DNA of 64,000 nucleotides. Origin: Candidatus Aegiribacteria sp. Its GTDB lineage: Bacteria > Planctomycetota > Phycisphaerae > Sedimentisphaerales > Anaerobacaceae. Where the stretch lies: positions 2,532 through 66,531 of the forward strand of contig JAIVYN010000001.1 of assembly GCA_048635425.1 (NCBI GenBank), written 5' to 3'. This document shows, piece by piece, positions 1 to 64,000 of this stretch. A model generated the notes under the pieces. The model did not search any database and was not told the DNA's origin. It saw nothing but the letters and a program-made list of their open reading frames with translations. The first letter of the stretch is position 1, and the number at the start of each line of letters is the position of its first letter. The translations under genes were made by a program, and so were the position numbers.

Positions 1-473
1 GGGTCGTACACATCTATTGGCTGTGGTGCTACATTTAGGTCTCCTACCCAGAGAACAGGGTCGGTGGGCTCGAAGTTCTTTTCGAAAAACGCCAGCAGAC
101 GACTGAACCAGTTCAGCTTATAATCGAATTTTTGAGACTCCGGCAAATAACCTTGTGGGATATAAGTATTGACGATAATAACACCGTCAATTTCCGCCTT
201 AATCAAACGAGCTTCGTCCTTTGGCTCATCCTCGAAGCCGGATTCTACATTGGTGATTTCATTTTTGCTGAATATTGCCACGCCGTTATAGCTTTTTTGT
301 CCCTTGAAGACATATCTGTACTCGGTCTTGTTAAACGCCTCGATTGGAAAATCGACATCCTGAACCTTGGTCTCCTGAACGCATAGGATATTCGGCTGAT
401 ACTCGGCGAGCCATTGAAGCACGATGGGCAAACGAGCACGAAGAGAATTAACGTTAAAGCTAACAACTTTCAT
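1..473 (-). CDS. xth: Exodeoxyribonuclease III / AP endonuclease, partial (C-terminus lies beyond window start)
   Basis: Absent from the ORF track because there is no stop inside the window. Hand translation of the minus strand from the ATG at 473-471 gives MKVVSFNVNSLRARLPIVLQWLAEYQPNILCVQETKVQDVDFP...PVLWVGDLNVAPQPIDVYD, open to base 1. The N-terminal FN.N..R, QETK and GD.N motifs are typical of the ExoIII family. Confidence 0.8.
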   Translation of the reverse strand, partial: MKVVSFNVNSLRARLPIVLQWLAEYQPNILCVQETKVQDVDFPIEAFNKTEYRYVFKGQKSYNGVAIFSKNEITNVESGFEDEPKDEARLIKAEIDGVIIVNTYIPQGYLPESQKFDYKLNWFSRLLAFFEKNFEPTDPVLWVGDLNVAPQPIDVYD

Positions 474-484
474 TCAGGCTGCTT

Positions 485-2836
485 TTAAGCCAGTTCTTCG
501 ACCTGTTTTTTCCTGGATTTGGTCTTCGTAGATATACTTTTTATTGGTTGCGGTTTTTCGGTTATCTGTTGTATGAGGTCTGTCCGGCTTGAGGAAACAC
601 CTTTTTTACGGCTCTGAATTTTATCAACTATGGTGTAACTCTCAACGATAGACAGCAGGCTCAACAGAAAGCTGAGCGTGCTTTCCGCACCCTGATTGGT
701 ATTAACACCGTCATGTAGAAGGCCGTCGTTACATCCTTTTGTTCTAAAGTCATACAGCGGAATGCGTAAGTCGTTTTGGCCCAGGAACCAATCAAAGGTT
801 TTTCTTTGAAGGGTCAAAAATTTCCCGTCTTGTGTGGCATCATAAGCTGCCCTTAACAACATAACCGTGCTTGCAGCTTCTATAGGTTGCTGGTCAAATG
901 TAGCTTTTGTCCCGCCCCGTTCGTACCATCCTTTGCAGCCGATGAAGCTGAAATATTCACCGTTAAAGATATTTTCCAGCAGGAATTCACAGGTTTTTTC
1001 TGCAATTTCGAGGTATTTTTTATTCTCGAAAGTCAAGCCGGCAACAAACAGGGCATGCGGCAAAACGGCGTTATCATAACTGAGCATGTCCTCGAACCAC
1101 TGCCAATCAGGAAAACTATTTTCCAGGTACTGAGTTACAAGGCCATCTGCGGTTAATTCCAATTGACGTTTTATGTCACTGGCTCCGGGGAACTGTTTGA
1201 GGTAATCACACATACCAAATATCGAATACGCCATACCCCTTGGGTACTGTTTACAGATGTGTTCTACTGATTTATCAAAGCAGCTTTTGGCAATCGAAAG
1301 ATATGCCGTCGTTGGTGGTTTTGCCATAACCGTTCCCAGCGCCCACAGCACTCTGCCGAAAGCATCATTTATTGGTTCTTCCTTAAACCAGGTTCTGTCA
1401 AAATTCATAAAGTTTCTGATTGTGCCGTCGCTGTTTTGAGAATGTATGATAAAGGAAAAATATATATCGAGAAGCTGGAGCGCCTGTGGCTCAGAATACT
1501 GGGCGTAATACTTGGCCATTGCAATTACCGCCCTGGCATTATCATCTGTGCAGTAACCGTATTCGCGGTTAGGTATTGTAAAATTGGCGTGCTGGTACAT
1601 ACCCGTATCGTCAGTTAGTTTTTCTATGTGGTCTAATGAAGGCTCAGGTACCTCGATTGATAGGGTGGTTTTCGCGGCAATGCGGAGAGGCAATCGTTTT
1701 GCCTTGAATAATCTCCAATAGGCCTGGCCGATTTTGGGCCAGGTTCTGGACCTGCCGTACTCGTAGGCCCGTCTTCGCAGCGAATAAAACTGCGAATCTT
1801 TCTGAAGTATTTCCACTATTGTTTCAGCTATTTGTTTCGAATCCCCGAATCGTACCAGCTCACCTCGGCCGTCGGCCAGCAGTTCCGTAGCCGCCCAATA
1901 GGGGGTGGAGACAACCGCCTTACCTGTGCCGACTGCAAATGATAAGGTGCCGCTGGTCAGTTGTTTTCTGTTGATATATGGCGTAACGTAGAGGTCGGCT
2001 GCGCATAAAAAGTTATGAAGCTCCTGGTCACTTACGAACCTGTTGTGAAAGATTACGTTTTCCTGCAGGTTTAAGTCTTTTACCATTTGCTGGAGTCTGA
2101 ATCTGTATGACTCGCCCTCATGTTTGAGTATGTTCGGATGTGTCATACCCAGGACGATGTACATAACAGACGGCTCGGCCTCGACTATAGCCGGCATCGC
2201 CTTGAGCATTACCTCTATCCCCTTGTTCTTGTTAAGCAGGCCGAATGTCAAAATAGTTTTTCGGTCCTCCATGCCGAATTTGTGCTTGTAGTAGTTGCTG
2301 TCAACGAACGGCAAATCCGGTATACCGTGTGCAATCAATTTTATCTTCTTGCTGGGTATATCATAAATGTCCCGCAGCATACTGACGCCGCGTTCGTTCA
2401 TAGTGATCACTCTATAAGAGGCGTTGCACACCTCCATACACGATTTGTGGTAAGCCGGGTCTGGTTCATCAATGACTGTATGAAGGGTTGTTATTATGGG
2501 GGCCTTTAGTCTGTTGAGCAGCAGGCTCAGATATGCCCCGGCTTCACCGCCGAAAAGACCGAATTCGTGCTGGACTGAGACCACGTCAACGTGGCTGAAA
2601 TTGATATAATCGGCCGCACAAATATAATCGCTTTTTACATTTTGGCGGATTTCGAACTTAACAGGGTCATCATATTTCTGCTCTCCAGACCGCATTGCGA
2701 CTACCAGCGGTTCGAATTCACCTTTGGCCGCCGACGCGGTGCTTTTTATAAGGTCCGATGTGAAAGTCGCAATTCCGCATTTTCTTGGGGGGTATGAAGA
2801 GATAAACACCACTTTTTTTGGTGAACCTTTTGCCAT
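485..2836 (-). CDS. GT4-like glycosyltransferase fused to a ~390-aa C-terminal helical domain
   Basis: 783-aa ORF. The N-terminal half (VVFISSYPPRKCGIATFTSDL...) reads as a GT-B group-1 glycosyltransferase. The C-terminal half is a separate Trp/Tyr-rich domain, possibly alpha/alpha-toroid-like. Motif recognition only. Confidence 0.6.
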   Translation of the reverse strand: MAKGSPKKVVFISSYPPRKCGIATFTSDLIKSTASAAKGEFEPLVVAMRSGEQKYDDPVKFEIRQNVKSDYICAADYINFSHVDVVSVQHEFGLFGGEAGAYLSLLLNRLKAPIITTLHTVIDEPDPAYHKSCMEVCNASYRVITMNERGVSMLRDIYDIPSKKIKLIAHGIPDLPFVDSNYYKHKFGMEDRKTILTFGLLNKNKGIEVMLKAMPAIVEAEPSVMYIVLGMTHPNILKHEGESYRFRLQQMVKDLNLQENVIFHNRFVSDQELHNFLCAADLYVTPYINRKQLTSGTLSFAVGTGKAVVSTPYWAATELLADGRGELVRFGDSKQIAETIVEILQKDSQFYSLRRRAYEYGRSRTWPKIGQAYWRLFKAKRLPLRIAAKTTLSIEVPEPSLDHIEKLTDDTGMYQHANFTIPNREYGYCTDDNARAVIAMAKYYAQYSEPQALQLLDIYFSFIIHSQNSDGTIRNFMNFDRTWFKEEPINDAFGRVLWALGTVMAKPPTTAYLSIAKSCFDKSVEHICKQYPRGMAYSIFGMCDYLKQFPGASDIKRQLELTADGLVTQYLENSFPDWQWFEDMLSYDNAVLPHALFVAGLTFENKKYLEIAEKTCEFLLENIFNGEYFSFIGCKGWYERGGTKATFDQQPIEAASTVMLLRAAYDATQDGKFLTLQRKTFDWFLGQNDLRIPLYDFRTKGCNDGLLHDGVNTNQGAESTLSFLLSLLSIVESYTIVDKIQSRKKGVSSSRTDLIQQITEKPQPIKSISTKTKSRKKQVEELA

Positions 2837-3037
2837 TCTTAAGTACCCAATTTTAAAATAGCGACAAAGTGAATTACGTTCATTTTAGGAGTAGTTCGTT
2901 AAGCTGTCAAGCGAATTGACCCTTGAACCGCATAAAAAAATGTTTTTTCCGGACGGATGGATTGATTCTGTATCGTCAGGGGTTTAGAATAAAAATTGGT
3001 TAATTTTTAAAATTTATGCAAATTTTTTTATTTTCTT

Positions 3038-3067
3038 TTGCACTGGAAATGGATATAAACGTATATT
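3038..3067 (+). promoter_or_regulatory. Candidate sigma70-type promoter of the Rrf2/cys/met/nif operon
   Basis: TTGCAC (3038-3043), 18-nt spacer, TATATT (3062-3067), in an AT-rich 268-nt gap upstream of 3105. Confidence 0.45.
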
Positions 3068-3070
3068 ATT

Positions 3071-3085
3071 CTACTATTTTAGTAG
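3071..3085. promoter_or_regulatory. Candidate Rrf2/IscR-type operator (perfect 6-3-6 palindrome)
   Basis: CTACTA-TTT-TAGTAG lies 20 nt upstream of the Rrf2 ATG and just after the predicted -10. The core ACTA-TTT-TAGT fits the ACTR-WWW-YAGT core of the IscR type-1 consensus. Confidence 0.4.
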
Positions 3086-3104
3086 GAATTATAGGAAATC
3101 GCTT

Positions 3105-3539
3105 ATGAAGCTATCGACTCGGACCAGATATGGTATAAGGGCCATATTAGAATTGGCAATGAGCGGCAATAAAGGCCCTTTGCAGTTGAAAATCATTGCT
3201 CAGAGGCAGGATATATCTGTTAAATATCTCGAACAATTGATGGTTGTTCTCAAGGCAGCGGGATTTGTCAGAAGTATCAGGGGGGCCAAAGGCGGTTATA
3301 TGCTTGCCAAAGCGCCGAATCAGATTGAGCTTATTGACGTTTTATATTGCCTGGAGGGCACCGTAACTACTGTCGAATGTGTTGAAAACAAGGATTACTG
3401 TGTTCGGGCCGCTGACTGTGCGGCCAGAGACCTCTGGGTGAAGGTGCAGAATGCGATTGAAGATGTCCTGAAATCTATGACGCTCCAGGATTTGGTCAAC
3501 GGGACAAAAGGAGACAAAACGTTAAATTATCAAATATAG
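3105..3539 (+). CDS. Rrf2-family transcriptional regulator with three clustered Cys (Fe-S capable, IscR/NsrR-like)
   Basis: MKLSTRTRYGIRAILELA... is a typical Rrf2 winged-helix N-terminus. The C-terminal part carries ECVENKDYCVRAADCA (C-x7-C-x5-C). Confidence 0.85.
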   Translation: MKLSTRTRYGIRAILELAMSGNKGPLQLKIIAQRQDISVKYLEQLMVVLKAAGFVRSIRGAKGGYMLAKAPNQIELIDVLYCLEGTVTTVECVENKDYCVRAADCAARDLWVKVQNAIEDVLKSMTLQDLVNGTKGDKTLNYQI

Positions 3540-3560
3540 AAGGTTGAAAGGCAAAAATTT

Positions 3561-4481
3561 ATGAACGCGATATTTGAAGATATCACGGCTGTGGTTGGCT
3601 TTACACCCTTGGTGCAGCTCAACAAGCTTGGCTCTGGCAAAGCGACTATTCTGGCCAAGCTCGAGTCTAAAAATCCCTGTGGAAGTGTGAAAGACAGGAT
3701 TGCCCTGTCGATGATAAGGTCTGCAGAAGAACAGGGACTGATAACCAAAGACACGGTCGTTATTGAGCCGACCAGCGGCAACACTGGCATAGGCCTTGCC
3801 TTCATCTGTGCAGCAAGAGGCCATCGATTGATATTGATTATGCCGGAGTCGATGAGCATAGAGAGAAGGAAGATATTAAAGCTGTTCGGCGCCGAGCTCG
3901 TACTCACGCCCCCGGAGCTGGGCATGGTCGGTGCGATTGAAAAGGCCGAAGAGCTTGTTTCCCAGAATCCAAATTCATTTATGCCGCAGCAATTCAAAAA
4001 CCCTGCAAACCCGCAAATACACAGGGAGACCACCGCAAAGGAGATTTGGATTGACACTGACGGAAAGGTTGACATTCTTGTCGCTGGAGTCGGTACCGGC
4101 GGGACCCTCACCGGCTGTGGCGAGGTTTTGAAGGAGAAAAATAAAGACCTGAAAGTCGTGGCGGTGGAGCCGAAAGATTCACCGATACTTTCCGGCGGCA
4201 AACCGGGCCCACATAAAATACAGGGTATAGGGGCGGGATTTGTGCCGGACGTTCTGAACGTTGGCATCATCGATGAGATTATCCAGGTCTCTAATCAAGA
4301 CGCTATTGAGACAGCACGCCGGCTGGCGCTGAAGGAAGGTATTCTTTCGGGTATAAGTGGCGGTGCAAATGTGTGGGCTGCGATACAGCTTTCGCAAAGC
4401 CGGGAAAATGAAGGTAAAGTCATAGTTACCTTTATCTGCGACACCGGTGAAAGATATATATCCACCGAAATGTTTGGGTAA
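3561..4481 (+). CDS. cysK: Cysteine synthase A (O-acetylserine sulfhydrylase)
   Basis: 306 aa. PLP-lysine motif GSVKDR, TSGNTG loop and GVGTGGT loop are present. Confidence 0.9.
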
Positions 4482-4518
4482 CAGCAGAAAACTTCTGCCC
4501 TTGTGAGGGGATACGAAA

Positions 4519-5445
4519 ATGCGAAAAAGAAGGTTGACCGATAAAAAAATCCAAAATCTGGTTGGTGAAATTGCTCAGACCTATCGGGGTGATTCAGGTA
4601 TAAATTTCATCGATACTTCTAATCTGCCCGTCAGAGGTGAGATTCTTCAGATTCTTGATTTGCTCTTTGAAGTGCTTTTTCCGGGTCATACCGGAAAAAG
4701 GACAGTTACAAAATCAAATATCAAATTCATTGTCGGCGATATTCTCTGTCAGATATATACTGAGCTTTCCGGACAGATAGAACGGGCTTATCTATATAAG
4801 TGCAAGATAAATAAATGTGAAGGGTGTGACTGCCGAACAATGGCGGAGAATGTTACCCAGCATTTATTGACTCAGCTGCCGAAGATAAGACAGATGCTGA
4901 AGGGTGATGTCGGTGCAGCTTTTGACGGAGACCCGGCTGCAAAGTCTTACGAGGAGATTGTGATAAGTTATCCTTGTATCACGGCAATTGCGACCTATCG
5001 CATTGCCCATGAATTGTATCTCAAACAGGTGCCGTTAGTTCCAAGGATAATGAGCGAGTGTGCACATTCCAAAACCGGCATCGATATACATCCCGGAGCA
5101 AAAATAGGCAAAAACTTCTTTATCGACCACGGCACAGGTGTTGTAATAGGCGAAACTACTATCATAGGCGACAAAGTCAAAATCTATCAGGGCACTACTC
5201 TCGGAGCTATGAGTTTTCCAAAAGACGAGAGAGGAAGGATAATAAAGGGCGGCAAAAGGCATCCGACGATAGAGGACAATGTAACAATTTACGCCGAGGC
5301 GACGATATTAGGCGATATAATTATCGGGAAAAATTCAGTGATTGGGGGCAATGTCTGGATAAAGGAATCGGTACCGGCCGGCGTTACGGTTTCAGTAGCC
5401 AATACGGATTTGGTGTACACAAGGCATAAAAAGCAGCAAGTGTGA
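4519..5445 (+). CDS. cysE: Serine O-acetyltransferase (long form)
   Basis: 308 aa. Left-handed beta-helix hexapeptide repeats (IHPGAKIGKNFFIDHGTGVVIGETTIIGDKVKIYQGTTLG) follow a helical N-domain. It sits next to cysK. Confidence 0.85.
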   Translation: MRKRRLTDKKIQNLVGEIAQTYRGDSGINFIDTSNLPVRGEILQILDLLFEVLFPGHTGKRTVTKSNIKFIVGDILCQIYTELSGQIERAYLYKCKINKCEGCDCRTMAENVTQHLLTQLPKIRQMLKGDVGAAFDGDPAAKSYEEIVISYPCITAIATYRIAHELYLKQVPLVPRIMSECAHSKTGIDIHPGAKIGKNFFIDHGTGVVIGETTIIGDKVKIYQGTTLGAMSFPKDERGRIIKGGKRHPTIEDNVTIYAEATILGDIIIGKNSVIGGNVWIKESVPAGVTVSVANTDLVYTRHKKQQV

Positions 5446-6380
5446 AACATACGAGATATAAGATGGATGAGCGTTTACTTGGAAAAATAAGAAAGTTAAA
5501 GGATGACCGTAAAGCGGTAATACTTGCCCACAACTATCAGCCCGGCGAGATACAGGACCTTGCTGATTTTACCGGTGATTCTTTGGGTTTGAGTATAAAG
5601 GCGGCCGAAACTGATGCTGATGTAATCGTCTTTTGTGGTGTACAATTTATGGCCGAAACCGCCTCTATTTTGTCACCGGAAAAGACCGTTCTTCTGCCGG
5701 ACAAATCCGCCGGCTGCCCAATGGCTGATATGATAACTGCAGAACAATTACGCCAACTGAAGAAGGAATATCCTGATGCCCTGGTAGTCTGTTATGTGAA
5801 TAGTTCCGCAGAGGTCAAGGCCGACAGCGATTACTGTTGTACAAGTGCTAATGCGGTTGAAGTGGTAAACTCTTTGCCGAAGGATAGTCGAATTATCTTT
5901 GTGCCGGACCAGCATCTTGGTCGGTTTGCTGCTGAAAGAACCGGCCGAGACCTTGTGCTCTGGCCCGGTTATTGTCACGTACATGTGGTGATAACCGAGG
6001 ATGATATTAGGACTGCAAGGGCGAAATACCCGGATGCGATTGTAATGGCGCACCCGGAATGCACTGAGCCGGTCAAGGAACTATCAGACGAGATGCTTAG
6101 CACCAGCCAGATGCTCAAGTTTGCTGCCAGAAGCACAGCGAAACGGTTTATAATAGCCACCGAGATAGGAATAATTCATACCTTGAAGAAAGAGAATCCT
6201 AACGCTCAATTTATCGCAGCCAGCGAAAGGGCTATCTGTCCCAATATGAAAAAGATCACCATGGAGAAGATTGTCTGGGCACTTGAAGATATGCAATACA
6301 AAATATCTGTACCCAAAGCAATAAGGGAAAAGGCGAAAAAGGCCCTGGACAAAATGGTGGAGATTCTACCAGCGAGATAA
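5442..6380 (+). CDS. nadA: Quinolinate synthase
   Basis: 312 aa. VILAHNYQ, FCGVQFMAETA and CPNMK motifs of NadA are present. It overlaps the cysE stop by 4 nt. Confidence 0.9.
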   Translation: MKHTRYKMDERLLGKIRKLKDDRKAVILAHNYQPGEIQDLADFTGDSLGLSIKAAETDADVIVFCGVQFMAETASILSPEKTVLLPDKSAGCPMADMITAEQLRQLKKEYPDALVVCYVNSSAEVKADSDYCCTSANAVEVVNSLPKDSRIIFVPDQHLGRFAAERTGRDLVLWPGYCHVHVVITEDDIRTARAKYPDAIVMAHPECTEPVKELSDEMLSTSQMLKFAARSTAKRFIIATEIGIIHTLKKENPNAQFIAASERAICPNMKKITMEKIVWALEDMQYKISVPKAIREKAKKALDKMVEILPAR

Positions 6381-6382
6381 GA

Positions 6383-8185
6383 ATGATAGAGGTTGGAAAA
6401 AATTCTGTTGGTCTTGTGCAGACGAAGGTGATACGCGTCGTTGAAGCCCGGCAGCCCCTGGAGCTGGAGTGCGGCAAGACGTTAGCTCCTATTGATGTGG
6501 CCTATGAGACATACGGCGAGCTTAACGAGGCCGGGGATAATGCTGTTTTGATTTGCCATGCCCTTAGCGGCAACGCTCACGTGGCTGGTGTAAACAATCC
6601 TGATGACCGAAAGCCCGGCTGGTGGGATGTTATGGTAGGTCCCGGCAAGAGAATTGATACGAATAAGTATTTTGTTATCTGCTCGAATTTTCTCGGCGGC
6701 TGCGGCGGGACGACGGGGCCGTCTTCGATTAACCCGTCAACAGGCAAGCCATACGGCCTGGACTTTCCGATTATCACCATAGCTGATATGGTCAAGGTCC
6801 AAAAGGTCTTGCTCGGTAAGCTCGGCATAAAAGAGCTCTTGGCGGTGATTGGCGGTTCGATAGGGGGGATGCAGGTCTTGCAGTGGGCGATTGAGTATCC
6901 TGACTTTGTCAAAGCTGCCATACCGGCTGCCACAACCACGCACCTCGGAGCTCAATCGATTGCGTTTGATGCGGTGGGCCGAAACGCCATACTGGCAGAC
7001 CCAAATTTTGAAGGCGGGCAATACACCGACGAAAAAGGCCCGGACAGAGGTCTGGCAATTGCCAGGATGATTGGGCACATAACGTATCTGTCAGAACAGG
7101 GTATGCGCGAAAAGTTTGGACGAAAGTTGCGAAATGCTGACAGCTACAGGTACGATTTCAACTCTGAATTTGCCGTTGAGACATACCTGGACTATCAGGG
7201 CCAAAGCTTTGTGGAGAGATTCGACTCCAATAGTTATCTTTATATAACCAGAGCTGCGGATTATTTCGACCTGGAAAAAGATTACGGGTCTCTAAAGAAT
7301 GCCTTTGCAAATACCAAATGCAGATTCCTGGTAATTAGCTTTGCAAGCGATTGGCTCTTCACGCCCGCTCAATCCAGAGCAATAGTCAATGCGCTCGTTG
7401 CTAATGACAAAGACGTTAGTTATTGCGATATTGCCTCGCCATACGGCCACGATGCATTTTTATTGGAACCGGAAATACTTGGCTCTTTTATTTCCGGCTT
7501 TTTAGATGCTACGCATCAGCCGGGGGAGAAAAAAGACCATAAGAACAAAATAGGACATGACCATAAGCAAATACACGATTTCGGACAAGCTAACCGAATC
7601 CGAGTTGACTATGATGTGATTGAATCACTGATAGAGCCAAACAGTACAGTTCTGGACATCGGCTGCGGCGACGGGGAGCTATTGGCAAATCTTATAGCCG
7701 ACAAGAACATAACAGGTAAAGGTATCGAGCTTGACCAGGACCTTGTCCTAACTTGTGTAAATAGGGGACTGTCGATTATACAGCACGATATAGAACATGG
7801 GTTAGAAAACTACGCTGACAAAAGCTATGATTATGTAATACTGTCGCAAACGGTGCAAACGGTGAAGAATCCTGAAGGTGTATTTGCCGAATTGCTGCGG
7901 GTGGCTCAGAAGGTGATTGTGAGCTTTCCCAACTTTGCTCATTGGCGGTGCAGAGCACAGTTGTTTTTTGGGGGAAATGCCCCTGTAACCAAGCAACTGC
8001 CCTTTGAGTGGCACAACTCTCCGAATATACATTGTCTGTCACTAAAGGATTTCGAACGATTCTGCAAAAGACTGAGCGTTAAGGTAGAAAAAAAGATTCC
8101 GTTGATTAAGACTCGTCTTAGCCCGGTAAGATTCGCACCAAATCTGTTTGCCGAGCAGGTAATCTACGTCACAGGTGGAGAATGA
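6383..8185 (+). CDS. metX: Homoserine O-acetyltransferase MetX fused in frame to MetW
   Basis: 600 aa. Residues ~1-380 form the alpha/beta hydrolase MetX (GGSIGGMQ nucleophile elbow, GHDAFLLE). Residues ~400-600 are MetW-like (RVDYDVIESLIEPNSTVLDIGCGDGELL SAM-fold motif). Confidence 0.85.
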   Translation: MIEVGKNSVGLVQTKVIRVVEARQPLELECGKTLAPIDVAYETYGELNEAGDNAVLICHALSGNAHVAGVNNPDDRKPGWWDVMVGPGKRIDTNKYFVICSNFLGGCGGTTGPSSINPSTGKPYGLDFPIITIADMVKVQKVLLGKLGIKELLAVIGGSIGGMQVLQWAIEYPDFVKAAIPAATTTHLGAQSIAFDAVGRNAILADPNFEGGQYTDEKGPDRGLAIARMIGHITYLSEQGMREKFGRKLRNADSYRYDFNSEFAVETYLDYQGQSFVERFDSNSYLYITRAADYFDLEKDYGSLKNAFANTKCRFLVISFASDWLFTPAQSRAIVNALVANDKDVSYCDIASPYGHDAFLLEPEILGSFISGFLDATHQPGEKKDHKNKIGHDHKQIHDFGQANRIRVDYDVIESLIEPNSTVLDIGCGDGELLANLIADKNITGKGIELDQDLVLTCVNRGLSIIQHDIEHGLENYADKSYDYVILSQTVQTVKNPEGVFAELLRVAQKVIVSFPNFAHWRCRAQLFFGGNAPVTKQLPFEWHNSPNIHCLSLKDFERFCKRLSVKVEKKIPLIKTRLSPVRFAPNLFAEQVIYVTGGE

Positions 8186-8188
8186 ACA

Positions 8189-9478
8189 ATGGACAAAAGT
8201 GTGAAATATCATTTGGAGACGTTGGCCTTGCACGCCGGCCACCAGGTCGATTCGGACACGCTCAGTCGTGCCGTGCCTGTTTATCAAACTACCAGCTTTC
8301 TTTTCAGGGATACGGAGCACGCCGGAAATCTGTTTGCGCTGAAGGAGTTCGGCAATATCTATACTCGCCTGATGAATCCGACGACCGATGTGTTAGAGAA
8401 ACGATTAGCAGCACTGGAAGGCGGAGTCGGCGGGCTTGCATTAAGTTCAGGACAATCCGCAATCTACGTGAGTATCTTCAACATTTGTGGTGCCCGAGGT
8501 CATATTGTAGCATCGAATTCGCTCTATGGCGGCACGGTGACATTGTTTAGCCAGACCTTTAAAAAGCTGGGGATTGAAGTTACTTTTGTTGACCCGAAAG
8601 ACCCGGAGAATTTTGCCAAAGCAATCAAAGATAATACCCGGCTGATTTATATAGAAACGTTAGGCAATCCCAAAAACGACATCCTCCAATACGAGAAGAT
8701 TGCCGAGGTCGCTCACAAAAACGGTATGCCGGTGATTTGTGACAGCACCGTCACCACACCTATACTGTTCAGGCCGATTGAATATGGTATCGACATCGTC
8801 GTTCATAGCTGCACCAAGTTCATCGGCGGGCACGGCACAAGTATCGGCGGTGCCATCGTCGATTCCGGCAAGTTCGACTGGACAAACGGCAGGTATCCTG
8901 AGCTGACTGAGCCGGACCCAAGTTATCACGGTGTAAAATACGTCGAGTCATTTGGCGAATTGGCCTACATTATCAAGGCAAGAACTCAATTCCTGCGGGA
9001 TATGGGTAGCTGTATGTCGCCGTTCAATGCGTTTCTTTTTTTGCAGGGGTTGGAAACGCTGCATCTGCGGATGGCAAGACATTCTGAAAATGCACTGTCA
9101 CTAGCACAGTGGCTCGAAAAACAGAATACGGTCACTTGGGTAAATTATCCGGGATTAAAATCTCATCCGGATTATGAATTGGCCAAAAAATATCTGCCCA
9201 ATGGTCAGGGTGCAATACTTGGTTTCGGAATCAAGGGCGGCAAAGAAGCTGGTATTAAGTTTATTAACAGTGTAAAATTAGCCAGCCACCTTGCCAATAT
9301 TGGTGACAGCAAAACTTTGGTGATACACCCGGCCAGTACAACACATCAGCAGCTTAGTGAAGCCGATCAGCTTGCGGCCGGTGTAACAGCCGATTATATT
9401 CGAGTATCTGTCGGCACTGAGCACATTGATGACATAATAGCCGATTTCGAGCAGGCTCTAAAGGCAAGTCAGATGTAA
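8189..9478 (+). CDS. metY: O-acetylhomoserine sulfhydrylase (PLP-dependent)
   Basis: 429 aa. Cys/Met-metabolism PLP family with [10 protein letters not shown] (PLP lysine). Typical MetY length and N-terminus (LETLALHAG). Confidence 0.85.
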
Positions 9479-9515
9479 GAATAGTAGATGGCGGATTTGT
9501 ACGGAGTATGAGACT

Positions 9516-10397
9516 ATGTGGGAGTACACGGATAAATTAAAAGACCATTTTTTTAATCCACGCAACGTCGGCGAAATAGAGAACCCGGACGGCGTCGGGG
9601 AGGTCGGCTCCTTAGCCTGTGGCGATGCCCTGAAGCTGATGTTCAAACTCGATGCCAATGGCAGAATCATCGATGCGAAGTTCAAGACCTTTGGCTGTGC
9701 AAGTGCAATCGCAACATCATCGGTACTGACCGAAATGATAAAAGGTTTGACTCTGGACGAGGCTACGAAAGTAACCAACAAAGATATCGCCGAATATCTG
9801 GGTGGTCTGCCCGAACAAAAGATGCACTGCTCGGTTATGGGCAGAGAAGCCCTTGAGGCGGCAATTGAAAACTACCAAAGCGGCGGAAAGGAAAAACATG
9901 AGCTTGAAGGTAATGTTATCTGCACCTGTTTTGGCGTAACCGACAAGGAAATCGAAAGAGTAATACGTGAGAACAATCTAACGATGGTTGAAGAGGTTAC
10001 GAATTACTGCAAGGCGGGCGGCGGCTGCGGAGGGTGCCAGGGCGAAATTGAAAAAATGATAGAAAAGATACAGCCGGATGAAATAAAACAGGCCCCTATA
10101 ACAGTAGCTCGACGAGCAGGCAAACTTACCAATATTCAAAAGATTCAGTTAATCCAGCAGACAATAAATGAGCAAATCAGGCCGGCCCTGCGGGCGCACG
10201 GTGGAAATATCGAGCTAATAGATGTTGAAGGAAATAAGGTTGTCGTCGCATTCAGGGGAATGTGCGCACAGTGCAGACTGGCCGAGCTTACGATGAAGGA
10301 TGTCGTCGAAGCCAAACTAAAAGAATTCGTTTCCGAGCAGCTTTTTGTCGAAGAAGACAAAGAATCTGCAAAGCAGCCGCACAATCACAGGGAATAA
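9516..10397 (+). CDS. nifU: NifU Fe-S cluster scaffold (three-domain form)
   Basis: IscU-like N-domain (GSLACGD, FGCASAIA, MHCS). Central BFD-like 2Fe-2S domain (CTCFGVTD...CGGCQ). C-terminal NifU domain (CAQC). Confidence 0.9.
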   Translation: MWEYTDKLKDHFFNPRNVGEIENPDGVGEVGSLACGDALKLMFKLDANGRIIDAKFKTFGCASAIATSSVLTEMIKGLTLDEATKVTNKDIAEYLGGLPEQKMHCSVMGREALEAAIENYQSGGKEKHELEGNVICTCFGVTDKEIERVIRENNLTMVEEVTNYCKAGGGCGGCQGEIEKMIEKIQPDEIKQAPITVARRAGKLTNIQKIQLIQQTINEQIRPALRAHGGNIELIDVEGNKVVVAFRGMCAQCRLAELTMKDVVEAKLKEFVSEQLFVEEDKESAKQPHNHRE

Positions 10398-10400
10398 GTA

Positions 10401-11558
10401 ATGAAGACCATATATTTTGATAACAACGCCACGACAAAAGTATCTGAACAGGTGCTCGAAGAAATGAAGCCGTTGTTTTGTGAGCTTTACGGCAATCCTT
10501 CGAGTATGCACACGTTTGGCGGACAGATGGGCCGCAGAGTCCGTCAGGCACGCGAGCAGGTGGCCGGCCTGCTTGGTTGTGAGCCGAGCGAGGTTATATT
10601 TACCAGCGGCGGCACTGAAAGTGACAACACCGCTATCAAAGGTACCTTGGCTGCGCTGCCGCACAAACGCAAAATCATAACTACCAGAGTTGAGCATCCT
10701 GCTGTGTTGACCGTTTGCCGTGAGCTTGAAAATCGCGGCTACACCGTTGTGGAATTGCCAGTGGACAAACAGGGTCGGCTTGACCTTGCGGAGCTGGAAG
10801 AGCAAATCGATGATGATACCGCTTTGGTTACGATAATGTATGCAAACAATGAGACCGGTGTGGTATTTCCAATTGATAAAATCGCCGAATTAGTTGCCGA
10901 TAGGGGGGTTATATTTCACACCGATGCAGTACAGGCGATTGGCAAGATACCGCTGAACCTCTCGAAGAGCAATATCGATTTGCTCAGTCTCTCCGGCCAT
11001 AAGCTGCACGCCCCGAAGGGCGTAGGCGTTTTGTACGTCCGCAAGGGGACACGGCTGTCGCCGTTTATGTTGGGCGGCCATCAGGAAGCAGGCAGAAGGG
11101 CCGGCACCGAAAATGTACCAGGTATCGTCGGCTTAGGAAAAGCGTGCGAATTGGCTGCTGATAACTTCGAGCAGGAGAACAGCAAAGTAAAATACCTCCG
11201 TGATAAGCTTGAGAAAGCAATACTGGAAAAGTGCCCTGACTCCCGGCTCAACGGCGACAAGGAAAATCGCCTGCCAAATACGACTAATATCAGCTTCGAG
11301 TATATTGAGGGCGAGGCGATTCTGCTTATGCTTGATAAATACGGCATTTGCGCCAGCAGCGGCTCAGCCTGCACCTCCGGCTCACTCGAACCCAGCCACG
11401 TATTACGCGCGATGGGCGTACCCTTTACCGCCGCCCACGGCTCAATTCGGTTCAGCTTAAGCAGATACAACACAGAGGAAGAGGTCGATTACACCATCGA
11501 AAAAATGCCCGGGATTGTAAACCAGCTCCGCAAACTCTCACCTTTTGTAGCAAAATAG
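10401..11558 (+). CDS. nifS: Cysteine desulfurase NifS
   Basis: 385 aa. SGHKLHAPKGVG (PLP lysine) and SSGSACTSG (catalytic Cys loop). It starts 3 nt after nifU. Confidence 0.9.
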   Translation: MKTIYFDNNATTKVSEQVLEEMKPLFCELYGNPSSMHTFGGQMGRRVRQAREQVAGLLGCEPSEVIFTSGGTESDNTAIKGTLAALPHKRKIITTRVEHPAVLTVCRELENRGYTVVELPVDKQGRLDLAELEEQIDDDTALVTIMYANNETGVVFPIDKIAELVADRGVIFHTDAVQAIGKIPLNLSKSNIDLLSLSGHKLHAPKGVGVLYVRKGTRLSPFMLGGHQEAGRRAGTENVPGIVGLGKACELAADNFEQENSKVKYLRDKLEKAILEKCPDSRLNGDKENRLPNTTNISFEYIEGEAILLMLDKYGICASSGSACTSGSLEPSHVLRAMGVPFTAAHGSIRFSLSRYNTEEEVDYTIEKMPGIVNQLRKLSPFVAK

Positions 11559-11580
11559 TTCCACACGGTGTAATTTTGCG

Positions 11581-11608
11581 CAATACGATATACGCAATAC
11601 GCATCACG
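11581..11608. repeat. Heptamer tandem tract, ATACG family (4 units)
   Basis: CAATACG ATATACG CAATACG CATCACG, read directly. It lies between the nifS stop and the tRNA-Leu 3' end. Confidence 0.7.
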
Positions 11609-11614
11609 AATAAC

Positions 11615-11698
11615 TGCCGGAGGTGGGACTCGAACCCACACCCTGTTGCCAGGACGGGATTTTGAATCCCGCGCGTCTGCCAATTCCGCCACTCCGGC
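11615..11698 (-). tRNA. tRNA-Leu (anticodon CAA)
   Basis: Reverse complement: GCCGGAGTGGCGGAATTGGCAGACGCGCGGGATTCAAAATCCCGTCCTGGCAACAGGGTGTGGGTTCGAGTCCCACCTCCGGCA. It folds as a cloverleaf with a long variable arm and anticodon loop TTCAAAA. No encoded CCA. Confidence 0.9.
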
Positions 11699-11708
11699 CC
11701 TTCTAATT

Positions 11709-11778
11709 TACTATTTGCTATTTACTATTGAAGTGATGATGTTAAATAATAAATAGTCAATAGTCAATAGCCAATAAT
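11709..11778. repeat. Two inverted heptamer tracts (TACTATT x3 and AATAGTC/CAATAGT x5)
   Basis: 11709-11729 reads TACTATT TGCTATT TACTATT. 11744-11778 reads AAATAAT AAATAGT CAATAGT CAATAGC CAATAAT. The units are reverse complements, so the arms could form an imperfect hairpin. Confidence 0.7.
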
Positions 11779-11845
11779 TATAATGTCTTCCGGTGTGGCA
11801 GCAACATCTATGTGGGCGGATTCTACTGCTTTTGGTTGAAGGTTC

Positions 11846-12220
11846 CTATCCTTCCTTCCAGTACCGCTGCACAATACCGTCTTTTATCTCGAAGGAAACG
11901 CTGTGGTCTGTTTCCTTATCATCGACAATGATTATCGGAAACAGAACAAAGGCGTTGTCCTTTTTCATTATGCATCTGTACTTGAGGATCTCGGTCCCGT
12001 CTTCCGTCAAACGTTCTTCGGTGGGTTCACCAAGTGCCGCCACAAGCCAGTCCTTTGTCGTCTCGCCGCATTCGATCTGCCTGAGTGTCTGGTTTCCGAT
12101 AGGCCTATCTCTGCCGGTGTAGTGTTCGTCCGTCTTGCTGATAACACATCCGACAAGCAGAACTGACGTCACGGCCAGCAACGCAAAAAGAGCGATTTCG
12201 TTGTGCTTATACAGTTTCAT
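11846..12220 (-). CDS. Small lipoprotein, BamE/SmpA-OmlA-like (paralog 1)
   Basis: 124 aa. Signal peptide with lipobox LLVGC. LRQIECGETTKDWLVAALGEPT resembles the BamE-fold motif. AGGAGAAG sits upstream of the ATG. Confidence 0.55.
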   Translation of the reverse strand: MKLYKHNEIALFALLAVTSVLLVGCVISKTDEHYTGRDRPIGNQTLRQIECGETTKDWLVAALGEPTEERLTEDGTEILKYRCIMKKDNAFVLFPIIIVDDKETDHSVSFEIKDGIVQRYWKEG

Positions 12221-12320
12221 TTCTCACTTCTCCTAAATCAGCTCGCATTTAGCTCCTGCCACTTCGTTTATTTCGTATTTATTTCCCTAATCTCCCCATA
12301 TACTTATCTACGCACCCACT

Positions 12321-12351
12321 CATCAACATTCATCAATCATCAATAATCAAT
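12321..12351. repeat. Heptamer tandem tract, CATCAAT family
   Basis: CATCAAC att CATCAAT CATCAAT AATCAAT, between the two lipoprotein paralogs. Confidence 0.6.
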
Positions 12352-12359
12352 TAGAGTTG

Positions 12360-12728
12360 CTATCTTTCCTTCCAGTGCCGCTGCACAATACCGTCTTTGA
12401 GCTTAAACACAACGGTGTGTTCTATTTCCTTTGTATCTTCGATAGCGATGGGTGGCGGGAACATGGCAAATCTGTTGTCCTTTTTCTCTATGCATTTGTA
12501 CCTGAGGATCTCGCTCCCGTCTTCCGTCATACTTTCTTCGGTCGGCTCACCGACTATCGCCAAAAGCTGGTCTCTTGTCGTCCTGCCGGATTTTATCTGC
12601 CTTAGCTGCGAATTTTCAACGCCGCTGTAGTGCACATCACTTTGAGTGGCAACGCAGCCGGCAAGCAGAACCGACGTCACGCCCAGTGACACAAAAAGAG
12701 CAATTTCATTAAATTTATAATGTTTCAT
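12360..12728 (-). CDS. Small lipoprotein, BamE/SmpA-OmlA-like (paralog 2)
   Basis: 122 aa, lipobox LLAGC. It aligns along its whole length with 11846-12220 (roughly half the residues identical by eye). The RBS region is conserved (GATTTAGGAGAAG[TC]GAGAAATG). Confidence 0.55.
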   Translation of the reverse strand: MKHYKFNEIALFVSLGVTSVLLAGCVATQSDVHYSGVENSQLRQIKSGRTTRDQLLAIVGEPTEESMTEDGSEILRYKCIEKKDNRFAMFPPPIAIEDTKEIEHTVVFKLKDGIVQRHWKER

Positions 12729-12978
12729 TTCTCGCTTCTCCTAAATCAGTTGATATTTCCACGGAACAATTTACAGATACTCCCACGCCTTTCAATTGCA
12801 CATAATGTCAAACGTCTCTTTCGGTGTATACATTTTACTCTATCATAAATAAGGCACGCGAAGTCCTGACAGTAACAAAAAATATCAGCCATACGCCGGA
12901 ATCATATCTGGCACGAAAACCTCACTGGAAGACGTTTTATAAAGGAACCGAGTTAAATTCAGGAATATCCCAAGCACA

Positions 12979-13821
12979 CTATCTAATTCTTATAGAGCCA
13001 TAGCCGGTCTTCAAACTCAGCTTTCCATTTCCCTCACCTATTCTTCCTTCTATTCGCTTGCTGCTTATCTTGCCCTTCACTACAATCGGCAGGTCAGTTT
13101 TTATCGAGCCGTAGTTGGTTGCAAGTTCGACTTGTCCGGTGAATCCGGGCGGTGCTGTAAAGTCAATATTGCCGTACGATGTGCTTATGTTTGTTTGTGT
13201 TTCAGCCGGTGCCAAATCCGAATATTCGATATCGATATTGCCGTAGCTTGAGCCGGCAGTTAGCTCGTCAGATATAATTTCCCTGCAATCGACACTGCCA
13301 TAGGATGTATCCACTTGGATTTGGCCGTTAATGCTGTCACAGTTAATCGAGCCATAGCGGGTGTGTGCTTTCACGTAGCCGCTGGTATCAGCTAATTCTA
13401 TCGAGCCGTATGAGCTGGCACATTCGATGTTTGTTTGTACAGGGACAGTTATTTGGTAGCTAATACTTATTGAGCGTTTATTTTTCACGTGCGGCTTGTC
13501 TGCCCTGACCGTTAGTGTCTTTCCGGCCGGCTCAAGCTGTATATTCACTTTTTCAGCAATTTCAGCGGCTTCCTCCTCAGTAGGGGCCTGCACACGAATT
13601 GTAGCGACCACACTGCAATCGGCAGTATTGGTACCACCTACTGTTATAGAGCCATAGCTTGTTTTAGCCACAACGGTAGAGCCGGATTCCAAAGGCGCCT
13701 GGAGTCTAATTGTTTTCTCGTATTTGGCCCGGGGCCAATCACCGATATGAATAACGCACCCACTGACAGCAAGCAGTAAGCATAAGCCGAGAGCTAATAC
13801 TATAGTATATTTTTTCTTCAT
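12979..13821 (-). CDS. DUF4097-like beta-strand repeat lipoprotein (paralog A)
   Basis: 280 aa, lipobox AVSGC. Eight repeats of the S/T-Y-G-S/N-I type (TSYGSITVGG ... TGYGSIRIR at the C-terminus). Confidence 0.7.
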   Translation of the reverse strand: MKKKYTIVLALGLCLLLAVSGCVIHIGDWPRAKYEKTIRLQAPLESGSTVVAKTSYGSITVGGTNTADCSVVATIRVQAPTEEEAAEIAEKVNIQLEPAGKTLTVRADKPHVKNKRSISISYQITVPVQTNIECASSYGSIELADTSGYVKAHTRYGSINCDSINGQIQVDTSYGSVDCREIISDELTAGSSYGNIDIEYSDLAPAETQTNISTSYGNIDFTAPPGFTGQVELATNYGSIKTDLPIVVKGKISSKRIEGRIGEGNGKLSLKTGYGSIRIR

Positions 13822-13922
13822 TTTTCTGTCCCCTTAATTCTATAACTTTTTCTTGTACGAATCCCTCGTTGGTTTTCTGTTTATATAAGGACCGAGTTAA
13901 ATTCAGGGATATATCAAGAATA

Positions 13923-13994
13923 TTATCTTATTCTTATAGAGCCATCGTTTGTCTTGATATACAGCCTGCCTTGTCCTGTTCCTGTTGTTCCTTT
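13923..13994 (-). pseudogene. Relic 3' end (~23 codons) of a third DUF4097 paralog
   Basis: The minus strand reads ...GTTGTGQGRLYIKTNDGSIRIR-stop. At DNA level it is close to the 3' end of 16159-17142 (TTATCTTATTCTTAT[AT]GAGCCATCGT[TC]TGTCTT[GA]ATATACAGCCTGCCTT). Its downstream flank 13887-13915 matches 12942-12970. Confidence 0.5.
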
Positions 13995-16110
13995 ATTTTC
14001 GACGGAAGGGCTCCTTAAGCCTCTTCTGCACCCATTCTTTGTTGAGTCTTATCCCATATTGGTCATGCCTCATTTCTCTCTTTACGGACTTTTTCAGAGA
14101 CTCATTGTAACATTTTAGAGCCTTGTCCCGTTGTCCGAGCAGGTCGAGAAGATGTCCCTGCCATACGATCGCCGCGAAAGCTCGCAACGGGTCGTCTTGT
14201 TCTTGGGTCTCTACTCCTCTGAAGGCCTCCAAGGCTTCTTTGTAGTACTCCCCATCGTACAACGTCAGTCCGAGCTTGAACCAGCTGCCCGGGCTCAATA
14301 GGTTTCTGTCCCGAGCCTTGTTGAAGATGTCCAGAGCCTTCTTCCCCGCCCCGACCCAGGGAAGGTTTTGTATGGCTTTAGCAAGCTCTTGTTCGCCGAG
14401 TGAAGGCGGGGGAACGACCAAGGGCAGGGCCTGGTCCGGGTCGAGCTGGACGTCTTTGAGTGGTGATAGGCTCTCGAACCGGATTGTGTCCACATCCCGG
14501 AGACGATTCGTGAAAGTTCGCTGCGTGGTGCCATCTTCAAAATGAGCCGCCACCGGCACGGGCATTTTCAAGTCACCCAGACACCGAATTTCTATCTCAG
14601 AGATATAAGCGTCACCCTTCTTTTTACATTTCTTTAAAGCAACCTTGTACGAAAGATACTTATTGGAGTTCACCCATTGATCGAAGAACCATCCCAGGTC
14701 TTCTCCACTTTCCTGCTCGCATACCGCTCGAAACTCGTGCAGGCCGAGCCTTCGCCCGGCAAACTCTTTCAGGCATCGCCGGCAGATGCGGTCAAAGAGA
14801 GCCTCGCCCAGCACGCAATCAAGGGCACTGATGATGCTGAATCCCTTACCATGAATCACGATATTATTGAAGTCGAATTTGATCTTAGACCGTTCCTCCA
14901 GCGATCTGCTGACGGTTGTGTCGAGCCCGTCCCGCACGCCTTTGATGTATCTGGCCATGAGTTCCTGATGTTTTTGGTTGCCTAAGCTTCTCTCGCGGCA
15001 GTACTCTCTGTCGGCGTAAATCCCCAGCCCGATCCACAGCCAGCCGGGTTCGTCTTTTTCTATAACATACCTGCTCCAGTATTGATGGCCGATTTCGTGG
15101 GCTGTGATCCACCGCCAGTGCAGTTCTGGTTTCTCCTCCATCCGGCCCATGCCATGGATGACTATAATGCTGGTAGCCGCAGGATAGCCTCCAGCCGGAC
15201 GGTCCATTCCTGGAAGGATCGTCAGGATGCGATAGGGATAGAATCCAAACCGTTCCCGATAAAAATTGATGACATCGACTGCCGTTTCCTGAAGCAGTTC
15301 GGCGCACTTCCTGTCCTCGGGTCTGTAGAGACAACGAACAGCTACATCTTGGGCCTGGTCTTCAAGAACCTCGTATCCCTTGCTCAAGAAAAAGCCAAAA
15401 GACGGTACCGCCTCGGCGTGATAGCAACCGGTCTGGCGGTCAAACCGACCGCTCGTGGCAACCGTATATATATCCGGGACATCAAGCTTGACTTGATAAT
15501 CATTATGGGTATCAAAGCCCCACCATAGCCGAGGCCAGCCGGTCACCGGCCCAATTTCGTTCAGTTCCTCAGGCGGGGCAGGTGTGGACAGACCGAACTC
15601 GACCTGCAGCGTCAACGACTCACCGGGTCGGACAGGCTCGGCCAACATGAAATCCTGTGGGTACGATTCCAGGGGCGTTGGCAACTTCACGGGTATGCCG
15701 TTAGCCATGATCTTCAGGGTCTGGTTCCCGTACTTAAACCATGTGATGGCAAGCGTCTGCATTGGCCTGGATGTCGTGTTAACGAAAGAAATAACTTCCT
15801 TGCCTTGCAGGACGATGTCTTCTGCCAGCTTGATGGTGCAATCTATCTTGTAGTTTGCTCGCGGCGGTTGTCTCGGAGCCCAATACCCCACCGTGGCTGC
15901 CTCAGTCTCTTGAGCCTTGGCGATACTTGTGGATACCGTCAGTGCAAGGGCAGTCAAAGTATAAACCAAATGTACAAATAACCTGGTCCTTTGAATGTCT
16001 CCCTGTCCGCTGATACCTTTATATGCTCCGCACTGCGTGTTGGATACTATGGAACGACTGAATGGTAGCGCTGTCCCACATCCTAAGTCAGTCATGTAAG
16101 TAGGTTCCAT
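13993..16110 (-). CDS. HEXXH zinc metallopeptidase (M1 / MA-clan-like) with C-terminal TPR region
   Basis: 705 aa with WITAHEIGHQYW. The canonical M1 NEG glutamate 18 residues later is not obvious (LWIGLGIY), so the subfamily is uncertain. The C-terminus is TPR-like (YYKEALEAF..., ALKCYNESL). The hydrophobic signal region starts about residue 45, so the true start may be internal. Confidence 0.6.
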   Translation of the reverse strand: MEPTYMTDLGCGTALPFSRSIVSNTQCGAYKGISGQGDIQRTRLFVHLVYTLTALALTVSTSIAKAQETEAATVGYWAPRQPPRANYKIDCTIKLAEDIVLQGKEVISFVNTTSRPMQTLAITWFKYGNQTLKIMANGIPVKLPTPLESYPQDFMLAEPVRPGESLTLQVEFGLSTPAPPEELNEIGPVTGWPRLWWGFDTHNDYQVKLDVPDIYTVATSGRFDRQTGCYHAEAVPSFGFFLSKGYEVLEDQAQDVAVRCLYRPEDRKCAELLQETAVDVINFYRERFGFYPYRILTILPGMDRPAGGYPAATSIIVIHGMGRMEEKPELHWRWITAHEIGHQYWSRYVIEKDEPGWLWIGLGIYADREYCRERSLGNQKHQELMARYIKGVRDGLDTTVSRSLEERSKIKFDFNNIVIHGKGFSIISALDCVLGEALFDRICRRCLKEFAGRRLGLHEFRAVCEQESGEDLGWFFDQWVNSNKYLSYKVALKKCKKKGDAYISEIEIRCLGDLKMPVPVAAHFEDGTTQRTFTNRLRDVDTIRFESLSPLKDVQLDPDQALPLVVPPPSLGEQELAKAIQNLPWVGAGKKALDIFNKARDRNLLSPGSWFKLGLTLYDGEYYKEALEAFRGVETQEQDDPLRAFAAIVWQGHLLDLLGQRDKALKCYNESLKKSVKREMRHDQYGIRLNKEWVQKRLKEPFRRK

Positions 16111-16158
16111 TTTTGCTTCCTTCCTTTCATGTATGACAACAGGGGAGTTTCATTGAAA

Positions 16159-17142
16159 TTATCTTATTCTTATTGAGCCATCGTCTGTCTTAATATACAG
16201 CCTGCCTTCTCCCGTTCTGATTGTTCCTTTAATTCCGCTTTTGCCTAATTTCCCCGTCACTTTTATTGGCAAATCTGTATTTATCGAGCCATCGTTCGTT
16301 ATAACTTCGACATCCGCAGAGAAGTTCGCCGGGGCAGTTAAGTCGATAGCGGCATCATCTGTAACCAACGAGATATTACAAACACCGCCGGCATCTTCAG
16401 AATATACCACTGTGATCCTTCCATCATCGCTTTGAATATTTACATCACCGCTAACCTCCTGGACCCTGGTCGAACCATCATTACTTCTGACTTTTATGTC
16501 CCCAACGACTCGTGACATGGTTACCGAACCGTCATCGGTCTGGATGTCTATCCATCCGGCCCTCTGCAAGTTTACATCACTATTAAACTCCTGGATATTG
16601 ACCGAGCCGTCATTGCTTCTGACTTTTATATCTCCAACAATTCGTGCAAGCGATACTGAACCATCATCGGTTTTTATGTCAATATCCCCATTGATGTGTT
16701 CTATCGTAATATCCCCATCATCCGTGCTAAGTTGCACATCGCAATCCTTCACTACCATCGCCTCGACCTGAATATCCACGCTTTGGTTCATCATCAATAT
16801 CGGCTTTTCAAGTTTTACCGTTAGCTTAGAGCCGAATTGTTCAAGTTTTACCTTTGTCTTTTCAGCGATTGTTCTGGCTTTTTCATCCGAATCAGCCCTG
16901 GCGATAATCGTGGCGGTGACATTGCAATCCGTAATCTCGCCGCCGTTTATAGTAATCCAGCCGTCGTTGCTCTTGGCCGCAAATAAAGAGCCGGCCGACA
17001 TTGGCTTGGATAGCTGCACCGTCCTTTCATATCTTGCCCGGGGGTAACTATATCCTCTTATTTGGATATAGCAGCCTGCAACGGAGATTAACGAGCAAAG
17101 CAAACAATACAGCAATATTCTTGTGAAGATAGCACTTTTCAT
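16159..17142 (-). CDS. DUF4097-like beta-strand repeat lipoprotein (paralog B)
   Basis: 327 aa, lipobox VAGC. About ten T/S-D/N-D-G-S-I/V repeats ending TDDGSIRIR. An internal module is duplicated (VGDIKVRSNDGS twice). Confidence 0.7.
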   Translation of the reverse strand: MKSAIFTRILLYCLLCSLISVAGCYIQIRGYSYPRARYERTVQLSKPMSAGSLFAAKSNDGWITINGGEITDCNVTATIIARADSDEKARTIAEKTKVKLEQFGSKLTVKLEKPILMMNQSVDIQVEAMVVKDCDVQLSTDDGDITIEHINGDIDIKTDDGSVSLARIVGDIKVRSNDGSVNIQEFNSDVNLQRAGWIDIQTDDGSVTMSRVVGDIKVRSNDGSTRVQEVSGDVNIQSDDGRITVVYSEDAGGVCNISLVTDDAAIDLTAPANFSADVEVITNDGSINTDLPIKVTGKLGKSGIKGTIRTGEGRLYIKTDDGSIRIR

Positions 17143-17476
17143 TTTTCTTCCCTTTCAATTAATATTTTCTATGTCTTGCAGTGCTCGCAGCAATCATCAT
17201 AATTTTTCCGACGACTTTGAAATTTAGGTTTGACAGGAGCAATTATGCCGGCCAAATGTTACCATTTTGTTACGGATTTATCCTTTTTTTGTTATTTTTT
17301 TTGATTTTTTTGCTTCCACGCGGCCGATTAAGATATTTAATATATGCATTCACTTTATCGGCGTATTCTGGATTACAGTTTTGGAAGGGTGGGGCTTGCC
17401 CCACCGTTTATCTTAAATTCGCGTTCGCCTTGTTGGCGGATTTTGATTTAGAGAGCCCAAAGTAGGAGATAAGAAA

Positions 17477-17551
17477 ATGTGCAATACTTGTGGCTGTCGC
17501 TCAAAAAAGAAAAAAACAACAAAAAAGAAAGCCAAGAAGAAAAAGAAATAA
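17477..17551 (+). CDS. Candidate 24-aa micro-ORF, Cys-rich head and poly-Lys tail
   Basis: AGGAG (17464-17468), 8-nt spacer, ATG. It encodes MCNTCGCRSKKKKTTKKKAKKKKK-stop. It is too short for the ORF track and has no homology support. Confidence 0.3.
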   Translation: MCNTCGCRSKKKKTTKKKAKKKKK

Positions 17552-17632
17552 AAATACCTAATCGATCATCCTTAATCAATATTGATTTTGAAGATCCGCT
17601 CCGGGCGAAATCCGTTGTCTGGTCGGGGCAAT

Positions 17633-17660
17633 CAATAGTAAATCGTCAATAGTCAATTAT
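17633..17660. repeat. Heptamer tandem tract, CAATAGT family
   Basis: CAATAGT AAATCGT CAATAGT CAATTAT. It overlaps the last codons and stop of proB (...IIDY-stop). Confidence 0.6.
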
Positions 17661-18800
17661 GACGATATCTTCCGGGATTGCGACGACGTCTCTGTGGGCT
17701 GGGCCGAGGAGTTTTTTTATCTCGGTGCTGTGCTTGCCGGCTAAGGTCTTTAGTTGAGTGCTGCCGATGCTCGTTACGGCCTTGGCGTTATTATTTAGCA
17801 TAATAACCGCACCGGCCTCGAAAGAGCCTTTTACCGAGATTACGCCGCTGGGCAGGAGACTTTTGCGATTTTTGATTGCCTGCATAGCGCCCTCATCGAT
17901 AAATATTGTCCCGGCAGGGCTGCTGTTGAGAATCCATCTCGAACGATTTGAGAGCTTCCGTTTCGGCATAAAGACCGTGCCTATCTCTTCACCGGCGATA
18001 ATTCGGCCGATGATGTTTTTCACTCTGCCGTCCGCTAAAACTATACGAAAGCCGGCATTGGAGGCGATCTTTGCAGCTTCAATTTTGGTTTTCATTCCGC
18101 CGGTGCCGTGGGTGCTGCCCCTGCCTCCGGCGTTTCGAATAATATCGCCGGTTATCTCGAAGACGGCGTGTATAGGCCTGGCGTCAGTGAATTTTTGCGG
18201 GTCCTTATCGTAAAGGGCGTCGATGTCACTGAGCATAATCAAAAGGTCGGCGTCGATTTTACTGGCGACCAGGGCGCTTAGTCTATCGTTATCGCCGAAG
18301 GCTGAGCCGATTTCGTCAGTGCTTACACTGTCGTTCTCGTTCAGGATTGGCACCACGGACAATTTGAGCAGTGTCTCGATGGAATTGCGAAGGTTCAGAT
18401 AGGTCCTTCTGTTATTTAGCACCTCAGCGGTCAGCAAAACCTGGGCGACGGTAATACCGTAGCGGGCAAATGACTTTCTGTATTCAGCCATAAGTAACGG
18501 CTGTCCGATAGCAGCGCAGGCCTGTCGCATCTTTGTATTCTTTACACCGTTAGAAACCAGACGTCTGGCGTCTGTTCTGCCGGTGGTAGATTTACTAACT
18601 GGGCCGGGAATGTACAACTGGCCGGCCCCCATACCGATAGCACCGGAGCTGATAATAACGACCTGCCTGCCGGTTTTAAGAAGTGAATTTATCTGCCGGA
18701 CGATTCGGCGAACGTAGGCGGTATCTATCCTACTGTTTTTCGTCAGAATATTTGTGCCGATTTTTACAACTATTCGCTTTGCTTTACTAAAGTCCCGCAT
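17646..18800 (-). CDS. proB: Glutamate 5-kinase with PUA domain
   Basis: 384 aa. Amino-acid kinase fold (RIVVKIGTNILT, SSGAIGMG, FGDNDRLSA) plus a C-terminal PUA-like domain. It lies downstream of proA. Confidence 0.9.
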   Translation of the reverse strand: MRDFSKAKRIVVKIGTNILTKNSRIDTAYVRRIVRQINSLLKTGRQVVIISSGAIGMGAGQLYIPGPVSKSTTGRTDARRLVSNGVKNTKMRQACAAIGQPLLMAEYRKSFARYGITVAQVLLTAEVLNNRRTYLNLRNSIETLLKLSVVPILNENDSVSTDEIGSAFGDNDRLSALVASKIDADLLIMLSDIDALYDKDPQKFTDARPIHAVFEITGDIIRNAGGRGSTHGTGGMKTKIEAAKIASNAGFRIVLADGRVKNIIGRIIAGEEIGTVFMPKRKLSNRSRWILNSSPAGTIFIDEGAMQAIKNRKSLLPSGVISVKGSFEAGAVIMLNNNAKAVTSIGSTQLKTLAGKHSTEIKKLLGPAHRDVVAIPEDIVIIDY

Positions 18801-18803
18801 AAT

Positions 18804-18900
18804 TCGTCGCTCGTATCTCGTATGTCGTATGTTGTATTGCGTAAATCAGCGGTTAAACCACCGACTACATACCACTCACCACTCACTACTCACCACTCAC
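18804..18900. repeat. Two heptamer tracts filling the proA-proB spacer (TCGTATG family, then CACTCAC family)
   Basis: 18804-18845 reads TCGTCGC TCGTATC TCGTATG TCGTATG TTGTATT GCGTAAA. 18873-18900 reads CACTCAC CACTCAC TACTCAC CACTCAC. The second tract overlaps the final proA codons (IVSGE-stop). Confidence 0.7.
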
Positions 18901-20181
18901 AATTCTCTTGTGCGTGAATTTTTTTTTTGCATCGCTGCCAACATAATCAGCTACGACCTGGCCGGTGCCTACAAGTTTCCATTTATAAATGACAAGTCCT
19001 TCCAGCCCTACCGGCCCGCGGGCGTGTATCTTGTTGGTGCTTATGCCCACTTCAGCCCCAAGGCCGTAACGGAAGCCGTCGGCAAAGCGCGTGCTGCAGT
19101 TCCAGAGCACATTTGCAGAATCGACCAGGGCCATAAAGCTGTCGGCCTTTTCCTTATCAGCGGTAACAATGCTGTCAGTATGTCCTGACCCGTAATGGTT
19201 AATATGCTCAATCGCCTGTTCAAGGCCATCGACGATTTTTATCGAAAGGATATAATCCAGATACTCGGTTGACCAATCTTCTTCGACCGCCGGCTGTACA
19301 TCGATTATTGATACTGTTTTCTCGCAGCCGCGTAGCTGAACGCCTTTTTCCTCAAGAGCGGTTTTGACTTTCGGCAGGAACTTTTCAGCAATTTTATTAT
19401 CTACCAATAGCGTTTCCGCGGCATTACAGACAGCGACGTACTGGCACTTGGAATCGACGGTGATATTCACAGCCATATCCAAATCAGCATCGCTGTCTAT
19501 ATAAACGTGGCATATACCGTCAGCGTGCCCGAGGACGGGTATATTGGTATTGTCCATAATATAACGAACGAATTCATTTGACCCGCGGGGGATAACAAGG
19601 TCGATATATTCATCTAAGGCCAACATCTGGGCAACGTCCTGGCGGGTTTCCAATAGCTGAATCCATCCATTGGGTAGTCCGGCTTTTTCGCTCGCCTCGG
19701 AGATTGTCTCGGCTAAGATTCTATTGGTTTTTGCGGCTTCGCTTCCGCCTTTCAGCAGAACGGCATTTCCGCTTTTTAAGCAAAGCGTTGAGATTTGCAC
19801 AAGGGCGTCCGGCCGAGATTCAAAAACAACGCCGATAACGCCAATCGGACAACTGACTTTGTAAAGTTCGAGCCCCTTGTCGAGTTCGGTGGCGGTGATT
19901 GTTTTACCAACAGGGTCATCAATTTTGATAAGACTGTCGATGCCGGCACAAACATCAGCTATTTTACCTTCGTCAAACTTTAGCCGTTTGAGTAAAGGTC
20001 CAGCCAGGTTGTTCTTTTCAGCCGTGACCAGGTCCTCTTTGTTGGCTGAGACGATTTCAGCGCTGTGTTGCTTCAGGGCTTTGCCAATCTCGGCTAAAGC
20101 GTTGTTCTTTACATCGGTCCTGGCCACTGCCAGTTGGATCGAGGCTGACCCGGCTGCCGCGGCTATTTCGGAAATATTCAT
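18886..20181 (-). CDS. proA: Gamma-glutamyl phosphate reductase
   Basis: 431 aa of the aldehyde dehydrogenase superfamily. ProA-typical VIGVVFESRPDA, and CNAAETLLV with the catalytic Cys. Confidence 0.9.
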   Translation of the reverse strand: MNISEIAAAAGSASIQLAVARTDVKNNALAEIGKALKQHSAEIVSANKEDLVTAEKNNLAGPLLKRLKFDEGKIADVCAGIDSLIKIDDPVGKTITATELDKGLELYKVSCPIGVIGVVFESRPDALVQISTLCLKSGNAVLLKGGSEAAKTNRILAETISEASEKAGLPNGWIQLLETRQDVAQMLALDEYIDLVIPRGSNEFVRYIMDNTNIPVLGHADGICHVYIDSDADLDMAVNITVDSKCQYVAVCNAAETLLVDNKIAEKFLPKVKTALEEKGVQLRGCEKTVSIIDVQPAVEEDWSTEYLDYILSIKIVDGLEQAIEHINHYGSGHTDSIVTADKEKADSFMALVDSANVLWNCSTRFADGFRYGLGAEVGISTNKIHARGPVGLEGLVIYKWKLVGTGQVVADYVGSDAKKKFTHKRIVSGE

Positions 20182-20238
20182 TTTTAATTTACCATTGACT
20201 ATTTATCGTTAAATACCTATATTCGATTGCCGAATTGT

Positions 20239-20266
20239 AAATAATAAATAATCAATAATCAATATC
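20239..20266. repeat. Heptamer tandem tract, AATAATC family
   Basis: AAATAAT AAATAAT CAATAAT CAATATC, upstream of proA and next to tRNA-Gly. Confidence 0.6.
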
Positions 20267-20320
20267 GAAGTCGAAGATACGCCGTAGCGGGAATCCACTA
20301 TAGGCGGAATTAATTGTATT

Positions 20321-20391
20321 GCGGGCGTAGCTCAATGGCAGAGCATCGGCCTTCCAAGCCGAGTATGTGGGTTCGATCCCCATCGCCCGCT
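20321..20391 (+). tRNA. tRNA-Gly (anticodon TCC)
   Basis: GCGGGCGTAGCTCAATGGCAGAGCATCGGCCTTCCAAGCCGAGTATGTGGGTTCGATCCCCATCGCCCGCT. It folds as a cloverleaf by hand, with anticodon loop CTTCCAA. Confidence 0.9.
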
Positions 20392-20628
20392 TTTGTTTTG
20401 AGAGTCTTTTCCCTTTAAGTGTTTCTTTAGTATCACCCGGATTTTCTTGTTGGTTTTGGATGAATTGTTGCGAAATTAACAGGGCCCTGTGGAAAACGGT
20501 GGGGAGTTGGAAAAAATAATCAGCTCTGCTAAAAGTATTATATTTTCGTAAGCACTTCTGTTTGCGTGAATTATGTCCTTTCAGGGACCGTCCTATAATA
20601 AAATTTTTCAAAAAAGAATATTTGTTTG

Positions 20629-20681
20629 TTGACAAAGTGGTAGGAAGTGGTACGATTTCCCACATTGAATATATCAAGTGG
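20629..20681 (+). promoter_or_regulatory. Candidate Pmra promoter with three AAGTGG boxes (MraZ-type operator)
   Basis: TTGACA 20629-20634 and TACGAT 20651-20656. AAGTGG occurs at 20635, 20645 (10-nt phasing) and 20676. An inverted TGTGGG lies at about 20657-20662. The mraZ ATG is at 20692. Confidence 0.5.
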
Positions 20682-20691
20682 GACTAATGCC

Positions 20692-21165
20692 ATGCTTTTA
20701 TTAACAGGCGAATATCTTCACGTTGTCGACAACAAAAGCAGAGTTCTCATCTCGAACAAGCTGAGAAATCAGATTGATGTCGATAAGCACGGCAGTAATT
20801 TCTATCTTATACTCGGGGCAAACGGCATACTTTGTTTATATCCCGAAAAGTATTTCGAGCAGATAGCCCTTGCGGTTACACCCGGTACTACCGCCCCTGA
20901 TGAGGCTGTAGCGTTCGAGCGAATCAGCTTTGCTTTGGCCAGTAAGGTGGAGCTGGACGGCCAGGGCCGATTGCTCCTGAATGAAAGATTGCGAAAGAGG
21001 GCGGGGTTGAAAGACCACATTACACTTATCGGCGTTAGAGACCATATCGAGCTGTGGAACAGTGAAAGCTGGGAACAATATCTTTCAGACCATATGGCTC
21101 AATATCAGAAACAGATGTCGCAGGCAAGGCAGGTTGTCCTGCACGAGCAGAGCGAAGATATTTAA
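20692..21165 (+). CDS. mraZ: Transcriptional regulator MraZ
   Basis: Start trimmed to the ATG at 20692 (MLLLTGEYLHVVDNKSRVLISNKLR...). Two SpoVT/AbrB-like halves each carry a D/G-x-x-x-R-type motif (DNKSRVLI, DGQGRLLL). It is followed by rsmH. Confidence 0.85.
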   Translation: MLLLTGEYLHVVDNKSRVLISNKLRNQIDVDKHGSNFYLILGANGILCLYPEKYFEQIALAVTPGTTAPDEAVAFERISFALASKVELDGQGRLLLNERLRKRAGLKDHITLIGVRDHIELWNSESWEQYLSDHMAQYQKQMSQARQVVLHEQSEDI

Positions 21166-21183
21166 TTTTTAAGTGGAGGCAAA

Positions 21184-21393
21184 ATGATTGGAATGGATTC
21201 GAATCATTGTCGGATTGTTGCCGGAAGTCTCGTCGGTGAAAGGGAGGTTGACGAACGGACCTTCGCCTCCCTGGCAATTATCGGAGAACGGCTGGAACGG
21301 TTGAAGGAAATCGACGAGACTTTTTCCGGCATTGAATTTTCACCCGCTGTTGAGAAACTTCAAGGGCAGAAGAACACCATAGCTATAGGCTGA
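21184..21393 (+). CDS. Hypothetical 69-aa protein between mraZ and rsmH
   Basis: GGAGG lies 4 nt before the ATG. The product is acidic and helical with no recognisable family. Confidence 0.35.
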   Translation: MIGMDSNHCRIVAGSLVGEREVDERTFASLAIIGERLERLKEIDETFSGIEFSPAVEKLQGQKNTIAIG

Positions 21394-21464
21394 CTTGTAA
21401 TGCGTTCCGCCTAATGCGGATCTTCAATGTTAGTGTTGAGTATCGCGCTCCCATTCATCGTGGC

Positions 21465-21520
21465 GCGATACGATATACGCGATGTAAAATACGATATACG
21501 ATATATGCGATACGATAGAA
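21465..21520. repeat. Heptamer tandem tract, GATATAC family (8 units) abutting the rsmH start
   Basis: GCGATAC GATATAC GCGATGT AAAATAC GATATAC GATATAT GCGATAC GATAGAA, then the GTG start at 21521. Confidence 0.75.
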
Positions 21521-22426
21521 GTGAATGGCTCGATAATAGAGCATATTCCGGTTCTCGCTGAGATATTGGCCGAGCAGATAAAACTGCCACCGGATGGCAT
21601 AATGGTCGATGCGACCATAGGACATGGAGGTCATAGTTATCTGTTCGGCAAGACCTTGGGCCCTGAGGGAGTTATCGTAGGCCTGGATGTCGATAAAAAT
21701 GCTATCCGAAGGGCCCAATTTATATTAAAGGACCTTGCCTGTAAGGTTATTTTGCTTCATTCGAATTTTTCTCTAATCAGCGAGCAGGTCCATGAGCAGG
21801 GTATAGATAAAGTTGATTTCATATTGGCGGATTTGGGGCTTTGTTCGGCACAGTTGGCTGACAGCCGGATGGGGCTCAGTTTTCTTCAAGATATGCCGCT
21901 GGATATGAGAATTGACAAAAGATTAAAGAGCACCGCTGCCGATATAGTTAATAAAGCAAATGAAAAGTCCTTAGCTGATTTGATATACAAATTCGGCCAG
22001 GACAGGGCCTCACGGCGAATTGCACGGTTTATCGTGCGGGAACGAGAAAGTGGGCTGATCACCACGACCGGCCAACTGGCAAAGATAGTCTGCAAGGCGC
22101 TGGGAAGGGCCCAGCGAAACCGAAAAAGTAAGATACACCCGGCAACCAGGACTTTCCAAGCGCTGAGAATTGCGGTCAATGACGAATTAGAGAATTTGAA
22201 GAAGCTGCTTGCTTCGGTGCCGGAGCTGTTGAGCAAAAATGGTTATATAGCAGTCATTAGCTATCACAGTCTGGAAGATAGATTGGTTAAAAACGATTTT
22301 AAGCGAAACGGAAAGGACAATATTTACAGGGTCATTACGAAAAAACCGATTGTGGCAACGCGAGAGGAAATTGCTGAAAATCGTCGGGCAAGAAGCGCAA
22401 AATTAAGGATTGCACAGAAACAATAA
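21521..22426 (+). CDS. rsmH: 16S rRNA (cytosine1402-N4)-methyltransferase
   Basis: 301 aa with DATIGHGGHS, DLGLCSAQL and SYHSLEDRLVK motifs. dcw position after mraZ. Confidence 0.9.
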   Translation: MNGSIIEHIPVLAEILAEQIKLPPDGIMVDATIGHGGHSYLFGKTLGPEGVIVGLDVDKNAIRRAQFILKDLACKVILLHSNFSLISEQVHEQGIDKVDFILADLGLCSAQLADSRMGLSFLQDMPLDMRIDKRLKSTAADIVNKANEKSLADLIYKFGQDRASRRIARFIVRERESGLITTTGQLAKIVCKALGRAQRNRKSKIHPATRTFQALRIAVNDELENLKKLLASVPELLSKNGYIAVISYHSLEDRLVKNDFKRNGKDNIYRVITKKPIVATREEIAENRRARSAKLRIAQKQ

Positions 22427-22440
22427 TATGGAGTTTCATT

Positions 22441-23295
22441 ATGACTTCCGATGCCAAGATTGGGTTGCTGTTAGGTTTGGTCTTTATATTTATAATTGCA
22501 TTTGTAATAAACGGCCTGCCGCGCTTTCGCAGTAACACAAACAATAATGAGCTGACAACTAATATGGTCAGCTCGCCAAACGACTCGATGGGTATTGCAG
22601 CCAAGGAACGTAAAGCTCAGGCGGTGTTCGATCTTGTAGAGCGGGTCCCACAAGAACGTGCTGATGAAGTGCCGGTCGTCTCAAAGAACGAGGGAGCGGT
22701 TCGCTTCAAAATGCCCTTTTCGCAAGGCACTTCGGCTGTGAAAGATGACTTGATTGTAGAGACTGCCAATGACAGGGTAAAGCCGCCGGCCCCGGTATCC
22801 CGAACCAATGAGAAAACCAGAGTCAATAAATCCAAGCCCGCTTTGCCAAAGACCTATGTAGTTAGCGAAGATGATAACCTGGCTATCATAGCGCGAAAAT
22901 TTTACGGCCCAGAGAAGGGTAATAAGAAAGTAAACGTTGCCCGGATATTCGAGGCCAATCGCAAATTGTTGAAATCACTCGATGAGATTTATGTCGGGCA
23001 AAAACTTACTATCCCGCCGCTTATAGATAAATCAGGCAGCGTATTTTCAGGGTCGCTGTTCGAGAAAGTGAAATCCATCAGCCGTAAACTTACTTCGTCT
23101 GATAAAACTAAGGCACCCAGGGAGACGCGGAGCAAACAATACGTTGTACGGGAAGGTGATAGTTTATGGCGAATTGCTGTTGAGCAGCTTGGAGATGGTA
23201 CTCGCTACAAGGAGTTAAATGAGCTAAATGCCGATATTTTAGGGAACGAAGACTATCTTGCTGTTGGGATGAGTTTGAGAATACCGGCTCGATAA
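22441..23295 (+). CDS. Membrane-anchored protein with two LysM domains
   Basis: N-terminal TM helix (IGLLLGLVFIFIIAFVI). Two LysM motifs (YVVSEDDNLAIIARKFYG...GQKLTIP and YVVREGDSLWRIAVEQLG...GMSLRIP). Confidence 0.75.
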   Translation: MTSDAKIGLLLGLVFIFIIAFVINGLPRFRSNTNNNELTTNMVSSPNDSMGIAAKERKAQAVFDLVERVPQERADEVPVVSKNEGAVRFKMPFSQGTSAVKDDLIVETANDRVKPPAPVSRTNEKTRVNKSKPALPKTYVVSEDDNLAIIARKFYGPEKGNKKVNVARIFEANRKLLKSLDEIYVGQKLTIPPLIDKSGSVFSGSLFEKVKSISRKLTSSDKTKAPRETRSKQYVVREGDSLWRIAVEQLGDGTRYKELNELNADILGNEDYLAVGMSLRIPAR

Positions 23296-23321
23296 GAATG
23301 GCGGATATGAAATTAGAAGTC

Positions 23322-23569
23322 CGAAGTACGAAACAAAATCAAGTGAACTAAAGTGCCTAAAGTGAACTAAAGTGAGCTAAAGTCAACGTGGTTATCAGGT
23401 TATCATGACATCAGGTAGTGGTTATCAGGTTACCAAGATATCAGGTTAACTTTTTTTTTCCTGGTATCCTGATTTCCTGATATCCTGCAACCTGATTTCC
23501 TGATATCCATATTTTAGGCACTTTAGGCACTCTAAACTTTAGTCACTTTGATCTTGTTTCGGATTTCGA
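23322..23569. repeat. Large imperfect palindrome built from 8-10-nt words (copy 1)
   Basis: Left arm: CTAAAGTGNN words, then GGTTATCAGG-like words. Centre: T9 at 23451-23459. Right arm: CCTGATWT words, then TTTAGGCAC words. The core 23348-23530 is homologous to the reverse complement of 30428-30625. Confidence 0.75.
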
Positions 23570-23630
23570 TACGCCTGTTAGAAGCGTATGTATCCATATT
23601 CGATATTCGAATTTATATTTTAGGCGTTAT

Positions 23631-23861
23631 ATGGCGTCCCGATTTCACCTTGTTTTTGTTGTTTTTTGTTTCACGGCGGTTTTGATTTTTGCTGTTTATC
23701 TGCGTAATGCCAACAATCGCATTTTCTACGAGCTTTGCACCTGCAGGGGCGAACAAAGCCGATTAAAACAGGAGCTTGGCACTAAGCAATTGCTGTTGGA
23801 AGGTTTAATAAATCCCGCTGCGCTTTCGCGGCGATTTGACGAATTAAATACCAACGAATAA
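23631..23861 (+). CDS. ftsL: FtsL-like small bitopic protein
   Basis: 76 aa with one TM helix (LVFVVFCFTAVLIFAVY) followed by a short coiled coil. It sits immediately upstream of ftsI. Called on position and architecture only. Confidence 0.5.
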   Translation: MASRFHLVFVVFCFTAVLIFAVYLRNANNRIFYELCTCRGEQSRLKQELGTKQLLLEGLINPAALSRRFDELNTNE

Positions 23862-23864
23862 AAG

Positions 23865-25607
23865 TTGAAAAGCGTTCGAATTACCATTCTTTTCTCTTTG
23901 CTTCTCATCGGCGTATTTCTGGCGCTGGCAGGGCGGTGCTTTTATCTGCAGTTTCTCAGGAACGACCATTATATTGGCAAGTGTCTCGAACAGCAGCAGG
24001 GGTGGGTGCCCTACAAGCCTCAGCGCGGCGTGATTCTTGATTGCCGCGGCAGAGTGCTCGCTGCGAGTAACAAGGTCCGAATTGTTAAAGTTGAGCCTCG
24101 AAGGGTCAAAGACCCCAAAGATTTATCGAGTGAGCTCCAGCCGATATTGGGTATGGGTGCGCACGAAATCTGTAAACTTATCAACGAAAGCAACAACCCG
24201 GGATATGTAAAAATCAAGGCGGATGCCAAGCCGGGTGAATGTGATGCCGCCCGCAGAATTTCAAGCGCCGTCGGCGTCGAATCTGATTGGCAACGACATT
24301 ATCCAATGGGTCGATTAGCCGTGCACGCTGTTGGTTTTACGAGTCTTGATAATCGGGGGTTAGACGGCATTGAGTACCAATACGACAAACAGCTCAGCGG
24401 TTCGGCGGCACAGGATATATTCTTTGCAGACGTGCGTCGCCGGCCCATTCGCCCGGCGCCTCTTGAGCATAGTCCGGCGGATAATAACGATGTGGAGAAC
24501 GCCGTTTTAACCGATGGCGTCGGGATTATTTTGACCATTGATGCTACTATCCAGCAGTTTGCCAGAGATGAGCTTATAAAGCAATACGAAAACTACGAGG
24601 CCGAGTCGGCTGTGGCGATTGTGGTTGAGCCAAAGACCGGGGCAATTTTGGCGATGGTTTCGCTGCCTGATTTCGACCCTGCCCAGGCCCGTTCGAGTGA
24701 CCCTGATAATCGCCGTAACCGGATTTTAACCGATGAGTTCGAGCCGGGCAGTATTATAAAGCCGCTCGTGGCCGCGATTGCCCTTGATGCAGGCGCTGTG
24801 AACAAGGTTGAAAAAATATTCTGCGAAAACGGGAACTATTCCGGCAGAGGTTTTGGGCGAATCGGAGAATATGAAAGAGGCTTCGGCGATTTGACTTTGC
24901 GGGAGATTCTGGTTGAGTCCAGCAATATAGGAATGGCAAAAATCGGACAGAGGCTCGGCAAAGACAAACTTTATAAAGGGCTGAGACTTTTCGGTTTCGG
25001 CAAAAAAGCAGGGATTGACGTCCCCGGCGAGGCTGATGGGCTGTTGCGAGGCACGCACAAGTGGACGGGATACAGCGTAACCCGGATACCTTTTGGTCAG
25101 GAAATTACTGTAACTGCGATTCAATTGGTTCGGTCTTTCTGCATACTTGCCAATCGCGGTCGTATCGTTCGCCCGTTTATGGTCAGAGCGATTGTTGACA
25201 ACGACGGAGAGATTACCGAGCTAAAACGGCCTCTGCCGCCGGTGGGTTACGTAGTAAAGCCGGAAGTCGCCGAATGGATTGTCAGCGAGGCTATGGTCGG
25301 TGTGGTTAATGAGGGAACTGGCAAAAGAGCCAAGCTGGAGAGATGGCAGGTCTTCGGGAAAACGGGAACAGCCAACATTGCAAAAAGCGATGAACGAGGT
25401 TATTCGGACAGTGATTATGTGGTTTCCTTTATAGCCGGTGCGCCGGCGGAGGACCCGGCCATAGTGGTTTTGGTTTCCGTCCGCAAGCCGAACAAGAAGC
25501 TCGGCAAAGGCTATACCGGCGGAGTTGTGGCCTCTCCGGTGGCGGGGAAAATAATCGAAAAAACACTCAACTACCTCGAAACCCGATTTGCCCGGGCGAA
25601 CTTCTGA
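23865..25607 (+). CDS. ftsI: Class B penicillin-binding protein (FtsI/PBP3-like transpeptidase)
   Basis: 580 aa with a TTG start 3 nt after the ftsL stop. N-terminal TM helix. S-x-x-K (GSIIKP), S-x-N (SSN) and KTG (GKTGTA) motifs. Confidence 0.85.
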   Translation: MKSVRITILFSLLLIGVFLALAGRCFYLQFLRNDHYIGKCLEQQQGWVPYKPQRGVILDCRGRVLAASNKVRIVKVEPRRVKDPKDLSSELQPILGMGAHEICKLINESNNPGYVKIKADAKPGECDAARRISSAVGVESDWQRHYPMGRLAVHAVGFTSLDNRGLDGIEYQYDKQLSGSAAQDIFFADVRRRPIRPAPLEHSPADNNDVENAVLTDGVGIILTIDATIQQFARDELIKQYENYEAESAVAIVVEPKTGAILAMVSLPDFDPAQARSSDPDNRRNRILTDEFEPGSIIKPLVAAIALDAGAVNKVEKIFCENGNYSGRGFGRIGEYERGFGDLTLREILVESSNIGMAKIGQRLGKDKLYKGLRLFGFGKKAGIDVPGEADGLLRGTHKWTGYSVTRIPFGQEITVTAIQLVRSFCILANRGRIVRPFMVRAIVDNDGEITELKRPLPPVGYVVKPEVAEWIVSEAMVGVVNEGTGKRAKLERWQVFGKTGTANIAKSDERGYSDSDYVVSFIAGAPAEDPAIVVLVSVRKPNKKLGKGYTGGVVASPVAGKIIEKTLNYLETRFARANF

Positions 25608-25689
25608 GAAGGGTGACTAAAATAAATGGTATTTTGTACAGAGCATTATCAATTACTATTTACCAATATCCAAATTTGAATAAGAGGAA

Positions 25690-26116
25690 ATGGCCAAGAT
25701 AATCTACGCTGTTGCGGGGGAAGGGTTCGGTCACAGCAGCCGATCACACCTGATAGGGCAGAGACTTATCGATGCCGGGCACGATTGTGTCTTTGTGGGT
25801 TCACAGAAATCACTGCTCTATCTGAAACAATATTTTGGTGAGCGTGTGTATGTACCTGAAGAAGAAGATGCTGCTTCTGCCTTTGGCCGGTCAGTATGAG
25901 CAGATAATAAACGCGCATTATGTTCAAAAGCTTGGTCTGGGAATTTCGTCTGATAAATTGGATGAAGTGATTTTGGCCCGGTTCCTCGATGAGCTGGATA
26001 AGCCTATGCCGGATGATGAGAGGATTATCTGGCCTGACAATGATAAATTTTTTGATATCCTTCAACGCGAATTAAACAAACTTGATACGCCCGTGAATAT
26101 TGATTGTTCGAATTAA
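25690..26116 (+). pseudogene. Internally deleted, frameshifted GT-B glycosyltransferase (GT28/MJ1255-like)
   Basis: ORF 25690-25899 keeps only an N-terminal Gly-rich loop (IIYAVAGEGFGHSSRS...). ORF 25835-26116, in another frame, keeps only a C-terminal region (LLLPLAGQYEQIINAHYVQKLGLG...). Together they give about 140 aa where about 350 would be expected. Confidence 0.6.
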
Positions 26117-26134
26117 CCTTGCCTCAAGTTTTCT

Positions 26135-27664
26135 CTAATTGTGCCAACCCAAGAGTTCGGGATTAATCGGCAGCTTTATGTCGTCCTTCGTACCAATTTT
26201 ACCGTCCGGCCCGGGGCTTAATATCAATCTTTTTTCGATATCAATAATATACTCATCGCTAAAATCGCGGGCTTTTAAGCTCACCTCTTCGCCGAGCCTT
26301 TTATTCAAAACGACCTGGAGCATATCCGAATGTATTTGCAGCTTCTTTTTAATGACAAATATTTTTTCAAGGGCAGGTCTGAATATTCCAACCAGCAAAA
26401 TTCCGGATGGATTATATACCTCATAATACCATGGGAATTTACCTTGGTTATCAGTTTTAACGGGTAGATTGGGATAAAAAGCAGGCCAGACCCTCATTTC
26501 TTTTGGCGGAGTTTGATTTTCTTCATCGGCGATCCATTTATCAATGATATTTCTGTACAGCCTTAATGAAGAATTCAATTTCAGGGGGGAAAAATATGGA
26601 TTTCTACGAACTGTTTTGTTTGAAGCGTTTATTGTTTCATTTTTAAGGATAAGATACTCGAACATCAGCGAATTTCGAAGTGAGGTATGCTCGTTTGAAA
26701 GAGGGGTTATACGCTGTTTTAAGGCCAAGAGAGATTCGGTCGGTGTTTCAGGATTGTTTATGATAAAGTTTGCGATATTAATATCAATAACAAAACAGGA
26801 AATACATAGAAACTTTATAATTATAGAATGGGCATTTAAATTCATCTTCCTGAATAATGAATCCAATCTAATCAATTCGTTGATTGCTATTTCGTGGTTT
26901 CCTTTGCAGCTTTGCAGGCAAATATATGACTGATATAGAAAGACGAGGTGTCTTATGTTTGCTAAATAGGGAATATCAATTTTCAACTTTGGTTTAGTCA
27001 GGTCCGCAATTTCAGGAAATGAGTCGAGTTTGGTGAAAACATCTCTTCCTTTTCGGGCTTTTTCCCAAAGTAAAAGAATATCTTTTTCGTTTTCCTGGAG
27101 TTGCTGTGATATATTTTGGAGGTCATCTTGCGTAAAAATATTATGAATTTCATCGTTCTTTGTGATGTCTTTGGTTGAAAACCCTATGGCATATCCAGAG
27201 TTATGGAATTTCTTATCAGACAGATTATTTAGCAGGACAAAAGTCTGATTGTATTGTCCTGCGGCAGATTTAAGGTCGTTGATTGTATAATCGTCGGGAA
27301 TCGGAGCGGCGTCAATGCACAAATAAGTTGAAATGACTGCAAAAAAGGATCCGAGAATAAGGACCACGATCGTGATGACGTTTATGATTCGGATTTTCTT
27401 TTTTTTATTATTTTTCCGAAGGACCTCTGGGATAGCTGCAATTACAAAACACAGGGCAAATATAGCCGCGAAGAAAGCCGAAACCGGTTTTAGAAAAAGG
27501 ACGAGAGTGCCGGACAAGACGATTAGTGCAAAGGAAACAACTTGAAATAATTTTTTGTAATTATGTTCTGATTGTTTGGTATCAGAGCTTGCTAAAGCAA
27601 AACTGCAAGAGTGGCATAATAGGGCATCATCGGGATTTTCGTTTCCACATTTTGGGCATTGCAT
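26135..27664 (-). CDS. Zinc-ribbon membrane protein with a large extracytoplasmic helical domain (unknown function)
   Basis: 509 aa. N-terminal MQCPKCGNENPDDALLCHSCSF (CxxC...CxxC). About three TM helices. C-terminal ...SPGPDGKIGTKDDIKL. Its ATG directly abuts the mrdA stop (TAA 27665-27667, ATG 27664-27662). It is AT-rich. Confidence 0.6.
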   Translation of the reverse strand: MQCPKCGNENPDDALLCHSCSFALASSDTKQSEHNYKKLFQVVSFALIVLSGTLVLFLKPVSAFFAAIFALCFVIAAIPEVLRKNNKKKKIRIINVITIVVLILGSFFAVISTYLCIDAAPIPDDYTINDLKSAAGQYNQTFVLLNNLSDKKFHNSGYAIGFSTKDITKNDEIHNIFTQDDLQNISQQLQENEKDILLLWEKARKGRDVFTKLDSFPEIADLTKPKLKIDIPYLANIRHLVFLYQSYICLQSCKGNHEIAINELIRLDSLFRKMNLNAHSIIIKFLCISCFVIDINIANFIINNPETPTESLLALKQRITPLSNEHTSLRNSLMFEYLILKNETINASNKTVRRNPYFSPLKLNSSLRLYRNIIDKWIADEENQTPPKEMRVWPAFYPNLPVKTDNQGKFPWYYEVYNPSGILLVGIFRPALEKIFVIKKKLQIHSDMLQVVLNKRLGEEVSLKARDFSDEYIIDIEKRLILSPGPDGKIGTKDDIKLPINPELLGWHN

Positions 27665-29806
27665 TTACATTCCCTCTGTGGTTAGAGCTTTGCCTACATA
27701 TCCGGCGTCGATGCAGAACTGGATGATGTCGCGGGCTAAAGGAGCGGCGTCGCTTGAGCCGTGCTGGCCGCCTTCGACGACGACGGCGATTGCGATACTC
27801 CGGTTTGACCCGTCAGTTGCAAAGCCTCCGAACCAGGCGGTCTCCGGGGCTTGCGTTGAGCCGGTTTTGCCGTAAACCTTTAGGTCCTGCTCGGCAAGAC
27901 TTGTAAGAATCGGTTGGAATGTAGTGTAAGCTGTTCCACCGGTCTCATTAACCACAGCGCTCATGCCATCATAAACTACTTTTAAAGTCTGTAGTGAAAT
28001 ACCAAGGTCGATGGTATCAAATCCGGGATTATTTGGCTCATCCATAAACAGGCGGGGTGGTCTATACGCACCGCCTCGGGCGATAGCGGCCATTGCATTT
28101 GCTACCTGTAAAGGCGTAACTCGCAGATTGCCCTGGCCTATGCCGAACCATCTTCTTTCGCTGTCACTAAGCGGTGGCACTTGCTCAAAATTTGAGATTG
28201 GGCCCTTTGGGATAGTGTTTGAGATTACGCCTGATAATTGCCGGAGGTTCCTGCTGAGTTCGGTTTCGGCAATAGAAGCCGGCGGAAAAAGTATGTTTCG
28301 GCCGTAGCCGAATTTAAATAGCCATTGCTGAAGGACCAGAGGATCGATTCTATCTGCAAGGTGGGAAAAATAAATATTGCAACTACCTCTGATTGCGTTG
28401 CGAGCGTTGTTTTCCCACCTGCCGTCATGGCCTGCTCTGTATCTATTGTACAGCCAGCAGCTTGGCCAGTTTTTTGGGGCCTTCTGAGCCGGGCAGCCTA
28501 TAACCTCATCAGGTGTGATTTTGCCGGACTCGAGCCCAGCGATAAGAATCAACGGTTTTACAACTGAGCCGGGCGGGTACCACTTATTTATTGCTCGATT
28601 TATTAAAGGCTTGTCCGGGTCGTTAGCGAGGTCGCTGTAGTCATACCTGGCACGGTTCAAATCAAACACCGGTATCGAAACCAATGCGAGAATATCACCT
28701 GTACCAACCTCGATGACAACCGCCGACATTCCGGGTCCGCAACTCGGTTCGTGGTTGTATGTGGTCAGATAGTTTTCTATTCTTTGCTGAAGCTTGATAT
28801 CCAGCGTCAGCGAAACGTCTTTGCCAAACCGGCTCCTGGTTCGACTTATAAGCTGACTGTCTATATCGTAAATGAGCTCCCCTCGTCTGCCGCGAAGGAT
28901 GGTTTCGCAAACATACTCAACTCCATCCTCTCGGCCGCAAATCTCTCCGCGTAAATAGCTCGATAGTTTGTCGTCTTCGAAGAGCCCTTTATCTTCTTCG
29001 TTGTGTGTTACCAGCCCGACCCAGCCTATAGTTTGGGCGGCAGCCGTCCCATACGGGTATGTCCTTCGTGCTTTTGGCAGAATCTGAATATCATCGACAT
29101 TTAAAAACTCCAGTTGAGCGGCAAAGATATCATCATCGGTTTTTAAATCAAGCAGCGGCCAGGGCTTGTACATCTCGGCGATATCAACTTTACTCACAAG
29201 TCGGAATCGCTTTTGGCGGTCTGGTTCCTTTTTCTCAAAATCAGCTATTGCTACATAGACCGGAATGCTGATTCTACTGTCATAGTTTTGAAAAACTTCA
29301 GAATTTGGGAATTTGCGTCGCCAGGCCTGAAACGTGCGATGATTCCAGATTATATCGTTTATTTTCTGTATTTCGTTTTTTATCTCAGTAGGTTCGACTC
29401 CTTTGAATTGAGCACACTTGTTGATTATCTGGTTCAAATCTGTTAGGACGATATCAAGCTCTTTTTGTACATTAGCTACAGCATCTGGATCTTCTTTTTC
29501 GGCGGCGCTTGCTAATCTGCCTTGACGGATGCGGTCGTCCATAAAACACGTGAGCTTGTAATTTATACACAGTTGAAACTGTGGTTCATCAGTGGCTAAT
29601 GCTTTGTCTTTGTTGCCTGTTCTGTCGAGTATTTTGCCTCGGACTGTTTTAAGCTCCTGGGATTGACCTCTTTGGCGTTTTAGCTCCTCGATATCACTTT
29701 GGACCGAAGATGTTGGAAGAAGCTGCATTTGTGTCAGGCGGAGCAAACAGACCAGTAAAAGCAAGGCACTTATGATTACAAAAATTTTGATTCGCTTATC
29801 GTACAT
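27665..29806 (-). CDS. mrdA: Penicillin-binding protein 2 (elongation transpeptidase)
   Basis: 713 aa with an N-terminal TM helix. S-x-x-K (GSVVKP), S-x-N (SCN) and KTG (GKTGST) motifs. It follows mreD. Confidence 0.85.
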   Translation of the reverse strand: MYDKRIKIFVIISALLLLVCLLRLTQMQLLPTSSVQSDIEELKRQRGQSQELKTVRGKILDRTGNKDKALATDEPQFQLCINYKLTCFMDDRIRQGRLASAAEKEDPDAVANVQKELDIVLTDLNQIINKCAQFKGVEPTEIKNEIQKINDIIWNHRTFQAWRRKFPNSEVFQNYDSRISIPVYVAIADFEKKEPDRQKRFRLVSKVDIAEMYKPWPLLDLKTDDDIFAAQLEFLNVDDIQILPKARRTYPYGTAAAQTIGWVGLVTHNEEDKGLFEDDKLSSYLRGEICGREDGVEYVCETILRGRRGELIYDIDSQLISRTRSRFGKDVSLTLDIKLQQRIENYLTTYNHEPSCGPGMSAVVIEVGTGDILALVSIPVFDLNRARYDYSDLANDPDKPLINRAINKWYPPGSVVKPLILIAGLESGKITPDEVIGCPAQKAPKNWPSCWLYNRYRAGHDGRWENNARNAIRGSCNIYFSHLADRIDPLVLQQWLFKFGYGRNILFPPASIAETELSRNLRQLSGVISNTIPKGPISNFEQVPPLSDSERRWFGIGQGNLRVTPLQVANAMAAIARGGAYRPPRLFMDEPNNPGFDTIDLGISLQTLKVVYDGMSAVVNETGGTAYTTFQPILTSLAEQDLKVYGKTGSTQAPETAWFGGFATDGSNRSIAIAVVVEGGQHGSSDAAPLARDIIQFCIDAGYVGKALTTEGM

Positions 29807-29867
29807 TATATTCTGTCTTTAGTGATACGTGCTTCAATTCGTAATTCGGCATTTTCGGGGTGAGGGT

Positions 29868-30350
29868 TTAACGTCGGCTGAAGCGATGTATCTTTATACG
29901 CATCCACCAGGCTGACGGCAAAAATAAAAACGGTCCCACCAGGGCCGAGTACAGAGCTATCCCGAAAAGAGCGGCGTATATTTTTGGTGGTGTCGGCTCA
30001 CCCTTTAGAAAATTTAAGAAATAGACCAGCGAGCCGGCCAAAAGGGCTGTGATGAATATCGCAAGGAATTGATAAGTCATTTTTCTAATAGCAATAACCC
30101 CGTGAAGGTAGGCCAGGGCCGTGCCGAGAACACCAAAGCTAATCATTTGCGGGCCCATCGTGCGACCAATAAGGTCCGCAGCGAAACCTATTGTGAAGGA
30201 AGTTATGATGGCCTCCGAGGTATTGCAGTAGACAGCAAAGAATACCAAAAGTATTAACAACAAATCAGGCTTGACATTCAAATCTGCAAAAAAGCTGGCC
30301 TGCAGTAAGGTAGCAAGAAGAATTAAAACTGCAAACCGGAACCATCGCAT
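29868..30350 (-). CDS. mreD: Rod shape-determining protein MreD
   Basis: 160-aa polytopic membrane protein (PDLLLILLVFFAV...) in the canonical position after mreC. Confidence 0.75.
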   Translation of the reverse strand: MRWFRFAVLILLATLLQASFFADLNVKPDLLLILLVFFAVYCNTSEAIITSFTIGFAADLIGRTMGPQMISFGVLGTALAYLHGVIAIRKMTYQFLAIFITALLAGSLVYFLNFLKGEPTPPKIYAALFGIALYSALVGPFLFLPSAWWMRIKIHRFSRR

Positions 30351-30427
30351 TTATATATCCTCGGCCGTTTACATCTTAAAATCTATCGCAGAAGAACGCT
30401 ACAGCGTAACTTAATAACAATTCAACC

Positions 30428-30625
30428 AAGGTGCCTAAAATATGCATATCAGCAAATCAGGAAATCAGGGTGCAGTCCACAGGACACCTTACGGTGGATA
30501 TCAGGGAATCCGGATACCAGCAAAAAAACAAATTTAACCTGATATCCTGGTAACCTGACAACCACTACCTGATGTCCTGATAACCGGATAACCACGCTGA
30601 CTTTAGCTCACTTTAGGCACTTTAG
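30428..30625. repeat. Large imperfect palindrome built from 8-10-nt words (copy 2, inverted on the + strand)
   Basis: The reverse complement of 30531-30625 matches 23367-23450 with 6 mismatches in 84 nt by hand alignment. The centre is A7 at 30523-30529. The terminal word overlaps the mreC stop codon. Confidence 0.75.
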
Positions 30626-31416
30626 CGCACCTCTGACGGATTCATCACGATTACGGCTACGTTCTCTGCCTTTTGTATGTTACAAACCGGTTCGACCATT
30701 ATGTCCCAAACCAAAGGTTGGACATTGTGTTCACATCGAAACACTTTTCCGATAATAATAGGTGTATCCAGGAACCCAGGTCTTTTACTGGCCATAATCT
30801 CAGTGTCGATTTTGACTTTGTGCTTTATCATTTCTACCTTGGCTAAGTTGTTGCCATTGCCTTGCATGAGCCAATCTGAGCCGCCAATTCTTACGGCTGT
30901 GCTGGATTTTGGGTCGGTAAACAGCCTAACCTTGGCGGTGCGGGCATCCACATCAGATATGGTTCCGATGACACTGTTGTCGGCCAGAACGAATTGGCCC
31001 TTAGCCAGGCCGTCATCCCGGCCGCGGTTGATGATAAGCTCGCTGCGCAGCTCGTTGATAGAGACAGTAATCACATCAGCCGGCACAAAGCCCATTCGTT
31101 CCCAGCCGGGTATGTTGCGCATTTTTGAGAGCTTTTGTACATTTTGCTGCGCATCATTACGCTGCTGCGTAACGTTGGCAAGATGGTTTAGTAGTCTTTC
31201 GTATTCATCTCGACTGACCACATCTCCAAGTTGCTGGCGTGTACCGGCCGAAAGTGAAATGTTTCTGCCAATGCTTAAGGGCCAGTTGAAAATGCGGTGA
31301 AAAGCAAACTGGAATTTATTCGTCAGATTTTTCGGAGAGAAAAGGAAAATGAACCCGGCTAACGTGAACCAGGTAAACAACATTCGTCTGGAGACTCTAA
31401 TTTGCTTCCTTGCCAT
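30622..31416 (-). CDS. mreC: Rod shape-determining protein MreC
   Basis: 264 aa with an N-terminal TM helix, a coiled coil, then beta-rich domains. It lies between mreB and mreD. Confidence 0.75.
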   Translation of the reverse strand: MARKQIRVSRRMLFTWFTLAGFIFLFSPKNLTNKFQFAFHRIFNWPLSIGRNISLSAGTRQQLGDVVSRDEYERLLNHLANVTQQRNDAQQNVQKLSKMRNIPGWERMGFVPADVITVSINELRSELIINRGRDDGLAKGQFVLADNSVIGTISDVDARTAKVRLFTDPKSSTAVRIGGSDWLMQGNGNNLAKVEMIKHKVKIDTEIMASKRPGFLDTPIIIGKVFRCEHNVQPLVWDIMVEPVCNIQKAENVAVIVMNPSEVR

Positions 31417-31419
31417 TAT

Positions 31420-31496
31420 CGTATTGCGTGTTGCGTATTTCGTATTTCGTATTGCGTATTACGCACGACGCATCAAACACGACGCACTACGAATCA
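31420..31496. repeat. Heptamer tandem tract, CGTATTK family (11 units) spanning the whole mreB-mreC spacer
   Basis: CGTATTG CGTGTTG CGTATTT CGTATTT CGTATTG CGTATTA CGCACGA CGCATCA AACACGA CGCACTA CGAATCA. It runs from the mreC start region into the mreB stop. Confidence 0.8.
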
Positions 31497-32549
31497 TTCC
31501 CATCCGTATTCGTTATGGTCCATCGTATCCTTCCACAACTCCAGATTTTCAAGATAGACACTGGTACCGCGAGCTACGCAGCTTAGCGGGTCCTCCACTA
31601 TTTCGACCTTCAGGCCGGTTGCATTTGCCAGGACCGTATCCATTCCACGAAGCAGTGAGCCGCCGCCGCAAATGTGTACGCCGTTGTCGATGAGGTCGGC
31701 GGCCAATTCCGGCTCGGCCTTTTCCAGCGTTGTGGTGACCGTATCTATAATGGTAGCGATGGGGTCGCGGAGTGACTCTCTGATTTCCTCACTGGTAATA
31801 ACGATTTTTCTGGGCAGACCGGAGATGGTGTCTCTGCCGGCCACTTCCATCGTCAATTCCTCTTCCAGCGGAGCGGCGGAGCCGATTTGTATCTTTACTT
31901 TTTCAGCCCTTGCCTCGCCGATGAGCAGGTTGTAAGTTTTCTTAAGATGATTGATTACCGCTTCATCCATATCGTCGCCCCCGATTCGAATTGATTCGGA
32001 GGTGGCGATATCGGCCAGACTCATTATGGCCACTTCGGTCGTTCCTCCTCCGATATCCACAATCAACGAAGCGGTGGGGTCTGTAATTGGCAGTCCGGCT
32101 CCGATTCCTGCGGCCATCGGTTCATCGACAAGAAAGACTTTGCGGGCACCTGCACGTTCGGCACTATCTATCACTGCCCGGCGTTCAACAGCAGTTATTC
32201 CGCTTGGTACCGCGATTACGACTCGCGGCCTGACAAGACCGCCCCTGCCGTGCACCTTCCTGATAAAATAGCCTAACATCGCTTCGGTGATTTCGAAGTC
32301 ACTGATTACGCCGTCTTTCAGAGGTCTTATTGCGCTAATCGAGCCTGGCGTTTTGCCTAACATTTCACGGGCAACCAGGCCGACAGCTTCGCCATTATTC
32401 AGGACAATGTTGGTTCCTTTGCGGACGGCAACTACGGAGGGCTCATTGAGGACAATACCTTTATCCCTGACACAAACCAGGGTAGTGCAGGTACCAAGGT
32501 CGATACCCATATCCATACTGAACCAACCTAAGATTGTGTCCAGCACCAC
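31494..32549 (-). CDS. mreB: Actin-like rod shape-determining protein MreB
   Basis: 351 aa with GIDLGTCTTLV, DIGGGTTEVA and CGGGSLLRG motifs. GTG start with AAGGAG 6 nt upstream. Confidence 0.9.
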   Translation of the reverse strand: MVLDTILGWFSMDMGIDLGTCTTLVCVRDKGIVLNEPSVVAVRKGTNIVLNNGEAVGLVAREMLGKTPGSISAIRPLKDGVISDFEITEAMLGYFIRKVHGRGGLVRPRVVIAVPSGITAVERRAVIDSAERAGARKVFLVDEPMAAGIGAGLPITDPTASLIVDIGGGTTEVAIMSLADIATSESIRIGGDDMDEAVINHLKKTYNLLIGEARAEKVKIQIGSAAPLEEELTMEVAGRDTISGLPRKIVITSEEIRESLRDPIATIIDTVTTTLEKAEPELAADLIDNGVHICGGGSLLRGMDTVLANATGLKVEIVEDPLSCVARGTSVYLENLELWKDTMDHNEYGWE

Positions 32550-32589
32550 TTTCGACTCCTTTCTTAATTTCCAATTTAGAGACTTACAG

Positions 32590-32613
32590 AGGGACCCCGC
32601 AAGGCGGGAACCC
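32590..32613 (-). other. Conserved 24-nt stem-loop motif in the mreB leader (copy 1)
   Basis: Transcribed strand: GGGUUCCCGC-CUU-GCGGGGUCCCU. A second copy at 45991-46014 carries a compensatory base-pair change. Confidence 0.4.
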
Positions 32614-32638
32614 GAACCGCAATTTCTAACTGGCTATC

Positions 32639-32666
32639 TTTATATACTAAAGAGCGGTATTGTCAA
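32639..32666 (-). promoter_or_regulatory. Candidate mreB promoter
   Basis: On the minus strand: TTGACA (32666-32661), 16-nt spacer, TATAAA (32644-32639). This lies about 90 nt upstream of the mreB start. Confidence 0.45.
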
Positions 32667-32678
32667 TAGTGAAATTTA

Positions 32679-32828
32679 CTATGGTATTTCGAATAACACA
32701 CCATACTGTGTATAGCACTGGTAAGCGACAAACGCTGCAGTAGCCAGAACTGCACAAAACGCCAAAGCAAGAATAATCGTATAGAGGTTATCCGGTACTG
32801 TTACCTTTTTGCCGCGAGCCTGCCCATT
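32679..32828 (-). CDS. Candidate 49-aa single-pass membrane protein
   Basis: Hand translation: MGRARGKKVTVPDNLYTIILALAFCAVLATAAFVAYQCYTQYGVLFEIP-stop. Basic N-terminus plus one TM helix. The SD is weak and the ORF is below the track cutoff. Confidence 0.3.
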   Translation of the reverse strand, partial: NGQARGKKVTVPDNLYTIILALAFCAVLATAAFVAYQCYTQYGVLFEIP

Positions 32829-32877
32829 AGGACTCATATATCAACCTCACATAGTATAAACACATCTTTTGGTTTTT

Positions 32878-33756
32878 CTACAAATTAGTACTGGCGTTAT
32901 CGCCGGCTTTCGGCTGTTCCTTTGTAACGTCCATAAGCTCCAGGGTGCCGATTGCTTTTTCAGGCTCAACGTCTAAAATCACAATGTCACAAATAAACTT
33001 ATCGGCGCGAGTTACGTGGAATGTCATATTTTGCTTGACACCGTTTGCTGCGCCGATGGATATCTCAGCTAAAGAATTTCCCAGGTCCACCGCGGTTATC
33101 AATCCATTCAAGCTGATATCTACTGTTGGGGGGGCTACCTGAGCTTTCTCTTTTGTCGGTGTAACCGGTTCGGGAGCGGCAACAGCTTTGCCGGCTTGTT
33201 GTAGGAGCTGGTTTAACCTGTTTTGCAAGTCTGTTTTTTCTTCGAGTAGTTGTTTCGATTGTTTGTCCAGGTCGTCAATTATTGCCATTTTCTCGATAAG
33301 AGCGGCTGTGGTTTCTTTGAGTTCTTTGTCTGACTGAATTTGGTCAAGCTGGATTTTCTTTAGCTCAGCGAGGGTATCTTTTAATAGCTGCCTTTGCTTC
33401 TCATTGGTGTCTAAAAAGCTTCCGGTTGCGGCCGTCCATTTATCCGCGTCATTAAACCAAGCCGCTTTTTGTTTTTCAGCCTCGGTGAGTTTTTTGTCTA
33501 ATTGCCCGACCTGGGTTTTAAGGGCGCTAATATCACTTTTTAGCTTCCGTTCCTCCTCGGCGGCATCCTCAATTGTTTTATTTTTATCTTTTACGGCTTG
33601 TTCCTTATTCTGCTCTGCAGCATCTTTTAGCCTCCTTTCGTCAAGATATTTTTTTCTGTAGTTTTCAGCATTGGCGACATAAGTCACGACAATACCGCAG
33701 AGAAAAATCGAGGATATCGTCAGCAGAACTATTAAGATCTTTGTAAGCGTGCTCAA
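32878..33756 (-). CDS. Membrane-anchored coiled-coil protein (unknown function) upstream of mreB
   Basis: 292 aa. N-terminal TM helix (ILIVLLTISSIFLCGIVV), about 170 aa of heptad-rich K/E/Q sequence, and a C-terminal beta-rich domain. Confidence 0.5.
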   Translation of the reverse strand: MSTLTKILIVLLTISSIFLCGIVVTYVANAENYRKKYLDERRLKDAAEQNKEQAVKDKNKTIEDAAEEERKLKSDISALKTQVGQLDKKLTEAEKQKAAWFNDADKWTAATGSFLDTNEKQRQLLKDTLAELKKIQLDQIQSDKELKETTAALIEKMAIIDDLDKQSKQLLEEKTDLQNRLNQLLQQAGKAVAAPEPVTPTKEKAQVAPPTVDISLNGLITAVDLGNSLAEISIGAANGVKQNMTFHVTRADKFICDIVILDVEPEKAIGTLELMDVTKEQPKAGDNASTNL

Positions 33757-34069
33757 AACATGCTCCTTTCGTTAACTTTGTGTTTTCTTTTCAATACACC
33801 CATTACCCCACGAGAGGGCATCATAAACGCGATAAAAGGGTTTGCAGAACCTCCATTTTGCCCGTCACCAATTATTTGTGAGCCTGAACTCAATTAGTAT
33901 AGACTGGCAAAATGCGGCCTCCAGCCCGGATATTATATGTATATACTACAATTTTACGCTTAAAGCTCGGAAAGGTCAAGTTATTTTTGGCAAATACCCC
34001 AAATTAAAATGGACGATGAAAAATGGACGGTGCTTAATCCGATAACATAGGATTTTCAGGGGGCAATTG

Positions 34070-35302
34070 TCATTTTGTACATTGCAAAACGGCTTTTGCA
34101 GCAGCGATACGGACAAATTTTGACTCATTTTGCAGCAGCTGGGGCAGAAATTTTGTCAAAGTAGGCGTGCAAATTTGCCCTATCGCCAGCGCTGTCAGTA
34201 TATTGGTACGTTCTCTGGCCTCGGCATCCAGACCGCTGGTAAGTTTTTTTTCGAAAACTTCGAGGACTTTGGCTTCGCCGATGGGGTCTTTGAATACACC
34301 GAGCTGTTCGGCTGCAGCCAGCCGAATCTCTAAGATATCATCATCCAGCATTCTAATCAGGGCATTTTTGGCCTCCGGGGTGCCGAGCTTGCCCATTGCC
34401 CTTACACCCATAAGCCGCACGTCCGCGTAAGCACTTATAAGCATCGTCCAAAGCTTCGGATATATCTGCTCATCACCGAGCATTGCTATGGCTTCTGCCG
34501 ACTGATATACGACCCTGTCATCTGAATCCTTGCTTTGCATGGCGCGCCGCAAGAGCTCTAACGAGCCTTTATCGCCACTCTTGCCTAATAGCAAAGCAGC
34601 GTTGGCCCTGACCGTTTGGTCGCTGCTGGATATTGCATTTCGAAGAGCTTCGAGATACTGAGCAGCCCCAAGCTTAGTCATCGCATAAGCAGCGGCGGTT
34701 GTGACATTTGCATCACTATCTTTTAGTAATTGACTTACCGACTTTTTCGAAGGGGAATATTCCAAATCGCCAACAGCCAAAGCGGCGGCAAATCTGACCG
34801 GCATAGACTTATCATGTAGTAATTGATGTACCTGAGGCATAAGTCTGATTTGCCCGGTGGCTGCTACCACTTCCAGGGCACGAACCCTGACTAATGGGTC
34901 GTTGTCGGCCAAACCCTCCTGGATGATTCCCAGAGCTTTTGACCAGGGTGCACCTATATTCGTAGCATTGAAATTACGAGATGTTGTTTGCGATGATTCA
35001 TCGCATCCGAAAGTAAATACTGCTAAGTAAGCAAAAAGCAAAACCTGAAGGATGTAAGCATTTATTTTTTTGTACTCTTGTGTTGCTTTATAGAAAACAT
35101 CGGGCCGGAGGTTGTCATTGCGAGCGGAAAAAGCCTTTAGCCCTGAGCGAAGCCGAAGGGGAAGCAATCTCAAACACAACGATGGTTTTTTCTGCCTATT
35201 ATTCAAGAGATTGCCACGGCCCTTCGGGCCTCGCAATGACATTTTGCAAAGGTCTTCTACACAGCACTTGTGTGTTTTAGTTTTTTTTAGCTTATGTTCC
35301 AT
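34070..35302 (-). CDS. HEAT-repeat protein; 5' end uncertain
   Basis: Multiple HEAT / PBS-lyase-like repeats (VRVRALEVVAATG, VRFAAALAVGDL, VRANAALLLGKSGD, RLMGVRAMGKLG, IRLAAAEQLG). A hydrophobic anchor (LLFAYLAVFTFGC) sits about 85 aa into the ORF. The first ~80 codons run through a palindromic element. Confidence 0.6.
   Translation of the reverse strand: MEHKLKKTKTHKCCVEDLCKMSLRGPKGRGNLLNNRQKKPSLCLRLLPLRLRSGLKAFSARNDNLRPDVFYKATQEYKKINAYILQVLLFAYLAVFTFGCDESSQTTSRNFNATNIGAPWSKALGIIQEGLADNDPLVRVRALEVVAATGQIRLMPQVHQLLHDKSMPVRFAAALAVGDLEYSPSKKSVSQLLKDSDANVTTAAAYAMTKLGAAQYLEALRNAISSSDQTVRANAALLLGKSGDKGSLELLRRAMQSKDSDDRVVYQSAEAIAMLGDEQIYPKLWTMLISAYADVRLMGVRAMGKLGTPEAKNALIRMLDDDILEIRLAAAEQLGVFKDPIGEAKVLEVFEKKLTSGLDAEARERTNILTALAIGQICTPTLTKFLPQLLQNESKFVRIAAAKAVLQCTK
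35114..35240. repeat. GC-rich long palindromic element (GTCATTGCGAG ... CTCGCAATGAC type)
   Basis: Outer arms GTCATTGCGAG (35114-35124) and CTCGCAATGAC (35230-35240). Inner arms GAAGCAATCTC (35161-35171) and GAGATTGCC (35208-35216). Confidence 0.6.
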
Positions 35303-37016
35303 TTAGCTTCTCTGCTGAAAGAGTTTTGTATTTTCTGGTTCTGATGAATCTTGCCGAAAGTGTTACTATTATGAGCAAAATAAGACAAACTTCACAGCAA
35401 AAACCTAACCATTCGCCGAATTTGCTAAAAAAAGTTGTTCTTTTATCTATCATTATTCTGTCGAGAAACCATCCCGGCATACCTGTTCTTGCCATAGTTT
35501 GAGGTGGTAAATTGCCGGCCAAATATCCGTATCTTATGCCTCCGGAACTGTCGATAAGGCAGCTTATTCCGGTATTAACGCTTCGCAGGATGGAAAGCCT
35601 ATTTTCAACCGCCCTGAAGGCACAAACAACTGCGTGCTGAGCAAGTTCCGCGCTTGGCAGGACCTTTTCATCCTTGAACCGCACAAACCAGCCGTCGTTA
35701 CTTATATTCACGAGCCAGTCCAGCCTCTTTGTTCCCTGCTTGTCCAGAGCAAATCTTCGGGCAATAGCAGGGACAGTATCCTCGTAGCAAATCATTACGC
35801 CGAATTTGTAAGCCTGGGCTTCTGGGCCTTGGCCTGCCATCTCAAAAACCGTGTATTCGCTGCCTGCGTCGAGCGAATAATCGTAATTGTAGGGTGTAAA
35901 CTTCATCAAGAAATTGTAAAGCCAAAGGCAGCTTTTCCTGAACGGCAGAAATTCCCCGAAAGGGACAAGATGGATTTTGTTGTAGCTCTCGGTGGCCTGT
36001 TCACCGTCTATTTTGTATAAAAAAGCCGAATTATATCTCCTGGCTAAATGGATTTCTAAATTGTCCCGGATTACCGGCATTCCCCCGTATGCGCCCACCA
36101 GCACAAAAGCGGTATCTTTCGAATGTTCGCGAAGCCTTTTGTCAAAAACATTCCAGGGATGTGAAGGTTCTAAAAGCCGCAACACTTCAGGGTTTAACGT
36201 TGCCTGCACCATTGTTTCGGGCCAAACGATTAGCTCGGCACCGGCTTGTGCACTCGCTTTACTGTGCTCCATCAATCCGTTGAACAATTCTTCACTGGAC
36301 TTAAATGTTCTCTTGACTGACTGAGGGACGTTCGATTGTAAGGATGCGACATAAGGGCCGGGCTGAATATATTGGTCTTCCTCGCTTATTCTCCATCGTC
36401 CGTAGATAATGGTGGCCACCACAGCGGAACAGACCAGGACGACCTTTGGTAATTGGATGATTTTGAAGATGTTTTTTTTGCCGGCGGCAATTATTAACTC
36501 GGCCAATAGCCCGTTGACCATCGCTATCAGAAATGATATTCCAGCCGTGCCGAATATGTCCGCTATCTGGATAAGCGGTATGTTTTGATACTGGCTGTGT
36601 GCCAGAAACCGCCAGAAAAAACCACCCAAAAAAAGACCCTGCATCCGTTCGATGCCGACAACCAATACCGCCGAGGCCAAAAACAATGGGATTTTTTTTA
36701 TTCTGCAGTAGCGCAGACAAAGCGCAAGTATCGGCCAAAGAGCAGCCGTGTACAGGCAAAAAGCAATCCAGCCGACAATAGTTACTGGAACTATCCAGTA
36801 TAGATTACCCAGCCAGTAAAAAACTGAAATGACGTAGCTTACAAAAATTAAACGTCGGGGCTTGGCGTCCGCCGAACAGGCTAAAATAAAAGGCACCAGC
36901 GCTACCCACGCTAACAATGAGAAGCTTATCGGTGCCTGAATCACCGTTAGCATAGCCGCACTGGCAACAAACGGCAGGGCACAGAGCAAAATATTTTTCA
37001 TCCATGCTTTTTTCAA
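35292..37016 (-). CDS. lnt: Apolipoprotein N-acyltransferase
   Basis: 574 aa. Multi-TM N-terminal half plus a CN-hydrolase domain (WPET..., VMICYED with catalytic Cys). Confidence 0.85.
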   Translation of the reverse strand: MKKAWMKNILLCALPFVASAAMLTVIQAPISFSLLAWVALVPFILACSADAKPRRLIFVSYVISVFYWLGNLYWIVPVTIVGWIAFCLYTAALWPILALCLRYCRIKKIPLFLASAVLVVGIERMQGLFLGGFFWRFLAHSQYQNIPLIQIADIFGTAGISFLIAMVNGLLAELIIAAGKKNIFKIIQLPKVVLVCSAVVATIIYGRWRISEEDQYIQPGPYVASLQSNVPQSVKRTFKSSEELFNGLMEHSKASAQAGAELIVWPETMVQATLNPEVLRLLEPSHPWNVFDKRLREHSKDTAFVLVGAYGGMPVIRDNLEIHLARRYNSAFLYKIDGEQATESYNKIHLVPFGEFLPFRKSCLWLYNFLMKFTPYNYDYSLDAGSEYTVFEMAGQGPEAQAYKFGVMICYEDTVPAIARRFALDKQGTKRLDWLVNISNDGWFVRFKDEKVLPSAELAQHAVVCAFRAVENRLSILRSVNTGISCLIDSSGGIRYGYLAGNLPPQTMARTGMPGWFLDRIMIDKRTTFFSKFGEWLGFCCEVCLILLIIVTLSARFIRTRKYKTLSAEKLNGT

Positions 37017-37960
37017 TCGGCCAAATCCTTTAAAGCCGCTGCTATTTTTTCTGAACGGTATCGCTTTTTGTTGTTCATCCGCACGGCAAATTGATTTGCA
37101 AAATGCTTCAAAAGATTACCGTCAGCGGTAATTTCCTTTATCGGTGTTTTTATATCAGCGGAAAGCCGTTTTAGTTCGTTCAGCTCGGTGGTGTTGAGAA
37201 ACAGGTTGCTCTGCTGTTGTTTTTTCAACTGGGCCAAACGTTCATTTGCATTTTCAACATATTTTTCAGATATTTCCACGCCGACGTAATTTCTATCTAA
37301 TTGGACTGCTGCTGCAGCGGTGGTTCCCGAGCCGCTAAAAGGGTCGAGCACGCAATCACCGGGATTTGAGCTGACGGCGATTATTCTGGCTAGTAGGCTT
37401 TCAGGCATCTGGCAAGGGTGCCAACCTTGACGTTCATTGAATGTGCCGCACACACGAGAGAATTCGTTCCAGACATCGTCTGGCATTTTGCCTTTTGGAT
37501 TGGCCCGTCTGTCGTTATAAATTAACTGTCGGTCTGAGAGGACCCGGATGGCGTAGTCATTAAAGATGAAATTTTTATTGTCATTAACGAAATAAAAAAT
37601 ATGGGTGTGGGCCCGTGCGAATTTATTCTTCGTTTGTTGGCCGAAGGTGTAATGCCATATTATCCAGTTCCGCATAAAGAGGCCTAATTCGTCAGCTATG
37701 ATTTTTACGTTCGCGGCATAGTCGTCGCCTATCGCTATATAGAATGAGCCGTGTGGTTTTAACACCTTTTTGCAGATGCTCATCCAGTCTATTGTCCAGG
37801 CGATGTAGTTTTTCTTTTTGACCTTATCGTAATATTTATCGTATTTGTAACCGATATTAAATGGCGGGTCGGCGAAGATAAGGTCGGCGAATGGCTCATC
37901 AACCTTACCTAAAACCTCAATACAGTCGCCGCATATTATCCTGTTGAGTAGTTTCTGCAT
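37013..37960 (-). CDS. Beta-class DNA methyltransferase (N6-adenine likely); no restriction partner seen
   Basis: 315 aa. Motif IV (IFADPPFN) comes before motif I (VLDPFSGSGTT), plus a ~90-aa C-terminal extension. It overlaps the lnt start by 4 nt. Confidence 0.8.
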   Translation of the reverse strand: MQKLLNRIICGDCIEVLGKVDEPFADLIFADPPFNIGYKYDKYYDKVKKKNYIAWTIDWMSICKKVLKPHGSFYIAIGDDYAANVKIIADELGLFMRNWIIWHYTFGQQTKNKFARAHTHIFYFVNDNKNFIFNDYAIRVLSDRQLIYNDRRANPKGKMPDDVWNEFSRVCGTFNERQGWHPCQMPESLLARIIAVSSNPGDCVLDPFSGSGTTAAAAVQLDRNYVGVEISEKYVENANERLAQLKKQQQSNLFLNTTELNELKRLSADIKTPIKEITADGNLLKHFANQFAVRMNNKKRYRSEKIAAALKDLAD

Positions 37961-38083
37961 AGCGATATGTTACAACCTGGCGATGACTTTGCAAGGGGAA
38001 TTGAAATTTCGCTGATTGCTATTCTGGATACTTCGCTTTGCTCAGTGCAGGCTCCGCACGGCAAAGTGAAAAATCTCTTGTCT

Positions 38084-38476
38084 TTATTGCTTTTTGATTA
38101 AGGCGATAATTGCATTGACGAATTCTTCTGCGTGAACCAGCTCTTCCTGAATATCCTGTTTTTCCACCTCCACCCACTCCGCGTAATCGCTCTCAAGGCG
38201 GTTGTCAAACGTTCGGGAATAGAATTTAGCCATATCCACAGAAATCATGCCTGGCTTTACAAAATGCCGATTAAATAGCGCAATCACGCCACTATGTTTC
38301 CTGCTGGATAGGCTTTGTGTTAGAAGAAGTGCTGTAACTGCATAAAAACAAGCATAATAAATCCGATTGGCAGCGCCGTAAGGATGGCTGGTTTGAAGCA
38401 TTACCCTGGCTTCGGCCAAAGTTTCTTCGGCGCGGCTGATTTTATAACGGATTAAATCCTCTTGCCCCTCAGTCAT
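38084..38476 (-). CDS. HEPN-domain protein (toxin-like partner of the MNT)
   Basis: Start trimmed to the ATG at 38476, which forms an ATGA overlap with the MNT stop. The four-helix HEPN pattern includes FDNRLESDY. Confidence 0.7.
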   Translation of the reverse strand: MTEGQEDLIRYKISRAEETLAEARVMLQTSHPYGAANRIYYACFYAVTALLLTQSLSSRKHSGVIALFNRHFVKPGMISVDMAKFYSRTFDNRLESDYAEWVEVEKQDIQEELVHAEEFVNAIIALIKKQ

Positions 38477-38826
38477 GCCACCTGAATCCCTTCCTGATGG
38501 ATAGTTTTGTAAAGAAGCGTAGCCTGTGAAATCGGAGAATTCCACGCATCGTAGCTTCGTACAATAGTGCTTATCACTGAATCTTCCGCCAGGCTGATAT
38601 CATAAAGCATATCACGGATAATTCGTTTTGTTGCTGCTGTAACATCTTCATTTAGTAAAACAAGCAAATCAATATCTGATTCGGGGTCGGCCTGGCCGCA
38701 TGCTTGTGAACCGTAGAGCACGATTCCGGCGGTCGGATAGTTTACACGTATTGCATCACGGCAAGCGAGGACAATTTGTTTGATACGTGGTTCCAGTAGT
38801 TCTTCTTTTTCAGGTAAATTATGCAT
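38473..38826 (-). CDS. Minimal nucleotidyltransferase (MNT, antitoxin-like partner of the HEPN)
   Basis: 117 aa with YGSQACGQADPESDIDLLVL (G-S...D-x-D NTase signature). Confidence 0.8.
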   Translation of the reverse strand: MHNLPEKEELLEPRIKQIVLACRDAIRVNYPTAGIVLYGSQACGQADPESDIDLLVLLNEDVTAATKRIIRDMLYDISLAEDSVISTIVRSYDAWNSPISQATLLYKTIHQEGIQVA

Positions 38827-38862
38827 ATAATGCGGTATTAAATATGAGTTCCAAGGGACGAA

Positions 38863-39489
38863 TCACGGGCTTTGTGGCTTTATTACCTTTTGTTCTTTGA
38901 ATACTTTGCCGGAGAGGTAATCGGTGAAGGTTACCTTCACTGTCAAGGGCTCGTCGAAACTTTTGACCTTGTCGGCTATACCGAATGTCAATCTGTAATT
39001 GATGGTTACCAGCGCGGCAAACCAGAGTTTTTTCAACTCGCCTGGTTCTACGTGCCACTGGCCGAGCAGGGCCTGGTTCGCCTCTGACGAATCCAGGTCC
39101 CAAAGCTGGACGTCCACGGCGCCTGTGGCCTTTATTATATCACCCTCTTCATCGATGGGCTGTATATAGACAATCAGCTTTTCCTTTGTGCCGTCATCGT
39201 CTTTATCGAAGAATCCGGTATATTTGCCAATCTCGATTTTTTCAAGGCGATAGACATTTTCACCCTTGACTTCCTCGGGTAAGCCGGAGAGGACGTGCAT
39301 TTGTTTTGTTAATTGTTTGTTTTCGGCCCTGGTCTGTTCGAGCTGGTTCTCTAACTGCTTGTTTTGCTCCGTCAAGTTTCCGATTTGCTCAACTAACGGT
39401 GTTCTTATGCTGTTTGCGTTTTCACAGCCGGCGACAACGCACAGACAGAAGATGAAAGACAGAAGACAGAAAAATCTGACTTCTGACAT
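38863..39489 (-). CDS. Lipoprotein with coiled-coil segment (unknown function)
   Basis: Start set at the ATG 39489-39487, giving MSEVRFFCLLSFIFCLCVVAGCEN (lipobox VVAGC). The upstream in-frame extension in the ORF track is a translation of the heptamer tract. Confidence 0.55.
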   Translation of the reverse strand: MSEVRFFCLLSFIFCLCVVAGCENANSIRTPLVEQIGNLTEQNKQLENQLEQTRAENKQLTKQMHVLSGLPEEVKGENVYRLEKIEIGKYTGFFDKDDDGTKEKLIVYIQPIDEEGDIIKATGAVDVQLWDLDSSEANQALLGQWHVEPGELKKLWFAALVTINYRLTFGIADKVKSFDEPLTVKVTFTDYLSGKVFKEQKVIKPQSP

Positions 39490-39550
39490 CTGACTTCTGA
39501 TTTCTGACTTCTGACATCTGACATCTGACTTCTGACATCTGACTTCTGAT
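39474..39550. repeat. Heptamer tandem tract WTCTGAC x11
   Basis: ATCTGAC TTCTGAC ATCTGAC TTCTGAT TTCTGAC TTCTGAC ATCTGAC ATCTGAC TTCTGAC ATCTGAC TTCTGAT. A related AAGACAG-type periodicity continues over 39441-39473, inside the signal-peptide codons. Confidence 0.9.
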
Positions 39551-39572
39551 AATTCGATATCCGTATCCATTA

Positions 39573-40208
39573 TTACTGCTCCTCTTTCTCCTGGTTCCTG
39601 ACTATTTCGGGAGCTTTTTGCAATATTCTGTCGGCCAATCCATACTCGATTGCTTCGGCTGCATCCAGCCAGAGGTCTCTGTCGCAATCCTTTTCAACTT
39701 TCTCGACCGTTTGGCCTGTATGTTTGGCCAATATATCATAAAGCCGGGCCCGCAGCCTCAATATTTCCTGGGCTTCGATATCCAGGTCCGTAGCCGGTCC
39801 AATCAATTGTCCTGTGATTAAGGGCTGGTGCAGAAGAATCCTGTTGTTTGCCAGCAGGAAGCGCTTGTCAGCCTTACCGCCGGCCAATAACAACGCTGCC
39901 ATACTTGCTGCCTGCCCGATACAATACGTCGCAACATCGCAGCGCAGAAACTGCATCGTGTCATACACTGCGAAGCCTGCTGTGATTGAGCCGCCGGGCG
40001 AATTGATGTAAAAATGGACATCGTTCTTGTTGTCTTCGTTGCTCAAAAACAGCATCTGGGCAATGATTAAATTGGCTGATGTATCCTCAATTGGTCCACC
40101 GAGAAAAACTATCCTGTCCTTCAGCAGTCTTGAATAAATATCATACGCACGTTCGGTTCGACCACTTTTCTCAATTACTATCGGCACCAAAGTTTGATTT
40201 ACGTTCAT
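39573..40208 (-). CDS. clpP: ATP-dependent Clp protease proteolytic subunit (second copy)
   Basis: 211 aa. The Ser-His-Asp context is intact ([23 protein letters not shown]). Confidence 0.9.
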
Positions 40209-40236
40209 TTTGGTTATTCCTTGTTTGTTTAAGGAT

Positions 40237-40288
40237 GGTGAGTAGTTAATTGGTGAGTGGTTAATTGACTACTCACCACTCACTACAC
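40237..40288. repeat. Inverted GGTGAGT / ACTCACC word repeats between the two clpP genes
   Basis: GGTGAGTAG (40237-40245) pairs perfectly with CTACTCACC (40270-40278). A further GGTGAGTGG / CCACTCAC pair follows. Same word family as 18873-18900. Confidence 0.6.
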
Positions 40289-40980
40289 TATTTACTGTCT
40301 TTTTTCTTTTTGTTGTTCTTCTTTTCCTTTTCTTTTTCTTCTTTTTTATCTTTGTCTTTATCTTTGTCTTCTTCCTGCAGCACCTCGTCGATAAGGCCGT
40401 ATTGTTGGGCCTCCTCGGCAGTCATATATCTGTCTCTTTCGGTTTCAGAGGCGATTTTTTCGACCGACTGGCCGGTGTGTCTTGCAAGAATTTCGTTTAT
40501 CATAGCTTTGGCTTTGAGGATTTCTTCGGCCTGGATTTTGATGTCGGACGCCTGGCCGCTAACACCACCCCAGGGTTGGTGCAGCATAACTTTGGCGTGT
40601 GGCAGGGCGTACCTTTTGCCTTTTGAGCCGGCTGACAGTATCACCGCGGCACCGGACTGGGCCCTGCCGATGCAGTAGGTCGCTACAGGAGAGCTGACGA
40701 AGCGTATCGTATCATAAATGGCCATCGTATCGTCAACGCTGCCGCCCGGGGAATTGATATACAGGCTGATTTCGTTGCTGCGCTTGAGATTGTCCAGATA
40801 TAGCATCTTCATAATGACCTCAGCGGCCCTTTCATACGATATCGCTCCTATCAGAAAAACAATCCGGTTCTCCAGCAGCATATCGTCCAGACTCATCTGG
40901 CGGTAGCGCTGGTACTGGCCGTATTGATTGTACGGCTCTATATTTCTCGCAATGTTTATTGCACGATGTTCAATAGACAT
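40288..40980 (-). CDS. clpP: ATP-dependent Clp protease proteolytic subunit (first copy) with K/E/D-rich tail
   Basis: 230 aa with GRAQSGAAV (Ser aligned), VMLHQP and RDRYMTAEEA. C-terminal tail QEEDKDKDKDKKEEKEKEKKNNKKKKDSK. Confidence 0.85.
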   Translation of the reverse strand: MSIEHRAINIARNIEPYNQYGQYQRYRQMSLDDMLLENRIVFLIGAISYERAAEVIMKMLYLDNLKRSNEISLYINSPGGSVDDTMAIYDTIRFVSSPVATYCIGRAQSGAAVILSAGSKGKRYALPHAKVMLHQPWGGVSGQASDIKIQAEEILKAKAMINEILARHTGQSVEKIASETERDRYMTAEEAQQYGLIDEVLQEEDKDKDKDKKEEKEKEKKNNKKKKDSK

Positions 40981-41126
40981 TCATTGCTTCCTTTATCAAG
41001 TTCATATTTTTACAACTCGTGTTTCGGCAAGCGGATACGTTTTTATCGGATATTTTTACTCGCTGAATCTCTTTTTGCCCTATTTTTGTAATATATTATT
41101 CCCCGTTATGTAGTTTCTAACGGCGT

Positions 41127-42716
41127 CTAACTGCTTTTTTTGGTTTTTTTGGGTTTTTTCTCAGCCCCGGCCGGCTTCTCAGAGGTTTTTTTCGCCGATT
41201 TCTTAGCGGGTTTCCGGGCTTTTTTGGCTTTCTTTTCGGGCTTTTTTTCCGTTATTTTTGCCGTCTCGAGTAATTTAGAGATGCAGTTATTCTGACGTAC
41301 CTCTAACTTGAACTGAGCTAACGAGCCATCGCGTTCCATTTGCTCTCTCATTCTTTCGGGCCTTTGGCCCCGCTGAAGGGCTATCTGGGCGATATGCCCG
41401 TTAATCTCTTCTTCGCTGACATCAATCTCGAGCTTATCAGCAACTTTGTCCATAATAAAGAATGTTTTTAGCTGTTCCCGGGCCTGCTCTTCACTGCCGG
41501 CCTGAAGCTGTTCTATATGCTCTTCGAGCTGCTCGCGGGGCAATCCACGCATCATCAAATTCGTATATTGCCTTTGCAGCAGTGTCTTTGCCTGCTCGGC
41601 GACTATATCTAACGGAAGCTCGAAATCGGTGTTTTCGAGCAGATACTGGTGAATTTGCTCGCTCATTTCGGTTCGAACCTGTGTCTCTAATCGGCTCTGC
41701 AGCGTGTCCTGGGTTTTTTCCCGCAGCTCGTTTTCATCTTCGATACCAAGTCTCATGAGGAAGTTTTCGTCTAACTCGGCGGGCTTGAGCCATTTGATAT
41801 CTTTGATGTCGATTTGGATATCCACCTTTTTGCCGCGATATTCTTCCCTGAAATATGTCTTTGGGACTTCGACGCTTATCTGTTTGGTCTGGCCGGCCTC
41901 GGCACCGGCCAGTTGTTCGTCGAGCTTCTCAACCGGGACTTCCCCGATAAAACCATTTTGCCTTACGTATATCTCGATGTTGTCGAGTTTCTGTTCTTCT
42001 TCGATGCCCTCGGCTTTGAGAACCACATCCGCAATTATCTGGTCCTCAGGCTCAACAGCTCCATCCTTACGCGGTGTCCATATACCTGACCATCTTTGTA
42101 ATCGCTCGATCTCTCTATCGATTTGCTCGTCCGTAACTTCCAGTTTTGTCCTTGTTACCGGGATACCTTCGAGCTGCGGCAGGTCAAAGTCGGGACGCAC
42201 TTCGACCTCAAAATCAAGCTTCATCGGGCCTTTGGCCGGCAGCTCGATATTTTCAAAATCAATGTCCGGCTCGCCTATTATCTGCAGCTCGTTGTCCTTG
42301 ACCGCTGAATCGCTGGCGTCAATCAGCAGTTTCAATTTGATTTGCTCTGTTGTCTCCTTGCCGAATCTTTTTTCCAGAAGTCGGCGGGGCGCTCGACCCT
42401 TTCTAAAACCCGGCACCAGAGCTTCTTTGCGCAGCTCTTTGTATTTTTCATTAGTGGCGTTGTTAATTGTTTCTTCGGGTATCTCTATGGAGACCTTTTT
42501 TTTGCAGGGGCCCGCCTCTTCGATTGTTACTATGTTTTTCGACATAGCGGATTCTTCTTCCTCTTTCTTAGGTTGCTCTTCATCCGGGGAAGCGGCTTGT
42601 TCCTGCTCTTTTGTTTCTGCTGTTTTTTCTTCTTCTTTCGGTGCCGTGGATTGTTCTTCGGCTCGCTCCTGGGCTTTGTCCGCAGTCTGTTCTGCCGTTT
42701 GTTCTTCTTCGACCAT
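41127..42716 (-). CDS. tig: Trigger factor with acidic N-terminal and Lys-rich C-terminal extensions
   Basis: 529 aa with the ribosome-binding signature GFRKGRAP. It lies upstream of clpP. The first ~60 aa are E/Q/K-rich. The last ~45 aa are K-rich (EKKPEKKAKKARKPAKKSAKK...). Confidence 0.85.
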   Translation of the reverse strand: MVEEEQTAEQTADKAQERAEEQSTAPKEEEKTAETKEQEQAASPDEEQPKKEEEESAMSKNIVTIEEAGPCKKKVSIEIPEETINNATNEKYKELRKEALVPGFRKGRAPRRLLEKRFGKETTEQIKLKLLIDASDSAVKDNELQIIGEPDIDFENIELPAKGPMKLDFEVEVRPDFDLPQLEGIPVTRTKLEVTDEQIDREIERLQRWSGIWTPRKDGAVEPEDQIIADVVLKAEGIEEEQKLDNIEIYVRQNGFIGEVPVEKLDEQLAGAEAGQTKQISVEVPKTYFREEYRGKKVDIQIDIKDIKWLKPAELDENFLMRLGIEDENELREKTQDTLQSRLETQVRTEMSEQIHQYLLENTDFELPLDIVAEQAKTLLQRQYTNLMMRGLPREQLEEHIEQLQAGSEEQAREQLKTFFIMDKVADKLEIDVSEEEINGHIAQIALQRGQRPERMREQMERDGSLAQFKLEVRQNNCISKLLETAKITEKKPEKKAKKARKPAKKSAKKTSEKPAGAEKKPKKTKKSS

Positions 42717-43036
42717 TTAGGTGCTCCTGAACGATTTTTTACTGTCGTAGCTCTGAAATAATAAACAAAAAAGGCATCAACCCGCCGTTTTGCTTCGCTT
42801 GCACCTGCGGTAACGCCGGTGCAGGCGCCAAAGCGAAGCAGCGGGCTTTAGCCAAGTTTTCACGATTTCCAATCCGGCTCCAATTGACCTTAGGCTCACG
42901 CCTAATTGGTGCTGGACTCAAACATATCGGCAACCAACGCCAAACTACCCGTTAGCCGGTATCTCACCGATACTATAAGGTTCCTTAAACGCTAAAGAAA
43001 CGTTTGCAGGCCCCTATCCTTGGGAAAACTCCTTAA

Positions 43037-43108
43037 AGCGGGCGATGAGATTTGAACTCACGACATTCACGTTGGCAACGTGACGCTCTACCACTGAGCT
43101 ACGCCCGC
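43037..43108 (-). tRNA. tRNA-Gly (anticodon GCC)
   Basis: Reverse complement: GCGGGCGTAGCTCAGTGGTAGAGCGTCACGTTGCCAACGTGAATGTCGTGAGTTCAAATCTCATCGCCCGCT. The cloverleaf checks out by hand. Confidence 0.9.
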
Positions 43109-43356
43109 ATATTCGTATCTCGTCGCTCGTATTTGGAGATACAGTCTAATAATTATAAGGGCTCTTATCGGCTATGCAAGGGGTTTTTTACAAAATTTTT
43201 GGTGTTTGTACCGGCGGGATCGTTGCTAACTGATGATAATCACATGCTAAAAAGCTTGGGATATTTCCTGTCTTGCCTTATACGAAACAGTCTTCTAAAA
43301 ATCTAAAAAATGAGGTTTTTTGGAAAAGATTAGATTGCGGTTGTTTTTTACAGATA

Positions 43357-43365
43357 TGGTATAAT
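43357..43365 (+). promoter_or_regulatory. Extended -10 element (TGgTATAAT) upstream of pcm
   Basis: TGGTATAAT read directly, about 85 nt upstream of the pcm ATG at 43452. Confidence 0.4.
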
Positions 43366-43451
43366 ATTAGCTGTTGCTGGACGTTGTGTTATTAAAAACA
43401 TCGGCCAATTCTCGATCGGAAATTGGAGAACGCAAATTGGAGGGATAGAAA

Positions 43452-44366
43452 ATGGCTGCAAAAAATCCGGGACAGCTCAAAAAGTGGATGTATGTGGCCC
43501 TTTGTTTGCTGATAGTACCGGCGTTATTTACAATTATCTTTACGGTGAACTGTGCAAAGGAGCCGGAGCCTGTTGTAGCTTCGCAAGAGACAGAAGCAGA
43601 TGCCAGTAAGTCACCTGTCGAACCGAACCAGCAGGCAGAGCAGGAGCCAAAAGACCCGAACGATAAAGAGCTGCTGCATCTCGCCCATAAGCATCCGGCT
43701 TTTGCCGAGCGCATCGAAGAGCGGACAAAAATGGTTGCCTGGCAAATCCAGGCCAGGGATGTTAAAGACCCCAATGTATTAAAGGCGATGCGAATCGTGC
43801 CCCGCCACGCCTTCATCCGGTTCTCCGAGCAGCGCTATGCCTATGCCGACCATCCACTGCCCATCGGCTTTGACCAGACAATAAGTCAGCCGTACATCGT
43901 GGCCTTTATGACCGAGGCCTTACAGTTAAAGCCCGATTCCAAAGTCTTGGAGATAGGCACCGGTTCCGGCTATCAGGCCGCGGTGTGCGCCGAGATTGCA
44001 AAAGAGGTCTATACTATCGAGATTGTCGAAGGGCTTGCAAAGAGGGCCGAAAAGTGCCTGAAGGAGCTCGGCTACCCGAACGTATTCGTCAGGTTCGGTG
44101 ATGGATTTTTCGGCTGGCCGGATGTGGCCCCGTTTGACGCCATCATCGGAACGGCCGCTGCGGGACGCATACCTGAACCGCTGCTCGAGCAGTTAAAGCC
44201 GGGCGGCAGGATGATACTGCCTTACGGCCGTCCATGGGATTTTCAGTACCTGGTCTTAATAACAAAAGACCAGAAGGGTAATATCAGCAGGAAGAATGTA
44301 ATGCCCGTTCGATTCGTCCCTATGACCGGAGAGGTAATGAAACCAGAAAAAAAGTCTGAAAAATAA
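43452..44366 (+). CDS. pcm: Protein-L-isoaspartate O-methyltransferase with N-terminal anchor and linker
   Basis: 304 aa with TISQPYIVAFMTE and VLEIGTGSGYQAAV. N-terminal TM helix plus an acidic low-complexity linker. Confidence 0.85.
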   Translation: MAAKNPGQLKKWMYVALCLLIVPALFTIIFTVNCAKEPEPVVASQETEADASKSPVEPNQQAEQEPKDPNDKELLHLAHKHPAFAERIEERTKMVAWQIQARDVKDPNVLKAMRIVPRHAFIRFSEQRYAYADHPLPIGFDQTISQPYIVAFMTEALQLKPDSKVLEIGTGSGYQAAVCAEIAKEVYTIEIVEGLAKRAEKCLKELGYPNVFVRFGDGFFGWPDVAPFDAIIGTAAAGRIPEPLLEQLKPGGRMILPYGRPWDFQYLVLITKDQKGNISRKNVMPVRFVPMTGEVMKPEKKSEK

Positions 44367-44384
44367 CTCGTTGCAAAGACTTCT

Positions 44385-44729
44385 TTAACAGGTCAGGTGC
44401 AGGGCGGCGGCAATTTTGACGTTGGTTTGCGATAGTTCATTAAATCGTTCGACGGCCCTGGCCGTATCAACCGCTTCCAACTGGATGTCCTCTTCCAGTA
44501 AAAAGTGGCGGGTCTCATTCGGGATTTTCATCAGCCCTGATGCACCGCAGCCGACTATTAACACGGTCGGCTTAGCTTTAATGACAGGCTGCAAATCCTC
44601 CGCAGATAACAGATGCCCTTGCTTTCTCCACCAGTTGGCCTGAACGATTCCATCAAGAATTAAACAATCTTTACTGTAATCTACCCCGTCAATGACGATT
44701 TTGCCGAATTGATATGAATCGATGTGCAT
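44385..44729 (-). CDS. Mth938-like (DUF498) domain protein
   Basis: 114 aa. MHIDSYQFGKIVIDGVDYSKDCLI...VLIVGCGASG matches the pattern of this small family. Confidence 0.6.
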   Translation of the reverse strand: MHIDSYQFGKIVIDGVDYSKDCLILDGIVQANWWRKQGHLLSAEDLQPVIKAKPTVLIVGCGASGLMKIPNETRHFLLEEDIQLEAVDTARAVERFNELSQTNVKIAAALHLTC

Positions 44730-44954
44730 ATTTTTGCCTGACCTTTTTTTAATCTAATATTACACCCGTTCCATAAGTAACTTTACAACAGCATTCCATA
44801 CATATAGCACAAAAGCGGTTGTGATGCTATATCTGTAAAATTTACCCTCTTGCCTTGAGTGTATAAATATGCTATCAAAAACCCATCTTTTATATCGGGT
44901 TTTTTATTGCTGTTACATCGGATTTTTTGGCTGTTATCAAATTTTTTGTCTATT

Positions 44955-45830
44955 ATGAACTCAAAGAAAACAGGCATACTGGCAATACTGGGGGCCAGTT
45001 TAATGTGGTCGCTGGAGCCTGTTTGTGCAAAACTGGCTTATACTAACTCAGATTATCTTCAAACCTCCGCCATCAGGGCGATAGTTGTTGTTTTCACTGC
45101 CCTTTTATACGTTTTTTTAACAGGAAGAAAAAAGCTTAAGATTACCAAAAATCAGTTCTCAAAAATTCTTTATATTGCAATAGCCGGGACAATGATCGGG
45201 GATTTGTTGTACTTTTTTGCCTTAACGAAAATCTCCGTGCTTAATGCAGTCCTGATAGGTCATATGCAGCCAATCTTTGTTATTTTGATAGGGTTCTTTT
45301 TATTAAAGGAAGATAAGCTGACAAGATTTGATTACATCGGCATATTAACTATGATAATTGCAGCCTTGTTTGTTACAACGAAGACGCCGGAAAATCTGTT
45401 TATGATAAAATTAGGCACGATGGGAGATATTTATGTGCTGTTGGCAACGGCGGCCTGGGCAACAACGGCTATAGTAACGAGAAAATATCTCAGAGAGCTT
45501 AATGCCGGCGTTGTTACCTTTTATAGATATTTAATCGCCTCGGTGATATTTGTTGTTTACTTATCGCTCAAATCTTCGTTGGTTCTTTCCAATATCTATC
45601 AAATCCTGGTCGGTGTTGTAGTTGGGGTGGGAACCATACTTTATTATGAAAGCATGAAGCGAATTAAGGCCGCTCAGGTTTGTTCTATGGAGCTTTCAAC
45701 GCCCTTTTTCGCGACTGTTTTTGCTTTTTTGATTTTAAGAGAGGGCGTGACAGTTATGCAGATTTCAGGGATGGTACTATTATTTGTCGGAGTTTGCTTC
45801 TTATCCAAAAAAGAAGAGGCGTACTTTTAA
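44955..45830 (+). CDS. EamA/DMT-family transporter
   Basis: Start trimmed to the ATG at 44955 (MNSKKTGILAILGASLMWSLEPV). About ten TM helices arranged as two EamA halves. Confidence 0.75.
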   Translation: MNSKKTGILAILGASLMWSLEPVCAKLAYTNSDYLQTSAIRAIVVVFTALLYVFLTGRKKLKITKNQFSKILYIAIAGTMIGDLLYFFALTKISVLNAVLIGHMQPIFVILIGFFLLKEDKLTRFDYIGILTMIIAALFVTTKTPENLFMIKLGTMGDIYVLLATAAWATTAIVTRKYLRELNAGVVTFYRYLIASVIFVVYLSLKSSLVLSNIYQILVGVVVGVGTILYYESMKRIKAAQVCSMELSTPFFATVFAFLILREGVTVMQISGMVLLFVGVCFLSKKEEAYF

Positions 45831-45882
45831 ACGTGCTATAAAAGCAGGGCAGAGTTTTTCTCTTTGTGATGTTGTAAAAAAA

Positions 45883-45967
45883 CGGAGCAGGAGGGATTCG
45901 AACCCCCGTTACCTTTCGGTAAAACGGTTTTCAAGACCGTCGCCTTCAGCCGCTCGGCCACTGCTCC
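45883..45967 (-). tRNA. tRNA-Ser (anticodon TGA)
   Basis: Reverse complement: GGAGCAGTGGCCGAGCGGCTGAAGGCGACGGTCTTGAAAACCGTTTTACCGAAAGGTAACGGGGGTTCGAATCCCTCCTGCTCCG. Long variable arm, anticodon loop CTTGAAA. Confidence 0.9.
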
Positions 45968-45990
45968 GGATTCTATAACCTATCTTGTGA

Positions 45991-46014
45991 AGGGACCCCA
46001 CTTCGTGGGAACCC
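45991..46014 (-). other. Conserved 24-nt stem-loop motif upstream of tRNA-Ser (copy 2)
   Basis: Transcribed strand: GGGUUCCCAC-GAA-GUGGGGUCCCU. Relative to copy 1, a G:C pair is replaced by A:U (both sides changed) and the loop differs. Confidence 0.4.
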
Positions 46015-46182
46015 AAGCGTATCTCGTGTCTTGAATTACTCCTCAGCCCTTATGTAAACCGGCCTGTTGAGCAATTTTCCAACTATTTTATACAGAAAAG
46101 AAGATTTTGCAAGAAATTTTAGTAGAATTGATGCCTACATCGGTGTTTGGAAAAATATTTTTTAAATTATTTTACTTTTTAG

Positions 46183-46216
46183 TTGACATTGCATAGTTTG
46201 CATAACATAATATGTT
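46183..46216 (+). promoter_or_regulatory. Candidate padR promoter with overlapping 13-nt palindrome
   Basis: TTGACA (46183-46188), 17-nt spacer, CATAAT (46206-46211). The palindrome AACATA-A-TATGTT (46204-46216) overlaps the -10. Confidence 0.4.
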
Positions 46217-46260
46217 AAACAATGTATAATATCAATCTGTGGTTACAAAAGGAGAATTTT

Positions 46261-46602
46261 ATGAAATTTGAAAGTCAACTATTAAAGGGGATTGCACCGG
46301 TGGTCGTTCTGGAGATTCTCTCTCGCGGCCCAATGTACGGCTACGAGCTCAGCCAGGCCATCGAGCAGAGGAGCGGTGACATCCTGACCCTCGGCAAAGG
46401 AACGCTGTACCCGCTGCTGTACAATCTGGAAGCAAAAAAACTCGTTAAAGGCAAGTGGGAGAAGAACCAATCCAGCCGAAAGAGAAGGTATTACTCCATC
46501 ACCAGCAAGGGCAAAGGCCAATTGGCAAAGCAAAAGGCACAGCTCAGGGAGCTGACGGCCGGCCTGAATCTCGTCTTCGGCGGAGCACTAACGCCGGCCT
46601 GA
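46261..46602 (+). CDS. PadR-family transcriptional regulator
   Basis: Start trimmed to the ATG at 46261 (AGGAGA upstream). LLKGIAPVVVLEILSRGPMYGYEL...GTLYPLLYNLEAKKLV is the PadR winged-helix signature. Confidence 0.85.
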   Translation: MKFESQLLKGIAPVVVLEILSRGPMYGYELSQAIEQRSGDILTLGKGTLYPLLYNLEAKKLVKGKWEKNQSSRKRRYYSITSKGKGQLAKQKAQLRELTAGLNLVFGGALTPA

Positions 46603-46614
46603 CCTGTTTATGTC

Positions 46615-46634
46615 ATTCCTGCGCAAGCAGGAAT
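46615..46634. repeat. GC-rich GCAA-tetraloop hairpin (ATTCCTGC-GCAA-GCAGGAAT)
   Basis: Perfect 8-bp stem read directly, in the padR-downstream spacer. The ORF-track N-terminus MSFLRKQESI is its translation. Confidence 0.5.
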
Positions 46635-46705
46635 CCATATCGGTCCCCACTTTTACCGGGCGTTTGTACAAAAAAATACGAACAACAGTAAGCGAGGTCA
46701 GCATT

Positions 46706-48529
46706 ATGGCAAAGGAAAATGGAGAAAGCGATTCACAAAATCTTCCCGCCAGTACAGTAGAGTTTATAAGGCGGGTTTTAAATAAGATGGGGTATCGCCG
46801 TAAGGTTCGTCAGGATGTGCAGGCAGAACTTACAGCGCATTTTGAAGATGAGTTTAAGGACTGCAAGACTAATGAAGAGAAGGAACAGAAAGCTCAGCAG
46901 CTAATCACCGACTTTGGTGACCTGAAGTTGCTCGCTATTCTTTTACGCCGCGCCAAAAAACGCTGCCGACCCCTCTGGCGAACGGTGGTTGCGAGGACAT
47001 TTCAAGTTGTCGGCGTGTTAATTTTATGCTTTATTCTTTACATTTTCTGGTTCTTGACCGGCAAGCCGGTTATTACCACAAACTACGTTGCCGAGCTAAA
47101 TAACATGGTGCGACCGGTAGCTGATGAATCTCTAAATGCAGCTCCATTGTACATCAAGGCGGTTGGTTTGTATGAAGAGCTGTCGGATGACTTTCTTCTT
47201 TTCTTCGCGCAGAATCAAAAGGCAATCATTGATGAGGAATTCACGCGGTTTGCAGATTTGTCCAGTAAAATTGATAGAGTGCTTTCAAATAGAAAACTTT
47301 TGAATTATCAGGAAGAAAGAAAAGATGTCCAGGACGAAGTGAACAGAGCTCTGTCCCGGTTTTTGGGAAAGAGATATGATGAGCTAACTGTTGAGCAAAC
47401 GAATATAGCCGAAAGATGGCTCCAGGAGCACAACGATGCTCTGGAGCTTATTATTGAAGGCTCTCGAAGGCCATATTACTGGAGAGCATATGAAACCAAG
47501 ACGGCGGCAGGCGGAATGATGGGTGTTCGTATGCCTAACCTTTCCGAGTTTCGTGGGTTGGCGCGTTCTCTGCGATTGCGAATTTGGTTAAATGCCGAGC
47601 AAGGTCGTTTCAAAGAGGCCTTTAACGATATAAAATCCTGTTATCGTTTTGGTCAACATCTCAGAGGGGATAAATTCTTTATTGAACAGCTTGTGGGAAT
47701 AGCTCTTGAAGCATTATCCGCTCGAACTATTCGGGAAATTGTAGGCGGATATGAAATTGACTCGACGGTATTGGCGGACTTTCAGCGTGATTTTGAGCAG
47801 ATTATCGCCGATGAAAACTTCACAATAAGCCTCAAGGCCGAGAAACTGATGATGTATGACGAGATACAAAGGTGTTTTACCTCTGACAGGATAGGCAAAG
47901 GGCATTTGTATGTGCCGAGATTCAGAAAGATAAGCGATATGTCCAGCAATTATGAAGGGGCGGGGGTTGAGCCTTTTATTTTGGATTTGGTGTATTCGGT
48001 GCCGTTTCTTTTCGGCCATCCGAACAAAGAGGAAACTTTAACATCAGTGAATGAACTTTATGATTATTATGAGCAGTTATCCCTGAAAACTGCTGCACAG
48101 ATACACACGGACAGCGACGCCATAGACGATAAGTTAAACAAACTTTCCAGCGACAATATCTTGATAGGCATACTTACTCCGGCTATCAGAAGGATATTTG
48201 AAATAAGCAATCGACTTCCTACTGACGTTGGAGCTGCTTTGACAATGAGTGCGATATTCAGATACAATGGCGATACCGGCCGGTATCCACAGAATTTGAA
48301 TCAACTGGTTACTGCTGGTTTCCTGAGGCAACTGCCGATAGACTCTTTCGGTGATAAGCCGATGGTTTACAGAAAAACTGATGACGATTTCATCCTATAC
48401 AGCATTGGTCCTGATTTCAAAGATGACGGCGGCGTATCCGGTAAGGACAGCAAAGGCCGAGTTAGACAGTGGAGAGACAATGGCGATACGGTCTTCTGGC
48501 CTCTGCCAAAACCACAGGTTAAGAAATAG
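46706..48529 (+). CDS. PadR-associated membrane protein (helical cytoplasmic prefix domain, TM, large ectodomain)
   Basis: Start trimmed to the ATG at 46706 (GAGG 8 nt upstream). The N-terminus (FIRRVLNKMGYRRKVRQDVQAELTAHFEDE...FGD) resembles the prefix/HAAS-type domains found after PadR genes. One TM helix. The C-terminus ends ...LYSIGPDFKDDGGVSGKD. Confidence 0.55.
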   Translation: MAKENGESDSQNLPASTVEFIRRVLNKMGYRRKVRQDVQAELTAHFEDEFKDCKTNEEKEQKAQQLITDFGDLKLLAILLRRAKKRCRPLWRTVVARTFQVVGVLILCFILYIFWFLTGKPVITTNYVAELNNMVRPVADESLNAAPLYIKAVGLYEELSDDFLLFFAQNQKAIIDEEFTRFADLSSKIDRVLSNRKLLNYQEERKDVQDEVNRALSRFLGKRYDELTVEQTNIAERWLQEHNDALELIIEGSRRPYYWRAYETKTAAGGMMGVRMPNLSEFRGLARSLRLRIWLNAEQGRFKEAFNDIKSCYRFGQHLRGDKFFIEQLVGIALEALSARTIREIVGGYEIDSTVLADFQRDFEQIIADENFTISLKAEKLMMYDEIQRCFTSDRIGKGHLYVPRFRKISDMSSNYEGAGVEPFILDLVYSVPFLFGHPNKEETLTSVNELYDYYEQLSLKTAAQIHTDSDAIDDKLNKLSSDNILIGILTPAIRRIFEISNRLPTDVGAALTMSAIFRYNGDTGRYPQNLNQLVTAGFLRQLPIDSFGDKPMVYRKTDDDFILYSIGPDFKDDGGVSGKDSKGRVRQWRDNGDTVFWPLPKPQVKK

Positions 48530-48778
48530 CGGCAGTTCAGAATTATATAGCCAGGAAAAAATCTTCAAAAAACCCTCTATGGTTGGCAGCCTCAAAGCCG
48601 CTTGTCTCGGCGAAGGCCAAGCCGTAGCCAGGTAAGGCTTTGGGGATGGTTTGTTGACGAGTATCGAGCATCAAGTATCGAGACAGGGAAATTCTTGAAA
48701 TTCCTTTTCAAACTTCATATCATATCCTTCACAGACTGTCTTAGTGGGTAAAACTTACCCCAATTGGGTTTTTTATAA

Positions 48779-48839
48779 CTTTAGTTCATTTTAGGCACTT
48801 TATCCGCCGCGGCGGATTTAGCTCACTTTAGGCACTTTT
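48779..48839. repeat. Partial third copy of the TTTAGGCAC word family flanking a 14-nt GC palindrome
   Basis: CTTTAGTTCATTTTAGGCACTTTA, then TCCGCCGCGGCGGA (48803-48816), then TTTAGCTCACTTTAGGCACTTTT. Confidence 0.5.
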
Positions 48840-48931
48840 GTGATTATCGGTTACTTTATATGTCTTCCGGATAGTCGTAGCATTAGAGTGCGCTGTGTAC
48901 ACAACTTTAAAATTTTTTAAAGGAGGTAACT

Positions 48932-50416
48932 ATGAGTTCTTCAAGATGTCCCTTAAAGTGCAGTTGTAATCACAATCTTAATCGGCGGCAATTTATACGC
49001 GGCTCAGCCGGATTAGTGGCGGGCTCTGTTTTGTTGCAGGGCTGTAATACATTTTCTCCAGGGCCTATGGTAACACAGAGTCCCATCCGCGCATGCGGGC
49101 CGGCCTCAAAATATGTCCCAACAATCAAGGCAGCCTTCGTCCGGCGAAAAGAAGATTACGGAATGTGGTGGCCCGGCGCGGTCTATGACGGCCGGGCCGC
49201 AAGGCAAAAGTACACCGCGCAATTGGTGGAGACAGCCAGTATGCTTGGCATCAAACTCGATTTGCGTCCTGAACCCATTTATAGCCCCGCTGAGGCCGAC
49301 GCCTGGCTGGCCGAGGCCAAGGCCGCTGAGGTCGATGGCCTGATGCTGGTGTTGCTGGACCGCCAACAGCACACCTGGCCCACAGCCCATAAGGCGGTCG
49401 ATACCGGAATCCCGACGGTCATCTTTTCGCCACTGGGCACGTCGTTTACCACCAACACAATCCGTCTGGCTGAGGCCTCCGGATGTGTGATTTATGCCAC
49501 AAACGATTTCAGCCAGGCTGCTTACGGTATGAAGATGCTCTGTGCGGCGGCCAAGATGCGCCGAGCGCGCTGCGTTGTGCTCAAGGGTAAGAAACGTTAC
49601 GATGCGCCGCTGGCGGATACGGGCATTACGCTGCGACACATCCCGGCCAAAACGTTCATCGATGAGTATAACCGAACAGAACAAGCGGAAGATATCATAG
49701 CTATGGCCGACGATTATATTCGCCGCGCTCGCAGGTTTACAGGCGCGACTCGCAGGGACGTTATCAACGGCGTCAAGAGTTACTTCGTAGCCGGCAAAAT
49801 TCTCGAAAACGAGCAGGCCGATGCGATAACGATGGATTGTCTCGGTGCCCTTGGCAAAATCGATGTGAGCCTGCCTTGTATCGCCTGGTCACGGATGAAC
49901 GATGACGGCATACCCGCAGCCTGCGAGGCCGATTATGGCGCCGTCGCCTCACATATGATTGTGCAGTATTTGTTCGACCGTCCGGGATTTCAGCAGGACC
50001 CCGTGGCCGATACTTCCGACGATTCAATAATCGGTGCGCACTGCTGCTGTGCCACAAAGCTTAAGGGTTTCGACCATAGCCCCGAACCGTTCGATCTTGT
50101 GCATCACCACGGCAACCGGGACGCGGTGCCGCGCACTCTCTGGCGCAAAGGCCAGCGGGTAACGAGCATCGATTTACTACCTGGTAACGAGAAACAGAAC
50201 CGTACAACAAGAATTCTCATCTCAGCCGGCACGGTCATTGAGAATATGGACGTACCGCCCAGTGGCGGATGCGTCGTATCGGTCAAGGTCAAATTCGACG
50301 GCGACCAGGAAGTGCTCAGCTTCCCCGGCTTTCACCAGATATTCTTCTACGGCGACTACAAGCGCCAGCTCGTGGAGTTCTGCCGACTGTTCAACTTTGA
50401 AGCTCAGGTAGTCTGA
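48932..50416 (+). CDS. Tat-signal lipoprotein of unknown function (possibly sugar-isomerase-like fold)
   Basis: 494 aa with twin-arginine motif NRRQFIRGSAG and lipobox LLQGC. It is GC-richer than its neighbours. The fold guess is weak (ACEADYGAV-type segment). Confidence 0.5.
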   Translation: MSSSRCPLKCSCNHNLNRRQFIRGSAGLVAGSVLLQGCNTFSPGPMVTQSPIRACGPASKYVPTIKAAFVRRKEDYGMWWPGAVYDGRAARQKYTAQLVETASMLGIKLDLRPEPIYSPAEADAWLAEAKAAEVDGLMLVLLDRQQHTWPTAHKAVDTGIPTVIFSPLGTSFTTNTIRLAEASGCVIYATNDFSQAAYGMKMLCAAAKMRRARCVVLKGKKRYDAPLADTGITLRHIPAKTFIDEYNRTEQAEDIIAMADDYIRRARRFTGATRRDVINGVKSYFVAGKILENEQADAITMDCLGALGKIDVSLPCIAWSRMNDDGIPAACEADYGAVASHMIVQYLFDRPGFQQDPVADTSDDSIIGAHCCCATKLKGFDHSPEPFDLVHHHGNRDAVPRTLWRKGQRVTSIDLLPGNEKQNRTTRILISAGTVIENMDVPPSGGCVVSVKVKFDGDQEVLSFPGFHQIFFYGDYKRQLVEFCRLFNFEAQVV

Positions 50417-50463
50417 TGATTCCGCTGTCGGTAGGACGGCCTAAAGTTTTTCGGCTTGTCTGG

Positions 50464-50500
50464 AAATAAAAAGCCGAGCAAGTTTTGTTTGCTTGCTCGG
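50464..50500 (-). terminator. Rho-independent terminator of rpsU
   Basis: 9-bp stem CCGAGCAAG / CTTGCTCGG (50474-50482 and 50492-50500), followed on the minus strand by CTTTTTATTT. Confidence 0.6.
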
Positions 50501-50539
50501 ATTGAATGCGACTAAAAAAGTCTTTCGCGAAAGGAATTT

Positions 50540-50722
50540 TTATGGGGGGTGGTTTATAGTTCGCTGGGCTTTACGCATACGTCGGCGATTTTTTTCTGAG
50601 GGCTTTTCGTAATAGGCCATTCTCTTCATGTCTCTGATTAAACCCTCTTTTTCACACAGCTTCTTGAAGCGTCTGATCATTTGTTGGACTGATTCGCCTG
50701 CCCGCGATTTAACTTTCAGCAT
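50540..50722 (-). CDS. rpsU: 30S ribosomal protein S21
   Basis: 60-aa basic protein. MLKVKSRAGESVQQMIRRFKKLCEKEGLIRDMKR..YYEKPSEK is the bS21 pattern. Confidence 0.9.
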   Translation of the reverse strand: MLKVKSRAGESVQQMIRRFKKLCEKEGLIRDMKRMAYYEKPSEKNRRRMRKAQRTINHPP

Positions 50723-51026
50723 AAAAAAACAAACCTTCCTGTGCTTCTTATATCAGAAGCAATCACAAAACCACAATATACTTAATTCGTCAAAAATTGT
50801 TCGTTTCATTACTCTAAACCAGATTTTGTATTTTTTCAAGTCAAAAAATGCTCACTGATAGTTTTTGTATAAAATGGCCTTTTCGCCCGATAAAATCCCA
50901 GTATTCTCCCCAAAAATCTGTAATTTTACCAAATTTTCAGGATTTCTTGAGAAATATGGGCAAATATGTTAAAATAAAGGGTCAATTACCTGCCTCCGCA
51001 GGCACAGGTTTGGAGGTATATTGTAG

Positions 51027-52340
51027 TTGGAGAAATTGCGTCAGACTCTGAGAGTCAGAAAAGAACGGGCGATTCTGGTCGCCGCTGTCCTCCGCGTCCC
51101 CGATGGGCCGGACGATTTGGCTGAGCTTACAGCCTTAGCTGAAAGTGCCGGCGCCGTTGTTGTGGACAGATTCCAGCAGAAAATCCGCAAGATAAATCCC
51201 GCCACATACATAGGCAAGGGCAAAGCCGACCAGCTTGCCGGCAGAGTCAGGCGATTCAAGGCCGACGTTGTGATATTTGATAATGACCTTTCCCCGGGCC
51301 AAATTCGCGAACTTGAAGAGATTGTCAAAATCAAGGTCCTCGACCGCAGCGAACTGATTTTGGACATATTCGCCACCAGGGCAAAGACCAGACAGGCCAA
51401 ACTGCAGGTCGAGTTGGCCCAGTTGGAATATACATATCCCCGGTTGGCCCGTATGTGGTCGCACTTGGATAGCGTAGCGGGGGCAGGCGGGGGAACCGCT
51501 GCCGGCGCGGTCGGTGGTATCGGCACCAGAGGCCCGGGCGAACAGCAGTTGGAAATCGACCGGCGATTAGTCAGCAAAAGAATCACCGAGCTGAAACGCG
51601 AGCTTGTAAATATTGACAAGCGCAGGATTCGCGAGATTAACGCTCGAAAGGGATTGTTCAAAATCTGTCTCGTTGGTTATACCAATGCGGGCAAAAGCAC
51701 GCTCCTGAACACACTTACAGATGCGGGGGTCCTTGTCGAGGACAGGCTCTTTGCAACACTGGACACGCGAACAAGAAAATGGACGCCGGCCAGAGGCGCC
51801 GATGTGGTGGTCAGCGATACAATTGGTTTTGTGAAAAATTTACCGCATCAATTGGTCGCCTCGTTTAAGGCAACGCTCGAAGAGGCCGTCAATGCGGATT
51901 TGCTCCTGCATATCATAGATGTAGCCAATTCCGATACGCTAAAGCAAATCGAATCTGTAAATAACGTTCTCAAAGAGATTGGCTGCGGCCAAAAACCGAT
52001 TTTGGAAGTGTTTAACAAAGTCGATATTGTCAGAAAAATCGGCGACCTTGAGATGCTCCAAACGCTCTATCCCGATGCGGTATGTATATCAGCCAAAACC
52101 GGCTACGGCCTGGAGAAATTAAATGAAGCAGTCGCTGCAAGGTACAAAGGCACTGAGCTTCTGCTTCGGGTCGCCAGCAGCCAATCGAACGGCAAGGTCC
52201 AGAGTTTCCTGCGGGCGCACGGCCAAATTCTAAACGAGCAATACCAGGACAGCTCTGTTCTGATTGACGCCAAGCTCGGCCGAAACCAGCTCCCCGACCT
52301 AAAACGCCTGCACCCTGAAGCCATCGATATAATTGATTAA
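51027..52340 (+). CDS. hflX: GTPase HflX
   Basis: 437 aa with a TTG start. HflX N-domain, then G1 GYTNAGKST, G3 DTIGF and G4 NKVD. Confidence 0.9.
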   Translation: MEKLRQTLRVRKERAILVAAVLRVPDGPDDLAELTALAESAGAVVVDRFQQKIRKINPATYIGKGKADQLAGRVRRFKADVVIFDNDLSPGQIRELEEIVKIKVLDRSELILDIFATRAKTRQAKLQVELAQLEYTYPRLARMWSHLDSVAGAGGGTAAGAVGGIGTRGPGEQQLEIDRRLVSKRITELKRELVNIDKRRIREINARKGLFKICLVGYTNAGKSTLLNTLTDAGVLVEDRLFATLDTRTRKWTPARGADVVVSDTIGFVKNLPHQLVASFKATLEEAVNADLLLHIIDVANSDTLKQIESVNNVLKEIGCGQKPILEVFNKVDIVRKIGDLEMLQTLYPDAVCISAKTGYGLEKLNEAVAARYKGTELLLRVASSQSNGKVQSFLRAHGQILNEQYQDSSVLIDAKLGRNQLPDLKRLHPEAIDIID

Positions 52341-52422
52341 TGACGATTGATTATTGATTATCGATAAGTTCGTGACCCGTCGCTCGTATTTAGTGATGCG
52401 TATTGAGTATATCGTATTGCGT
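52332..52422. repeat. Heptamer-periodic tract (13 units: ATTGATT family grading into NNNTCGT/GCGT family)
   Basis: ATTGATT AATGACG ATTGATT ATTGATT ATCGATA AGTTCGT GACCCGT CGCTCGT ATTTAGT GATGCGT ATTGAGT ATATCGT ATTGCGT. It overlaps the hflX stop. Confidence 0.8.
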
Positions 52423-53015
52423 GAAGACTTTCGCTCCAAGTTACGAAATTTGCTCGTGAAGCCCTTCGGACCGTTTGACTGTGCTCCCACCTTCGCTACT
52501 CTACTTCGCCGGAGGCTATGTAGAAACCAGCTACGGAGGGCAAGCAGGGCAGGCTTTGCTCAGGACAGGCTCTATAATTAGAGCTATCTGCGTGTTTGAT
52601 GCGAAAAAAGTGGTGCCTGGAATGAAAACTGGTGAGCTAAGTCGTTGTCAAAAAAGAAGTAAAAAAAATTTTGGAATTTTGGTTTTTTGCTTATAGGTAT
52701 CAGCGTATTTGATTGAAAACTTGCGGGTATTTTACCTATTTTGGCGCATAAGGTCACACTTTCAACGTGCTTAGCCTTGCTTACTTTTCAAGTAAGTATC
52801 AGCGTATTTGATCGAAAATCGTGTCGTTCGATACTCGCGGTCTTTTGTGGAATCTGCTCATGCTTCTCGTCTTGGGTGTATTGTACGAACACGAGCAAAT
52901 GCGGGGAAAAACTCTTGCAAGCTGTGACGATAATACGATAGAATGAGCCGGTCTCAAAAATCCAACTGGGCGTATGGCCTTATCAAAATGCTAACCAGAT
53001 AACGGGAGGTTGAAT

Positions 53016-53861
53016 ATGAAGTGGATGCTCCGAAGTTTGATAATTATTGCTTTTGCTCTTTGTGTTGCTCAGGCCTATGGCATTGAAGGCGTCGAAATTG
53101 TTCCGGATGTTGTTTACGGACATAAGCACGGCATGGCCCTGACATTCGATGTTTACAAGCCCAAACAGGAAGCCAATGGGGTGGGGATTCTGTTTATGGT
53201 CAGCGGCGGCTGGGTTTCCAGATGGCGTTCGCCGGAACAGAGCATGAGCTGGTTCAAGCCGATGTTAGACAAAGGCTTTACCGTATTTGCCGTACGTCAC
53301 GGCAGCAGTCCGAAGTACGTGATTCCCGAAATTATCGAGGACGTACGCCGCAGCGTGCGTTTTATCCGCCTGCGGGCGAAGGATTTCGATGTTGACCCCG
53401 AGCGATTGGGTGTTGCCGGTGCCAGTGCCGGGGGACACTTGTCTTTGATGCTGGGCACGACTTCCGACAATGGTGACCCCAACTCTAAGGATGAAGTTCT
53501 TCGCGTCAGCGACCGGGTTGCCGCCGTGGTGGCTTATTTTCCGCCCACCGACATCCGTCCGTTGGTCAACAAGCTGCCCGATTACCCGGCCCTGAACTTC
53601 GAAGAAGAGAAGGCGGCGGCCTGTTCGCCTTTGTTGCATGTCTCAAAGGACGATCCGCCCACGCTGCTTATTCACGGGGACAAAGATGAGCTGGTACCGC
53701 TCGAACACAGCGAGAATATTCTCGCGGAATTCAAGAAACACAAAGTAATTAGTGAGTTGCTGGTTATCAAGGGTGCCGGTCACGGCTTCCGGGGTGAAGA
53801 CGGCAAGCGTGCCGCCGAGTCACTGGTGGCGTGGTTCGAAAAGCATTTGCTCAAGAAGTGA
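53016..53861 (+). CDS. Secreted alpha/beta hydrolase (esterase/lipase family)
   Basis: Start at the ATG 53016 (GGGAGG 7 nt upstream). Signal peptide, GASAGGHL nucleophile elbow, and C-terminal HGDKDELVP / GAGHGF. Confidence 0.75.
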   Translation: MKWMLRSLIIIAFALCVAQAYGIEGVEIVPDVVYGHKHGMALTFDVYKPKQEANGVGILFMVSGGWVSRWRSPEQSMSWFKPMLDKGFTVFAVRHGSSPKYVIPEIIEDVRRSVRFIRLRAKDFDVDPERLGVAGASAGGHLSLMLGTTSDNGDPNSKDEVLRVSDRVAAVVAYFPPTDIRPLVNKLPDYPALNFEEEKAAACSPLLHVSKDDPPTLLIHGDKDELVPLEHSENILAEFKKHKVISELLVIKGAGHGFRGEDGKRAAESLVAWFEKHLLKK

Positions 53862-53993
53862 ATCGAGGTGGCTGTCACCCGAAAAACTTATTTTGTTTTG
53901 TTACTTAGCTGCGCAGACGCAGAAGGCTGAAGAATCGCATTTTTTTCGGCGTTGCCAGAGGATAAGGTTAAATTTTTGGAATGGAGGTAAGCA

Positions 53994-54407
53994 ATGGAAA
54001 AACGTCCTGAATCGAAGAGTTGCAGGCGGTTTACCATCGTGAAGAGAGTCCTCGTTTACGGGATATTATCTTGTTTGGTCCTCCTTCTTATCATATTTGG
54101 AATAGTCTGTTGGGATATCAGGTCAAGCGTCAAAGCGATTTGCGCCGAAGCGAAACAGGAATACACAGGGGATAGGATCGAGGCATTGATAGCGTACGTG
54201 AACTCTGAAAGCCATAGTCTCAGGGACAGAAATCATGCAGTTTGGGCCCTTGGCCAAATCGGTGACAAGCGCGCTTTACCAGTGCTGGAGGGGTTTGATA
54301 CAGGCTGGCCCTGTAACCACGACAAATATCTATGTCAACGGGAGCTTCGAAAAGCAATAAAGTTATGTAAAGGCGGACTAAATCTAACCGCCTGGCTCCC
54401 CCGATAA
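53994..54407 (+). CDS. Small membrane-anchored protein with a HEAT-like repeat
   Basis: 137 aa. TM helix (VLVYGILSCLVLLLIIFGIV), then RNHAVWALGQIGDKRALPVLE. Confidence 0.45.
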   Translation: MEKRPESKSCRRFTIVKRVLVYGILSCLVLLLIIFGIVCWDIRSSVKAICAEAKQEYTGDRIEALIAYVNSESHSLRDRNHAVWALGQIGDKRALPVLEGFDTGWPCNHDKYLCQRELRKAIKLCKGGLNLTAWLPR

Positions 54408-54573
54408 ACTTCGAATCTAACGAGCCTCTCCCCGCTCGGCTTAGGTGCGGTCGTTGTTGAAATTCATACGTGTTTGGTGAAAGTGTAGAAATTTCCCTTG
54501 ATTTTTGGACTCAAAAAGTGTATTGTTTCGTTGTGGTTGGTAAATCTCCGCTCAAAGAAACTACAGGTGCGAT

Positions 54574-55527
54574 ATGGATGAAAGAAGAAGACTCGTGCTA
54601 CGTAGCGATTCGTCCTTCGCAGTCCCGATTTTATCGGGACGGAGAACGGATGTACTTCGCAGAGTAGGCTTCACACTTATTGAACTCTTGGTGGTGATTG
54701 CGATTATAGCATTATTGATGGCCATATTGATGCCGGCGCTCCAGGTAGCAAAGGAAATTGCCTCGGGGGTGGTCTGTTTGGGTAACCACAGGAGTCTCGT
54801 CGCAGGATGGATTATATACGCCGACGACAACGACGGCGTGCTGATGTGCAATGGGGCCTGCTATGATCAGGCGGATGACGATAGCCCGTGGGTCCACCGG
54901 CCCAAGAATCCTGCCGGCAGCAATCTGTCTTATAATCCGGCGCCGGAGAACATCAGGAATGAGGACCGCTATCGAGGGATACAGCAGGGGACGATGTGGC
55001 AGTACGTTAAGGATGTGGACGTCTATCACTGTCCCGGTGATAATCGCAGGAGCACAAGGCGGCCCCCACGTGATTGTTTTCGCAGCTATTCTATCTCCTA
55101 TGCTTTCGGCACCCGTCGCGCTAAAGATATTGGTAATCGGGGATACAATTACTATCTCAGGATGCAGGATGTTAGAGATGCACCGCAGTATTATGTCTTT
55201 GTCGAAGAAGAGCATAACGGCAGCCGCTATGGTGAAAACGAAGGGGGATGGCATTTGCCTTATGACAGTGGTGGAAATCGCATAACTAATCCGGGCAGTT
55301 GGATCTTCTATGATCCTTTGGCTTCTTACCACAACAAGTCCAGCACGTTTGGATTTGCCGATGGCCATGCGGACAAGCGCAGATGGATGGATAAGCGAAC
55401 CCTCCAGTTCATCAGGGAAAATGCCGAAAACCCGTCTTCCCATTCCGGAATACGTACATCTTCACCTGGCAATGAAGATGTCCGGTGGTTAATAGAACAC
55501 TTTATCCAAACAAAACGTATCAAGTGA
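54574..55527 (+). CDS. Prepilin-type N-terminal domain / H-X9-DG protein (pseudopilin-like, paralog 1); start uncertain
   Basis: [25 protein letters not shown] prepilin motif and C-terminal H-x9-DG ([12 protein letters not shown]). The SD-proximal ATG at 54650 is out of frame, so the in-frame ATG at 54574 is used here. That gives an unusually long leader. Confidence 0.7.
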
Positions 55528-55645
55528 TTGCCGTTCCTTGATACCTCTCAATTCGCCACAGAAGCTGTAAAATAGCGCCTCATGGACCGTTTTTTGCGAT
55601 TGGTTTCTATCTTGTTTGGTGTCGGATTAAATTATCGAAAAAAGC

Positions 55646-55675
55646 TTGCATTTCTGCGACTGAGTGTATTATAAT
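55646..55675 (+). promoter_or_regulatory. Candidate promoter of pseudopilin paralog 2
   Basis: TTGCAT (55646-55651), 18-nt spacer, TATAAT (55670-55675). Identical in paralog 3. Confidence 0.5.
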
Positions 55676-55707
55676 AATGGCAGAGACGCACACCGAGGAG
55701 ACTCATC

Positions 55708-55755
55708 ATGTCTGGTGAAAATTCTCGGTTTGGAAAGGCTTCTTCCAAAGAGTAG
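55708..55755 (+). CDS. Candidate 15-aa upstream ORF in the pseudopilin leader
   Basis: GAGGAG 7 nt upstream. Encodes [15 protein letters not shown]-stop. Its TAG overlaps the main-ORF SD (TAGGAG). Confidence 0.3.
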
Positions 55756-55765
55756 GAGAACTGAT

Positions 55766-56560
55766 ATGTATAAAGGAAAAGGGTTTACCTTGATAGAGCT
55801 TTTGGTGGTAATCGCTATCATCGCAGTGCTGATGGCGATATTGCTGCCGGCACTGCACCGTGTCAGAGAACAGGGCAAGCGTGCGGTTTGCCTTAGCAAT
55901 CTGAAGCAGTTGGGATTGTCGTGGATTATGTACGCCGATGATAACGATGATGTCCTTGTCAACGGCGCGATAGGCTATAGCAATGCCACCACGGGCTGGG
56001 GCAAACACGCAAATGAGGTGGCCTGGGTCGATCGGCTTGCAACCGGGTGGGACGAACAGCAGGACGCAATCAGGGACGGCGCTTTGTGGCCTTATGTTAA
56101 GGATGTCAAAATGTACAGGTGCCCGACGGGGCTGCCCGAAGAGGCGCTGACATACGCAATAATGTTCTCAATGAATTCTGTTAACCATCCCCCGACCCAG
56201 GGAGTAAAGGGCGCACACATCAAGAAAAGGATGGAGATTCATAATCCTGCACCTCCTTACAGAATCGTTTTTATTGATGAGGGCTGGATGACACCGGATG
56301 CCTTTGCCGTTCATTATGACACTGAGCAATGGTGGGATGACGCCCCCGTCCGACACGGCGACGGCACAACCCTCTCTTTTGCGGACGGACACAGTGAGCA
56401 TTGGAAGTGGAAAGGCATCGACACGATAAAACGTGCCAGAGTCGTCGAGCGCAGCCACCAGGGCAACTGGGGACCCGAAACGCCCACGGGTTTCCGGGAC
56501 CTGTACAGGATGCAGAAGGGTTGTTGGGGGAAATTAGGTTATACACCAACTCATCCATAG
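55766..56560 (+). CDS. Prepilin-type N-terminal domain / H-X9-DG protein (paralog 2)
   Basis: Start trimmed to the ATG at 55766 (AGGAG upstream). [31 protein letters not shown]-x9-DG is [12 protein letters not shown]. Confidence 0.8.
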
Positions 56561-56765
56561 CCCTAACTTTTTGTGCTTATCGATTTTTGTTCCGCCGGGC
56601 CTGCAAGTGAGTTGTTTGGGGCAGGTGATGAGTGTGCCCGGCGTTAATCACTTTGTGTTCTTGTTGATAAGGGGGCTTTTGTGGTCAGGCGGTTTTTGAT
56701 TTGATGAGCCCAAAACGCTTGTAGCTGCTCGGCTTGCCGTGTCGGATTGAATTATCGAAAAAAGC

Positions 56766-56795
56766 TTGCATTTCTGCGACTGAGTGTATTATAAT
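56766..56795 (+). promoter_or_regulatory. Candidate promoter of pseudopilin paralog 3
   Basis: Same TTGCAT-N18-TATAAT as at 55646, exactly 1120 nt downstream. Confidence 0.5.
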
Positions 56796-56827
56796 AATGT
56801 CAGAGACGCACACCGAGGAGACTCATC

Positions 56828-56875
56828 ATGTCTGGTGAAAATTCTCGGTTTGGAAAGGCTTTTTCAAAAGAGTAG
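56828..56875 (+). CDS. Candidate 15-aa upstream ORF (second copy)
   Basis: [15 protein letters not shown]-stop. It has one substitution relative to copy 1, with the same SD and the same TAG/SD overlap. Confidence 0.3.
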
Positions 56876-56885
56876 GAGAACTGAT

Positions 56886-57683
56886 ATGGGAAAAGGAAAA
56901 GGATTTACATTGATAGAACTTTTGGTGGTAATTGCTATCATCGCAGTACTGATGGCAATATTGATACCGGCACTGCACAGAGCCAGGGAGCAGGGCAGGC
57001 GAGCGCTTTGCCTGAGCAATCTGAAGCAGCTGACGATGGCGTGGATTATGTACGCCGATGATAACGACGATGTCCTCGTCAACGGCGCCATAGGCTATAG
57101 CAATGCCGAGACGGGCTGGGGCAAACACAAAGGTGAAAAGGCATGGGTCGATCGTCTTGCAACCGGGTGGGATGAACAGCAGGACGCGATCAGGGACGGC
57201 GCCTTGTGGCCTTATGTTCCGGATGTCAAAATGTACAGGTGCCCGACGGGGCGGAAAGAAGAGGCGCTGACATACGCTATAATGTTTTCTATGAATGCTG
57301 TTAACCATACCTGGGTCCAAGGAGTACCTAATACCCACATCAAGAAAAGGACCGAGATTCATAATCCGGCCCCTCCCTACAGACTTGTTTTCATCGATGA
57401 AGGCTATATGACTCCGGATGCTTATGCTGTTTATTATAGAGATGAGTACTGGTTTGACAGCCCTCCGGTCCGACATGGGGACGGGACGACCCTCTCCTTT
57501 GCGGATGGACACAGTGACCACTGGAGGTGGAGGGGCACCGATACGATAAAGCATGCCAGAGACGAGGAAAACACTGGTCCCCAGGTCGGGTGGACGCCGC
57601 AAACGCCCGCAGGTTACCGAGACCTTTACAGGATGCAGAAGGGTTGTTGGGGGAGATTAGGTTATACGCCAACTCATCCGTAG
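56886..57683 (+). CDS. Prepilin-type N-terminal domain / H-X9-DG protein (paralog 3)
   Basis: Start trimmed to the ATG at 56886. [30 protein letters not shown]. About 80% identical to paralog 2 by eye. Confidence 0.8.
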
Positions 57684-57789
57684 CCCTGCCTCTTAAATTA
57701 ACAGCGGTTGTTCCATATCGGGGTGATGGCATAGTGTGGGCCGGGCGAACCTGATGTGAACAAGCTGGACAATCCAGCCTGGCCAGAGG

Positions 57790-58059
57790 TTACTGAGTCT
57801 TGTTGGGGTCTGCTTTTAGCTCGAGGTCGGGCTTTCCTGAAAGAAGACGTCGTACTTCCATTTTGGTGGCCCATTTGTGAGCATTGAGCCCATAGTATAC
57901 TGACAGCCTGGATTTGATTGTTTTATTACTGTTGCCTGTTTTTTTCATTTTGTACTGTTCCTCATTTTTATCGACCATTATGGCAATTTTCTTTAGGATA
58001 GATTCCCGCGAGGTTTGGGCGGTTAATGGTGAGAAAAAGAAACTCCCTGTGTCTTGCAA
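57790..58059 (-). CDS. Hypothetical small basic protein (doubtful)
   Basis: ORF-track entry only, with no recognisable motif. An internal ATG at 57978 is more plausible as the start. Confidence 0.2.
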   Translation of the reverse strand: MQDTGSFFFSPLTAQTSRESILKKIAIMVDKNEEQYKMKKTGNSNKTIKSRLSVYYGLNAHKWATKMEVRRLLSGKPDLELKADPNKTQ

Positions 58060-58234
58060 GGGTAATTCCGGACCTGTTCCATGATGTTTTCCTCATATAG
58101 TTAAGTTAATGATTTTAATTACTGGTCTGGTTATAAGTAATATGCTATATTCGGTACGGACTTCTAACGGGGCTGGTGTGCGGTGAAGGTCGGTAAAAAA
58201 CTGAAAAAGGATGAAAATCCTCTACAATTTCCTC

Positions 58235-58262
58235 TTGATAAGTTGCTCAATAGTCATATAAT
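58235..58262 (+). promoter_or_regulatory. Candidate promoter of the 58313 lipoprotein gene
   Basis: TTGATA (58235-58240), 16-nt spacer, TATAAT (58257-58262). Confidence 0.45.
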
Positions 58263-58312
58263 TTCGCTTGAGTTGAGATGTGGAAATTTAAGATTTTTGA
58301 AAGGGTAGAAAA

Positions 58313-58693
58313 ATGAAGAATGTGAGAAATGCTGTTCTCTGCTGTCTGATTGCACTTTGTCTATTTGCTATCTTGGGATGCGGCAAGAAGGCAGACGAGA
58401 ACAAACCTATCAGTGAGGTGAAGGCCGAAGCCGAAAAGCTGGACACGGATGGATTAAGAGCTATGGCAATGGTGTACCAAAAGGCAATCGCGGCCAAGAA
58501 CAGCGAGATTGAGAAACTGACTGCTAAACTCAAGGACATCCCAGTCACAGAAATGATGGGCGATGAAGCTAAGGAGCTAAAGGCCGATATTGACAATCTA
58601 AACACGTCCATATCTGCGCTCAAAGAGCGATTTGAGGTCTATTATCAAAAGCTGAAAGAGCAAGGTGGTGACCTGTCTGGTCTTCAGATATAA
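58313..58693 (+). CDS. Coiled-coil lipoprotein (unknown function)
   Basis: 126 aa with lipobox FAILGC. The remainder is helical and K/E-rich. Confidence 0.55.
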   Translation: MKNVRNAVLCCLIALCLFAILGCGKKADENKPISEVKAEAEKLDTDGLRAMAMVYQKAIAAKNSEIEKLTAKLKDIPVTEMMGDEAKELKADIDNLNTSISALKERFEVYYQKLKEQGGDLSGLQI

Positions 58694-58830
58694 GCCGGAA
58701 TCAATAAGTGTTTACTGTCATCGTTTGAATACTATTGGTTGTTACAGCAAGTTTGCTTGCATTTTCTTGTGTGCCGACTCAATAGCAAGAATGTCTGTGA
58801 ATGTATCCACAGACTGAAAGGGTAATCACA

Positions 58831-59673
58831 ATGAATACAGGTATAGAAGCTATCTTACAACAGGTCTATGAATATTTAGCCCAATATGGATTTAAGGTCA
58901 TAGGGGCCATAATAATCCTTCTCGTTGGTCGATGGCTGGCCAAATTCATCTCACAATGGATAGAAAGAGTACTTATCAAATCTCGCGTTGACAAGACATT
59001 AGCTAAATTTGCCAAGAATTTAAGTAACATGGTTATGCTAATATTTGTCCTTATCGCTGCCATGGCAAGGCTGGGAGTTGAAACAGCTCAGTTTGCAATA
59101 GTTCTTGGTGCAGCGGGTTTAGCTATAGGATTGGCCCTACAAGGTTCACTCTCTAATTTTGCTTCGGGTTTTCTAATGATTATTTTCCGTCCCTTTAAGG
59201 TCGGAGATTTTATTGAGGCAGCAGGAGTGAAGGGAACAGTCATTGAAATTCAGTTATTCAATACGATTATCAATACTCCAGATAATATTCGTGCGATAAT
59301 CCCTAACGCTCAGATAACAGGTGGTAATGTTTTGAATTACACGACCAATGGGACAAGACGTGTTGATTTGGTAATTGGCGTTTCCTATGAAGATGACCTT
59401 AAAAAGGCCAAGCGAGTAATCGAGGGGGTTCTGGCCGGAGATGATAGAGTTCTCAAAGACCCCAATCCTACCGTAGCGGTCTATGAGCTTGGGGACAGCA
59501 GCGTCAATTTTGTCGTTCGTCCCTGGGTCAAATCAGTAGATTACTGGGACGCCTATTTCGACATTACTTCAAAAGTAAAGCTTGCTCTCGATGAGAATGG
59601 TATATCGATACCTTATCCGCAGCAAGATATTCATCTCAAGAGCGGGGTTTTTCAAAGCAGCAAACCGGTTTAA
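58831..59673 (+). CDS. mscS: Small-conductance mechanosensitive channel (MscS family)
   Basis: Start trimmed to the ATG at 58831. Three TM helices, then the MscS beta-domain signature (RPFKVGDFIEAAGVKGTVIEIQLFNT...PN). Confidence 0.85.
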   Translation: MNTGIEAILQQVYEYLAQYGFKVIGAIIILLVGRWLAKFISQWIERVLIKSRVDKTLAKFAKNLSNMVMLIFVLIAAMARLGVETAQFAIVLGAAGLAIGLALQGSLSNFASGFLMIIFRPFKVGDFIEAAGVKGTVIEIQLFNTIINTPDNIRAIIPNAQITGGNVLNYTTNGTRRVDLVIGVSYEDDLKKAKRVIEGVLAGDDRVLKDPNPTVAVYELGDSSVNFVVRPWVKSVDYWDAYFDITSKVKLALDENGISIPYPQQDIHLKSGVFQSSKPV

Positions 59674-59691
59674 TCAAAAAAAGAGGCGATA

Positions 59692-59720
59692 AACATCAAT
59701 CTTTAAGCTGATGTTTTATA
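59692..59720 (+). terminator. Possible terminator after mscS
   Basis: AACATCA, 10-nt loop, TGATGTT, followed by TTATAAA. The T-run is weak. Confidence 0.35.
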
Positions 59721-59748
59721 AACGTGTTTGATTGGATAGGAGTATATT

Positions 59749-60777
59749 ATGCGTTATAGAGTGTTAATTCAGATGTTGTTTCTTGCAGGATTTGCCCATT
59801 CCGTTTACGCCGATGAAATTATTTTCAAGAATGGAGACCGTCTTACCGGCAAAATTGACCATGTTCTGGAAGGCAAGATGCTTTTCAAATCGGATGCTAT
59901 CGGCGATGTAACCATAGACATATCAAAGATAAAAACGTTCAGTACTGATGACCCGATAGCAGTGCATCTCAAGGATGAAAACGTTCTTTTACAAAAGATA
60001 GTAAGCTCGGAACCCGGCAAGTTCGGCATCGAAGGGGTTGGTACAGTAAAGGCTCAGGATTTTGATCTGGCTGAAATCTCTTCGATAAATCCCCCCCCGA
60101 AGCCCGATCCGAAGTGGACGGGAAATCTTTCAGCCGGGCTCACTTCTACTCACGGTAATACAAAAACTGAATCTATTAGTGGTAGTGTTAATCTCAGCAA
60201 AAGAACCGAAAATGACCGTACCCAGATAAGTGCAGATTATGCAAAAAGCAAACGGGAGGACCCGGATACAGGTGAAAAGGATACTACAGAGGATTGGTGG
60301 CGGTCAAAAGCGAAGTATGACTACTTCTTTACAAAAAAGCTGTATGGATATCTGGACGGCCGGTATGAAAAGGATGCTATTGCCCAACTTGACCGAAGGA
60401 TGATTGTTGGCGGCGGTGCCGGTTATCAATGGATTGAGTCGGAAGATTTGAATTTTTCGACCGAATTTGGTATGGCCTCTCTCTATGAGAAGTTTGATAA
60501 CCAGACCGACAGCAATAGTGAAGTGTCGATACAGGCAGGATATAATTTCGACAAGACGTTAATGAAGAACGTCAAGTTTATGCACGATCTGACATATTAT
60601 CCGAGTACGGAAAAGGTATCTGATTATTTTCTCACATCAACTGCCGAGCTTAGGGCCTATTTTACCAGCACAATGTTTACGACTTTTAAGGTTATCTTTG
60701 ATTACGATGCTACACCTGCTATTGGTTCTCACAAAACCGATACTAAGTACCTTTTCGGCGTAGGTTACAGCTTTTAA
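59749..60777 (+). CDS. DUF481 (YdiY-like) outer-membrane beta-barrel protein
   Basis: 342 aa with a signal peptide and N-terminal FKNGDRLTGKI motif. Alternating beta-strand pattern ending in ...GVGYSF. Confidence 0.75.
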   Translation: MRYRVLIQMLFLAGFAHSVYADEIIFKNGDRLTGKIDHVLEGKMLFKSDAIGDVTIDISKIKTFSTDDPIAVHLKDENVLLQKIVSSEPGKFGIEGVGTVKAQDFDLAEISSINPPPKPDPKWTGNLSAGLTSTHGNTKTESISGSVNLSKRTENDRTQISADYAKSKREDPDTGEKDTTEDWWRSKAKYDYFFTKKLYGYLDGRYEKDAIAQLDRRMIVGGGAGYQWIESEDLNFSTEFGMASLYEKFDNQTDSNSEVSIQAGYNFDKTLMKNVKFMHDLTYYPSTEKVSDYFLTSTAELRAYFTSTMFTTFKVIFDYDATPAIGSHKTDTKYLFGVGYSF

Positions 60778-60979
60778 GGTCAGGTTTCTTTTTCTGCAAG
60801 GTGCACAGCTATGTCAATTGATATCCAACGATTAGTCGGCTGTCGGGGCCTTTGGAATATGTGCTATTCTACGAAGAAACTCAATAAATGCTGAGATCGG
60901 ATTTCTGTAATACAACGATTAACAGGCATGTAAATATACGCTGGTTGATGGAGCGGAAATAATCAGGAAAGGTATTACA

Positions 60980-61627
60980 ATGAATAAAATCACGTTATCG
61001 ATATTTGTTGTCTCGGCGTTGGCCATAACAGGTTGTCGGAGCGTTTATTACAAAACAATGGAGGCGTTTGGCCAACACAAGCGAGATTTATTAGTGAATC
61101 GTGTTGAAGATGCCCGTGACGCTCAAGAGGACGCCAAGGAACAATTCCAATCAGCTCTGGAGAAGTTTAGTGCCGTTGTCGAGTTCAGTGGTGGTAAACT
61201 GGAAGAAAAGTACAAGCAACTCAAGAGCGAACTTGACAAAAGCCAGTCAAAAGCAAGGAGCGTGCGGAACCATATAGCCGGCGTTGAAAATGTTGCTAAG
61301 GATCTTTTCGATGAATGGGAATCCGAATTGGACCAATACGCCAGTAATGAGCTGCGTCGCTCAAGTGAGCAAAAACTTAAACAGACACGTCAGCGGTACT
61401 CACAGCTTATTACCGCAATGAAACGCGCAGAGAGCAAAATAGCACCTGTCCTTACTGCTTTCGGTGACCAGGTGCTGTATCTTAAACATAATCTCAATGC
61501 CCAGGCGATAGCATCATTACAAGATGAATTCGCTTCTGTAGAAGCGGATATTGCGACCCTTATTAAGGAAATGGAAGCCTCTATCGCAGAAGCTAATGCG
61601 TTTATCAAGGCGATGACCAAGGAATAA
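60980..61627 (+). CDS. DUF2959-like lipoprotein
   Basis: 215 aa with lipobox ITGC, then SVYYKTMEAFGQHKRDLLVNRVEDARDAQEDAKEQFQSALEKF, which matches the family N-terminus as I recall it. Confidence 0.7.
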   Translation: MNKITLSIFVVSALAITGCRSVYYKTMEAFGQHKRDLLVNRVEDARDAQEDAKEQFQSALEKFSAVVEFSGGKLEEKYKQLKSELDKSQSKARSVRNHIAGVENVAKDLFDEWESELDQYASNELRRSSEQKLKQTRQRYSQLITAMKRAESKIAPVLTAFGDQVLYLKHNLNAQAIASLQDEFASVEADIATLIKEMEASIAEANAFIKAMTKE

Positions 61628-61662
61628 AAATGGAAATAGTTGATTTTTAGGAGAATAGAACA

Positions 61663-62481
61663 ATGAAAAGTTTACGTAAAATCCTGCGTATCGTTTTACT
61701 TGCGATTGTAGTTTTGATTGTTTGTATTGTGGTTTTGATTCATCTTTTTGGTAACAGCCTTCTGAAAACAGGGATTGAAACTGCTGCAAGCAAAACACTA
61801 AATGTCGGCGTTAAAATAGACGACATGGACTTTTCAATTTTAGGAGGAAAAGTCAGCTTTCAGAATCTTGTAATCGACAATCCACCAGGCTACAAACATG
61901 AAAAGCTTCTTGAAGTAGGTGATGCTCGTGTTGCCGTTAGTACAGGCTCACTTTTGAAAGATACCGTCAATATAAAAGAAATTATGCTTGATAATGTTAA
62001 TGTTGTGCTTGAGCAAAGAGGGGTTACAAGTAACAATCTACAGGATGTTATCAAGTCAATTCCTAAAGAAGAGGAAGAGCCCGAAGACAAAACAAAGAAA
62101 GCCGCTAAAAAGCTTCACATAGACAATTTGGAACTTACCAATATCACAGTCAGGGCAAAGCTGTTACCTATTCCTGGTAAAGTAGATACCGTTACGCTGA
62201 AATTGGACCCTATTCGTATGACCGACTTGGGCAGCGATGATAAGCTGGATGTGGCTAAGTTATCAGGTAAAATTCTTTTGGCTATTGCCACGGGCGTGGC
62301 AAAACAGGGCGCCGGGCTTTTACCGGATGAGATGACAGACGCTATGAAAACAACTTTGGGCGTGACGGTAGAATTGGGAAAGACCGCTGCCGAAGGAGGT
62401 AAAAAGATTTTGGAAGAAGGAGCGGATGCGGGCAAGGGCCTGATAGAAGGCGTTAAGGGCTTATTCAAATCCAAGAAATAG
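61663..62481 (+). CDS. Membrane-anchored AsmA/DUF748-like protein (tentative)
   Basis: 272 aa. N-terminal TM helix, then a beta-rich region (VGVKIDDMDFSILGGKVSFQNLVIDNPPGY) resembling AsmA-family N-termini. Confidence 0.4.
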   Translation: MKSLRKILRIVLLAIVVLIVCIVVLIHLFGNSLLKTGIETAASKTLNVGVKIDDMDFSILGGKVSFQNLVIDNPPGYKHEKLLEVGDARVAVSTGSLLKDTVNIKEIMLDNVNVVLEQRGVTSNNLQDVIKSIPKEEEEPEDKTKKAAKKLHIDNLELTNITVRAKLLPIPGKVDTVTLKLDPIRMTDLGSDDKLDVAKLSGKILLAIATGVAKQGAGLLPDEMTDAMKTTLGVTVELGKTAAEGGKKILEEGADAGKGLIEGVKGLFKSKK

Positions 62482-62570
62482 AATGAAGAAACAGCTGGCT
62501 GAATATGTTGTGGATATCTGGAGACCCGGAACGTCCATGATTTTTTCAGAATGTTAGAGTGCGAGCTACA

Positions 62571-63347
62571 TCATTTTAATATCTTATTCATAATATTTCT
62601 GAATCTTGAGCTGCTAATCTGATGGTCGGCCAGCAGCCGGCCATTATAGATGACGGCAAATACTGCATACGGCGTAGGGGCATTTTGGGCTTGCCGGTAT
62701 GTATTGAGCTCTACTATTCGAGGTTTCAGTTTGTAAGTTCTCCGGGCCATATCAGCTATCTTATCAGCAAATCTGATGGTGTGGGGACATTGATTCGCGC
62801 GGATGATAGTAAGGCCCTTACCATACTTCTTCAATTTCTTATCCCAGTTATCTTTGAATTTAGGGTTTGGGGCGGACTTATTGAATTTCTTCACCAGCAG
62901 CTCGTAATCGGGCGGTGCAGTATCCACAACTTGAAAGCTGTTTTTCAAGTATATACTACTGTCAGCCAGCCAGGGTCTTTTTCGGGCAACTACGGCTACT
63001 CCTTTCGTCTTTGCTTTTTTAGCATCATCTATGCAGGCATTGATTAAAAGCTTGCCGTAGCCTTTCTTTTGATATTTCTTAAAATAAGTCCAAAGGCAGT
63101 GAATGAACATGTACCCGTCCGCCTCAACACCTCGCCATGCGTACTCACCTGGAAGGTATTCGATGTAACCGAATTGAATGTTCTTTTCTGTAAGAAGAAC
63201 TTTCGCTTTCACCCCTTTTTTGAAGTATGTTTTTAACCAGTTTGTTTTTCGTATACGCCCTTCATGCTCTGTGTTCTTGATTCCACAAATGGGCGATTCG
63301 TGAAGATTGTTTTGGGTAACCTCAATGACTTTTATTTTTTCAGCCAT
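62571..63347 (-). CDS. GNAT N-acetyltransferase with YoaP-like C-terminal domain
   Basis: 258 aa. GNAT core (YQKKGYGKLLINACIDDAKK), then a C-terminal NQCPH...YAVFAVIYNGRLLADH segment typical of YoaP-like domains. Confidence 0.75.
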   Translation of the reverse strand: MAEKIKVIEVTQNNLHESPICGIKNTEHEGRIRKTNWLKTYFKKGVKAKVLLTEKNIQFGYIEYLPGEYAWRGVEADGYMFIHCLWTYFKKYQKKGYGKLLINACIDDAKKAKTKGVAVVARKRPWLADSSIYLKNSFQVVDTAPPDYELLVKKFNKSAPNPKFKDNWDKKLKKYGKGLTIIRANQCPHTIRFADKIADMARRTYKLKPRIVELNTYRQAQNAPTPYAVFAVIYNGRLLADHQISSSRFRNIMNKILK

Positions 63348-63952
63348 AATTTGCTCCTTCTTTAAGTGTAAGGTTCTGCCTATTATTTCAATACAGAACA
63401 GAGTTAGCTGGAATTTCCTATTTGCGCGATATTATAGCCTGCTAAGCCCTCTGGCTTTATTAGATTACCAAATCCATATTAGCATTACAACTGCCACAAA
63501 ATGTGTGGTTGAACATTTTGCCCATAGCCCGTTGTGGCTCGACCCCTCGCCAAGGCACGGTAAATCGGGTCCTGAAAAAAACTCCCACAATCGCTATCAC
63601 TGGGGCAGCTATAATCACTAAGTGTCATTGACAGGTACCTTGCATTGCGATATAGCGCATTCTACGAATACCATTACTGTTCCAGATTCTTTAGTTAGTT
63701 ACTGTTTCCGCAAAAGAAACTAGTTATACATTTAGGGTACAGGTGTTTTCAGTTCAGCGAGTTGTATAGGCATAACAATTTGGGTATTTAAGAAGTTCCA
63801 CAATCTTTGGAACAAATATTGTATTTTTCGTTTTGTTGACATTTTGTGGCAATTTTGCAATACTTATTTGGTAAATATAAGACACATTACAAATGATAGA
63901 ATTTATTGAGTATGTAGCGTTAACAACGAAACAGTCAAAGAAAGGTACATAA

Positions 63953-64000
63953 ATGAAAAAACAGCATGCTTTTACCGCAATTATCGAGCACGAAAGTGAC
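63953..64000 (+). CDS. HicB-like / UPF0150 antitoxin, N-terminal fragment (runs off window end)
   Basis: Hand translation MKKQHAFTAIIEHESD..., the usual start of HicB-like proteins. Only 16 codons are visible. Confidence 0.4.
   Translation, partial: MKKQHAFTAIIEHESD

Follow-up and report, generated by a model that had tools for sequence, protein, structure and literature searches.

Tandem arrays of short heptanucleotide words are already known from cyanobacteria, Xanthomonas and sulfur bacteria; the lineage described here is new, the kind of element is not. Among other repeats of bacteria, the REP/BIME sequences of enterobacteria are imperfect hairpins in operon spacers that can protect the upstream mRNA, and Rickettsia palindromic elements are inserted in frame into essential genes. 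Direct repeats of the word TAACTGA occur in marine Beggiatoaceae and in some Cyanobacteria and Bacteroidetes (MacGregor 2015, PMC4679880). Two papers on other phyla (PMC4679880, PMC4692102) describe heptamer over-representation, overlap with stop codons, abutment on start codons, occasional in-frame copies and inverted pairs, and propose slippage for this same repeat class. Our full-text literature searches found no report of such repeats for the Sedimentisphaerales lineage, in line with the sequence-only reading of this DNA, whose author knew of no equivalent in PVC-type genomes. Its choice of the cyanobacterial STRR, of the heptanucleotide long SSR (LSSR) class, as closest analogue was also sound.

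In the present study, we analysed a stretch of 64 kb, hereafter the window, from an uncultured planctomycete of the Phycisphaerae/Sedimentisphaerales, and the host is therefore of PVC type, as had been supposed. TRF reported about 17 period-7 arrays at or adjoining the places listed in the first reading. In our own scan, seven strong period-7 tracts were found against 0-3 for any other period from 4 to 15, and dinucleotide shuffling of the window gave none in 20 shuffles. It is confirmed that the tracts are real and that period 7 exceeds every other period in the window. The claim of at least 14 strict 7-nt tracts holds as far as heptamer arrays of a few families at many loci are concerned, but not for strictness, as the units match at 72-95% and the arrays are imperfect. 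They reach 11 units, fall into five or more unrelated word families (the clade as a whole has many more) and are mostly non-coding (11 of 14 tracts, with 83% of the window being coding or tRNA; P = 6e-7), occupying ~5% of the non-coding bases. The same words are used again: of 91 tract pairs, 14 differ by one mismatch at most, where chance predicts 2.4 ± 1.7 (0 of 2000 trials). No Rfam family was found at any tract of the window. The main features are as follows (window coordinates; + and - denote the strand).

11579..11608 (+): (CAATACG)~4 between the stop of a class-V aminotransferase gene (10401-11558) and the 3' end of a convergent tRNA-Leu; TRF and direct reading.
11706..11778 (-): inverted pair 5' of tRNA-Leu, in sense (CTATTGA)n ... 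(ATAGTAA)n, an imperfect hairpin (folding z = -3.25) with a promoter-like TTGACT-17-TAACAT (11767->11739); TRF, reading and folding.
12321..12351 (-): (ATTGATK)~4, beginning 8 nt past the stop of ORF 12360-12728 and giving stops in all three frames because the word contains TGA; TRF and reading.
17632..17660 (-): (TTGACTA)~4, beginning at the proB stop codon (TAA, 17646-17648); TRF and reading.
18804..18845 (-): (NNATACG)~6, its final unit AATTATG containing the proB start codon, with no SD-like motif seen upstream of that start; TRF and reading.
18871..18900 (-): (GTGAGTG)4.3, including the proA stop (TAG in the variant unit GTGAGTA); TRF and reading.
20238..20266 (-): (ATTGATT/ATTTATT)~4 upstream of proA in a hairpin-prone leader, with a promoter-like TTGATT-17-TACAAT; TRF and folding (z = -2.4).
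21464..21520 (+): (ATACGAT)~8 in the leader, its last base adjoining the rsmH GTG (21521), the sole possible rsmH start; TRF and reading.
31417..31493 (-): the whole mreB-mreC spacer, 77 nt (11 x 7); reading, folding and comparison of relatives.
39443..39549 (-): (TCAGAWG)~11 followed by (TTCTGTC)~4 within ORF 38863-39570; read on the forward strand, this holds the longest tract of the window, (TCTGACW)10.7 at 39475-39549; TRF and relatives.
40236..40288 (-): hairpin between two clpP genes, made of GTGAGTG/GTGAGTA words and their complements (z = -4.4).
43110..43130 (-): (ATACGAG)~3 directly 5' of tRNA-Gly(gcc), having ATACGAGCGACGA in common with the proB leader; direct reading.
52332..52422 (+): two tracts past hflX, (TTGATTA)~5 from the TAA stop and then (CGTATTG)-type units, the latter being the ATACG family in antisense orientation; TRF and reading.

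Two of the word families had been assigned correctly throughout, as direct reading found ATACG/CGTAT words at 11581, 18804, 21465, 31420, 43110 and 52374 and ATTGA/CAATAG words at 11706-11778, 12321, 17633, 20239 and 52332. The CACTCAC/GGTGAGT family was upheld at 18871-18900 only; the sequence at 40237-40288 was rejected as a period-7 tandem array, TRF giving it a period of 15. Likewise, the WTCTGAC tract exists as described but lies inside an ORF and not in a spacer. The arrangement seen around genes was also reproduced: the mreB-mreC spacer is exactly 11 units long, the tract at 21465-21520 abuts the rsmH GTG, the stop codons of proA, proB, hflX and mreB lie within or at the first unit of a tract, and tracts flank tRNA-Leu and tRNA-Gly(gcc).

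The view that tracts are not placed at random was borne out only in part. There is a modest excess next to stop codons (13 tracts observed, 6.3 expected), but in the related loci the share of tracts in each spacer type follows the amount of non-coding DNA, with 41, 8 and 6 in co-directional, divergent and convergent spacers that hold 74, 14 and 12% of the spacer bases, and no preference for co-directional spacers was seen there. The three starts abutted by tracts (proB, rsmH and mreC) all lack an SD motif, which 54% of the window genes possess, a difference that is not significant. In a promoter scan, two ATTGAYT tracts were flagged as TTGAYT-17-TAxxAT; promoter-like matches overall were not above shuffles (21 vs 14.7 ± 4).

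For comparison, 952 kb from 66 related Sedimentisphaerales/Phycisphaerae genomes (66 loci) were examined. The nearest genomes are Sedimentisphaerales/Phycisphaerae MAGs, the closest match being 94-96% identical to the window. This set contains 93 period-7 tracts and at most 8 of any other period except the harmonic 14, and 36 of the 66 loci carry at least one tract; heptamer tracts are a lineage-wide property of these genomes. An assembly artefact is ruled out by the recurrence of the same tracts at orthologous sites in independent assemblies. Length differs by whole units: the rsmH leaders of relatives differ by 7- and 14-nt indels, and the N-terminus of the lipoprotein encoded by ORF 38863-39570 differs by 21 nt (7 aa) between the window and one relative (L001). 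On an unrelated Caldilineaceae contig recovered from two samples, (AGACGGC)n has 22 units in one and 23 in the other with identical flanks. Tracts also persist at orthologous sites while the word changes. Long ATACG tracts stand 14:1 in the sense orientation, a ratio inflated by orthology, and this bias hints at strand-specific selection or function.

The statement that a 7-nt period is incompatible with coding has to be withdrawn, because three units make 21 nt, or seven codons. In the relatives, tracts built from these word families lie in frame within PBP2, Lnt and a DNA methylase as heptapeptide repeats, where they are insertions relative to the window orthologues, and the same PBP2 loop holds different words in different species. 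In the window, 39443..39549 reads in sense as an n-region (heptapeptide SEVRCQK) and a hydrophobic h-region of a signal peptide ending in the lipobox VVAGC. The longest tract (39475-39549) is most likely translated as the start of a lipoprotein signal peptide. Although their tract lengths differ, the six lipoprotein orthologues all keep one reading frame from the conserved MDTDIE start through to the lipobox, from which it follows that the gene is kept ON by selection. A protein search with (NTQYAIR)6 returned only 21 short ORFs that resemble mis-called intergenic tracts, which indicates that long AATACGC arrays are rare in real proteins; the matches pointed to two other phyla and not to the Sedimentisphaerales lineage. 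Naive ORF calling was misleading here, as stop-free tracts are absorbed into 5' extensions; for this reason, 40 tracts less than 150 nt from a called start are ambiguous between leader and N-terminus.

With a threshold of at least 12/14 reverse-complement matches within 90 nt, 48 of 136 tracts had an inverted partner nearby, against 7 of 136 when each was paired with the flanks of another tract; about one third of the tracts look like hairpin arms. This pairing had escaped the sequence-only reading. In the mreB-mreC spacer the 5' arm consists of TGCGTCG-like units from the mreB stop and the 3' arm of (AATACGM)~6 up to the mreC ATG. The hairpin architecture of this spacer is conserved in dozens of species, but its arms turn over: the spacer is filled by at least six different arm sequences, and both orientations of a word occupy the same spacer in different species. 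The mreB-mreC spacers fold better than shuffles (mean z -1.3 to -1.4; z < -1.64 in 31-36%) and better than control spacers (Mann-Whitney P = 0.009 for the z-scores), and their first and last 25 nt are linked in 79% against 50% of controls. For several window spacers, including its own mreB-mreC, z was near 0 with dinucleotide shuffles (-0.3 to -0.6 for mreB-mreC), a test low in power because the shuffles retain self-complementary CG-rich words. When 27 mreB-mreC spacers from all subfamilies were taken together, RNAalifold yielded no consensus structure; as repeats misalign, only a subfamily alignment is usable, and in one of these most single-side changes of the stem (10 cells) still pair through G-U and ~7 cells are broken. 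Spacer length was not significantly often a multiple of 7 (12 of 53 metagenome mreB-mreC spacers, P = 0.14).

We consider it probable that the tracts are slippage-prone heptanucleotide SSRs of the STRR/LSSR class, filtered by selection, of which a subset has been co-opted as RNA hairpins. Strand slippage in steps of 7 nt would create the arrays and alter their length, and the inverted partners would probably come from hairpin-templated strand switching, as in quasipalindrome correction. Selection would place no bar on arrays in spacers, leaders, trailers and tRNA flanks; stop-bearing words (TTGAYTA, GTGAGTG) would survive only at or past stop codons, stop-free words (AATACGC, TCAGAAG) would be tolerated right up to start codons, and arrays inside tolerant protein segments such as signal peptides and surface loops would vary in 21-nt steps. 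The clearest candidate for co-option at the RNA level is mreB-mreC among the operon spacers. REP hairpins in malE-malF act on the relative stability or translation of the flanking cistrons, and by analogy the mreB-mreC hairpin most likely does the same. The period, its enrichment, the clade-wide spread, word reuse, the 7-, 14- and 21-nt differences, the in-frame copies and the hairpin pairing with turnover of the arms are all demonstrated by the comparisons above. Slippage alone fails to explain two things, the return of the same few words at unrelated places and the choice of 7 as unit length, and both puzzles apply also to the STRR, GGGAATC and TAACTGA repeats. The different words in one PBP2 loop need frequent independent births or word replacement.

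Some of the evidence can be read otherwise. The arrays might be cis-acting RNA or ssDNA sites for an oligomeric protein with a 7-nt register, for example a cold-shock-domain protein, ribosomal protein S1 or a HutP-like ring reading NAG-N4-NAG, controlling initiation or termination at the adjoining codons; we hold this to be unlikely, though it has several points in its favour. The reuse of few word families at many sites, the stop-adjacent excess, the sense bias of the ATACG tracts and the SD-less starts next to tracts would agree with it, and the tract upstream of tRNA-Leu reads in sense UAG-N4-UAG-N4-UAG, which we take to be the HutP recognition pattern. The same idea was put forward for the TAACTGA repeats (PMC4679880). 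However, a single binder is hard to reconcile with at least five unrelated word families in the window, with both orientations in one spacer, or with the same words in protein loops, where such regulation is not expected; the lack of SD motifs is not significant, co-directional spacers are not preferred, and no candidate protein was identified. A bolder and distinctly improbable reading is that the arrays are more than by-products of slippage and that a dedicated sequence-specific system, for example a templated-synthesis enzyme or a 7-nt-register binding protein, writes or maintains the heptamer vocabulary, which would be used as an evolvable toolkit of hairpins, promoters and coding modules. 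If so, register-shifting hairpins would span the stop and start codons and adjust cistron ratios in operons such as mreBCD and proAB, and arrays would also act as promoter -35 arrays and as ready-made coding modules, which would work because the seven circular codons of a word are all hydrophilic (loops) or all hydrophobic (signal-peptide cores).

Spread of the tracts, especially the inverted pairs, as small non-autonomous mobile elements (REP/BIME- or MITE-like) by a transposase or recombination would account for identical words at unrelated sites and for in-frame insertions relative to orthologues, as with the Rickettsia elements. The CAGAAG/CTGTCT inverted pair does occur at non-orthologous sites (after clpP, before Lnt, before PBP2 and after other genes), and the window also contains two copies of another, clearly copy-pasted element, a ~220-nt hairpin whose arms are tandem repeats, which relatives carry at other sites. 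But the heptamer tracts have neither conserved termini nor fixed length, their copy number is continuous and their units degenerate within the array, no target-site duplications were seen, and no RAYT/transposase gene or domain was found among the window ORFs scanned (Pfam); moreover, orthologous sites retain a tract while its word changes, unlike a fixed-element insertion, so that we think this very unlikely. Least probable of all is that the tracts are contingency loci whose copy number switches or tunes adjacent genes by phase variation, as 7-bp repeats do at the Haemophilus hmw genes. A non-triplet SSR does lie in the 5' coding part of the lipoprotein gene and in promoter-like regions, and in an unrelated genome of 1.87 Mb tandem lipoprotein paralogues carry (CAATACG)7-10 after the ATG and before the lipobox, every one of them out of frame, as is classical for phase variation. 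An RNA-processing-dependent heptamer SSR switch is reported elsewhere (PMC12721329). Against these stand the six lipoprotein orthologues, with no mixture of ON and OFF frames among relatives, the housekeeping nature of most tract-adjacent genes (proAB, rsmH, mreBC, hflX, clpP, tRNAs), which are not surface antigens, and hosts that are free-living sediment organisms.

Ever since the STRR papers and the survey of 2007 it has been asked why bacteria with longer simple repeats favour a 7-nt unit and why only a few words are reused in each lineage. With orthologous spacers and protein loops from dozens of species, this clade allows comparison in depth: words are exchanged at sites that keep their array, hairpin arms change together, and essential proteins acquire arrays in frame. 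Ideas on slippage or templated writing, on RNA-level function and on the de novo origin of signal peptides and loops can thereby be tested. In practice, wrong starts and spurious short ORFs are to be expected from gene callers at these tracts, as the short 'hypothetical proteins' matched in the protein search suggest.

Compared with known systems, none of the published heptamer word families is present in tandem in the window and the 66 loci (about 1 Mb). The cyanobacterial STRR (CCCCAGT, TTGGTCA, CAACAGT) and the Nostoc GGGGAYT repeats share with our tracts dispersed, mainly non-coding heptamer arrays of few words, arrays between co-transcribed genes, some inverted pairs and the absence of an assigned function, but their words have no tandem copy in that 1 Mb. 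The words here are not G-rich and thus have no G-quadruplex potential, and the host is a Sedimentisphaerales planctomycete of another phylum, not a heterocystous cyanobacterium. The TAACTGA repeats (PMC4679880) lie a few nt upstream of SD-less starts and overlap upstream stops; their forward words stop all three frames and reverse copies are occasionally translated as heptapeptide repeats. They consist of one word, absent from the window and the 66 loci, whereas many words are used here, in arrays of up to 11 units of which a third have an inverted partner. The GGGAATC repeats of Xanthomonas, as far as the consulted part of PMC4692102 describes them, also form arrays in orthologous spacers that vary in length and sequence between close species, with some inverted pairs, but they are a single, G-quadruplex-forming family for which that part reports no coding copies. 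REP/BIME and Rickettsia palindromic elements have a fixed consensus and length and dedicated transposition, whereas our arrays are variable without fixed ends, and only a subset of tracts are REP/BIME-like imperfect palindromes in operon spacers. The closest fit is the LSSR class (Mrazek, Guo & Shah 2007, as summarised in PMC4679880 and PMC4692102), with a 7-nt unit far commoner than other sizes, mostly non-coding arrays, length changes by units and slippage as the proposed origin. Head-to-tail copies of a 5-11 nt unit (here 7 nt) were found by TRF, our own scan and reading, and whole-unit length differences between relatives were seen in the rsmH leader and the lipoprotein N-terminus. Relative to the LSSR so summarised, the tracts here are distinguished by their Phycisphaerae/Sedimentisphaerales hosts, several coexisting A/T-rich word families and many hairpin-arm pairs.

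The heptamer tracts reported by the sequence-only reading, and the dominance of period 7 in the window, were confirmed by Tandem Repeats Finder (TRF), by our own match/mismatch scan and by shuffling; its interpretation was borne out in part. TRF returned about 17 period-7 arrays at or beside the 14 tracts of that reading. In the scan, seven strong tracts had period 7 and each other period from 4 to 15 gave 0-3, while 20 dinucleotide-preserving shuffles of the window gave 0 strong period-7 tracts. The 14 tracts total 622 bases, about 5% of the non-coding DNA in the window, and 11 of them fall mostly in non-coding DNA, coding sequence and tRNAs making up 83% of the window (P = 6e-7). The words are also reused: 14 of 91 tract pairs agree with at most one mismatch in some rotation or on either strand, whereas random non-coding heptamers gave 2.4 ± 1.7 such pairs (14 reached in 0 of 2000 trials). 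Direct reading of the DNA bore out the word families and nearly all tract positions. The stretch 40237-40288, which had been taken for a period-7 tract, is instead a hairpin of GTGAGTG/GTGAGTA words and their complements (folding z-score against shuffled sequence, z = -4.4).

By its MreC homologues and 66 compared loci, the window groups with uncultured Phycisphaerae/Sedimentisphaerales MAGs. These loci, 952 kb from GTDB species representatives, contained 93 tracts of period 7, 17 of its harmonic 14 and 0-8 of each other period from 4 to 13. At least one tract was found in 36 of the 66 loci, in genomes that range in GC from 0.43 to 0.63 and include ones at only 36-50% MreC identity; three Planctomycetaceae loci (a sample of only 46 kb) had none. 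The closest relative has 96% MreC identity, and synteny was seen at 84-95% nucleotide identity. A vocabulary of AATACGC, AAGTCAG/AAGACAG/ACAGAGG, AATAATC/AATAGTC, AAAATCG, AATCGGC, ACTCGAT and AAACTTC recurs across genomes. Because independent assemblies carry the same tracts at orthologous sites, an assembly artefact was excluded. Among 136 tracts, 62 are clearly intergenic and no fewer than 32 are located deep inside ORFs, a number inflated because the same few genes are present in every locus; another 40, at most 150 nt from a called start, are ambiguous, since ORF extensions absorb stop-free tracts.

The tracts were placed on the following gene map, beside which the window has 4 tRNAs.

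Genes of the window, assigned by Pfam
10401-11558, + strand, class-V aminotransferase
17646-18800, - strand, proB
18886-20181, - strand, proA
20647-21165, + strand, mraZ
21521-22426, + strand, rsmH
22441-23295, + strand, LysM protein
23865-25607, + strand, PBP (FtsI-like)
27665-29806, - strand, PBP2
29868-30350, - strand, mreD
30622-31416, - strand, mreC
31494-32549, - strand, mreB
35292-37016, - strand, Lnt
37013-37960, - strand, DNA methylase
38084-38545, - strand, HEPN-domain protein
39573-40208, - strand, one of two clpP genes
40288-40980, - strand, the other clpP gene
41127-42716, - strand, trigger factor
51027-52340, + strand, hflX

The mreB-mreC spacer, described earlier as 11 units, is exactly 77 nt long, and the rsmH leader tract does end at the start codon, GTG 21521 being the sole in-frame start. 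The last unit of the proB tract holds its ATG. The overlap with the stop codons of proA, proB, hflX and mreB also held: in the DNA as read, each stop falls within or at a tract's first unit. The stop-bearing words TTGAYTA and GTGAGTG, which give a stop in each frame within 21 nt, are located at or 3' of stop codons, and the stop-free words AATACGC and TCAGAAG before starts or within coding DNA. Tracts within 8 nt of an upstream stop showed a modest excess (13 observed, 6.3 ± 2.2 expected), and co-directional spacers were not preferred. Long ATACG arrays stand 14:1 in the sense orientation, a ratio that orthology inflates. Upstream of proA and of tRNA-Leu, two ATTGAYT tracts match TTGAYT-17-TAxxAT, a promoter-like resemblance that may serve as a lead only.

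On the minus strand, the proB leader (18801-18830) and the tRNA-Gly(gcc) 5' leader (43109-43135) have in common ATACGAGCGACGA, then AT(T)ATGCGGG, which gives nearly the same tract and first-bases context to a protein-coding gene and to a tRNA gene. There are two tandem paralogous ORF pairs. In 55664-56560 / 56784-57683 the 21 nt 5' of the start codon are identical; in 11846-12220 / 12360-12728, which has no Pfam match and a heptamer tract between its members, they differ by one base. A segment of about 2.1 kb (25608-27692) is missing in the closest relative, L001, where the alignment skips from 27693 to 25607; it holds an ORF of 509 aa (26135-27664), between the FtsI-like PBP gene and PBP2, with weak zinc-ribbon and DUF6056 matches.

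The view that a 7-nt period is incompatible with coding was contradicted by in-frame tracts in the PBP2, Lnt and DNA methylase of relatives, where tracts deep in intact ORFs are insertions relative to the window's orthologues. In three variable loops of PBP2, the arrays (AATACGC)n, (AAAATCG)n, (TCAAAAT)n, (GCATCGA)n and (GGCAATC)n give NTQYAIR, KIENRKS, SKFKIQN, RASSIEH and GNRQSAI, respectively, and the word in one and the same loop varies with the species. In Lnt, (CACGCTT)n gives DASRFTLHASR and (CTTCAAA)n gives LQTSNFKLQT, and a 17-aa insertion in the methylase is made of (CGATTGC)n and (AAATCGC)n (ADWRLPIADCRLPIENRKSQIANRKS). The longest tract of the window is most likely translated as well, judging from its reading frame. 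A conserved ATG (MDTDIELSEV...) lies 4 nt after the clpP stop, and its frame crosses (TCAGAWG)n and then (TTCTGTC)n to a lipobox Cys. In six genomes this frame stays open and in phase despite differing lengths from the ATG to the lipobox Cys (49 aa in the window, 42 in L001, 46 in L002 and L010, 36 in L007 and L009); between the window and L001 the difference is exactly 21 nt, and two of the six have no alternative internal start. Most likely, (TCAGAWG)n would encode the charged n-region (SEVRCQK repeats) of a lipoprotein signal peptide, and the inverted (TTCTGTC)n its hydrophobic core (FFCLLSFIFCL). Separately, the Lys/Glu/Asp-rich C-terminal tail of the upstream ClpP paralogue (...EEDKDKDKDKKEEKEKEKKNNKKKKDSK) is encoded on the minus strand by a TTC-rich period-3/6 tract that TRF found (40298-40374).

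Several spacers have, in sense, the form (W)n - loop - (reverse complement of W')n, namely those upstream of tRNA-Leu and proA and those of clpP-lipoprotein gene, clpP2-clpP1 and mreB-mreC. Within 90 nt, 48 of 136 tracts have a reverse-complement partner that matches at 12/14 or better, versus 7 of 136 when the flanks of another tract were used. We regard the case that many tracts may be hairpin arms as moderate rather than strong. The best-sampled spacer, mreB-mreC (42 from genomes and 53 distinct ones from metagenomes), most commonly has a 5' arm directly after the mreB stop (TGA-TTCGTCGTGCGTAATGCGTATT) and a long array as 3' arm (AATACGCAATACG...ACGATTATG) reaching the mreC start. Between subclades the arms are exchanged wholesale in sequence with complementarity kept (TCGTGG/CCACGA, GTGCACAAG/CTTGTGC, AAAAGCTAAAA/TTTTAGCTTTT, TAGCGCACAGCAGC/CGCTGCACGCTGA, GGTAAGTGGTAATTG/CAATCACCATTTAACC). 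Folding z averages -1.3 to -1.4, with z < -1.64 in 31-36%, and lies below that of control spacers (Mann-Whitney P = 0.009); the first 25 nt pair with the last 25 nt in 79% of the spacers versus 50% of tract-free controls. For the spacer of the window itself z is near 0, as self-complementary words survive shuffling, and RNAalifold on the spacers of all subfamilies gave no consensus structure. One subfamily has an almost invariant 11-pair stem: one-sided changes still pair via G-U in 10 cells and break the pair in about 7, and double changes occur at 2 pairs. Its sense strand folds much better than the antisense, which points to a hairpin of RNA rather than of DNA.

In L003 (9760-10001), L004 (9840-10001) and L010 (9900-10001), the mreB-mreC spacer has an extra 30-160-nt insertion with its own GC-rich hairpin (CCGCTTCTGTCCGG... 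/ CCCGCACCAAT...) between the heptamer arms. A second element, a giant hairpin of about 220 nt without a matching Rfam family, was seen at 23341-23549 (+) and, as an inverted copy, at 30428-30630, sense in the operon spacers LysM gene-ftsI-like PBP and mreC-mreD (folding z -10 and -5). Its arms are tandem arrays of period 10 (AAAGTGMNCT) and period 8 (GGTTATCA). L004 and L015 have related copies 3' of mreC, and in L002 the spacer between clpP2 and clpP1 is filled by a related period-10 array.

Regarding length, the rsmH leader tract shows 7- and 14-nt indels between relatives, the total lengths of mreB-mreC spacers show no quantisation, and an (AGACGGC)n array on an unrelated Caldilineaceae contig, seen in several samples, has 22 versus 23 units in two of them with identical flanks. 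We consider it fairly probable that slippage would generate heptanucleotide simple-sequence repeats (SSRs), hairpin-templated switching would make their inverted partners, selection would filter the sites where arrays survive, and some of them would have been recruited as RNA hairpins between cistrons. A protein that binds with a 7-nt register appears unlikely, mobile REP/MITE-like elements appear less likely again, and phase variation is given slightly less weight still.

Two unrelated lineages were also observed. In Caldilineaceae (Chloroflexota), another phylum, the same tract architecture occurs (L070 7703-7862 and 9363-9521; L071 1300-1362 and 11596-11761), with (TATTGCG)3 ... (TACGCAA)9 upstream of an aldehyde dehydrogenase start and an inverted pair (AGTGAAC)3/(GTTCACT)3. 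ENA ERZ26051029 contig_3 (1.87 Mb, a small genome), whose HflX shares only 35% identity with that of the window, carries perfect (CAATACG)7-10 arrays (L067 8744-12722, L068 10001-10079, L069 7235-10079). They follow the ATG (MKLL) and precede the hydrophobic core and lipobox of tandem lipoprotein paralogues, and every copy examined is out of frame, the classical phase-variation layout.

As summarised in PMC4679880 and PMC4692102, heptanucleotide repeats are the commonest long-SSR class in many bacteria (Mrazek et al. 2007), with the proposal that 7 nt matches the stretch of DNA gripped by the polymerase. The literature on GGGAATC (Xanthomonas), GGGGAYT/STRR (Nostoc) and TAACTGA (Beggiatoaceae, Cyanobacteria, Bacteroidetes) already describes the following features: arrays in orthologous spacers varying in length and sequence, inverted pairs, arrays abutting starts that lack a Shine-Dalgarno motif, stop-codon overlap, stops in all three frames and occasional translated copies. 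None of these words occurs in tandem in the window or the 66 loci. The sequence-only reading knew of no PVC equivalent, and our literature search likewise met no report that describes repeats of this kind for Planctomycetes, Phycisphaerae or Sedimentisphaerales. Thus, the kind of repeat is already known, and the lineage and the word families are new. Unusually clear here are the putative hairpin arms with sequence turnover, the in-frame copies in essential enzymes and the predicted signal peptide from an inverted pair.

Follow-up and report, generated by a model that had tools for sequence, protein, structure and literature searches.

Layered word-built palindromes in the dcw and mre operons of a Sedimentisphaerales bacterium: probable copies of a dispersed, non-coding passenger repeat

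Co-transcribed palindromic repeats include the Correia elements of Neisseria, ERIC/IRU and the pneumococcal BOX; effects on transcript processing or stability are known for REP, ERIC and Correia elements, and REP/BIME, Correia elements and the RNase III sites of phage T7 set the relative dosage of cistrons. Arrays phased around a bendable centre are found in plasmid centromeres and in the BIMEs that bind IHF or gyrase. Elhai et al. 2008 reportedly described heptamer arrays (STRR), with nested elements of 21-27 nt, and small dispersed repeats (SDR) in heterocystous cyanobacteria (see also PMC3116915). A general description exists for MITE-type repeats (PMC3184786). REPINs and GTAG-REPs are non-coding, extragenic and dispersed, their inverted halves form a long hairpin in single-stranded DNA or mRNA, they insert into or beside one another with no obvious target duplication, and one of their arms, but not the other, keeps an unpaired tetranucleotide resembling GTAG, traits that have counterparts in the element described here (PMC3116915, PMC3733652); a planctomycete is reported to have GTAG repeats as well as numerous tyrosine transposases (PMC3733652). 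Full-text literature searches gave no description of nested palindromic repeats in Phycisphaerae.

The window, by which we mean the whole 64,000-nt stretch of Candidatus Aegiribacteria sp. DNA analysed here, encodes, according to Pfam, mraZ, rsmH, a LysM protein and ftsI on the + strand, with a small ORF without Pfam match at the ftsL position, and mreB, mreC, mreD and PBP2 on the - strand. The window matches a contig of the MAG GCA_048635095.1, and its relatives carry the label Sedimentisphaerales. At the dcw site, the spacer that separates the LysM gene from ftsL, positions 23322-23569 form a long imperfect hairpin whose arms are made of words of the CTAAAGTG and GGTTATCAGG types and whose loop is T9. 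The sequence-only reading had described this segment as a word-built palindrome centred on T9, and the description held: all the words are present, for 0.00 chance occurrences of the core-word patterns expected from window shuffles, and the segment folds as RNA into a single long hairpin (MFE -101.2 kcal/mol; shuffles -54.9 +/- 4.6 kcal/mol; z = -9.99), second in structure strength across the window in a sliding 160-nt fold scan. Comparison with a relative's empty site revealed a third, outermost layer of CGAAAT/TCCGAA words, the composite consisting concentrically, from outside to inside, of C-words, A-words and a B core; the insertion boundaries are identical in L075/L076. The features of the composite, of a second copy and of a solo array are:

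23309-23606, + strand: whole composite insertion in the LysM|ftsL spacer (298 nt), delimited against the empty 37-nt spacer of L077/L078, aaatggcggatatTAGAatttatatttt
23309-23341, + strand: outer layer, left, C-words (GAAAT / TCCGAAGT / CGAAAC), pairing with 23550-23570 in the fold
23342-23387, + strand: middle layer, left, A-words CTAAAGTGNN with a period of 10 and 4.8 copies (words at 23341-23387; TRF)
23388-23450, + strand: left arm of the B core, GGTTATCA words (23388-23448), period 30 x2.0 (TRF)
23414-23421, + strand: phase-breaking motif GGTAGTGG in the left arm of the B core (GTAG at 23415-23418), conserved across loci
23451-23459, + strand: T9 apical loop, from sequence and fold
23460-23508, + strand: right arm of the B core, CCTGATNT words (23459-23508); the motif CCTGCAACC at 23484-23492 is non-complementary
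23509-23549, + strand: middle layer, right, TTTAGGCAC words with a period of 9 (words at 23513-23549; TRF)
23550-23606, + strand: outer layer, right, C-words, from comparison with the empty spacer and the spacers of other relatives
23571-23604, + strand: extra 34-nt hairpin segment, ATACGC..GCGTAT, flanked by TTCGAT, absent from L076
30431-30630, - strand: second copy, A-words and B core without C layer, in the mreC|mreD spacer; folds and aligns with the dcw copy
30470-30497, - strand: nested module of 21-28 nt, CCACCGTAAGGTGTCCTGTGG(ACTGCAC), occupying in the right arm the position that it also has in L012, L026, L030 and L038
30622-30624, - strand: mreC stop codon TAA within the first CTAAAGTG word (A-word), from comparison of filled and empty alleles
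48778-48841, + strand: solo array of A' words, which keep direct order to the left and to the right of the GC palindrome TCCGCCGCGGCGGA

The TRF period of the left B arm corresponds to a 30-nt internal duplication. Against the empty site, GATAT is present on both flanks of the composite (23304-23308 and 23602-23606); it may be a weak target duplication, or may belong to the inverted repeat. Across genomes the B core measures about 120-145 nt, its arms being made of 8-nt GGTTATCA/CCTGATAT words and its loop being T-rich or a small hairpin (T-rich in most copies that combine A-words and B core). One B arm keeps ATCAGG-TAGTGG-NN-ATCAGG, that is GGTAGTGG, with the variants GTGG, GTTG and GTCG, and the opposite arm keeps CCTGCAY, which is not complementary to it. 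Word arrays of 7 nt with unrelated sequence, and small word palindromes, are also frequent in the window (39443-39549 and 40236-40290, for instance).

The homologous copy reported in the mre operon, with one arm of 84 nt nearly identical, was recovered: 30524-30616 and 23367-23459 are 92% complementary over 93 nt, and the other arm can be aligned, as had been claimed with an indel, if one insertion of about 29 nt is allowed in the mre copy, which is accounted for by the nested CCACCGTAAGGTGTCCTGTGG module. This copy also folds well (-85.1 kcal/mol, z -5.4), and since the dcw genes are on the + strand and the mre genes on the - strand, in agreement with the earlier statement, both copies present the same strand to the mRNA. 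The insertion reaches into the coding sequence, the MreC C-terminus reading ...PPEVR* in filled alleles and ...PPE* in empty alleles. Identity between the dcw copy and the mre copy is 86%. The mre copy has orthologous filled sites in L005, L035, L036, L038 and L039, and its identity to those of L035 and L038 reaches 94%; for the dcw copy, the identity to copies from other loci is 92-95%. The two copies of the window are not each other's closest relatives and show no sign of recent exchange; recent gene conversion between them (86% mutual identity against 92-95% to copies elsewhere) was rejected.

The dispersal of the element was analysed by scanning one genome per species (596 Gb) with a 22-nt core pattern, TCAGGTTAYCANGAYATCAGGT, which matches three of the four B sub-repeats of the window. 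There were 32 matching loci, about one being expected by chance from the degeneracy of the pattern, and some 30 of them are word palindromes from Sedimentisphaerales/Phycisphaerae/Planctomycetota MAGs, with matches on up to six contigs of one MAG. Most loci have a word-built palindrome of the window design; L003, L007 and L015 have a one-directional B-word array only, and contigs L003 and L027 end in B words. L029 (without word structure) and L033 (a one-directional word array) come from other phyla, are missing the complementary arm and are treated as chance matches. One match is in an Omnitrophota-labelled MAG, and some family-bearing MAGs are labelled 'Pirellulales', a label that is doubtful because the LysM protein of one of them is 82% identical to that of the window and the gene order is identical.

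All family copies are intergenic. When elements were oriented by the conserved asymmetric motif, orthologous sites being counted once and genes being taken from crude longest-ORF calls, 12 independent loci in co-directional spacers were sense and seven antisense (two-sided binomial p ~0.36), and a further three loci were in convergent and two in divergent spacers. The 40 flanking ORFs are diverse (HypD, NfeD|NfeD, cytochrome c|b561, FGGY kinase|GntP, YggU|MatE, UDP-glucose dehydrogenase|NusG-like, TrkH|RecG, FlgN, ClpP|ClpP, RnfA/E|RnfB, P-type ATPase, sulfatase and ETF, among others); no excess of envelope genes was seen among them, and no transposase was found. Ungapped inverted-repeat and blastn self-complement scans are too insensitive for these gapped palindromes and were replaced by sliding-fold and word-chain scans; the word-chain scan of about 230 kb of flanks gave just one extra copy, and the copy number appears modest, in the tens. 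A blastn search for the element gave no plasmid match.

The same two spacers were then compared in close relatives. In genomes 70-92% identical to the window at four-fold sites, the mreC|mreD spacer, from a metagenome scan with MreC (35 loci), was in one of several states: empty, with 57 nt (L040, L041, L044, L046, L049); filled with nothing but an A-word palindrome whose loop is A-rich, GTTAAAAAAACAAATAAC (L042, L043, L045); filled with A-words and B core (the window, L005, L035, L036, L038, L039, L048), with three B sub-repeats in L035/L036; with A-words present and B almost deleted (L067); with A-words enclosing an unrelated inner palindrome, either GTCATTCTGAGC...CAGGATGAC (L037, L052) or GTCATTGCGAGG... 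(L053), all three being classed as GTCATT-type; or filled with different word palindromes (L047, L051), which are unrelated to the composite of the window although built from the C-words of its outer layer. More distant relatives have spacers of 11-15 nt. The states are scattered on an NJ tree of mreC, from which no number of gains and losses is claimed, the tree being short, without support values and possibly affected by recombination. The LysM|ftsL spacer, compared in contigs retrieved through LysM homologues, is empty (37 nt) in L077/L078, and holds C-words, A-words and the GTCATTCTGAGC (GTCATT) element in L075/L076, other words (GGTTAATTAGTT) with a GTCATTCCCGCG element in L072-L074 and L079, and yet another mosaic in L081/L082; in L070 an assembly N-gap falls exactly at this spacer. 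Within single genomes, L042/L078 has A-words only at the mre site and an empty dcw site, and in L040/L079 the mre site is empty. The gene order at both sites is unchanged in the relatives with empty spacers. At the mre locus the aligned element positions are conserved at 0.88-0.96, against 0.70-0.92 for four-fold sites, which could reflect functional constraint.

The layers of the element behave as separable parts. The A, B and C layers are each found alone elsewhere, one sublineage has the B core enclosed by an A palindrome (left arm CTAAAGTGNN, right arm TTTAGGCAC), and close relatives differ at the same spacer by the gain, loss, swapping and central deletion of layers. Orthologous copies differ in word number (three against two B sub-repeats, two to seven A-words) and may differ in orientation, the interior being inverted between the orthologous sites L010 and L023 and the CCACCGTAAGGTGTCCTGTGG module being inverted in L048; this module also has a partial match in the unrelated C-word palindrome of L051. 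Small GC palindromes are nested in the elements as well, and the loop of L021 holds another nested palindrome with ATTTTTT on both sides. The 30-nt internal duplication and the 21-nt module are shared by non-orthologous loci of different MAGs. No clear target-site duplication is visible at the B-only copies.

Part of the system is present in phages. The B-core pattern was absent from viral contigs; triple A-words occurred in seven IMG/VR contigs, two of which, L085 and L088, are one virus (small and large terminase, portal, two DNA methyltransferases) with at least seven A-word arrays in its 12 kb, in nearly every spacer and all co-oriented with the genes. Three of these arrays are A-only palindromes whose loop resembles that of the host A-only copies, and one pair brackets an 88-aa ORF. 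In host and phage alike, the word period of the A layer is 10 nt for one arm and 9 nt for the opposite arm, L088 reproducing the asymmetry of the window. Of all the observations, the phage arrays point most strongly to a possible role of the A layer in expression; equally, they could be the same selfish DNA carried by a phage. Solo arrays in one orientation lie directly upstream of genes in L007, L015, L083, L084, L086 and L089, and in the window at 48778-48841.

Searches for regulatory signals in the element gave little. No Rfam family matched at its gathering score, and at a permissive threshold the only match was to a generic miRNA model of long-hairpin type, which scored 39.5 bits where the threshold is 211. 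Neither spacer contains a sigma-70-like promoter above shuffle expectation, an intrinsic terminator, an attenuator or a terminator-like site, the T run being in the loop and not downstream of the stem. In an arm-swap folding test, which is crude and alignment-free, own arms gave -36.6 and swapped arms -37.1 kcal/mol (permutation p 0.71), with no element-specific compensatory pairing or arm covariation, indicating that the complementarity is a property of the family words and not a locus-specific compensation. The element keeps no conserved position and orientation relative to regulated genes. Other candidates were dropped: the loop T run, or a small GC hairpin followed by a T run, as a terminator (three sense and four antisense co-directional spacers, and one divergent); a CsrA-type sponge of GGA words (the words are paired in the hairpin, and both orientations occur); and integron attC sites or partition centromeres (the elements are dispersed between housekeeping genes). 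A crude search of about 0.65 Mb of retrieved DNA found no HUH...Y motif (HUH/Y1, RAYT), a result that says little since RAYTs are single-copy.

Compared with the described systems, the element resembles RAYT/REPIN sequences in the GTAG of one arm facing TGCA on the other, in having no target duplications at B-only copies and in nesting within or beside hairpins (PMC3116915, PMC3733652). It differs from them in its arms, which are 35-100 nt of tandem 8-10-nt words where REP stems have 6-13 bp, in the place of the tag, GTAG (or CGTC) ending a 20-40-nt palindrome in REP and GGTAGTGG lying inside far longer arms here, and in the number of copies, apparently tens against hundreds of REPINs. With the STRR/SDR repeats it shares intergenic arrays of short words, palindromic modules of 21-27 nt nested in arrays and in each other, presence or absence among relatives, and restriction to one coherent clade; however, the host is a planctomycete, the sequences are unrelated and the word arrays form large concentric palindromes and are shared with phage contigs, which makes the element an analogue and not a member. 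Like MITE, Correia, ERIC and BOX repeats it is a non-coding palindromic insertion of 100-300 nt, intergenic and also within operons; like BOX it is modular with a variable number of internal units; and like Correia, ERIC and BOX it would be transcribed as a hairpin, a possible RNase III substrate or stabiliser. It is short, non-coding, multi-copy and dispersed, as MITEs are, and polymorphic for presence at orthologous sites (57-nt and 37-nt empty spacers), but it is wholly palindromic, without defined terminal inverted repeats bounding unique DNA, it has no known parent insertion sequence, and the possible GATAT duplication is weak and seen at one composite. The MITE-like passenger proposed among the options of the sequence-only reading is favoured by the dispersal and the empty sites, and does not hold in the strict MITE sense; its remark that no transposase or obvious target duplication is present stands for the 40 flanking ORFs, and has to be qualified by the weak GATAT at the dcw site. 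The element fits loose standards (non-coding, dispersed, polymorphic) and, as far as the DNA examined goes, falls short of strict MITE or REPIN standards, with no fixed target duplication, stems far longer than those of REPs and no RAYT found.

The first proposal made for the copies at the dcw and mre sites was a dedicated intercistronic RNA, common to both operons, that would tie division to elongation by way of transcript processing, stability or attenuation. Two sense copies 7 kb apart in peptidoglycan operons, and the L037/L076 genome with matching composites at both sites, speak for such an RNA, but this reading is very improbable: the family has about 30 copies with unrelated neighbours and of either orientation, in close relatives the two spacers are both empty or one alone is filled (L042/L078, L040/L079), the inner part in L037/L076 is a different element, neither window copy has its closest relative in the other, signatures of an attenuator or terminator are missing, and the shared orientation of two copies is a 1-in-2 event. 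The enrichment in envelope operons and in sense orientation that had been suggested as a check was not found among the flanking genes and the 12 sense and seven antisense loci (with convergent and divergent spacers in addition), and the earlier reading had itself named two signs against it, dozens of copies spread randomly in both orientations, and absence from the same operons in close relatives without an effect on expression; the family is indeed dispersed over many unrelated loci in both orientations, and the empty sites with preserved gene order show the absence. A functional role that is not specific to the cell wall, with domesticated hairpins acting as RNA punctuation, cut by a double-strand-specific RNase or shielding upstream 3' ends to set the relative dosage of cistrons, is unlikely on balance. 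It would fit the very stable hairpins in the sense transcripts of the dcw and mre operons, the many copies within apparent operons (such as NfeD|NfeD, ClpP|ClpP and Rnf), the co-oriented A-type palindromes and arrays in nearly every spacer of the phage contig, including the pair around the 88-aa ORF, the conservation above that of four-fold sites, and the 10-nt against 9-nt asymmetry of arm periods kept in host and phage; however, the host genomes show both orientations (12:7), close relatives with empty sites keep intact operons, the inner core can be swapped for unrelated palindromes, own arms pair no better than swapped ones (p 0.71) and there is no Rfam match.

If the element acted as duplex DNA, it could be a protein-binding array, occupied by a regulatory protein or by one of partition or nucleoid-associated type, as the tandem words of the A layer about one helical turn apart (period 10), the A/T-run centres and the solo one-orientation arrays directly upstream of genes would suggest. 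We consider this quite improbable, because the arm periods differ (10 against 9) and the conserved motifs GTAG and TGCA are not complementary, two traits more to be expected of a folded substrate with strand specificity than of a symmetric site in duplex DNA; moreover, the period of the B-words, 8 nt, is not helical, and no candidate protein was found. Scarcely credible is an origin in place, by which immobile palindromes would have arisen independently in each spacer through slippage of words and template switching at hairpins: the genome does contain many unrelated 7-nt word arrays and small word palindromes, and word numbers do vary among orthologous copies, but the identical long composite, with the same motif order, 30-nt duplication and 21-nt module, is present at unrelated loci with 85-95% identity, and slippage explains the growth and shrinkage of copies and not their origin at each site.

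The explanation we prefer, and consider probable, is that the dcw and mre features are copies of a lineage-specific, non-coding family of layered palindromic repeats of a Sedimentisphaerales clade, a non-autonomous passenger of REPIN/MITE-like type; it is the occupation of many unrelated spacers, together with the lack of the repeat from the same two spacers in close relatives, that argues for a passenger and not a dedicated cell-wall regulator. Two genomes have the same inner type at both the dcw and the mre site, which the passenger reading leaves unexplained. Its spread would be that of non-autonomous DNA, probably in the form of folded single strands on which an enzyme acts in trans. The leading guess for this enzyme is a HUH tyrosine transposase similar to RAYT/TIRYT, because GTAG is conserved and unpaired and because B-only copies show no target duplications; insertion would be preferentially into or beside existing palindromes. 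Having stop codons in all frames and neither promoter nor terminator, it would be tolerated inside the dcw and mre operons, where both copies would be co-transcribed as an imperfect RNA hairpin of about 100 bp that may incidentally stabilise the transcript or be cut by an RNase specific for double strands. A bolder reading, possible if rather unlikely, would make the A/B word palindromes an undescribed class of strand-specific hairpins shared by Sedimentisphaerales and phages: long word-built relatives of REPINs, whose GTAG/TGCA loop would be read by a HUH tyrosine transposase, and which phages would have co-opted as RNA-processing punctuation. Insertion into the apex of existing hairpins, which it includes, would explain the concentric layers.

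On the preferred explanation, that of a passenger repeat family, this is apparently the first record in Phycisphaerae of a rich system of nested palindromic repeats, and an attractive but wrong regulatory story on the coordination of division and elongation is removed. The repeats turn over within a genus-level clade, sit in essential operons and rewrite gene ends, as in mreC, which is two codons longer and has a new stop in the filled alleles. Metagenome assemblies break at these repeats (the N-gap of L070, the contig ends of L003 and L027), and part of the system is common to phages. They may be of use as strain markers, and as a model for the spread of hairpin repeats without an obvious transposase.

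Further tandem arrays of 7-nt words (TCTGACT, CGTATTG, AATAGTC, ACCACTC and ATACGAT) were found all over the intergenic DNA of the window; several of them flank tRNA genes, and two form word palindromes of their own around an A run (AGACAGA, A5, TCTGACT; and GGTGAGT../ACTCACC..). The window also includes a solo array in which A' words (TTTAGGCAC-type) stand in direct, not inverted, order on either side of a 14-nt GC palindrome, TCCGCCGCGGCGGA; an ORF (48932-50416) starts about 90 nt downstream. The top of the fold scan of the window (z -4.6) was a structured leader of about 320 nt, with a tRNA gene on one side and a 529-aa ORF on the other; a long GC hairpin and then a U run form its end, and the Rfam search gave no match for it. 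The long diverged direct repeats, with spacings of 1120 nt (79-90% identity), ~514 nt and 944/2236 nt, are probably tandem paralogous genes or repeated domains.

Window features:
39443-39549, 40236-40290, 11579-11776, 18811-18900, 20238-20264, 21464-21517, 31410-31460, 43112-43140 and 52332-52421: 7-nt word arrays
48778-48841: solo A' array
42717-43036, - strand: structured leader
55619-57694, 11842-12758 and 12907-16237: long diverged direct repeats

A-word arrays or palindromes occupy nearly every intergenic spacer of a phage contig (IMG/VR contigs L085 and L088, the same virus) encoding terminase, portal and two DNA methyltransferases, all of them co-oriented with the genes (for example L088:2377-2479, 3125-3227, 3696-4055, 5663-5687, 7737-7830, 8035-8071 and 10396-10481); one left/right A-word pair encloses an 88-aa ORF. 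Metagenome assemblies break at the repeats of this palindromic system: an ENA scaffold shows an N run located exactly at the LysM-ftsL spacer (L070:2856-2960), and two contigs of one MAG (L003 and L027) both terminate within B-word arrays.

The centres of A-word and other word palindromes were filled by further palindromic repeat families (GTCATTCTGAGC...GAAGAATCTC...CAGGATGAC; GTCATTGCGAGG...; GTCATTCCCGCGGAAGCGGG...). These inner inserts were present at mre sites of relatives (L037, L052, L053), at LysM-ftsL sites (L075/L076, L072-L074, L079) and in the loop of the B element of L021, with ATTTTTT at both sides of the insert. The genome represented by L037 and L076 harbours the same type of inner palindrome at both its mre and dcw sites, the junctions being identical and the interiors diverged. 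The same B element is found in the orthologous spacers between NfeD-family genes of two MAGs (L010 and L023), but the loop and inner arms that make up its interior run in opposite directions in the two, the outcome that recombination between the arms would be expected to give.

Smaller modules were nested in these elements. One, a segment of 34 nt that contains a small hairpin of its own (ATACGC..GCGTAT) and has TTCGAT on each side, lies inside the right C-word layer of the dcw copy (window 23571-23604), and is missing from L076, a LysM-ftsL site whose right C-word layer is otherwise identical. The 21-nt module CCACCGTAAGGTGTCCTGTGG was detected at window 30470-30497 and in L012, L026, L030, L038, L048, L051 (a partial match, in a different palindrome type) and L066:903. 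Some orthologous copies of the host element have this module and others lack it, and both of its orientations are represented; in its behaviour it resembles an independent mobile palindrome of very small size.

Follow-up and report, generated by a model that had tools for sequence, protein, structure and literature searches.

The window, that is, the whole 64,000-nucleotide stretch of DNA analyzed here, carries on its minus strand the genes mreB (31494-32549), mreC (30622-31416), mreD (29868-30350) and mrdA (27665..29806), and Pfam and NCBIfam matches confirmed the identities that the first-pass annotation had given to these four genes and their order. The mrdA gene encodes a PBP2 of 713 aa with the Pfam domains Transpeptidase and PBP_dimer and a match to TIGR03423 (pbp2_mrdA, 9.6e-88). 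Immediately downstream lies the gene studied here, an open reading frame of 509 codons (26135..27664, minus strand), whose extent was verified by ORF analysis and translation; we refer to it as the target gene, and its product belongs to the class B cassette proteins described below. The two genes directly abut, as had been claimed: the minus strand reads GGA ATG TAA followed by ATG CAA TGC, so that the mrdA stop codon is succeeded by the target ATG (TAA/ATG junction, 27662..27667, minus strand), and an SD-like GAGGG is located 7 nt 5' of this ATG.

On the other side of the target gene, an ftsI-like class B PBP gene (23865..25607, plus strand; Pfam and NCBIfam) is convergent to it and is the last intact member of the series mraZ-rsmH-LysM-ftsL-like-ftsI. 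The convergent layout of ftsI and mrdA recurs in most related loci. Between ftsI and the target gene, tblastn with the intact protein of related locus L116, together with a blastn map, revealed the remnant of a Glyco_trans_1_3 gene (25690..26116, plus strand), which keeps only residues 1-53 and 268-360, in differing frames; this gene is intact in L116 and in many other loci. Rfam returned a tRNA at 20321-20391 as the sole match in window positions 20000-38000 and nothing around the target gene. We found no toxin, phage or mobile-element genes nearby.

The protein begins with a predicted cytoplasmic zinc ribbon at residues 1-22 (27599..27664, minus strand), formed by C3, C6, C17 and C20. The match to Zn_Ribbon_1 (PF13240) scored 23.5 bits, just below the 25-bit cut-off, and many homologues have precomputed PF13240 matches. 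All four cysteines are invariant or at least 90% conserved in 60 homologues, which bears out the N-terminal CxxC...CxxC ribbon proposed earlier. DUF4190 (PF13828) was not matched by the target in Pfam, and remoter members of the family carry precomputed matches to it. The ribbon is followed by three transmembrane (TM) helices within residues 35-116 (27317..27562, minus strand), which AlphaFold2 placed at residues 35-57, 60-84 and 89-116. The AlphaFold2 model of the full protein (pLDDT 85.8, pTM 0.78) consists of these helices and a helical ectodomain, in agreement with the earlier description of about three TM helices and a large helical extracytoplasmic domain. The loop between TM2 and TM3 is the Lys-rich RKNNKKKK and is predicted to be cytoplasmic; by the positive-inside rule, the N terminus would lie inside and the C terminus outside. 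The model also contains a small C-terminal β-sheet, which the first-pass annotation had left unmentioned.

The ectodomain is composed of two parts. Residues 117-411 (26432..27316, minus strand) form a periplasmic, all-helical domain in the AlphaFold2 model, and the ectodomain matches no family in Pfam, NCBIfam or PADLOC. When the full model was compared with the PDB by Foldseek, nothing was found at E <= 1e-3, and the weak matches, NlpI among them, were generic helical repeats with TM < 0.2. A profile search of PDB sequences gave no match for residues 117-411; for the whole protein, it returned generic zinc-ribbon matches and a non-significant GspG match only. In the alignment of homologues, the conserved ectodomain motifs included IDAxPIPNDYTI, FPEIADL, ANFIINNP and LKLNS..RLYRN, and invariant D, N, Q, K, W and Y residues are present. 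The C-terminal module, residues 412-509 (26138..26431, minus strand; pLDDT 83.9 when modeled separately), consists of a long helix, a three-stranded sheet and the motif SPGPDGxxGTKDDI, which within the cassette array is restricted to the target's family (class B). Its best Foldseek matches were GspG (3g20, E 0.34-0.79, TM 0.40-0.43) and PulG (5o2y), none of them significant, and its profile match to 3g20_A (E 0.5) was also non-significant. Tentatively, this module resembles the major pseudopilin GspG/PulG and may derive from it, all of these signals being non-significant.

In many bacteria rodA follows mrdA, and the first-pass annotation had reported no SEDS gene in the window. Our searches were equally empty: the Pfam scan, which covered the 40 larger ORFs, did not identify one, three SEDS proteins used as tblastn queries returned nothing above noise (E >= 0.24), and the six-frame translation of the window had no match to a small SEDS HMM. 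As a positive control, PF01098 detected the SEDS protein of the lineage in locus L012 at 1.1e-94. That the target is itself a SEDS polymerase is ruled out by its three TM helices in the AlphaFold2 model and by the lack of a PF01098 match. The conserved SEDS of the lineage (~70% identity across it) adjoins murG, away from mrdA, and, with 169 bits for E. coli FtsW and 120 bits for RodA, is closer to the former; judged by these scores, it is of the FtsW type. No SEDS gene follows mrdA in any of ~110 related loci, and this holds irrespective of the presence of the target. The proposal that the target displaced rodA is therefore not supported. It is also opposed by data on two other PVC bacteria, in which the COG0772 locus tags lie far from mreB/mreC and the neighbouring pbp (PMC12283558; COG0772 pools ftsW and rodA in that table).

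We found 175 full-length homologues of the target at 39-91% identity, and a search of 1.84 billion representatives yielded 292 clusters at E <= 1e-3. Wherever a homologue carries a taxon name, it belongs to a MAG of Planctomycetota, Phycisphaerae or Sedimentisphaerales; most of these stand after mrdA, and the 29 genome loci come exclusively from planctomycete MAGs; the term lineage-specific, used by the first-pass annotation, was thus appropriate. At 17 of the 23 informative genome loci, the family member is downstream of mreBCD-mrdA. Other members occupy unrelated loci (L014, L022 and L024), a remote one follows murD (L030), and one is beside ftsI with mrdA absent within 10 kb upstream (L031). 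The family reaches the deepest branches of the mrdA tree (L033 and L001) and is old within the lineage. It had no match in phage and plasmid collections or IMG/VR viral contigs.

In a comparison with the close relative L116, dN/dS was 0.26 for the target, 0.19 for mrdA and 0.33 for mreC (one close pair), values that indicate purifying selection on the target. The dS of mrdA and the target was approximately twice that of the flanking genes. With respect to base composition, the target has 37.7% GC as compared with 47.8% for mrdA; its median per 60-nt line is 37%, only 20% of the lines being at or below 32%. The low GC reported earlier, put at 22-32%, was accordingly overstated, although the target still ranks last in GC among the 44 genes of the window (z = -2.4). 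Since in all genomes, from 37% to 57% GC, the target-family gene lies 3-14 GC points under mrdA, low GC is a trait of the family.

We compared the region bounded by mreBCD-mrdA and the convergent ftsI, called the slot here, in 80 related loci selected on mrdA alone, which include near-duplicate metagenome loci, so that the counts are not independent. The slot held 0-5 genes per locus, tandem paralogues included, and those matching the N-terminal HMM of the target family were all on the mrdA strand. Their ectodomains fell into two clusters: 45 were class A (pseudopilin/DUF1559-like) and 20 were class B, the target's family (15 loci with an entire gene, 5 in which a contig end truncates it). Class B was missing from 32 closed mrdA-ftsI slots, 18 of which contained no cassette at all. 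The synteny of genes downstream of mrdA, which the first-pass annotation had proposed to check, is therefore mixed, with 0-5 cassettes after mrdA and the target family in some relatives only. Slots without the family occur even in relatives with 79-90% identical PBP2; in one of these (L037), PBP2 is 90% identical, class B is absent, and the gap between mrdA and ftsI is only 11 nt. A core elongasome component would be present wherever mreBCD-mrdA occurs in the lineage, and the 32 closed slots without the family do not conform to this pattern. As judged from gene content, the target is optional and dispensable and not a fixed partner of PBP2. The earlier reading as a PBP2 partner or regulator can thus be retained for a facultative role, but not for a required one.

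The anchors of the slot genes were found to be related. The N-terminal HMM of the target family matched the DUF4190 anchors of neighbouring cassettes at 35-135 bits, and the class A neighbours, which pass the PF13828 cut-off, scored 70-107 bits. On these scores, the Zn-ribbon/DUF4190 anchors are homologous across the slot genes, the anchor of the target being a diverged version. Class A proteins aligned with the prepilin-type 'H-X9-DG' proteins of the window (ORFs 55664-56560 and 56784-57683, relatives of class A) across the G/FTLIE site and the α1 helix (BLASTP 2e-13 and 2e-9), and such alignments clearly point to an origin of class A from prepilin-type pseudopilins. Homology between the class B and class A ectodomains was undetectable by hhalign (probability 1.4%), so that by this measure, too, the pseudopilin likeness of the C-terminal module is not significant. 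The long variants P0135, P0160, P0247 and P0263 gave weak, sub-threshold N-terminal matches only (UPF0259/DUF975 and STN/GspD-N0), that of P0160 being to a UPF0259/DUF975-type membrane domain. PADLOC had no match for the target, for class A or for the UPF0259-like neighbour. In L033, the cassettes remain with mrdA, though the convergent neighbour there is ftsW-murG.

The presence of class B was patchy on the mrdA tree, even inside the window's clade. Four relatives (L038, L039, L041 and L042) lack roughly window positions 27687-26078, i.e., the target gene, with clean borders and a length of ~1.6 kb. The TAA/ATG junction was found as in the window in L116 and L036; in L036, it is identical but leads into a class A gene, the first ~60 nt of which are identical to those of the target. 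In L094, a class B gene is directly preceded by a stray fragment that repeats the 3' end of mrdA, including the junction. As these sequences indicate, the cassettes recombine via their common 5' ends.

Most relatives have a spacer of 114-161 nt between mrdA and the first cassette, and it is missing in the window. The conserved motif TTCTGG-N14-22-CTATTAT, which lies inside this spacer wherever its position was determined, occurs once per locus in 13 loci and is absent from the window; as a pattern match only, it is promoter-like. A generic promoter/terminator scan performed no better than on shuffled sequence, and Rfam found nothing in the mrdA-cassette spacer of relative L048. Parsimony and the orphan fragment in L094 suggest that the spacer was lost by deletion in the window's clade rather than gained elsewhere. 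Because most relatives possess the spacer with its promoter-like motif, the tight coupling of mrdA and the target is clade-specific and the product of an indel.

We consider it slightly favored, with a probability of about 0.55, that the target is an accessory periplasmic factor tethered to the inner membrane and one of a set of swappable cassettes, not a RodA substitute. The zinc ribbon and three TM helices would hold the ~390-aa ectodomain, a novel helical domain with a small α/β module perhaps derived from a pseudopilin, in the periplasm. The region 3' of mreBCD-mrdA would be a recombination-prone slot filled by two types of cassette, class A or class B. Deletion of the spacer in the window's clade would have left mrdA ending within the sequence that, in relatives, serves the cassette as its own 5' leader; with the spacer absent and mrdA ending in this leader, the target is therefore probably co-transcribed with the PBP2 gene since that loss, and translational coupling is possible. 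Where present, the protein may act at the interface of membrane and peptidoglycan, close to the Rod complex, in the optional role of a binding protein, scaffold or modulator, a function suggested by gene position and architecture only. Its repeated loss shows that a working Rod system does not need it, and its function could also be unrelated to the cell wall. More ambitiously, classes A and B might together constitute a new kind of accessory module of the Rod complex, variable between strains, in planctomycetes whose binary fission proceeds without FtsZ; the proteins would contact PBP2 and/or nascent peptidoglycan and tune where or how the wall is built, and swapping would alter morphology or envelope properties. 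We regard this as rather unlikely.

The first-pass annotation had mainly proposed that the target is devoted to PBP2, as a partner or regulator confined to this lineage, and takes the place of RodA in a differently organized elongasome. The direct abutment to mrdA, the position after mreBCD-mrdA at 17 of 23 informative loci, the linkage retained beside ftsW-murG in L033, the remote member after murD in L030 and the purifying selection all agree with this reading. However, the three TM helices and the missing PF01098 match rule out a SEDS polymerase, the gene is missing from the 32 closed slots, those of relatives with 79-90% identical PBP2 included, most relatives separate it from mrdA by the spacer with its promoter-like motif, and the L031 member stands by ftsI with mrdA missing within 10 kb upstream. 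Repeated natural loss likewise argues against a dedicated role, and we hold this explanation to be improbable. Less probable by far is that the target was acquired horizontally in recent times from a source foreign to the lineage and displaced rodA. The lowest GC in the window, the clean 1.6-kb presence/absence difference among close relatives and the approximately doubled dS that mrdA and the target show, as imported DNA might, would fit an insertion, and the polymorphism is the part of that idea that stood. The family, however, is old and under selection, with members on the deepest mrdA branches, its named homologues all belong to the same planctomycete lineage, its GC stays below that of mrdA throughout the genomes, searches of phage, plasmid and viral-contig collections brought no match, and ~110 related loci have no rodA after mrdA. 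We found no rodA remnants in the slot, no sister lineage with mreBCD-mrdA-rodA, and no close homologues in unrelated phyla or mobile elements. Exchange of the target between related strains by homologous recombination is likely.

Among the readings that leave the elongasome aside, the cassettes may be membrane-tethered, pseudopilin-like binding proteins of the large planctomycete DUF1559/prepilin expansion, without relation to cell-wall synthesis, that simply persist and duplicate in a permissive gap between convergent operons. This is unlikely but not remote: the ectodomains of class A share homology with common prepilin-type proteins encoded elsewhere in the window, 0 to 5 copies occur per locus, some as tandem paralogues, the cassettes appear to own a promoter-like spacer, members occur at the unrelated loci L014, L022 and L024, and anchors seem exchangeable, as in P0160 with its weak, sub-threshold UPF0259/DUF975-type match. 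Conversely, all cassettes are oriented as mrdA, their linkage outlasted the L033 rearrangement, and selection tolerated fusion into the mrdA operon in the window's clade; orientation and linkage are weak evidence, because tandem duplication in place would also keep both. Finally, the strain-to-strain variation in presence and cassette type, the recombining locus and the periplasmic membrane-anchored architecture predicted by AlphaFold2 would suit envelope defence or immunity factors, e.g., against phage entry or peptidoglycan-targeting toxins. We give this very little credence in view of the empty PADLOC results, a neighbourhood free of toxin, phage or mobile-element genes, and a dN/dS of 0.26, which for the single close pair tested does not point to diversifying selection.

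In Phycisphaerae, binary fission proceeds without FtsZ, and how division and wall growth are driven in them is still an open question (PMC6952346, PMC12673574). Here, the operons of the two class B PBPs face each other, and periplasmic proteins that are specific to the lineage and anchored in the membrane are concentrated in the gap between them; if any cassette protein touches PBP2 or FtsI, it would offer new handles on the division and wall machinery. Even without such contact, the locus adds a new family of ectodomains and shows pseudopilin domains put to unusual use on an anchor that is not of the pilin type. It also cautions against reading function from gene order in a single genome, the TAA-ATG junction being the product of a clade-specific indel.

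Upon comparison with known systems, the N-terminus of the target is similar to the Zn_Ribbon_1 (PF13240) and DUF4190 (PF13828) anchors, in which a CxxC...CxxC ribbon precedes short TM helices; both Pfam families are matched among its homologues and by the neighbouring class A cassettes. Nothing in the two families corresponds to its ~390-aa ectodomain; a literature search on DUF4190 and DUF1559 yielded no functional data. The likeness of the last ~100 residues to GspG/PulG (3g20, 5o2y), tentative at non-significant scores, consists in a long helix, a small sheet of antiparallel strands and a closing GPDGxxGTKDDI, which resembles the Ca-binding loop region of GspG. In contrast to these pseudopilins, the target has no prepilin leader, G/FTLIE site or hydrophobic α1N helix (N_methyl in Pfam; sequence before TM3), and its module terminates a 300-aa helical domain and has no Pfam T2SSG match. 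With the DUF1559/prepilin-type 'H-X9-DG' proteins, the target has in common the slot and anchor of class A, but class B is not detectably DUF1559, given the profile probability of 1.4% between the classes. The likeness to RodA/SEDS (PF01098) is limited to the position directly after mrdA, as in E. coli mrdA-mrdB; the target differs in having three TM helices rather than about ten, a large soluble ectodomain and no PF01098 match.

RodZ, which is encoded with Rod genes, consists of a small cytoplasmic HTH domain, a single TM helix as its anchor and a periplasmic C-terminal domain. LpoA, CpoB and NlpI are periplasmic regulators of peptidoglycan enzymes with helical or TPR folds, LpoA and NlpI being helical periplasmic scaffolds. 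By analogy, the target would follow the same general logic, with a cytoplasmic domain, an anchor and a helical periplasmic part. There is no sequence or significant structural similarity between the target and RodZ, LpoA, CpoB or NlpI, and, unlike RodZ, it has no HTH or RodZ match in Pfam or NCBIfam, the zinc ribbon and three TM helices standing instead. RodZ, LpoA, CpoB and NlpI are also core and conserved, whereas the target is optional.

The gene at 26135-27664 (-) encodes a protein of 509 aa, and its ATG was confirmed to abut the stop codon of mrdA, the PBP2 gene: the minus strand reads GGA ATG TAA ATG CAA TGC, with an SD-like GAGGG 7 nt 5' of the target ATG. As first annotated, mreB (31494-32549), mreC (30622-31416), mreD (29868-30350) and mrdA (27665-29806; TIGR03423 at 9.6e-88) were identified upstream on the same strand using Pfam and NCBIfam. 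The opposite strand carries a convergent set directed at the target: mraZ, rsmH, the gene of a LysM protein and an ftsI-like PBP gene (23865-25607, +). In the 713-aa PBP2, the TIGR03423 alignment did not begin until residue 197, at position 95 of the profile, so the N-terminal pedestal region would contain roughly 100 additional residues; these (~90-200) were conserved across the PBP2s of the lineage. The dcw cluster of the window (20647-25607, +) was a short fragment consisting of mraZ, rsmH, the LysM protein (284 aa), an FtsL-like ORF (23631-23861, +; 76 aa) and ftsI, with a tRNA gene (20321-20391, +) just 5' of mraZ. No mur, mraY or ftsW genes were found 3' of ftsI, where only a Glyco_trans_1_3 (PF13528) pseudogene remnant was present (25690-26116, +), retaining residues 1-53 and 268-360 in different frames; the related locus L116 and many other relatives carry an intact copy of this gene (about 360 aa), and it is wholly missing from L037 and L055. 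Upstream of mreB lies a conserved 292-aa protein (32878-33756, -) made up of a TM helix at the N-terminus, a long coiled-coil region and a C-terminal domain; it matched no Pfam family and is fast-evolving (dN/dS of 0.75 vs L116). This protein and a small membrane ORF of ~52 aa between it and mreB (about 32560-32720, -) were syntenic in nearly all related loci. In the region 37013-37960 (-) and 38084-38545 (-), an N6/N4 DNA methylase adjoins lnt, an arrangement syntenic in L001, and a HEPN-domain ORF lies beyond the methylase.

The AlphaFold2 model of the target, built from a 60-sequence alignment (pLDDT 85.8, pTM 0.78), agreed with the first-pass annotation in revealing an N-terminal zinc ribbon (residues 1-22), about three TM helices (35-57, 60-84 and 89-116) and a large helical domain, which was all-helical to about residue 456 and followed by a three-stranded sheet at residues 473-499. 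The Lys-rich TM2-TM3 loop and the positive-inside rule would place the large domain in the periplasm. The ectodomain, the part beyond the TM anchor, was the best conserved part of the family, with the motifs IDAxPIPNDYTI, FPEIADL, ANFIINNP, LKLNS..RLYRN, YNPxG and SPGPDGxxxTKDDI. Pfam returned a sub-threshold Zn_Ribbon_1 match and nothing for the ectodomain, NCBIfam and PADLOC gave nothing useful, and a Foldseek search of the full model against the PDB found generic helical repeats only, with no match at E <= 1e-3. The profile search of PDB sequences yielded only zinc ribbons and a weak GspG match (3g20_A, positions 478-494, E 0.5). When residues 405-509 were modelled separately (pLDDT 83.9), the best PDB matches were GspG 3g20 (E 0.34-0.79, TM 0.40-0.43) and PulG 5o2y. 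Both of these weak signals point to GspG; the pseudopilin-like C-terminal module is a lead, not a finding.

A word-indexed search identified 175 homologues, nearly all full-length, with 39-91% identity, and exhaustive HMMER searching of 1.84 billion cluster representatives gave 292 clusters at E <= 1e-3, of which 108 reached E <= 1e-30. The suspicion that the protein is lineage-specific was borne out, as every named source was a Planctomycetota, Phycisphaerae or Sedimentisphaerales MAG; likewise, when each GTDB species was represented by one genome, scanning found 29 loci, all in planctomycete MAGs.

Among loci chosen for carrying the target gene, mreBCD-mrdA lay upstream in 17 of the 23 with enough upstream sequence (a count that takes in L012, for which the longer contig L033 has mrdA two genes upstream), and convergent mraZ-rsmH-LysM-ftsI lay downstream in most. 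Taken alone, this linkage would strongly favor a partner of PBP2, but the loci had been picked because they carry the gene. We also selected loci by mrdA: 14 PBP2s of the lineage were aligned and a metagenome collection was then scanned, which yielded 80 loci (mrdA identity, 60-92%), to which separate HMMs for the N-terminal anchor and the ectodomain were applied. The slot between mrdA and ftsI held 0-5 genes in these loci; those matching the anchor HMM (35-135 bits) were all on the mrdA strand, and their ectodomains formed two clusters, class A (45 ORFs, 240-405 aa) and class B, the family of the target (20 ORFs). Full-length class B ORFs, about 470-515 aa long, were present in 15 loci, and in 5 loci the contig ended within the ORF. 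The GPDG...DDI motif occurred in class B only. Class B was missing from 32 loci in which both mrdA and ftsI were visible, and 18 of the 32 had no cassette at all; in L037, the PBP2 of which is 90% identical to that of the window, the mrdA-ftsI gap was 11 nt. Presence was patchy on a neighbor-joining (NJ) tree of PBP2, and in the clade of the window class B was carried by L116 and the window itself, class A by L036 and no cassette by L037. Some contigs are near-duplicates, so the locus counts are not independent, but the conclusion of optionality does not depend on the exact numbers. The target gene is optional, a cassette in a recombination-prone slot; it is probably co-expressed with PBP2 in the window strain, but with 32 slots lacking class B it is not a fixed partner of PBP2. 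The first-pass interpretation was partly right.

Two class B subtypes were seen in L005, L010, L018 and L105: window-like type 1 (~110-135 bits with the anchor HMM, ~600-660 with the ectodomain HMM) and type 2 (~40-47 and ~420-470 bits). Two tandem copies were present in L005, L010 and L018, and the ability of both types to sit in tandem at one locus implies an old duplication. Class A proteins scored above the Pfam cut-offs for Zn_Ribbon_1 and DUF4190, and a few had weak DUF1559 matches. They aligned with the tandem prepilin-type proteins of the window at 55664-56560 (+) and 56784-57683 (+) (BLASTP, 2e-13 and 2e-9) across the prepilin cleavage site and α1 helix (a class A example is GRGFAIGGIVVP...LMPALNRVKKQARAVSC), which identifies class A as a pseudopilin-type domain. 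In class A a zinc ribbon and two extra TM helices have taken the place of the leader, and the Glu5 position is altered. The tandem proteins have the N_methyl motif, weak DUF1559 matches and unusually long leaders of about 36 residues, and are the closest relatives of class A ectodomains in the window. The class A and class B ectodomains, compared profile to profile, gave a negative result (probability 1.4%). Interleaved in some cassette arrays (L094 2764-3615; L012 56-769; L033 4153-4866) was a multi-TM protein resembling UPF0259/DUF975, about 240-280 aa long. The N-terminal part of one homologue, P0160 (677 aa), weakly matched the same membrane families below threshold, ahead of a class B ectodomain, which suggests that the anchors are exchangeable.

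In 38 loci the M-x-C-x-x-C motif served to anchor the start of the first cassette, which usually lay 114-161 nt from the mrdA stop; the distance was zero in only one of them, L036. L116, the nearest relative of the window with the target gene, also had a 0-nt junction. The spacer was conserved and carried the motif TTCTGG-N14-22-CTATTAT, after which came an SD and, in many cases, AATGTAAATG. In 13 loci (L048 7100-7130; L094 1495-1525; L046 2913-2943; and 10 others) the exact motif occurred once per locus, inside the spacer wherever its position was determined, and it was absent from the window. By pattern match the motif is promoter-like, and the spacer may serve the cassettes as a promoter or leader; Rfam had no match for the L048 spacer. 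Using blastn of the window against its close relatives, we found that L038, L039, L041 and L042 lacked roughly window positions 27687-26078, the target gene, with clean borders, and that L036 carried a class A gene behind the same TAA|ATG junction, its first ~60 nt, coding for the zinc ribbon, being about 89% identical to those of the target. L094 had the order mrdA, spacer, class A, UPF0259-like membrane protein, orphan mrdA 3' end and class B, the orphan repeating 53 nt of the mrdA 3' end in its window-type form (...CIDAGYVGKALTTEGM*) and abutting the class B ATG. On the simplest reading, loss of the spacer would have fused the mrdA frame to the cassette's own leader, giving TAA|ATG, and related strains would have swapped cassettes by recombining within the shared 5' end, which codes for the zinc ribbon, and within the 3' end of mrdA. 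The dS between the window and L116 fits this reading, being 0.19-0.22 for mrdA and the target vs 0.03-0.12 in most flanking genes. Across window 26135-29806 (L116 6776-10438), dS was about twice that of mreB, mreC, mreD, ftsI, LysM and rsmH, which suggests that this stretch is a recombined segment.

A foreign or fast-evolving origin had been proposed from the low GC of the gene. The underlying observation was real, as the target had the lowest GC of 44 window genes (z = -2.4), but the GC figures did not hold: the value was 37.7% rather than 22-32%, and the 60-nt lines had a median of 37%, with 20% of them at <= 32%. The estimate of about 47% for mrdA was accurate (47.8%). Residues I, N, K and F are abundant in the protein, and all three codon positions had lower GC. 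Both GC and GC3 of the family were 3-14 points below those of mrdA in every locus, in genomes of 37% to 57% GC, so low GC is a family property and not the mark of a recent arrival. Phage, plasmid and viral-contig collections had no match to the family, which further argues against a foreign origin. L116, with 91% aa identity to the target and a matching arrangement, gave a dN/dS of 0.26 for the target (mrdA, 0.19; mreC, 0.33; ftsI, 0.15), indicating purifying selection.

Its position and architecture lead us to favor an accessory role for the target in the periplasm, where it would bind or scaffold near the Rod complex, at the interface of inner membrane and peptidoglycan; a serious rival is that its function has nothing to do with the cell wall. 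What the locus adds is an ectodomain family that is new, together with an unusual system of cassettes beside the two class B PBP genes of an FtsZ-less lineage.

The alternative that the target displaced rodA begins from a correct observation, the lack of a SEDS gene in the window. Pfam found no PF01098 in the 40 larger ORFs tested, tblastn of E. coli RodA, E. coli FtsW and a SEDS of the lineage against the window gave only noise (E >= 0.24), and no match to a small SEDS HMM turned up in the window translated in six frames. However, no related locus had a SEDS gene after mrdA, and the target did not displace rodA. A SEDS of the lineage, about 70% identical across many contigs and more similar to E. 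coli FtsW than to RodA (169 vs 120 bits), adjoined murG in all loci examined; the ftsW-murG pair stood alone in L034, apart from the cassette array, and in L012/L033 an array of mreBCD, PBP2, class A, UPF0259-like and class B genes faced murG and ftsW. Reviews describe Phycisphaerae as retaining most dcw genes except ftsZ, ftsA, ftsB and alr (PMC12673574). In Verrucomicrobium spinosum and Planctopirus limnophila, the COG0772 locus tags are far from the mreB/mreC/pbp group (PMC12283558), and an mrdA without an adjacent rodA is thus ordinary in the superphylum.
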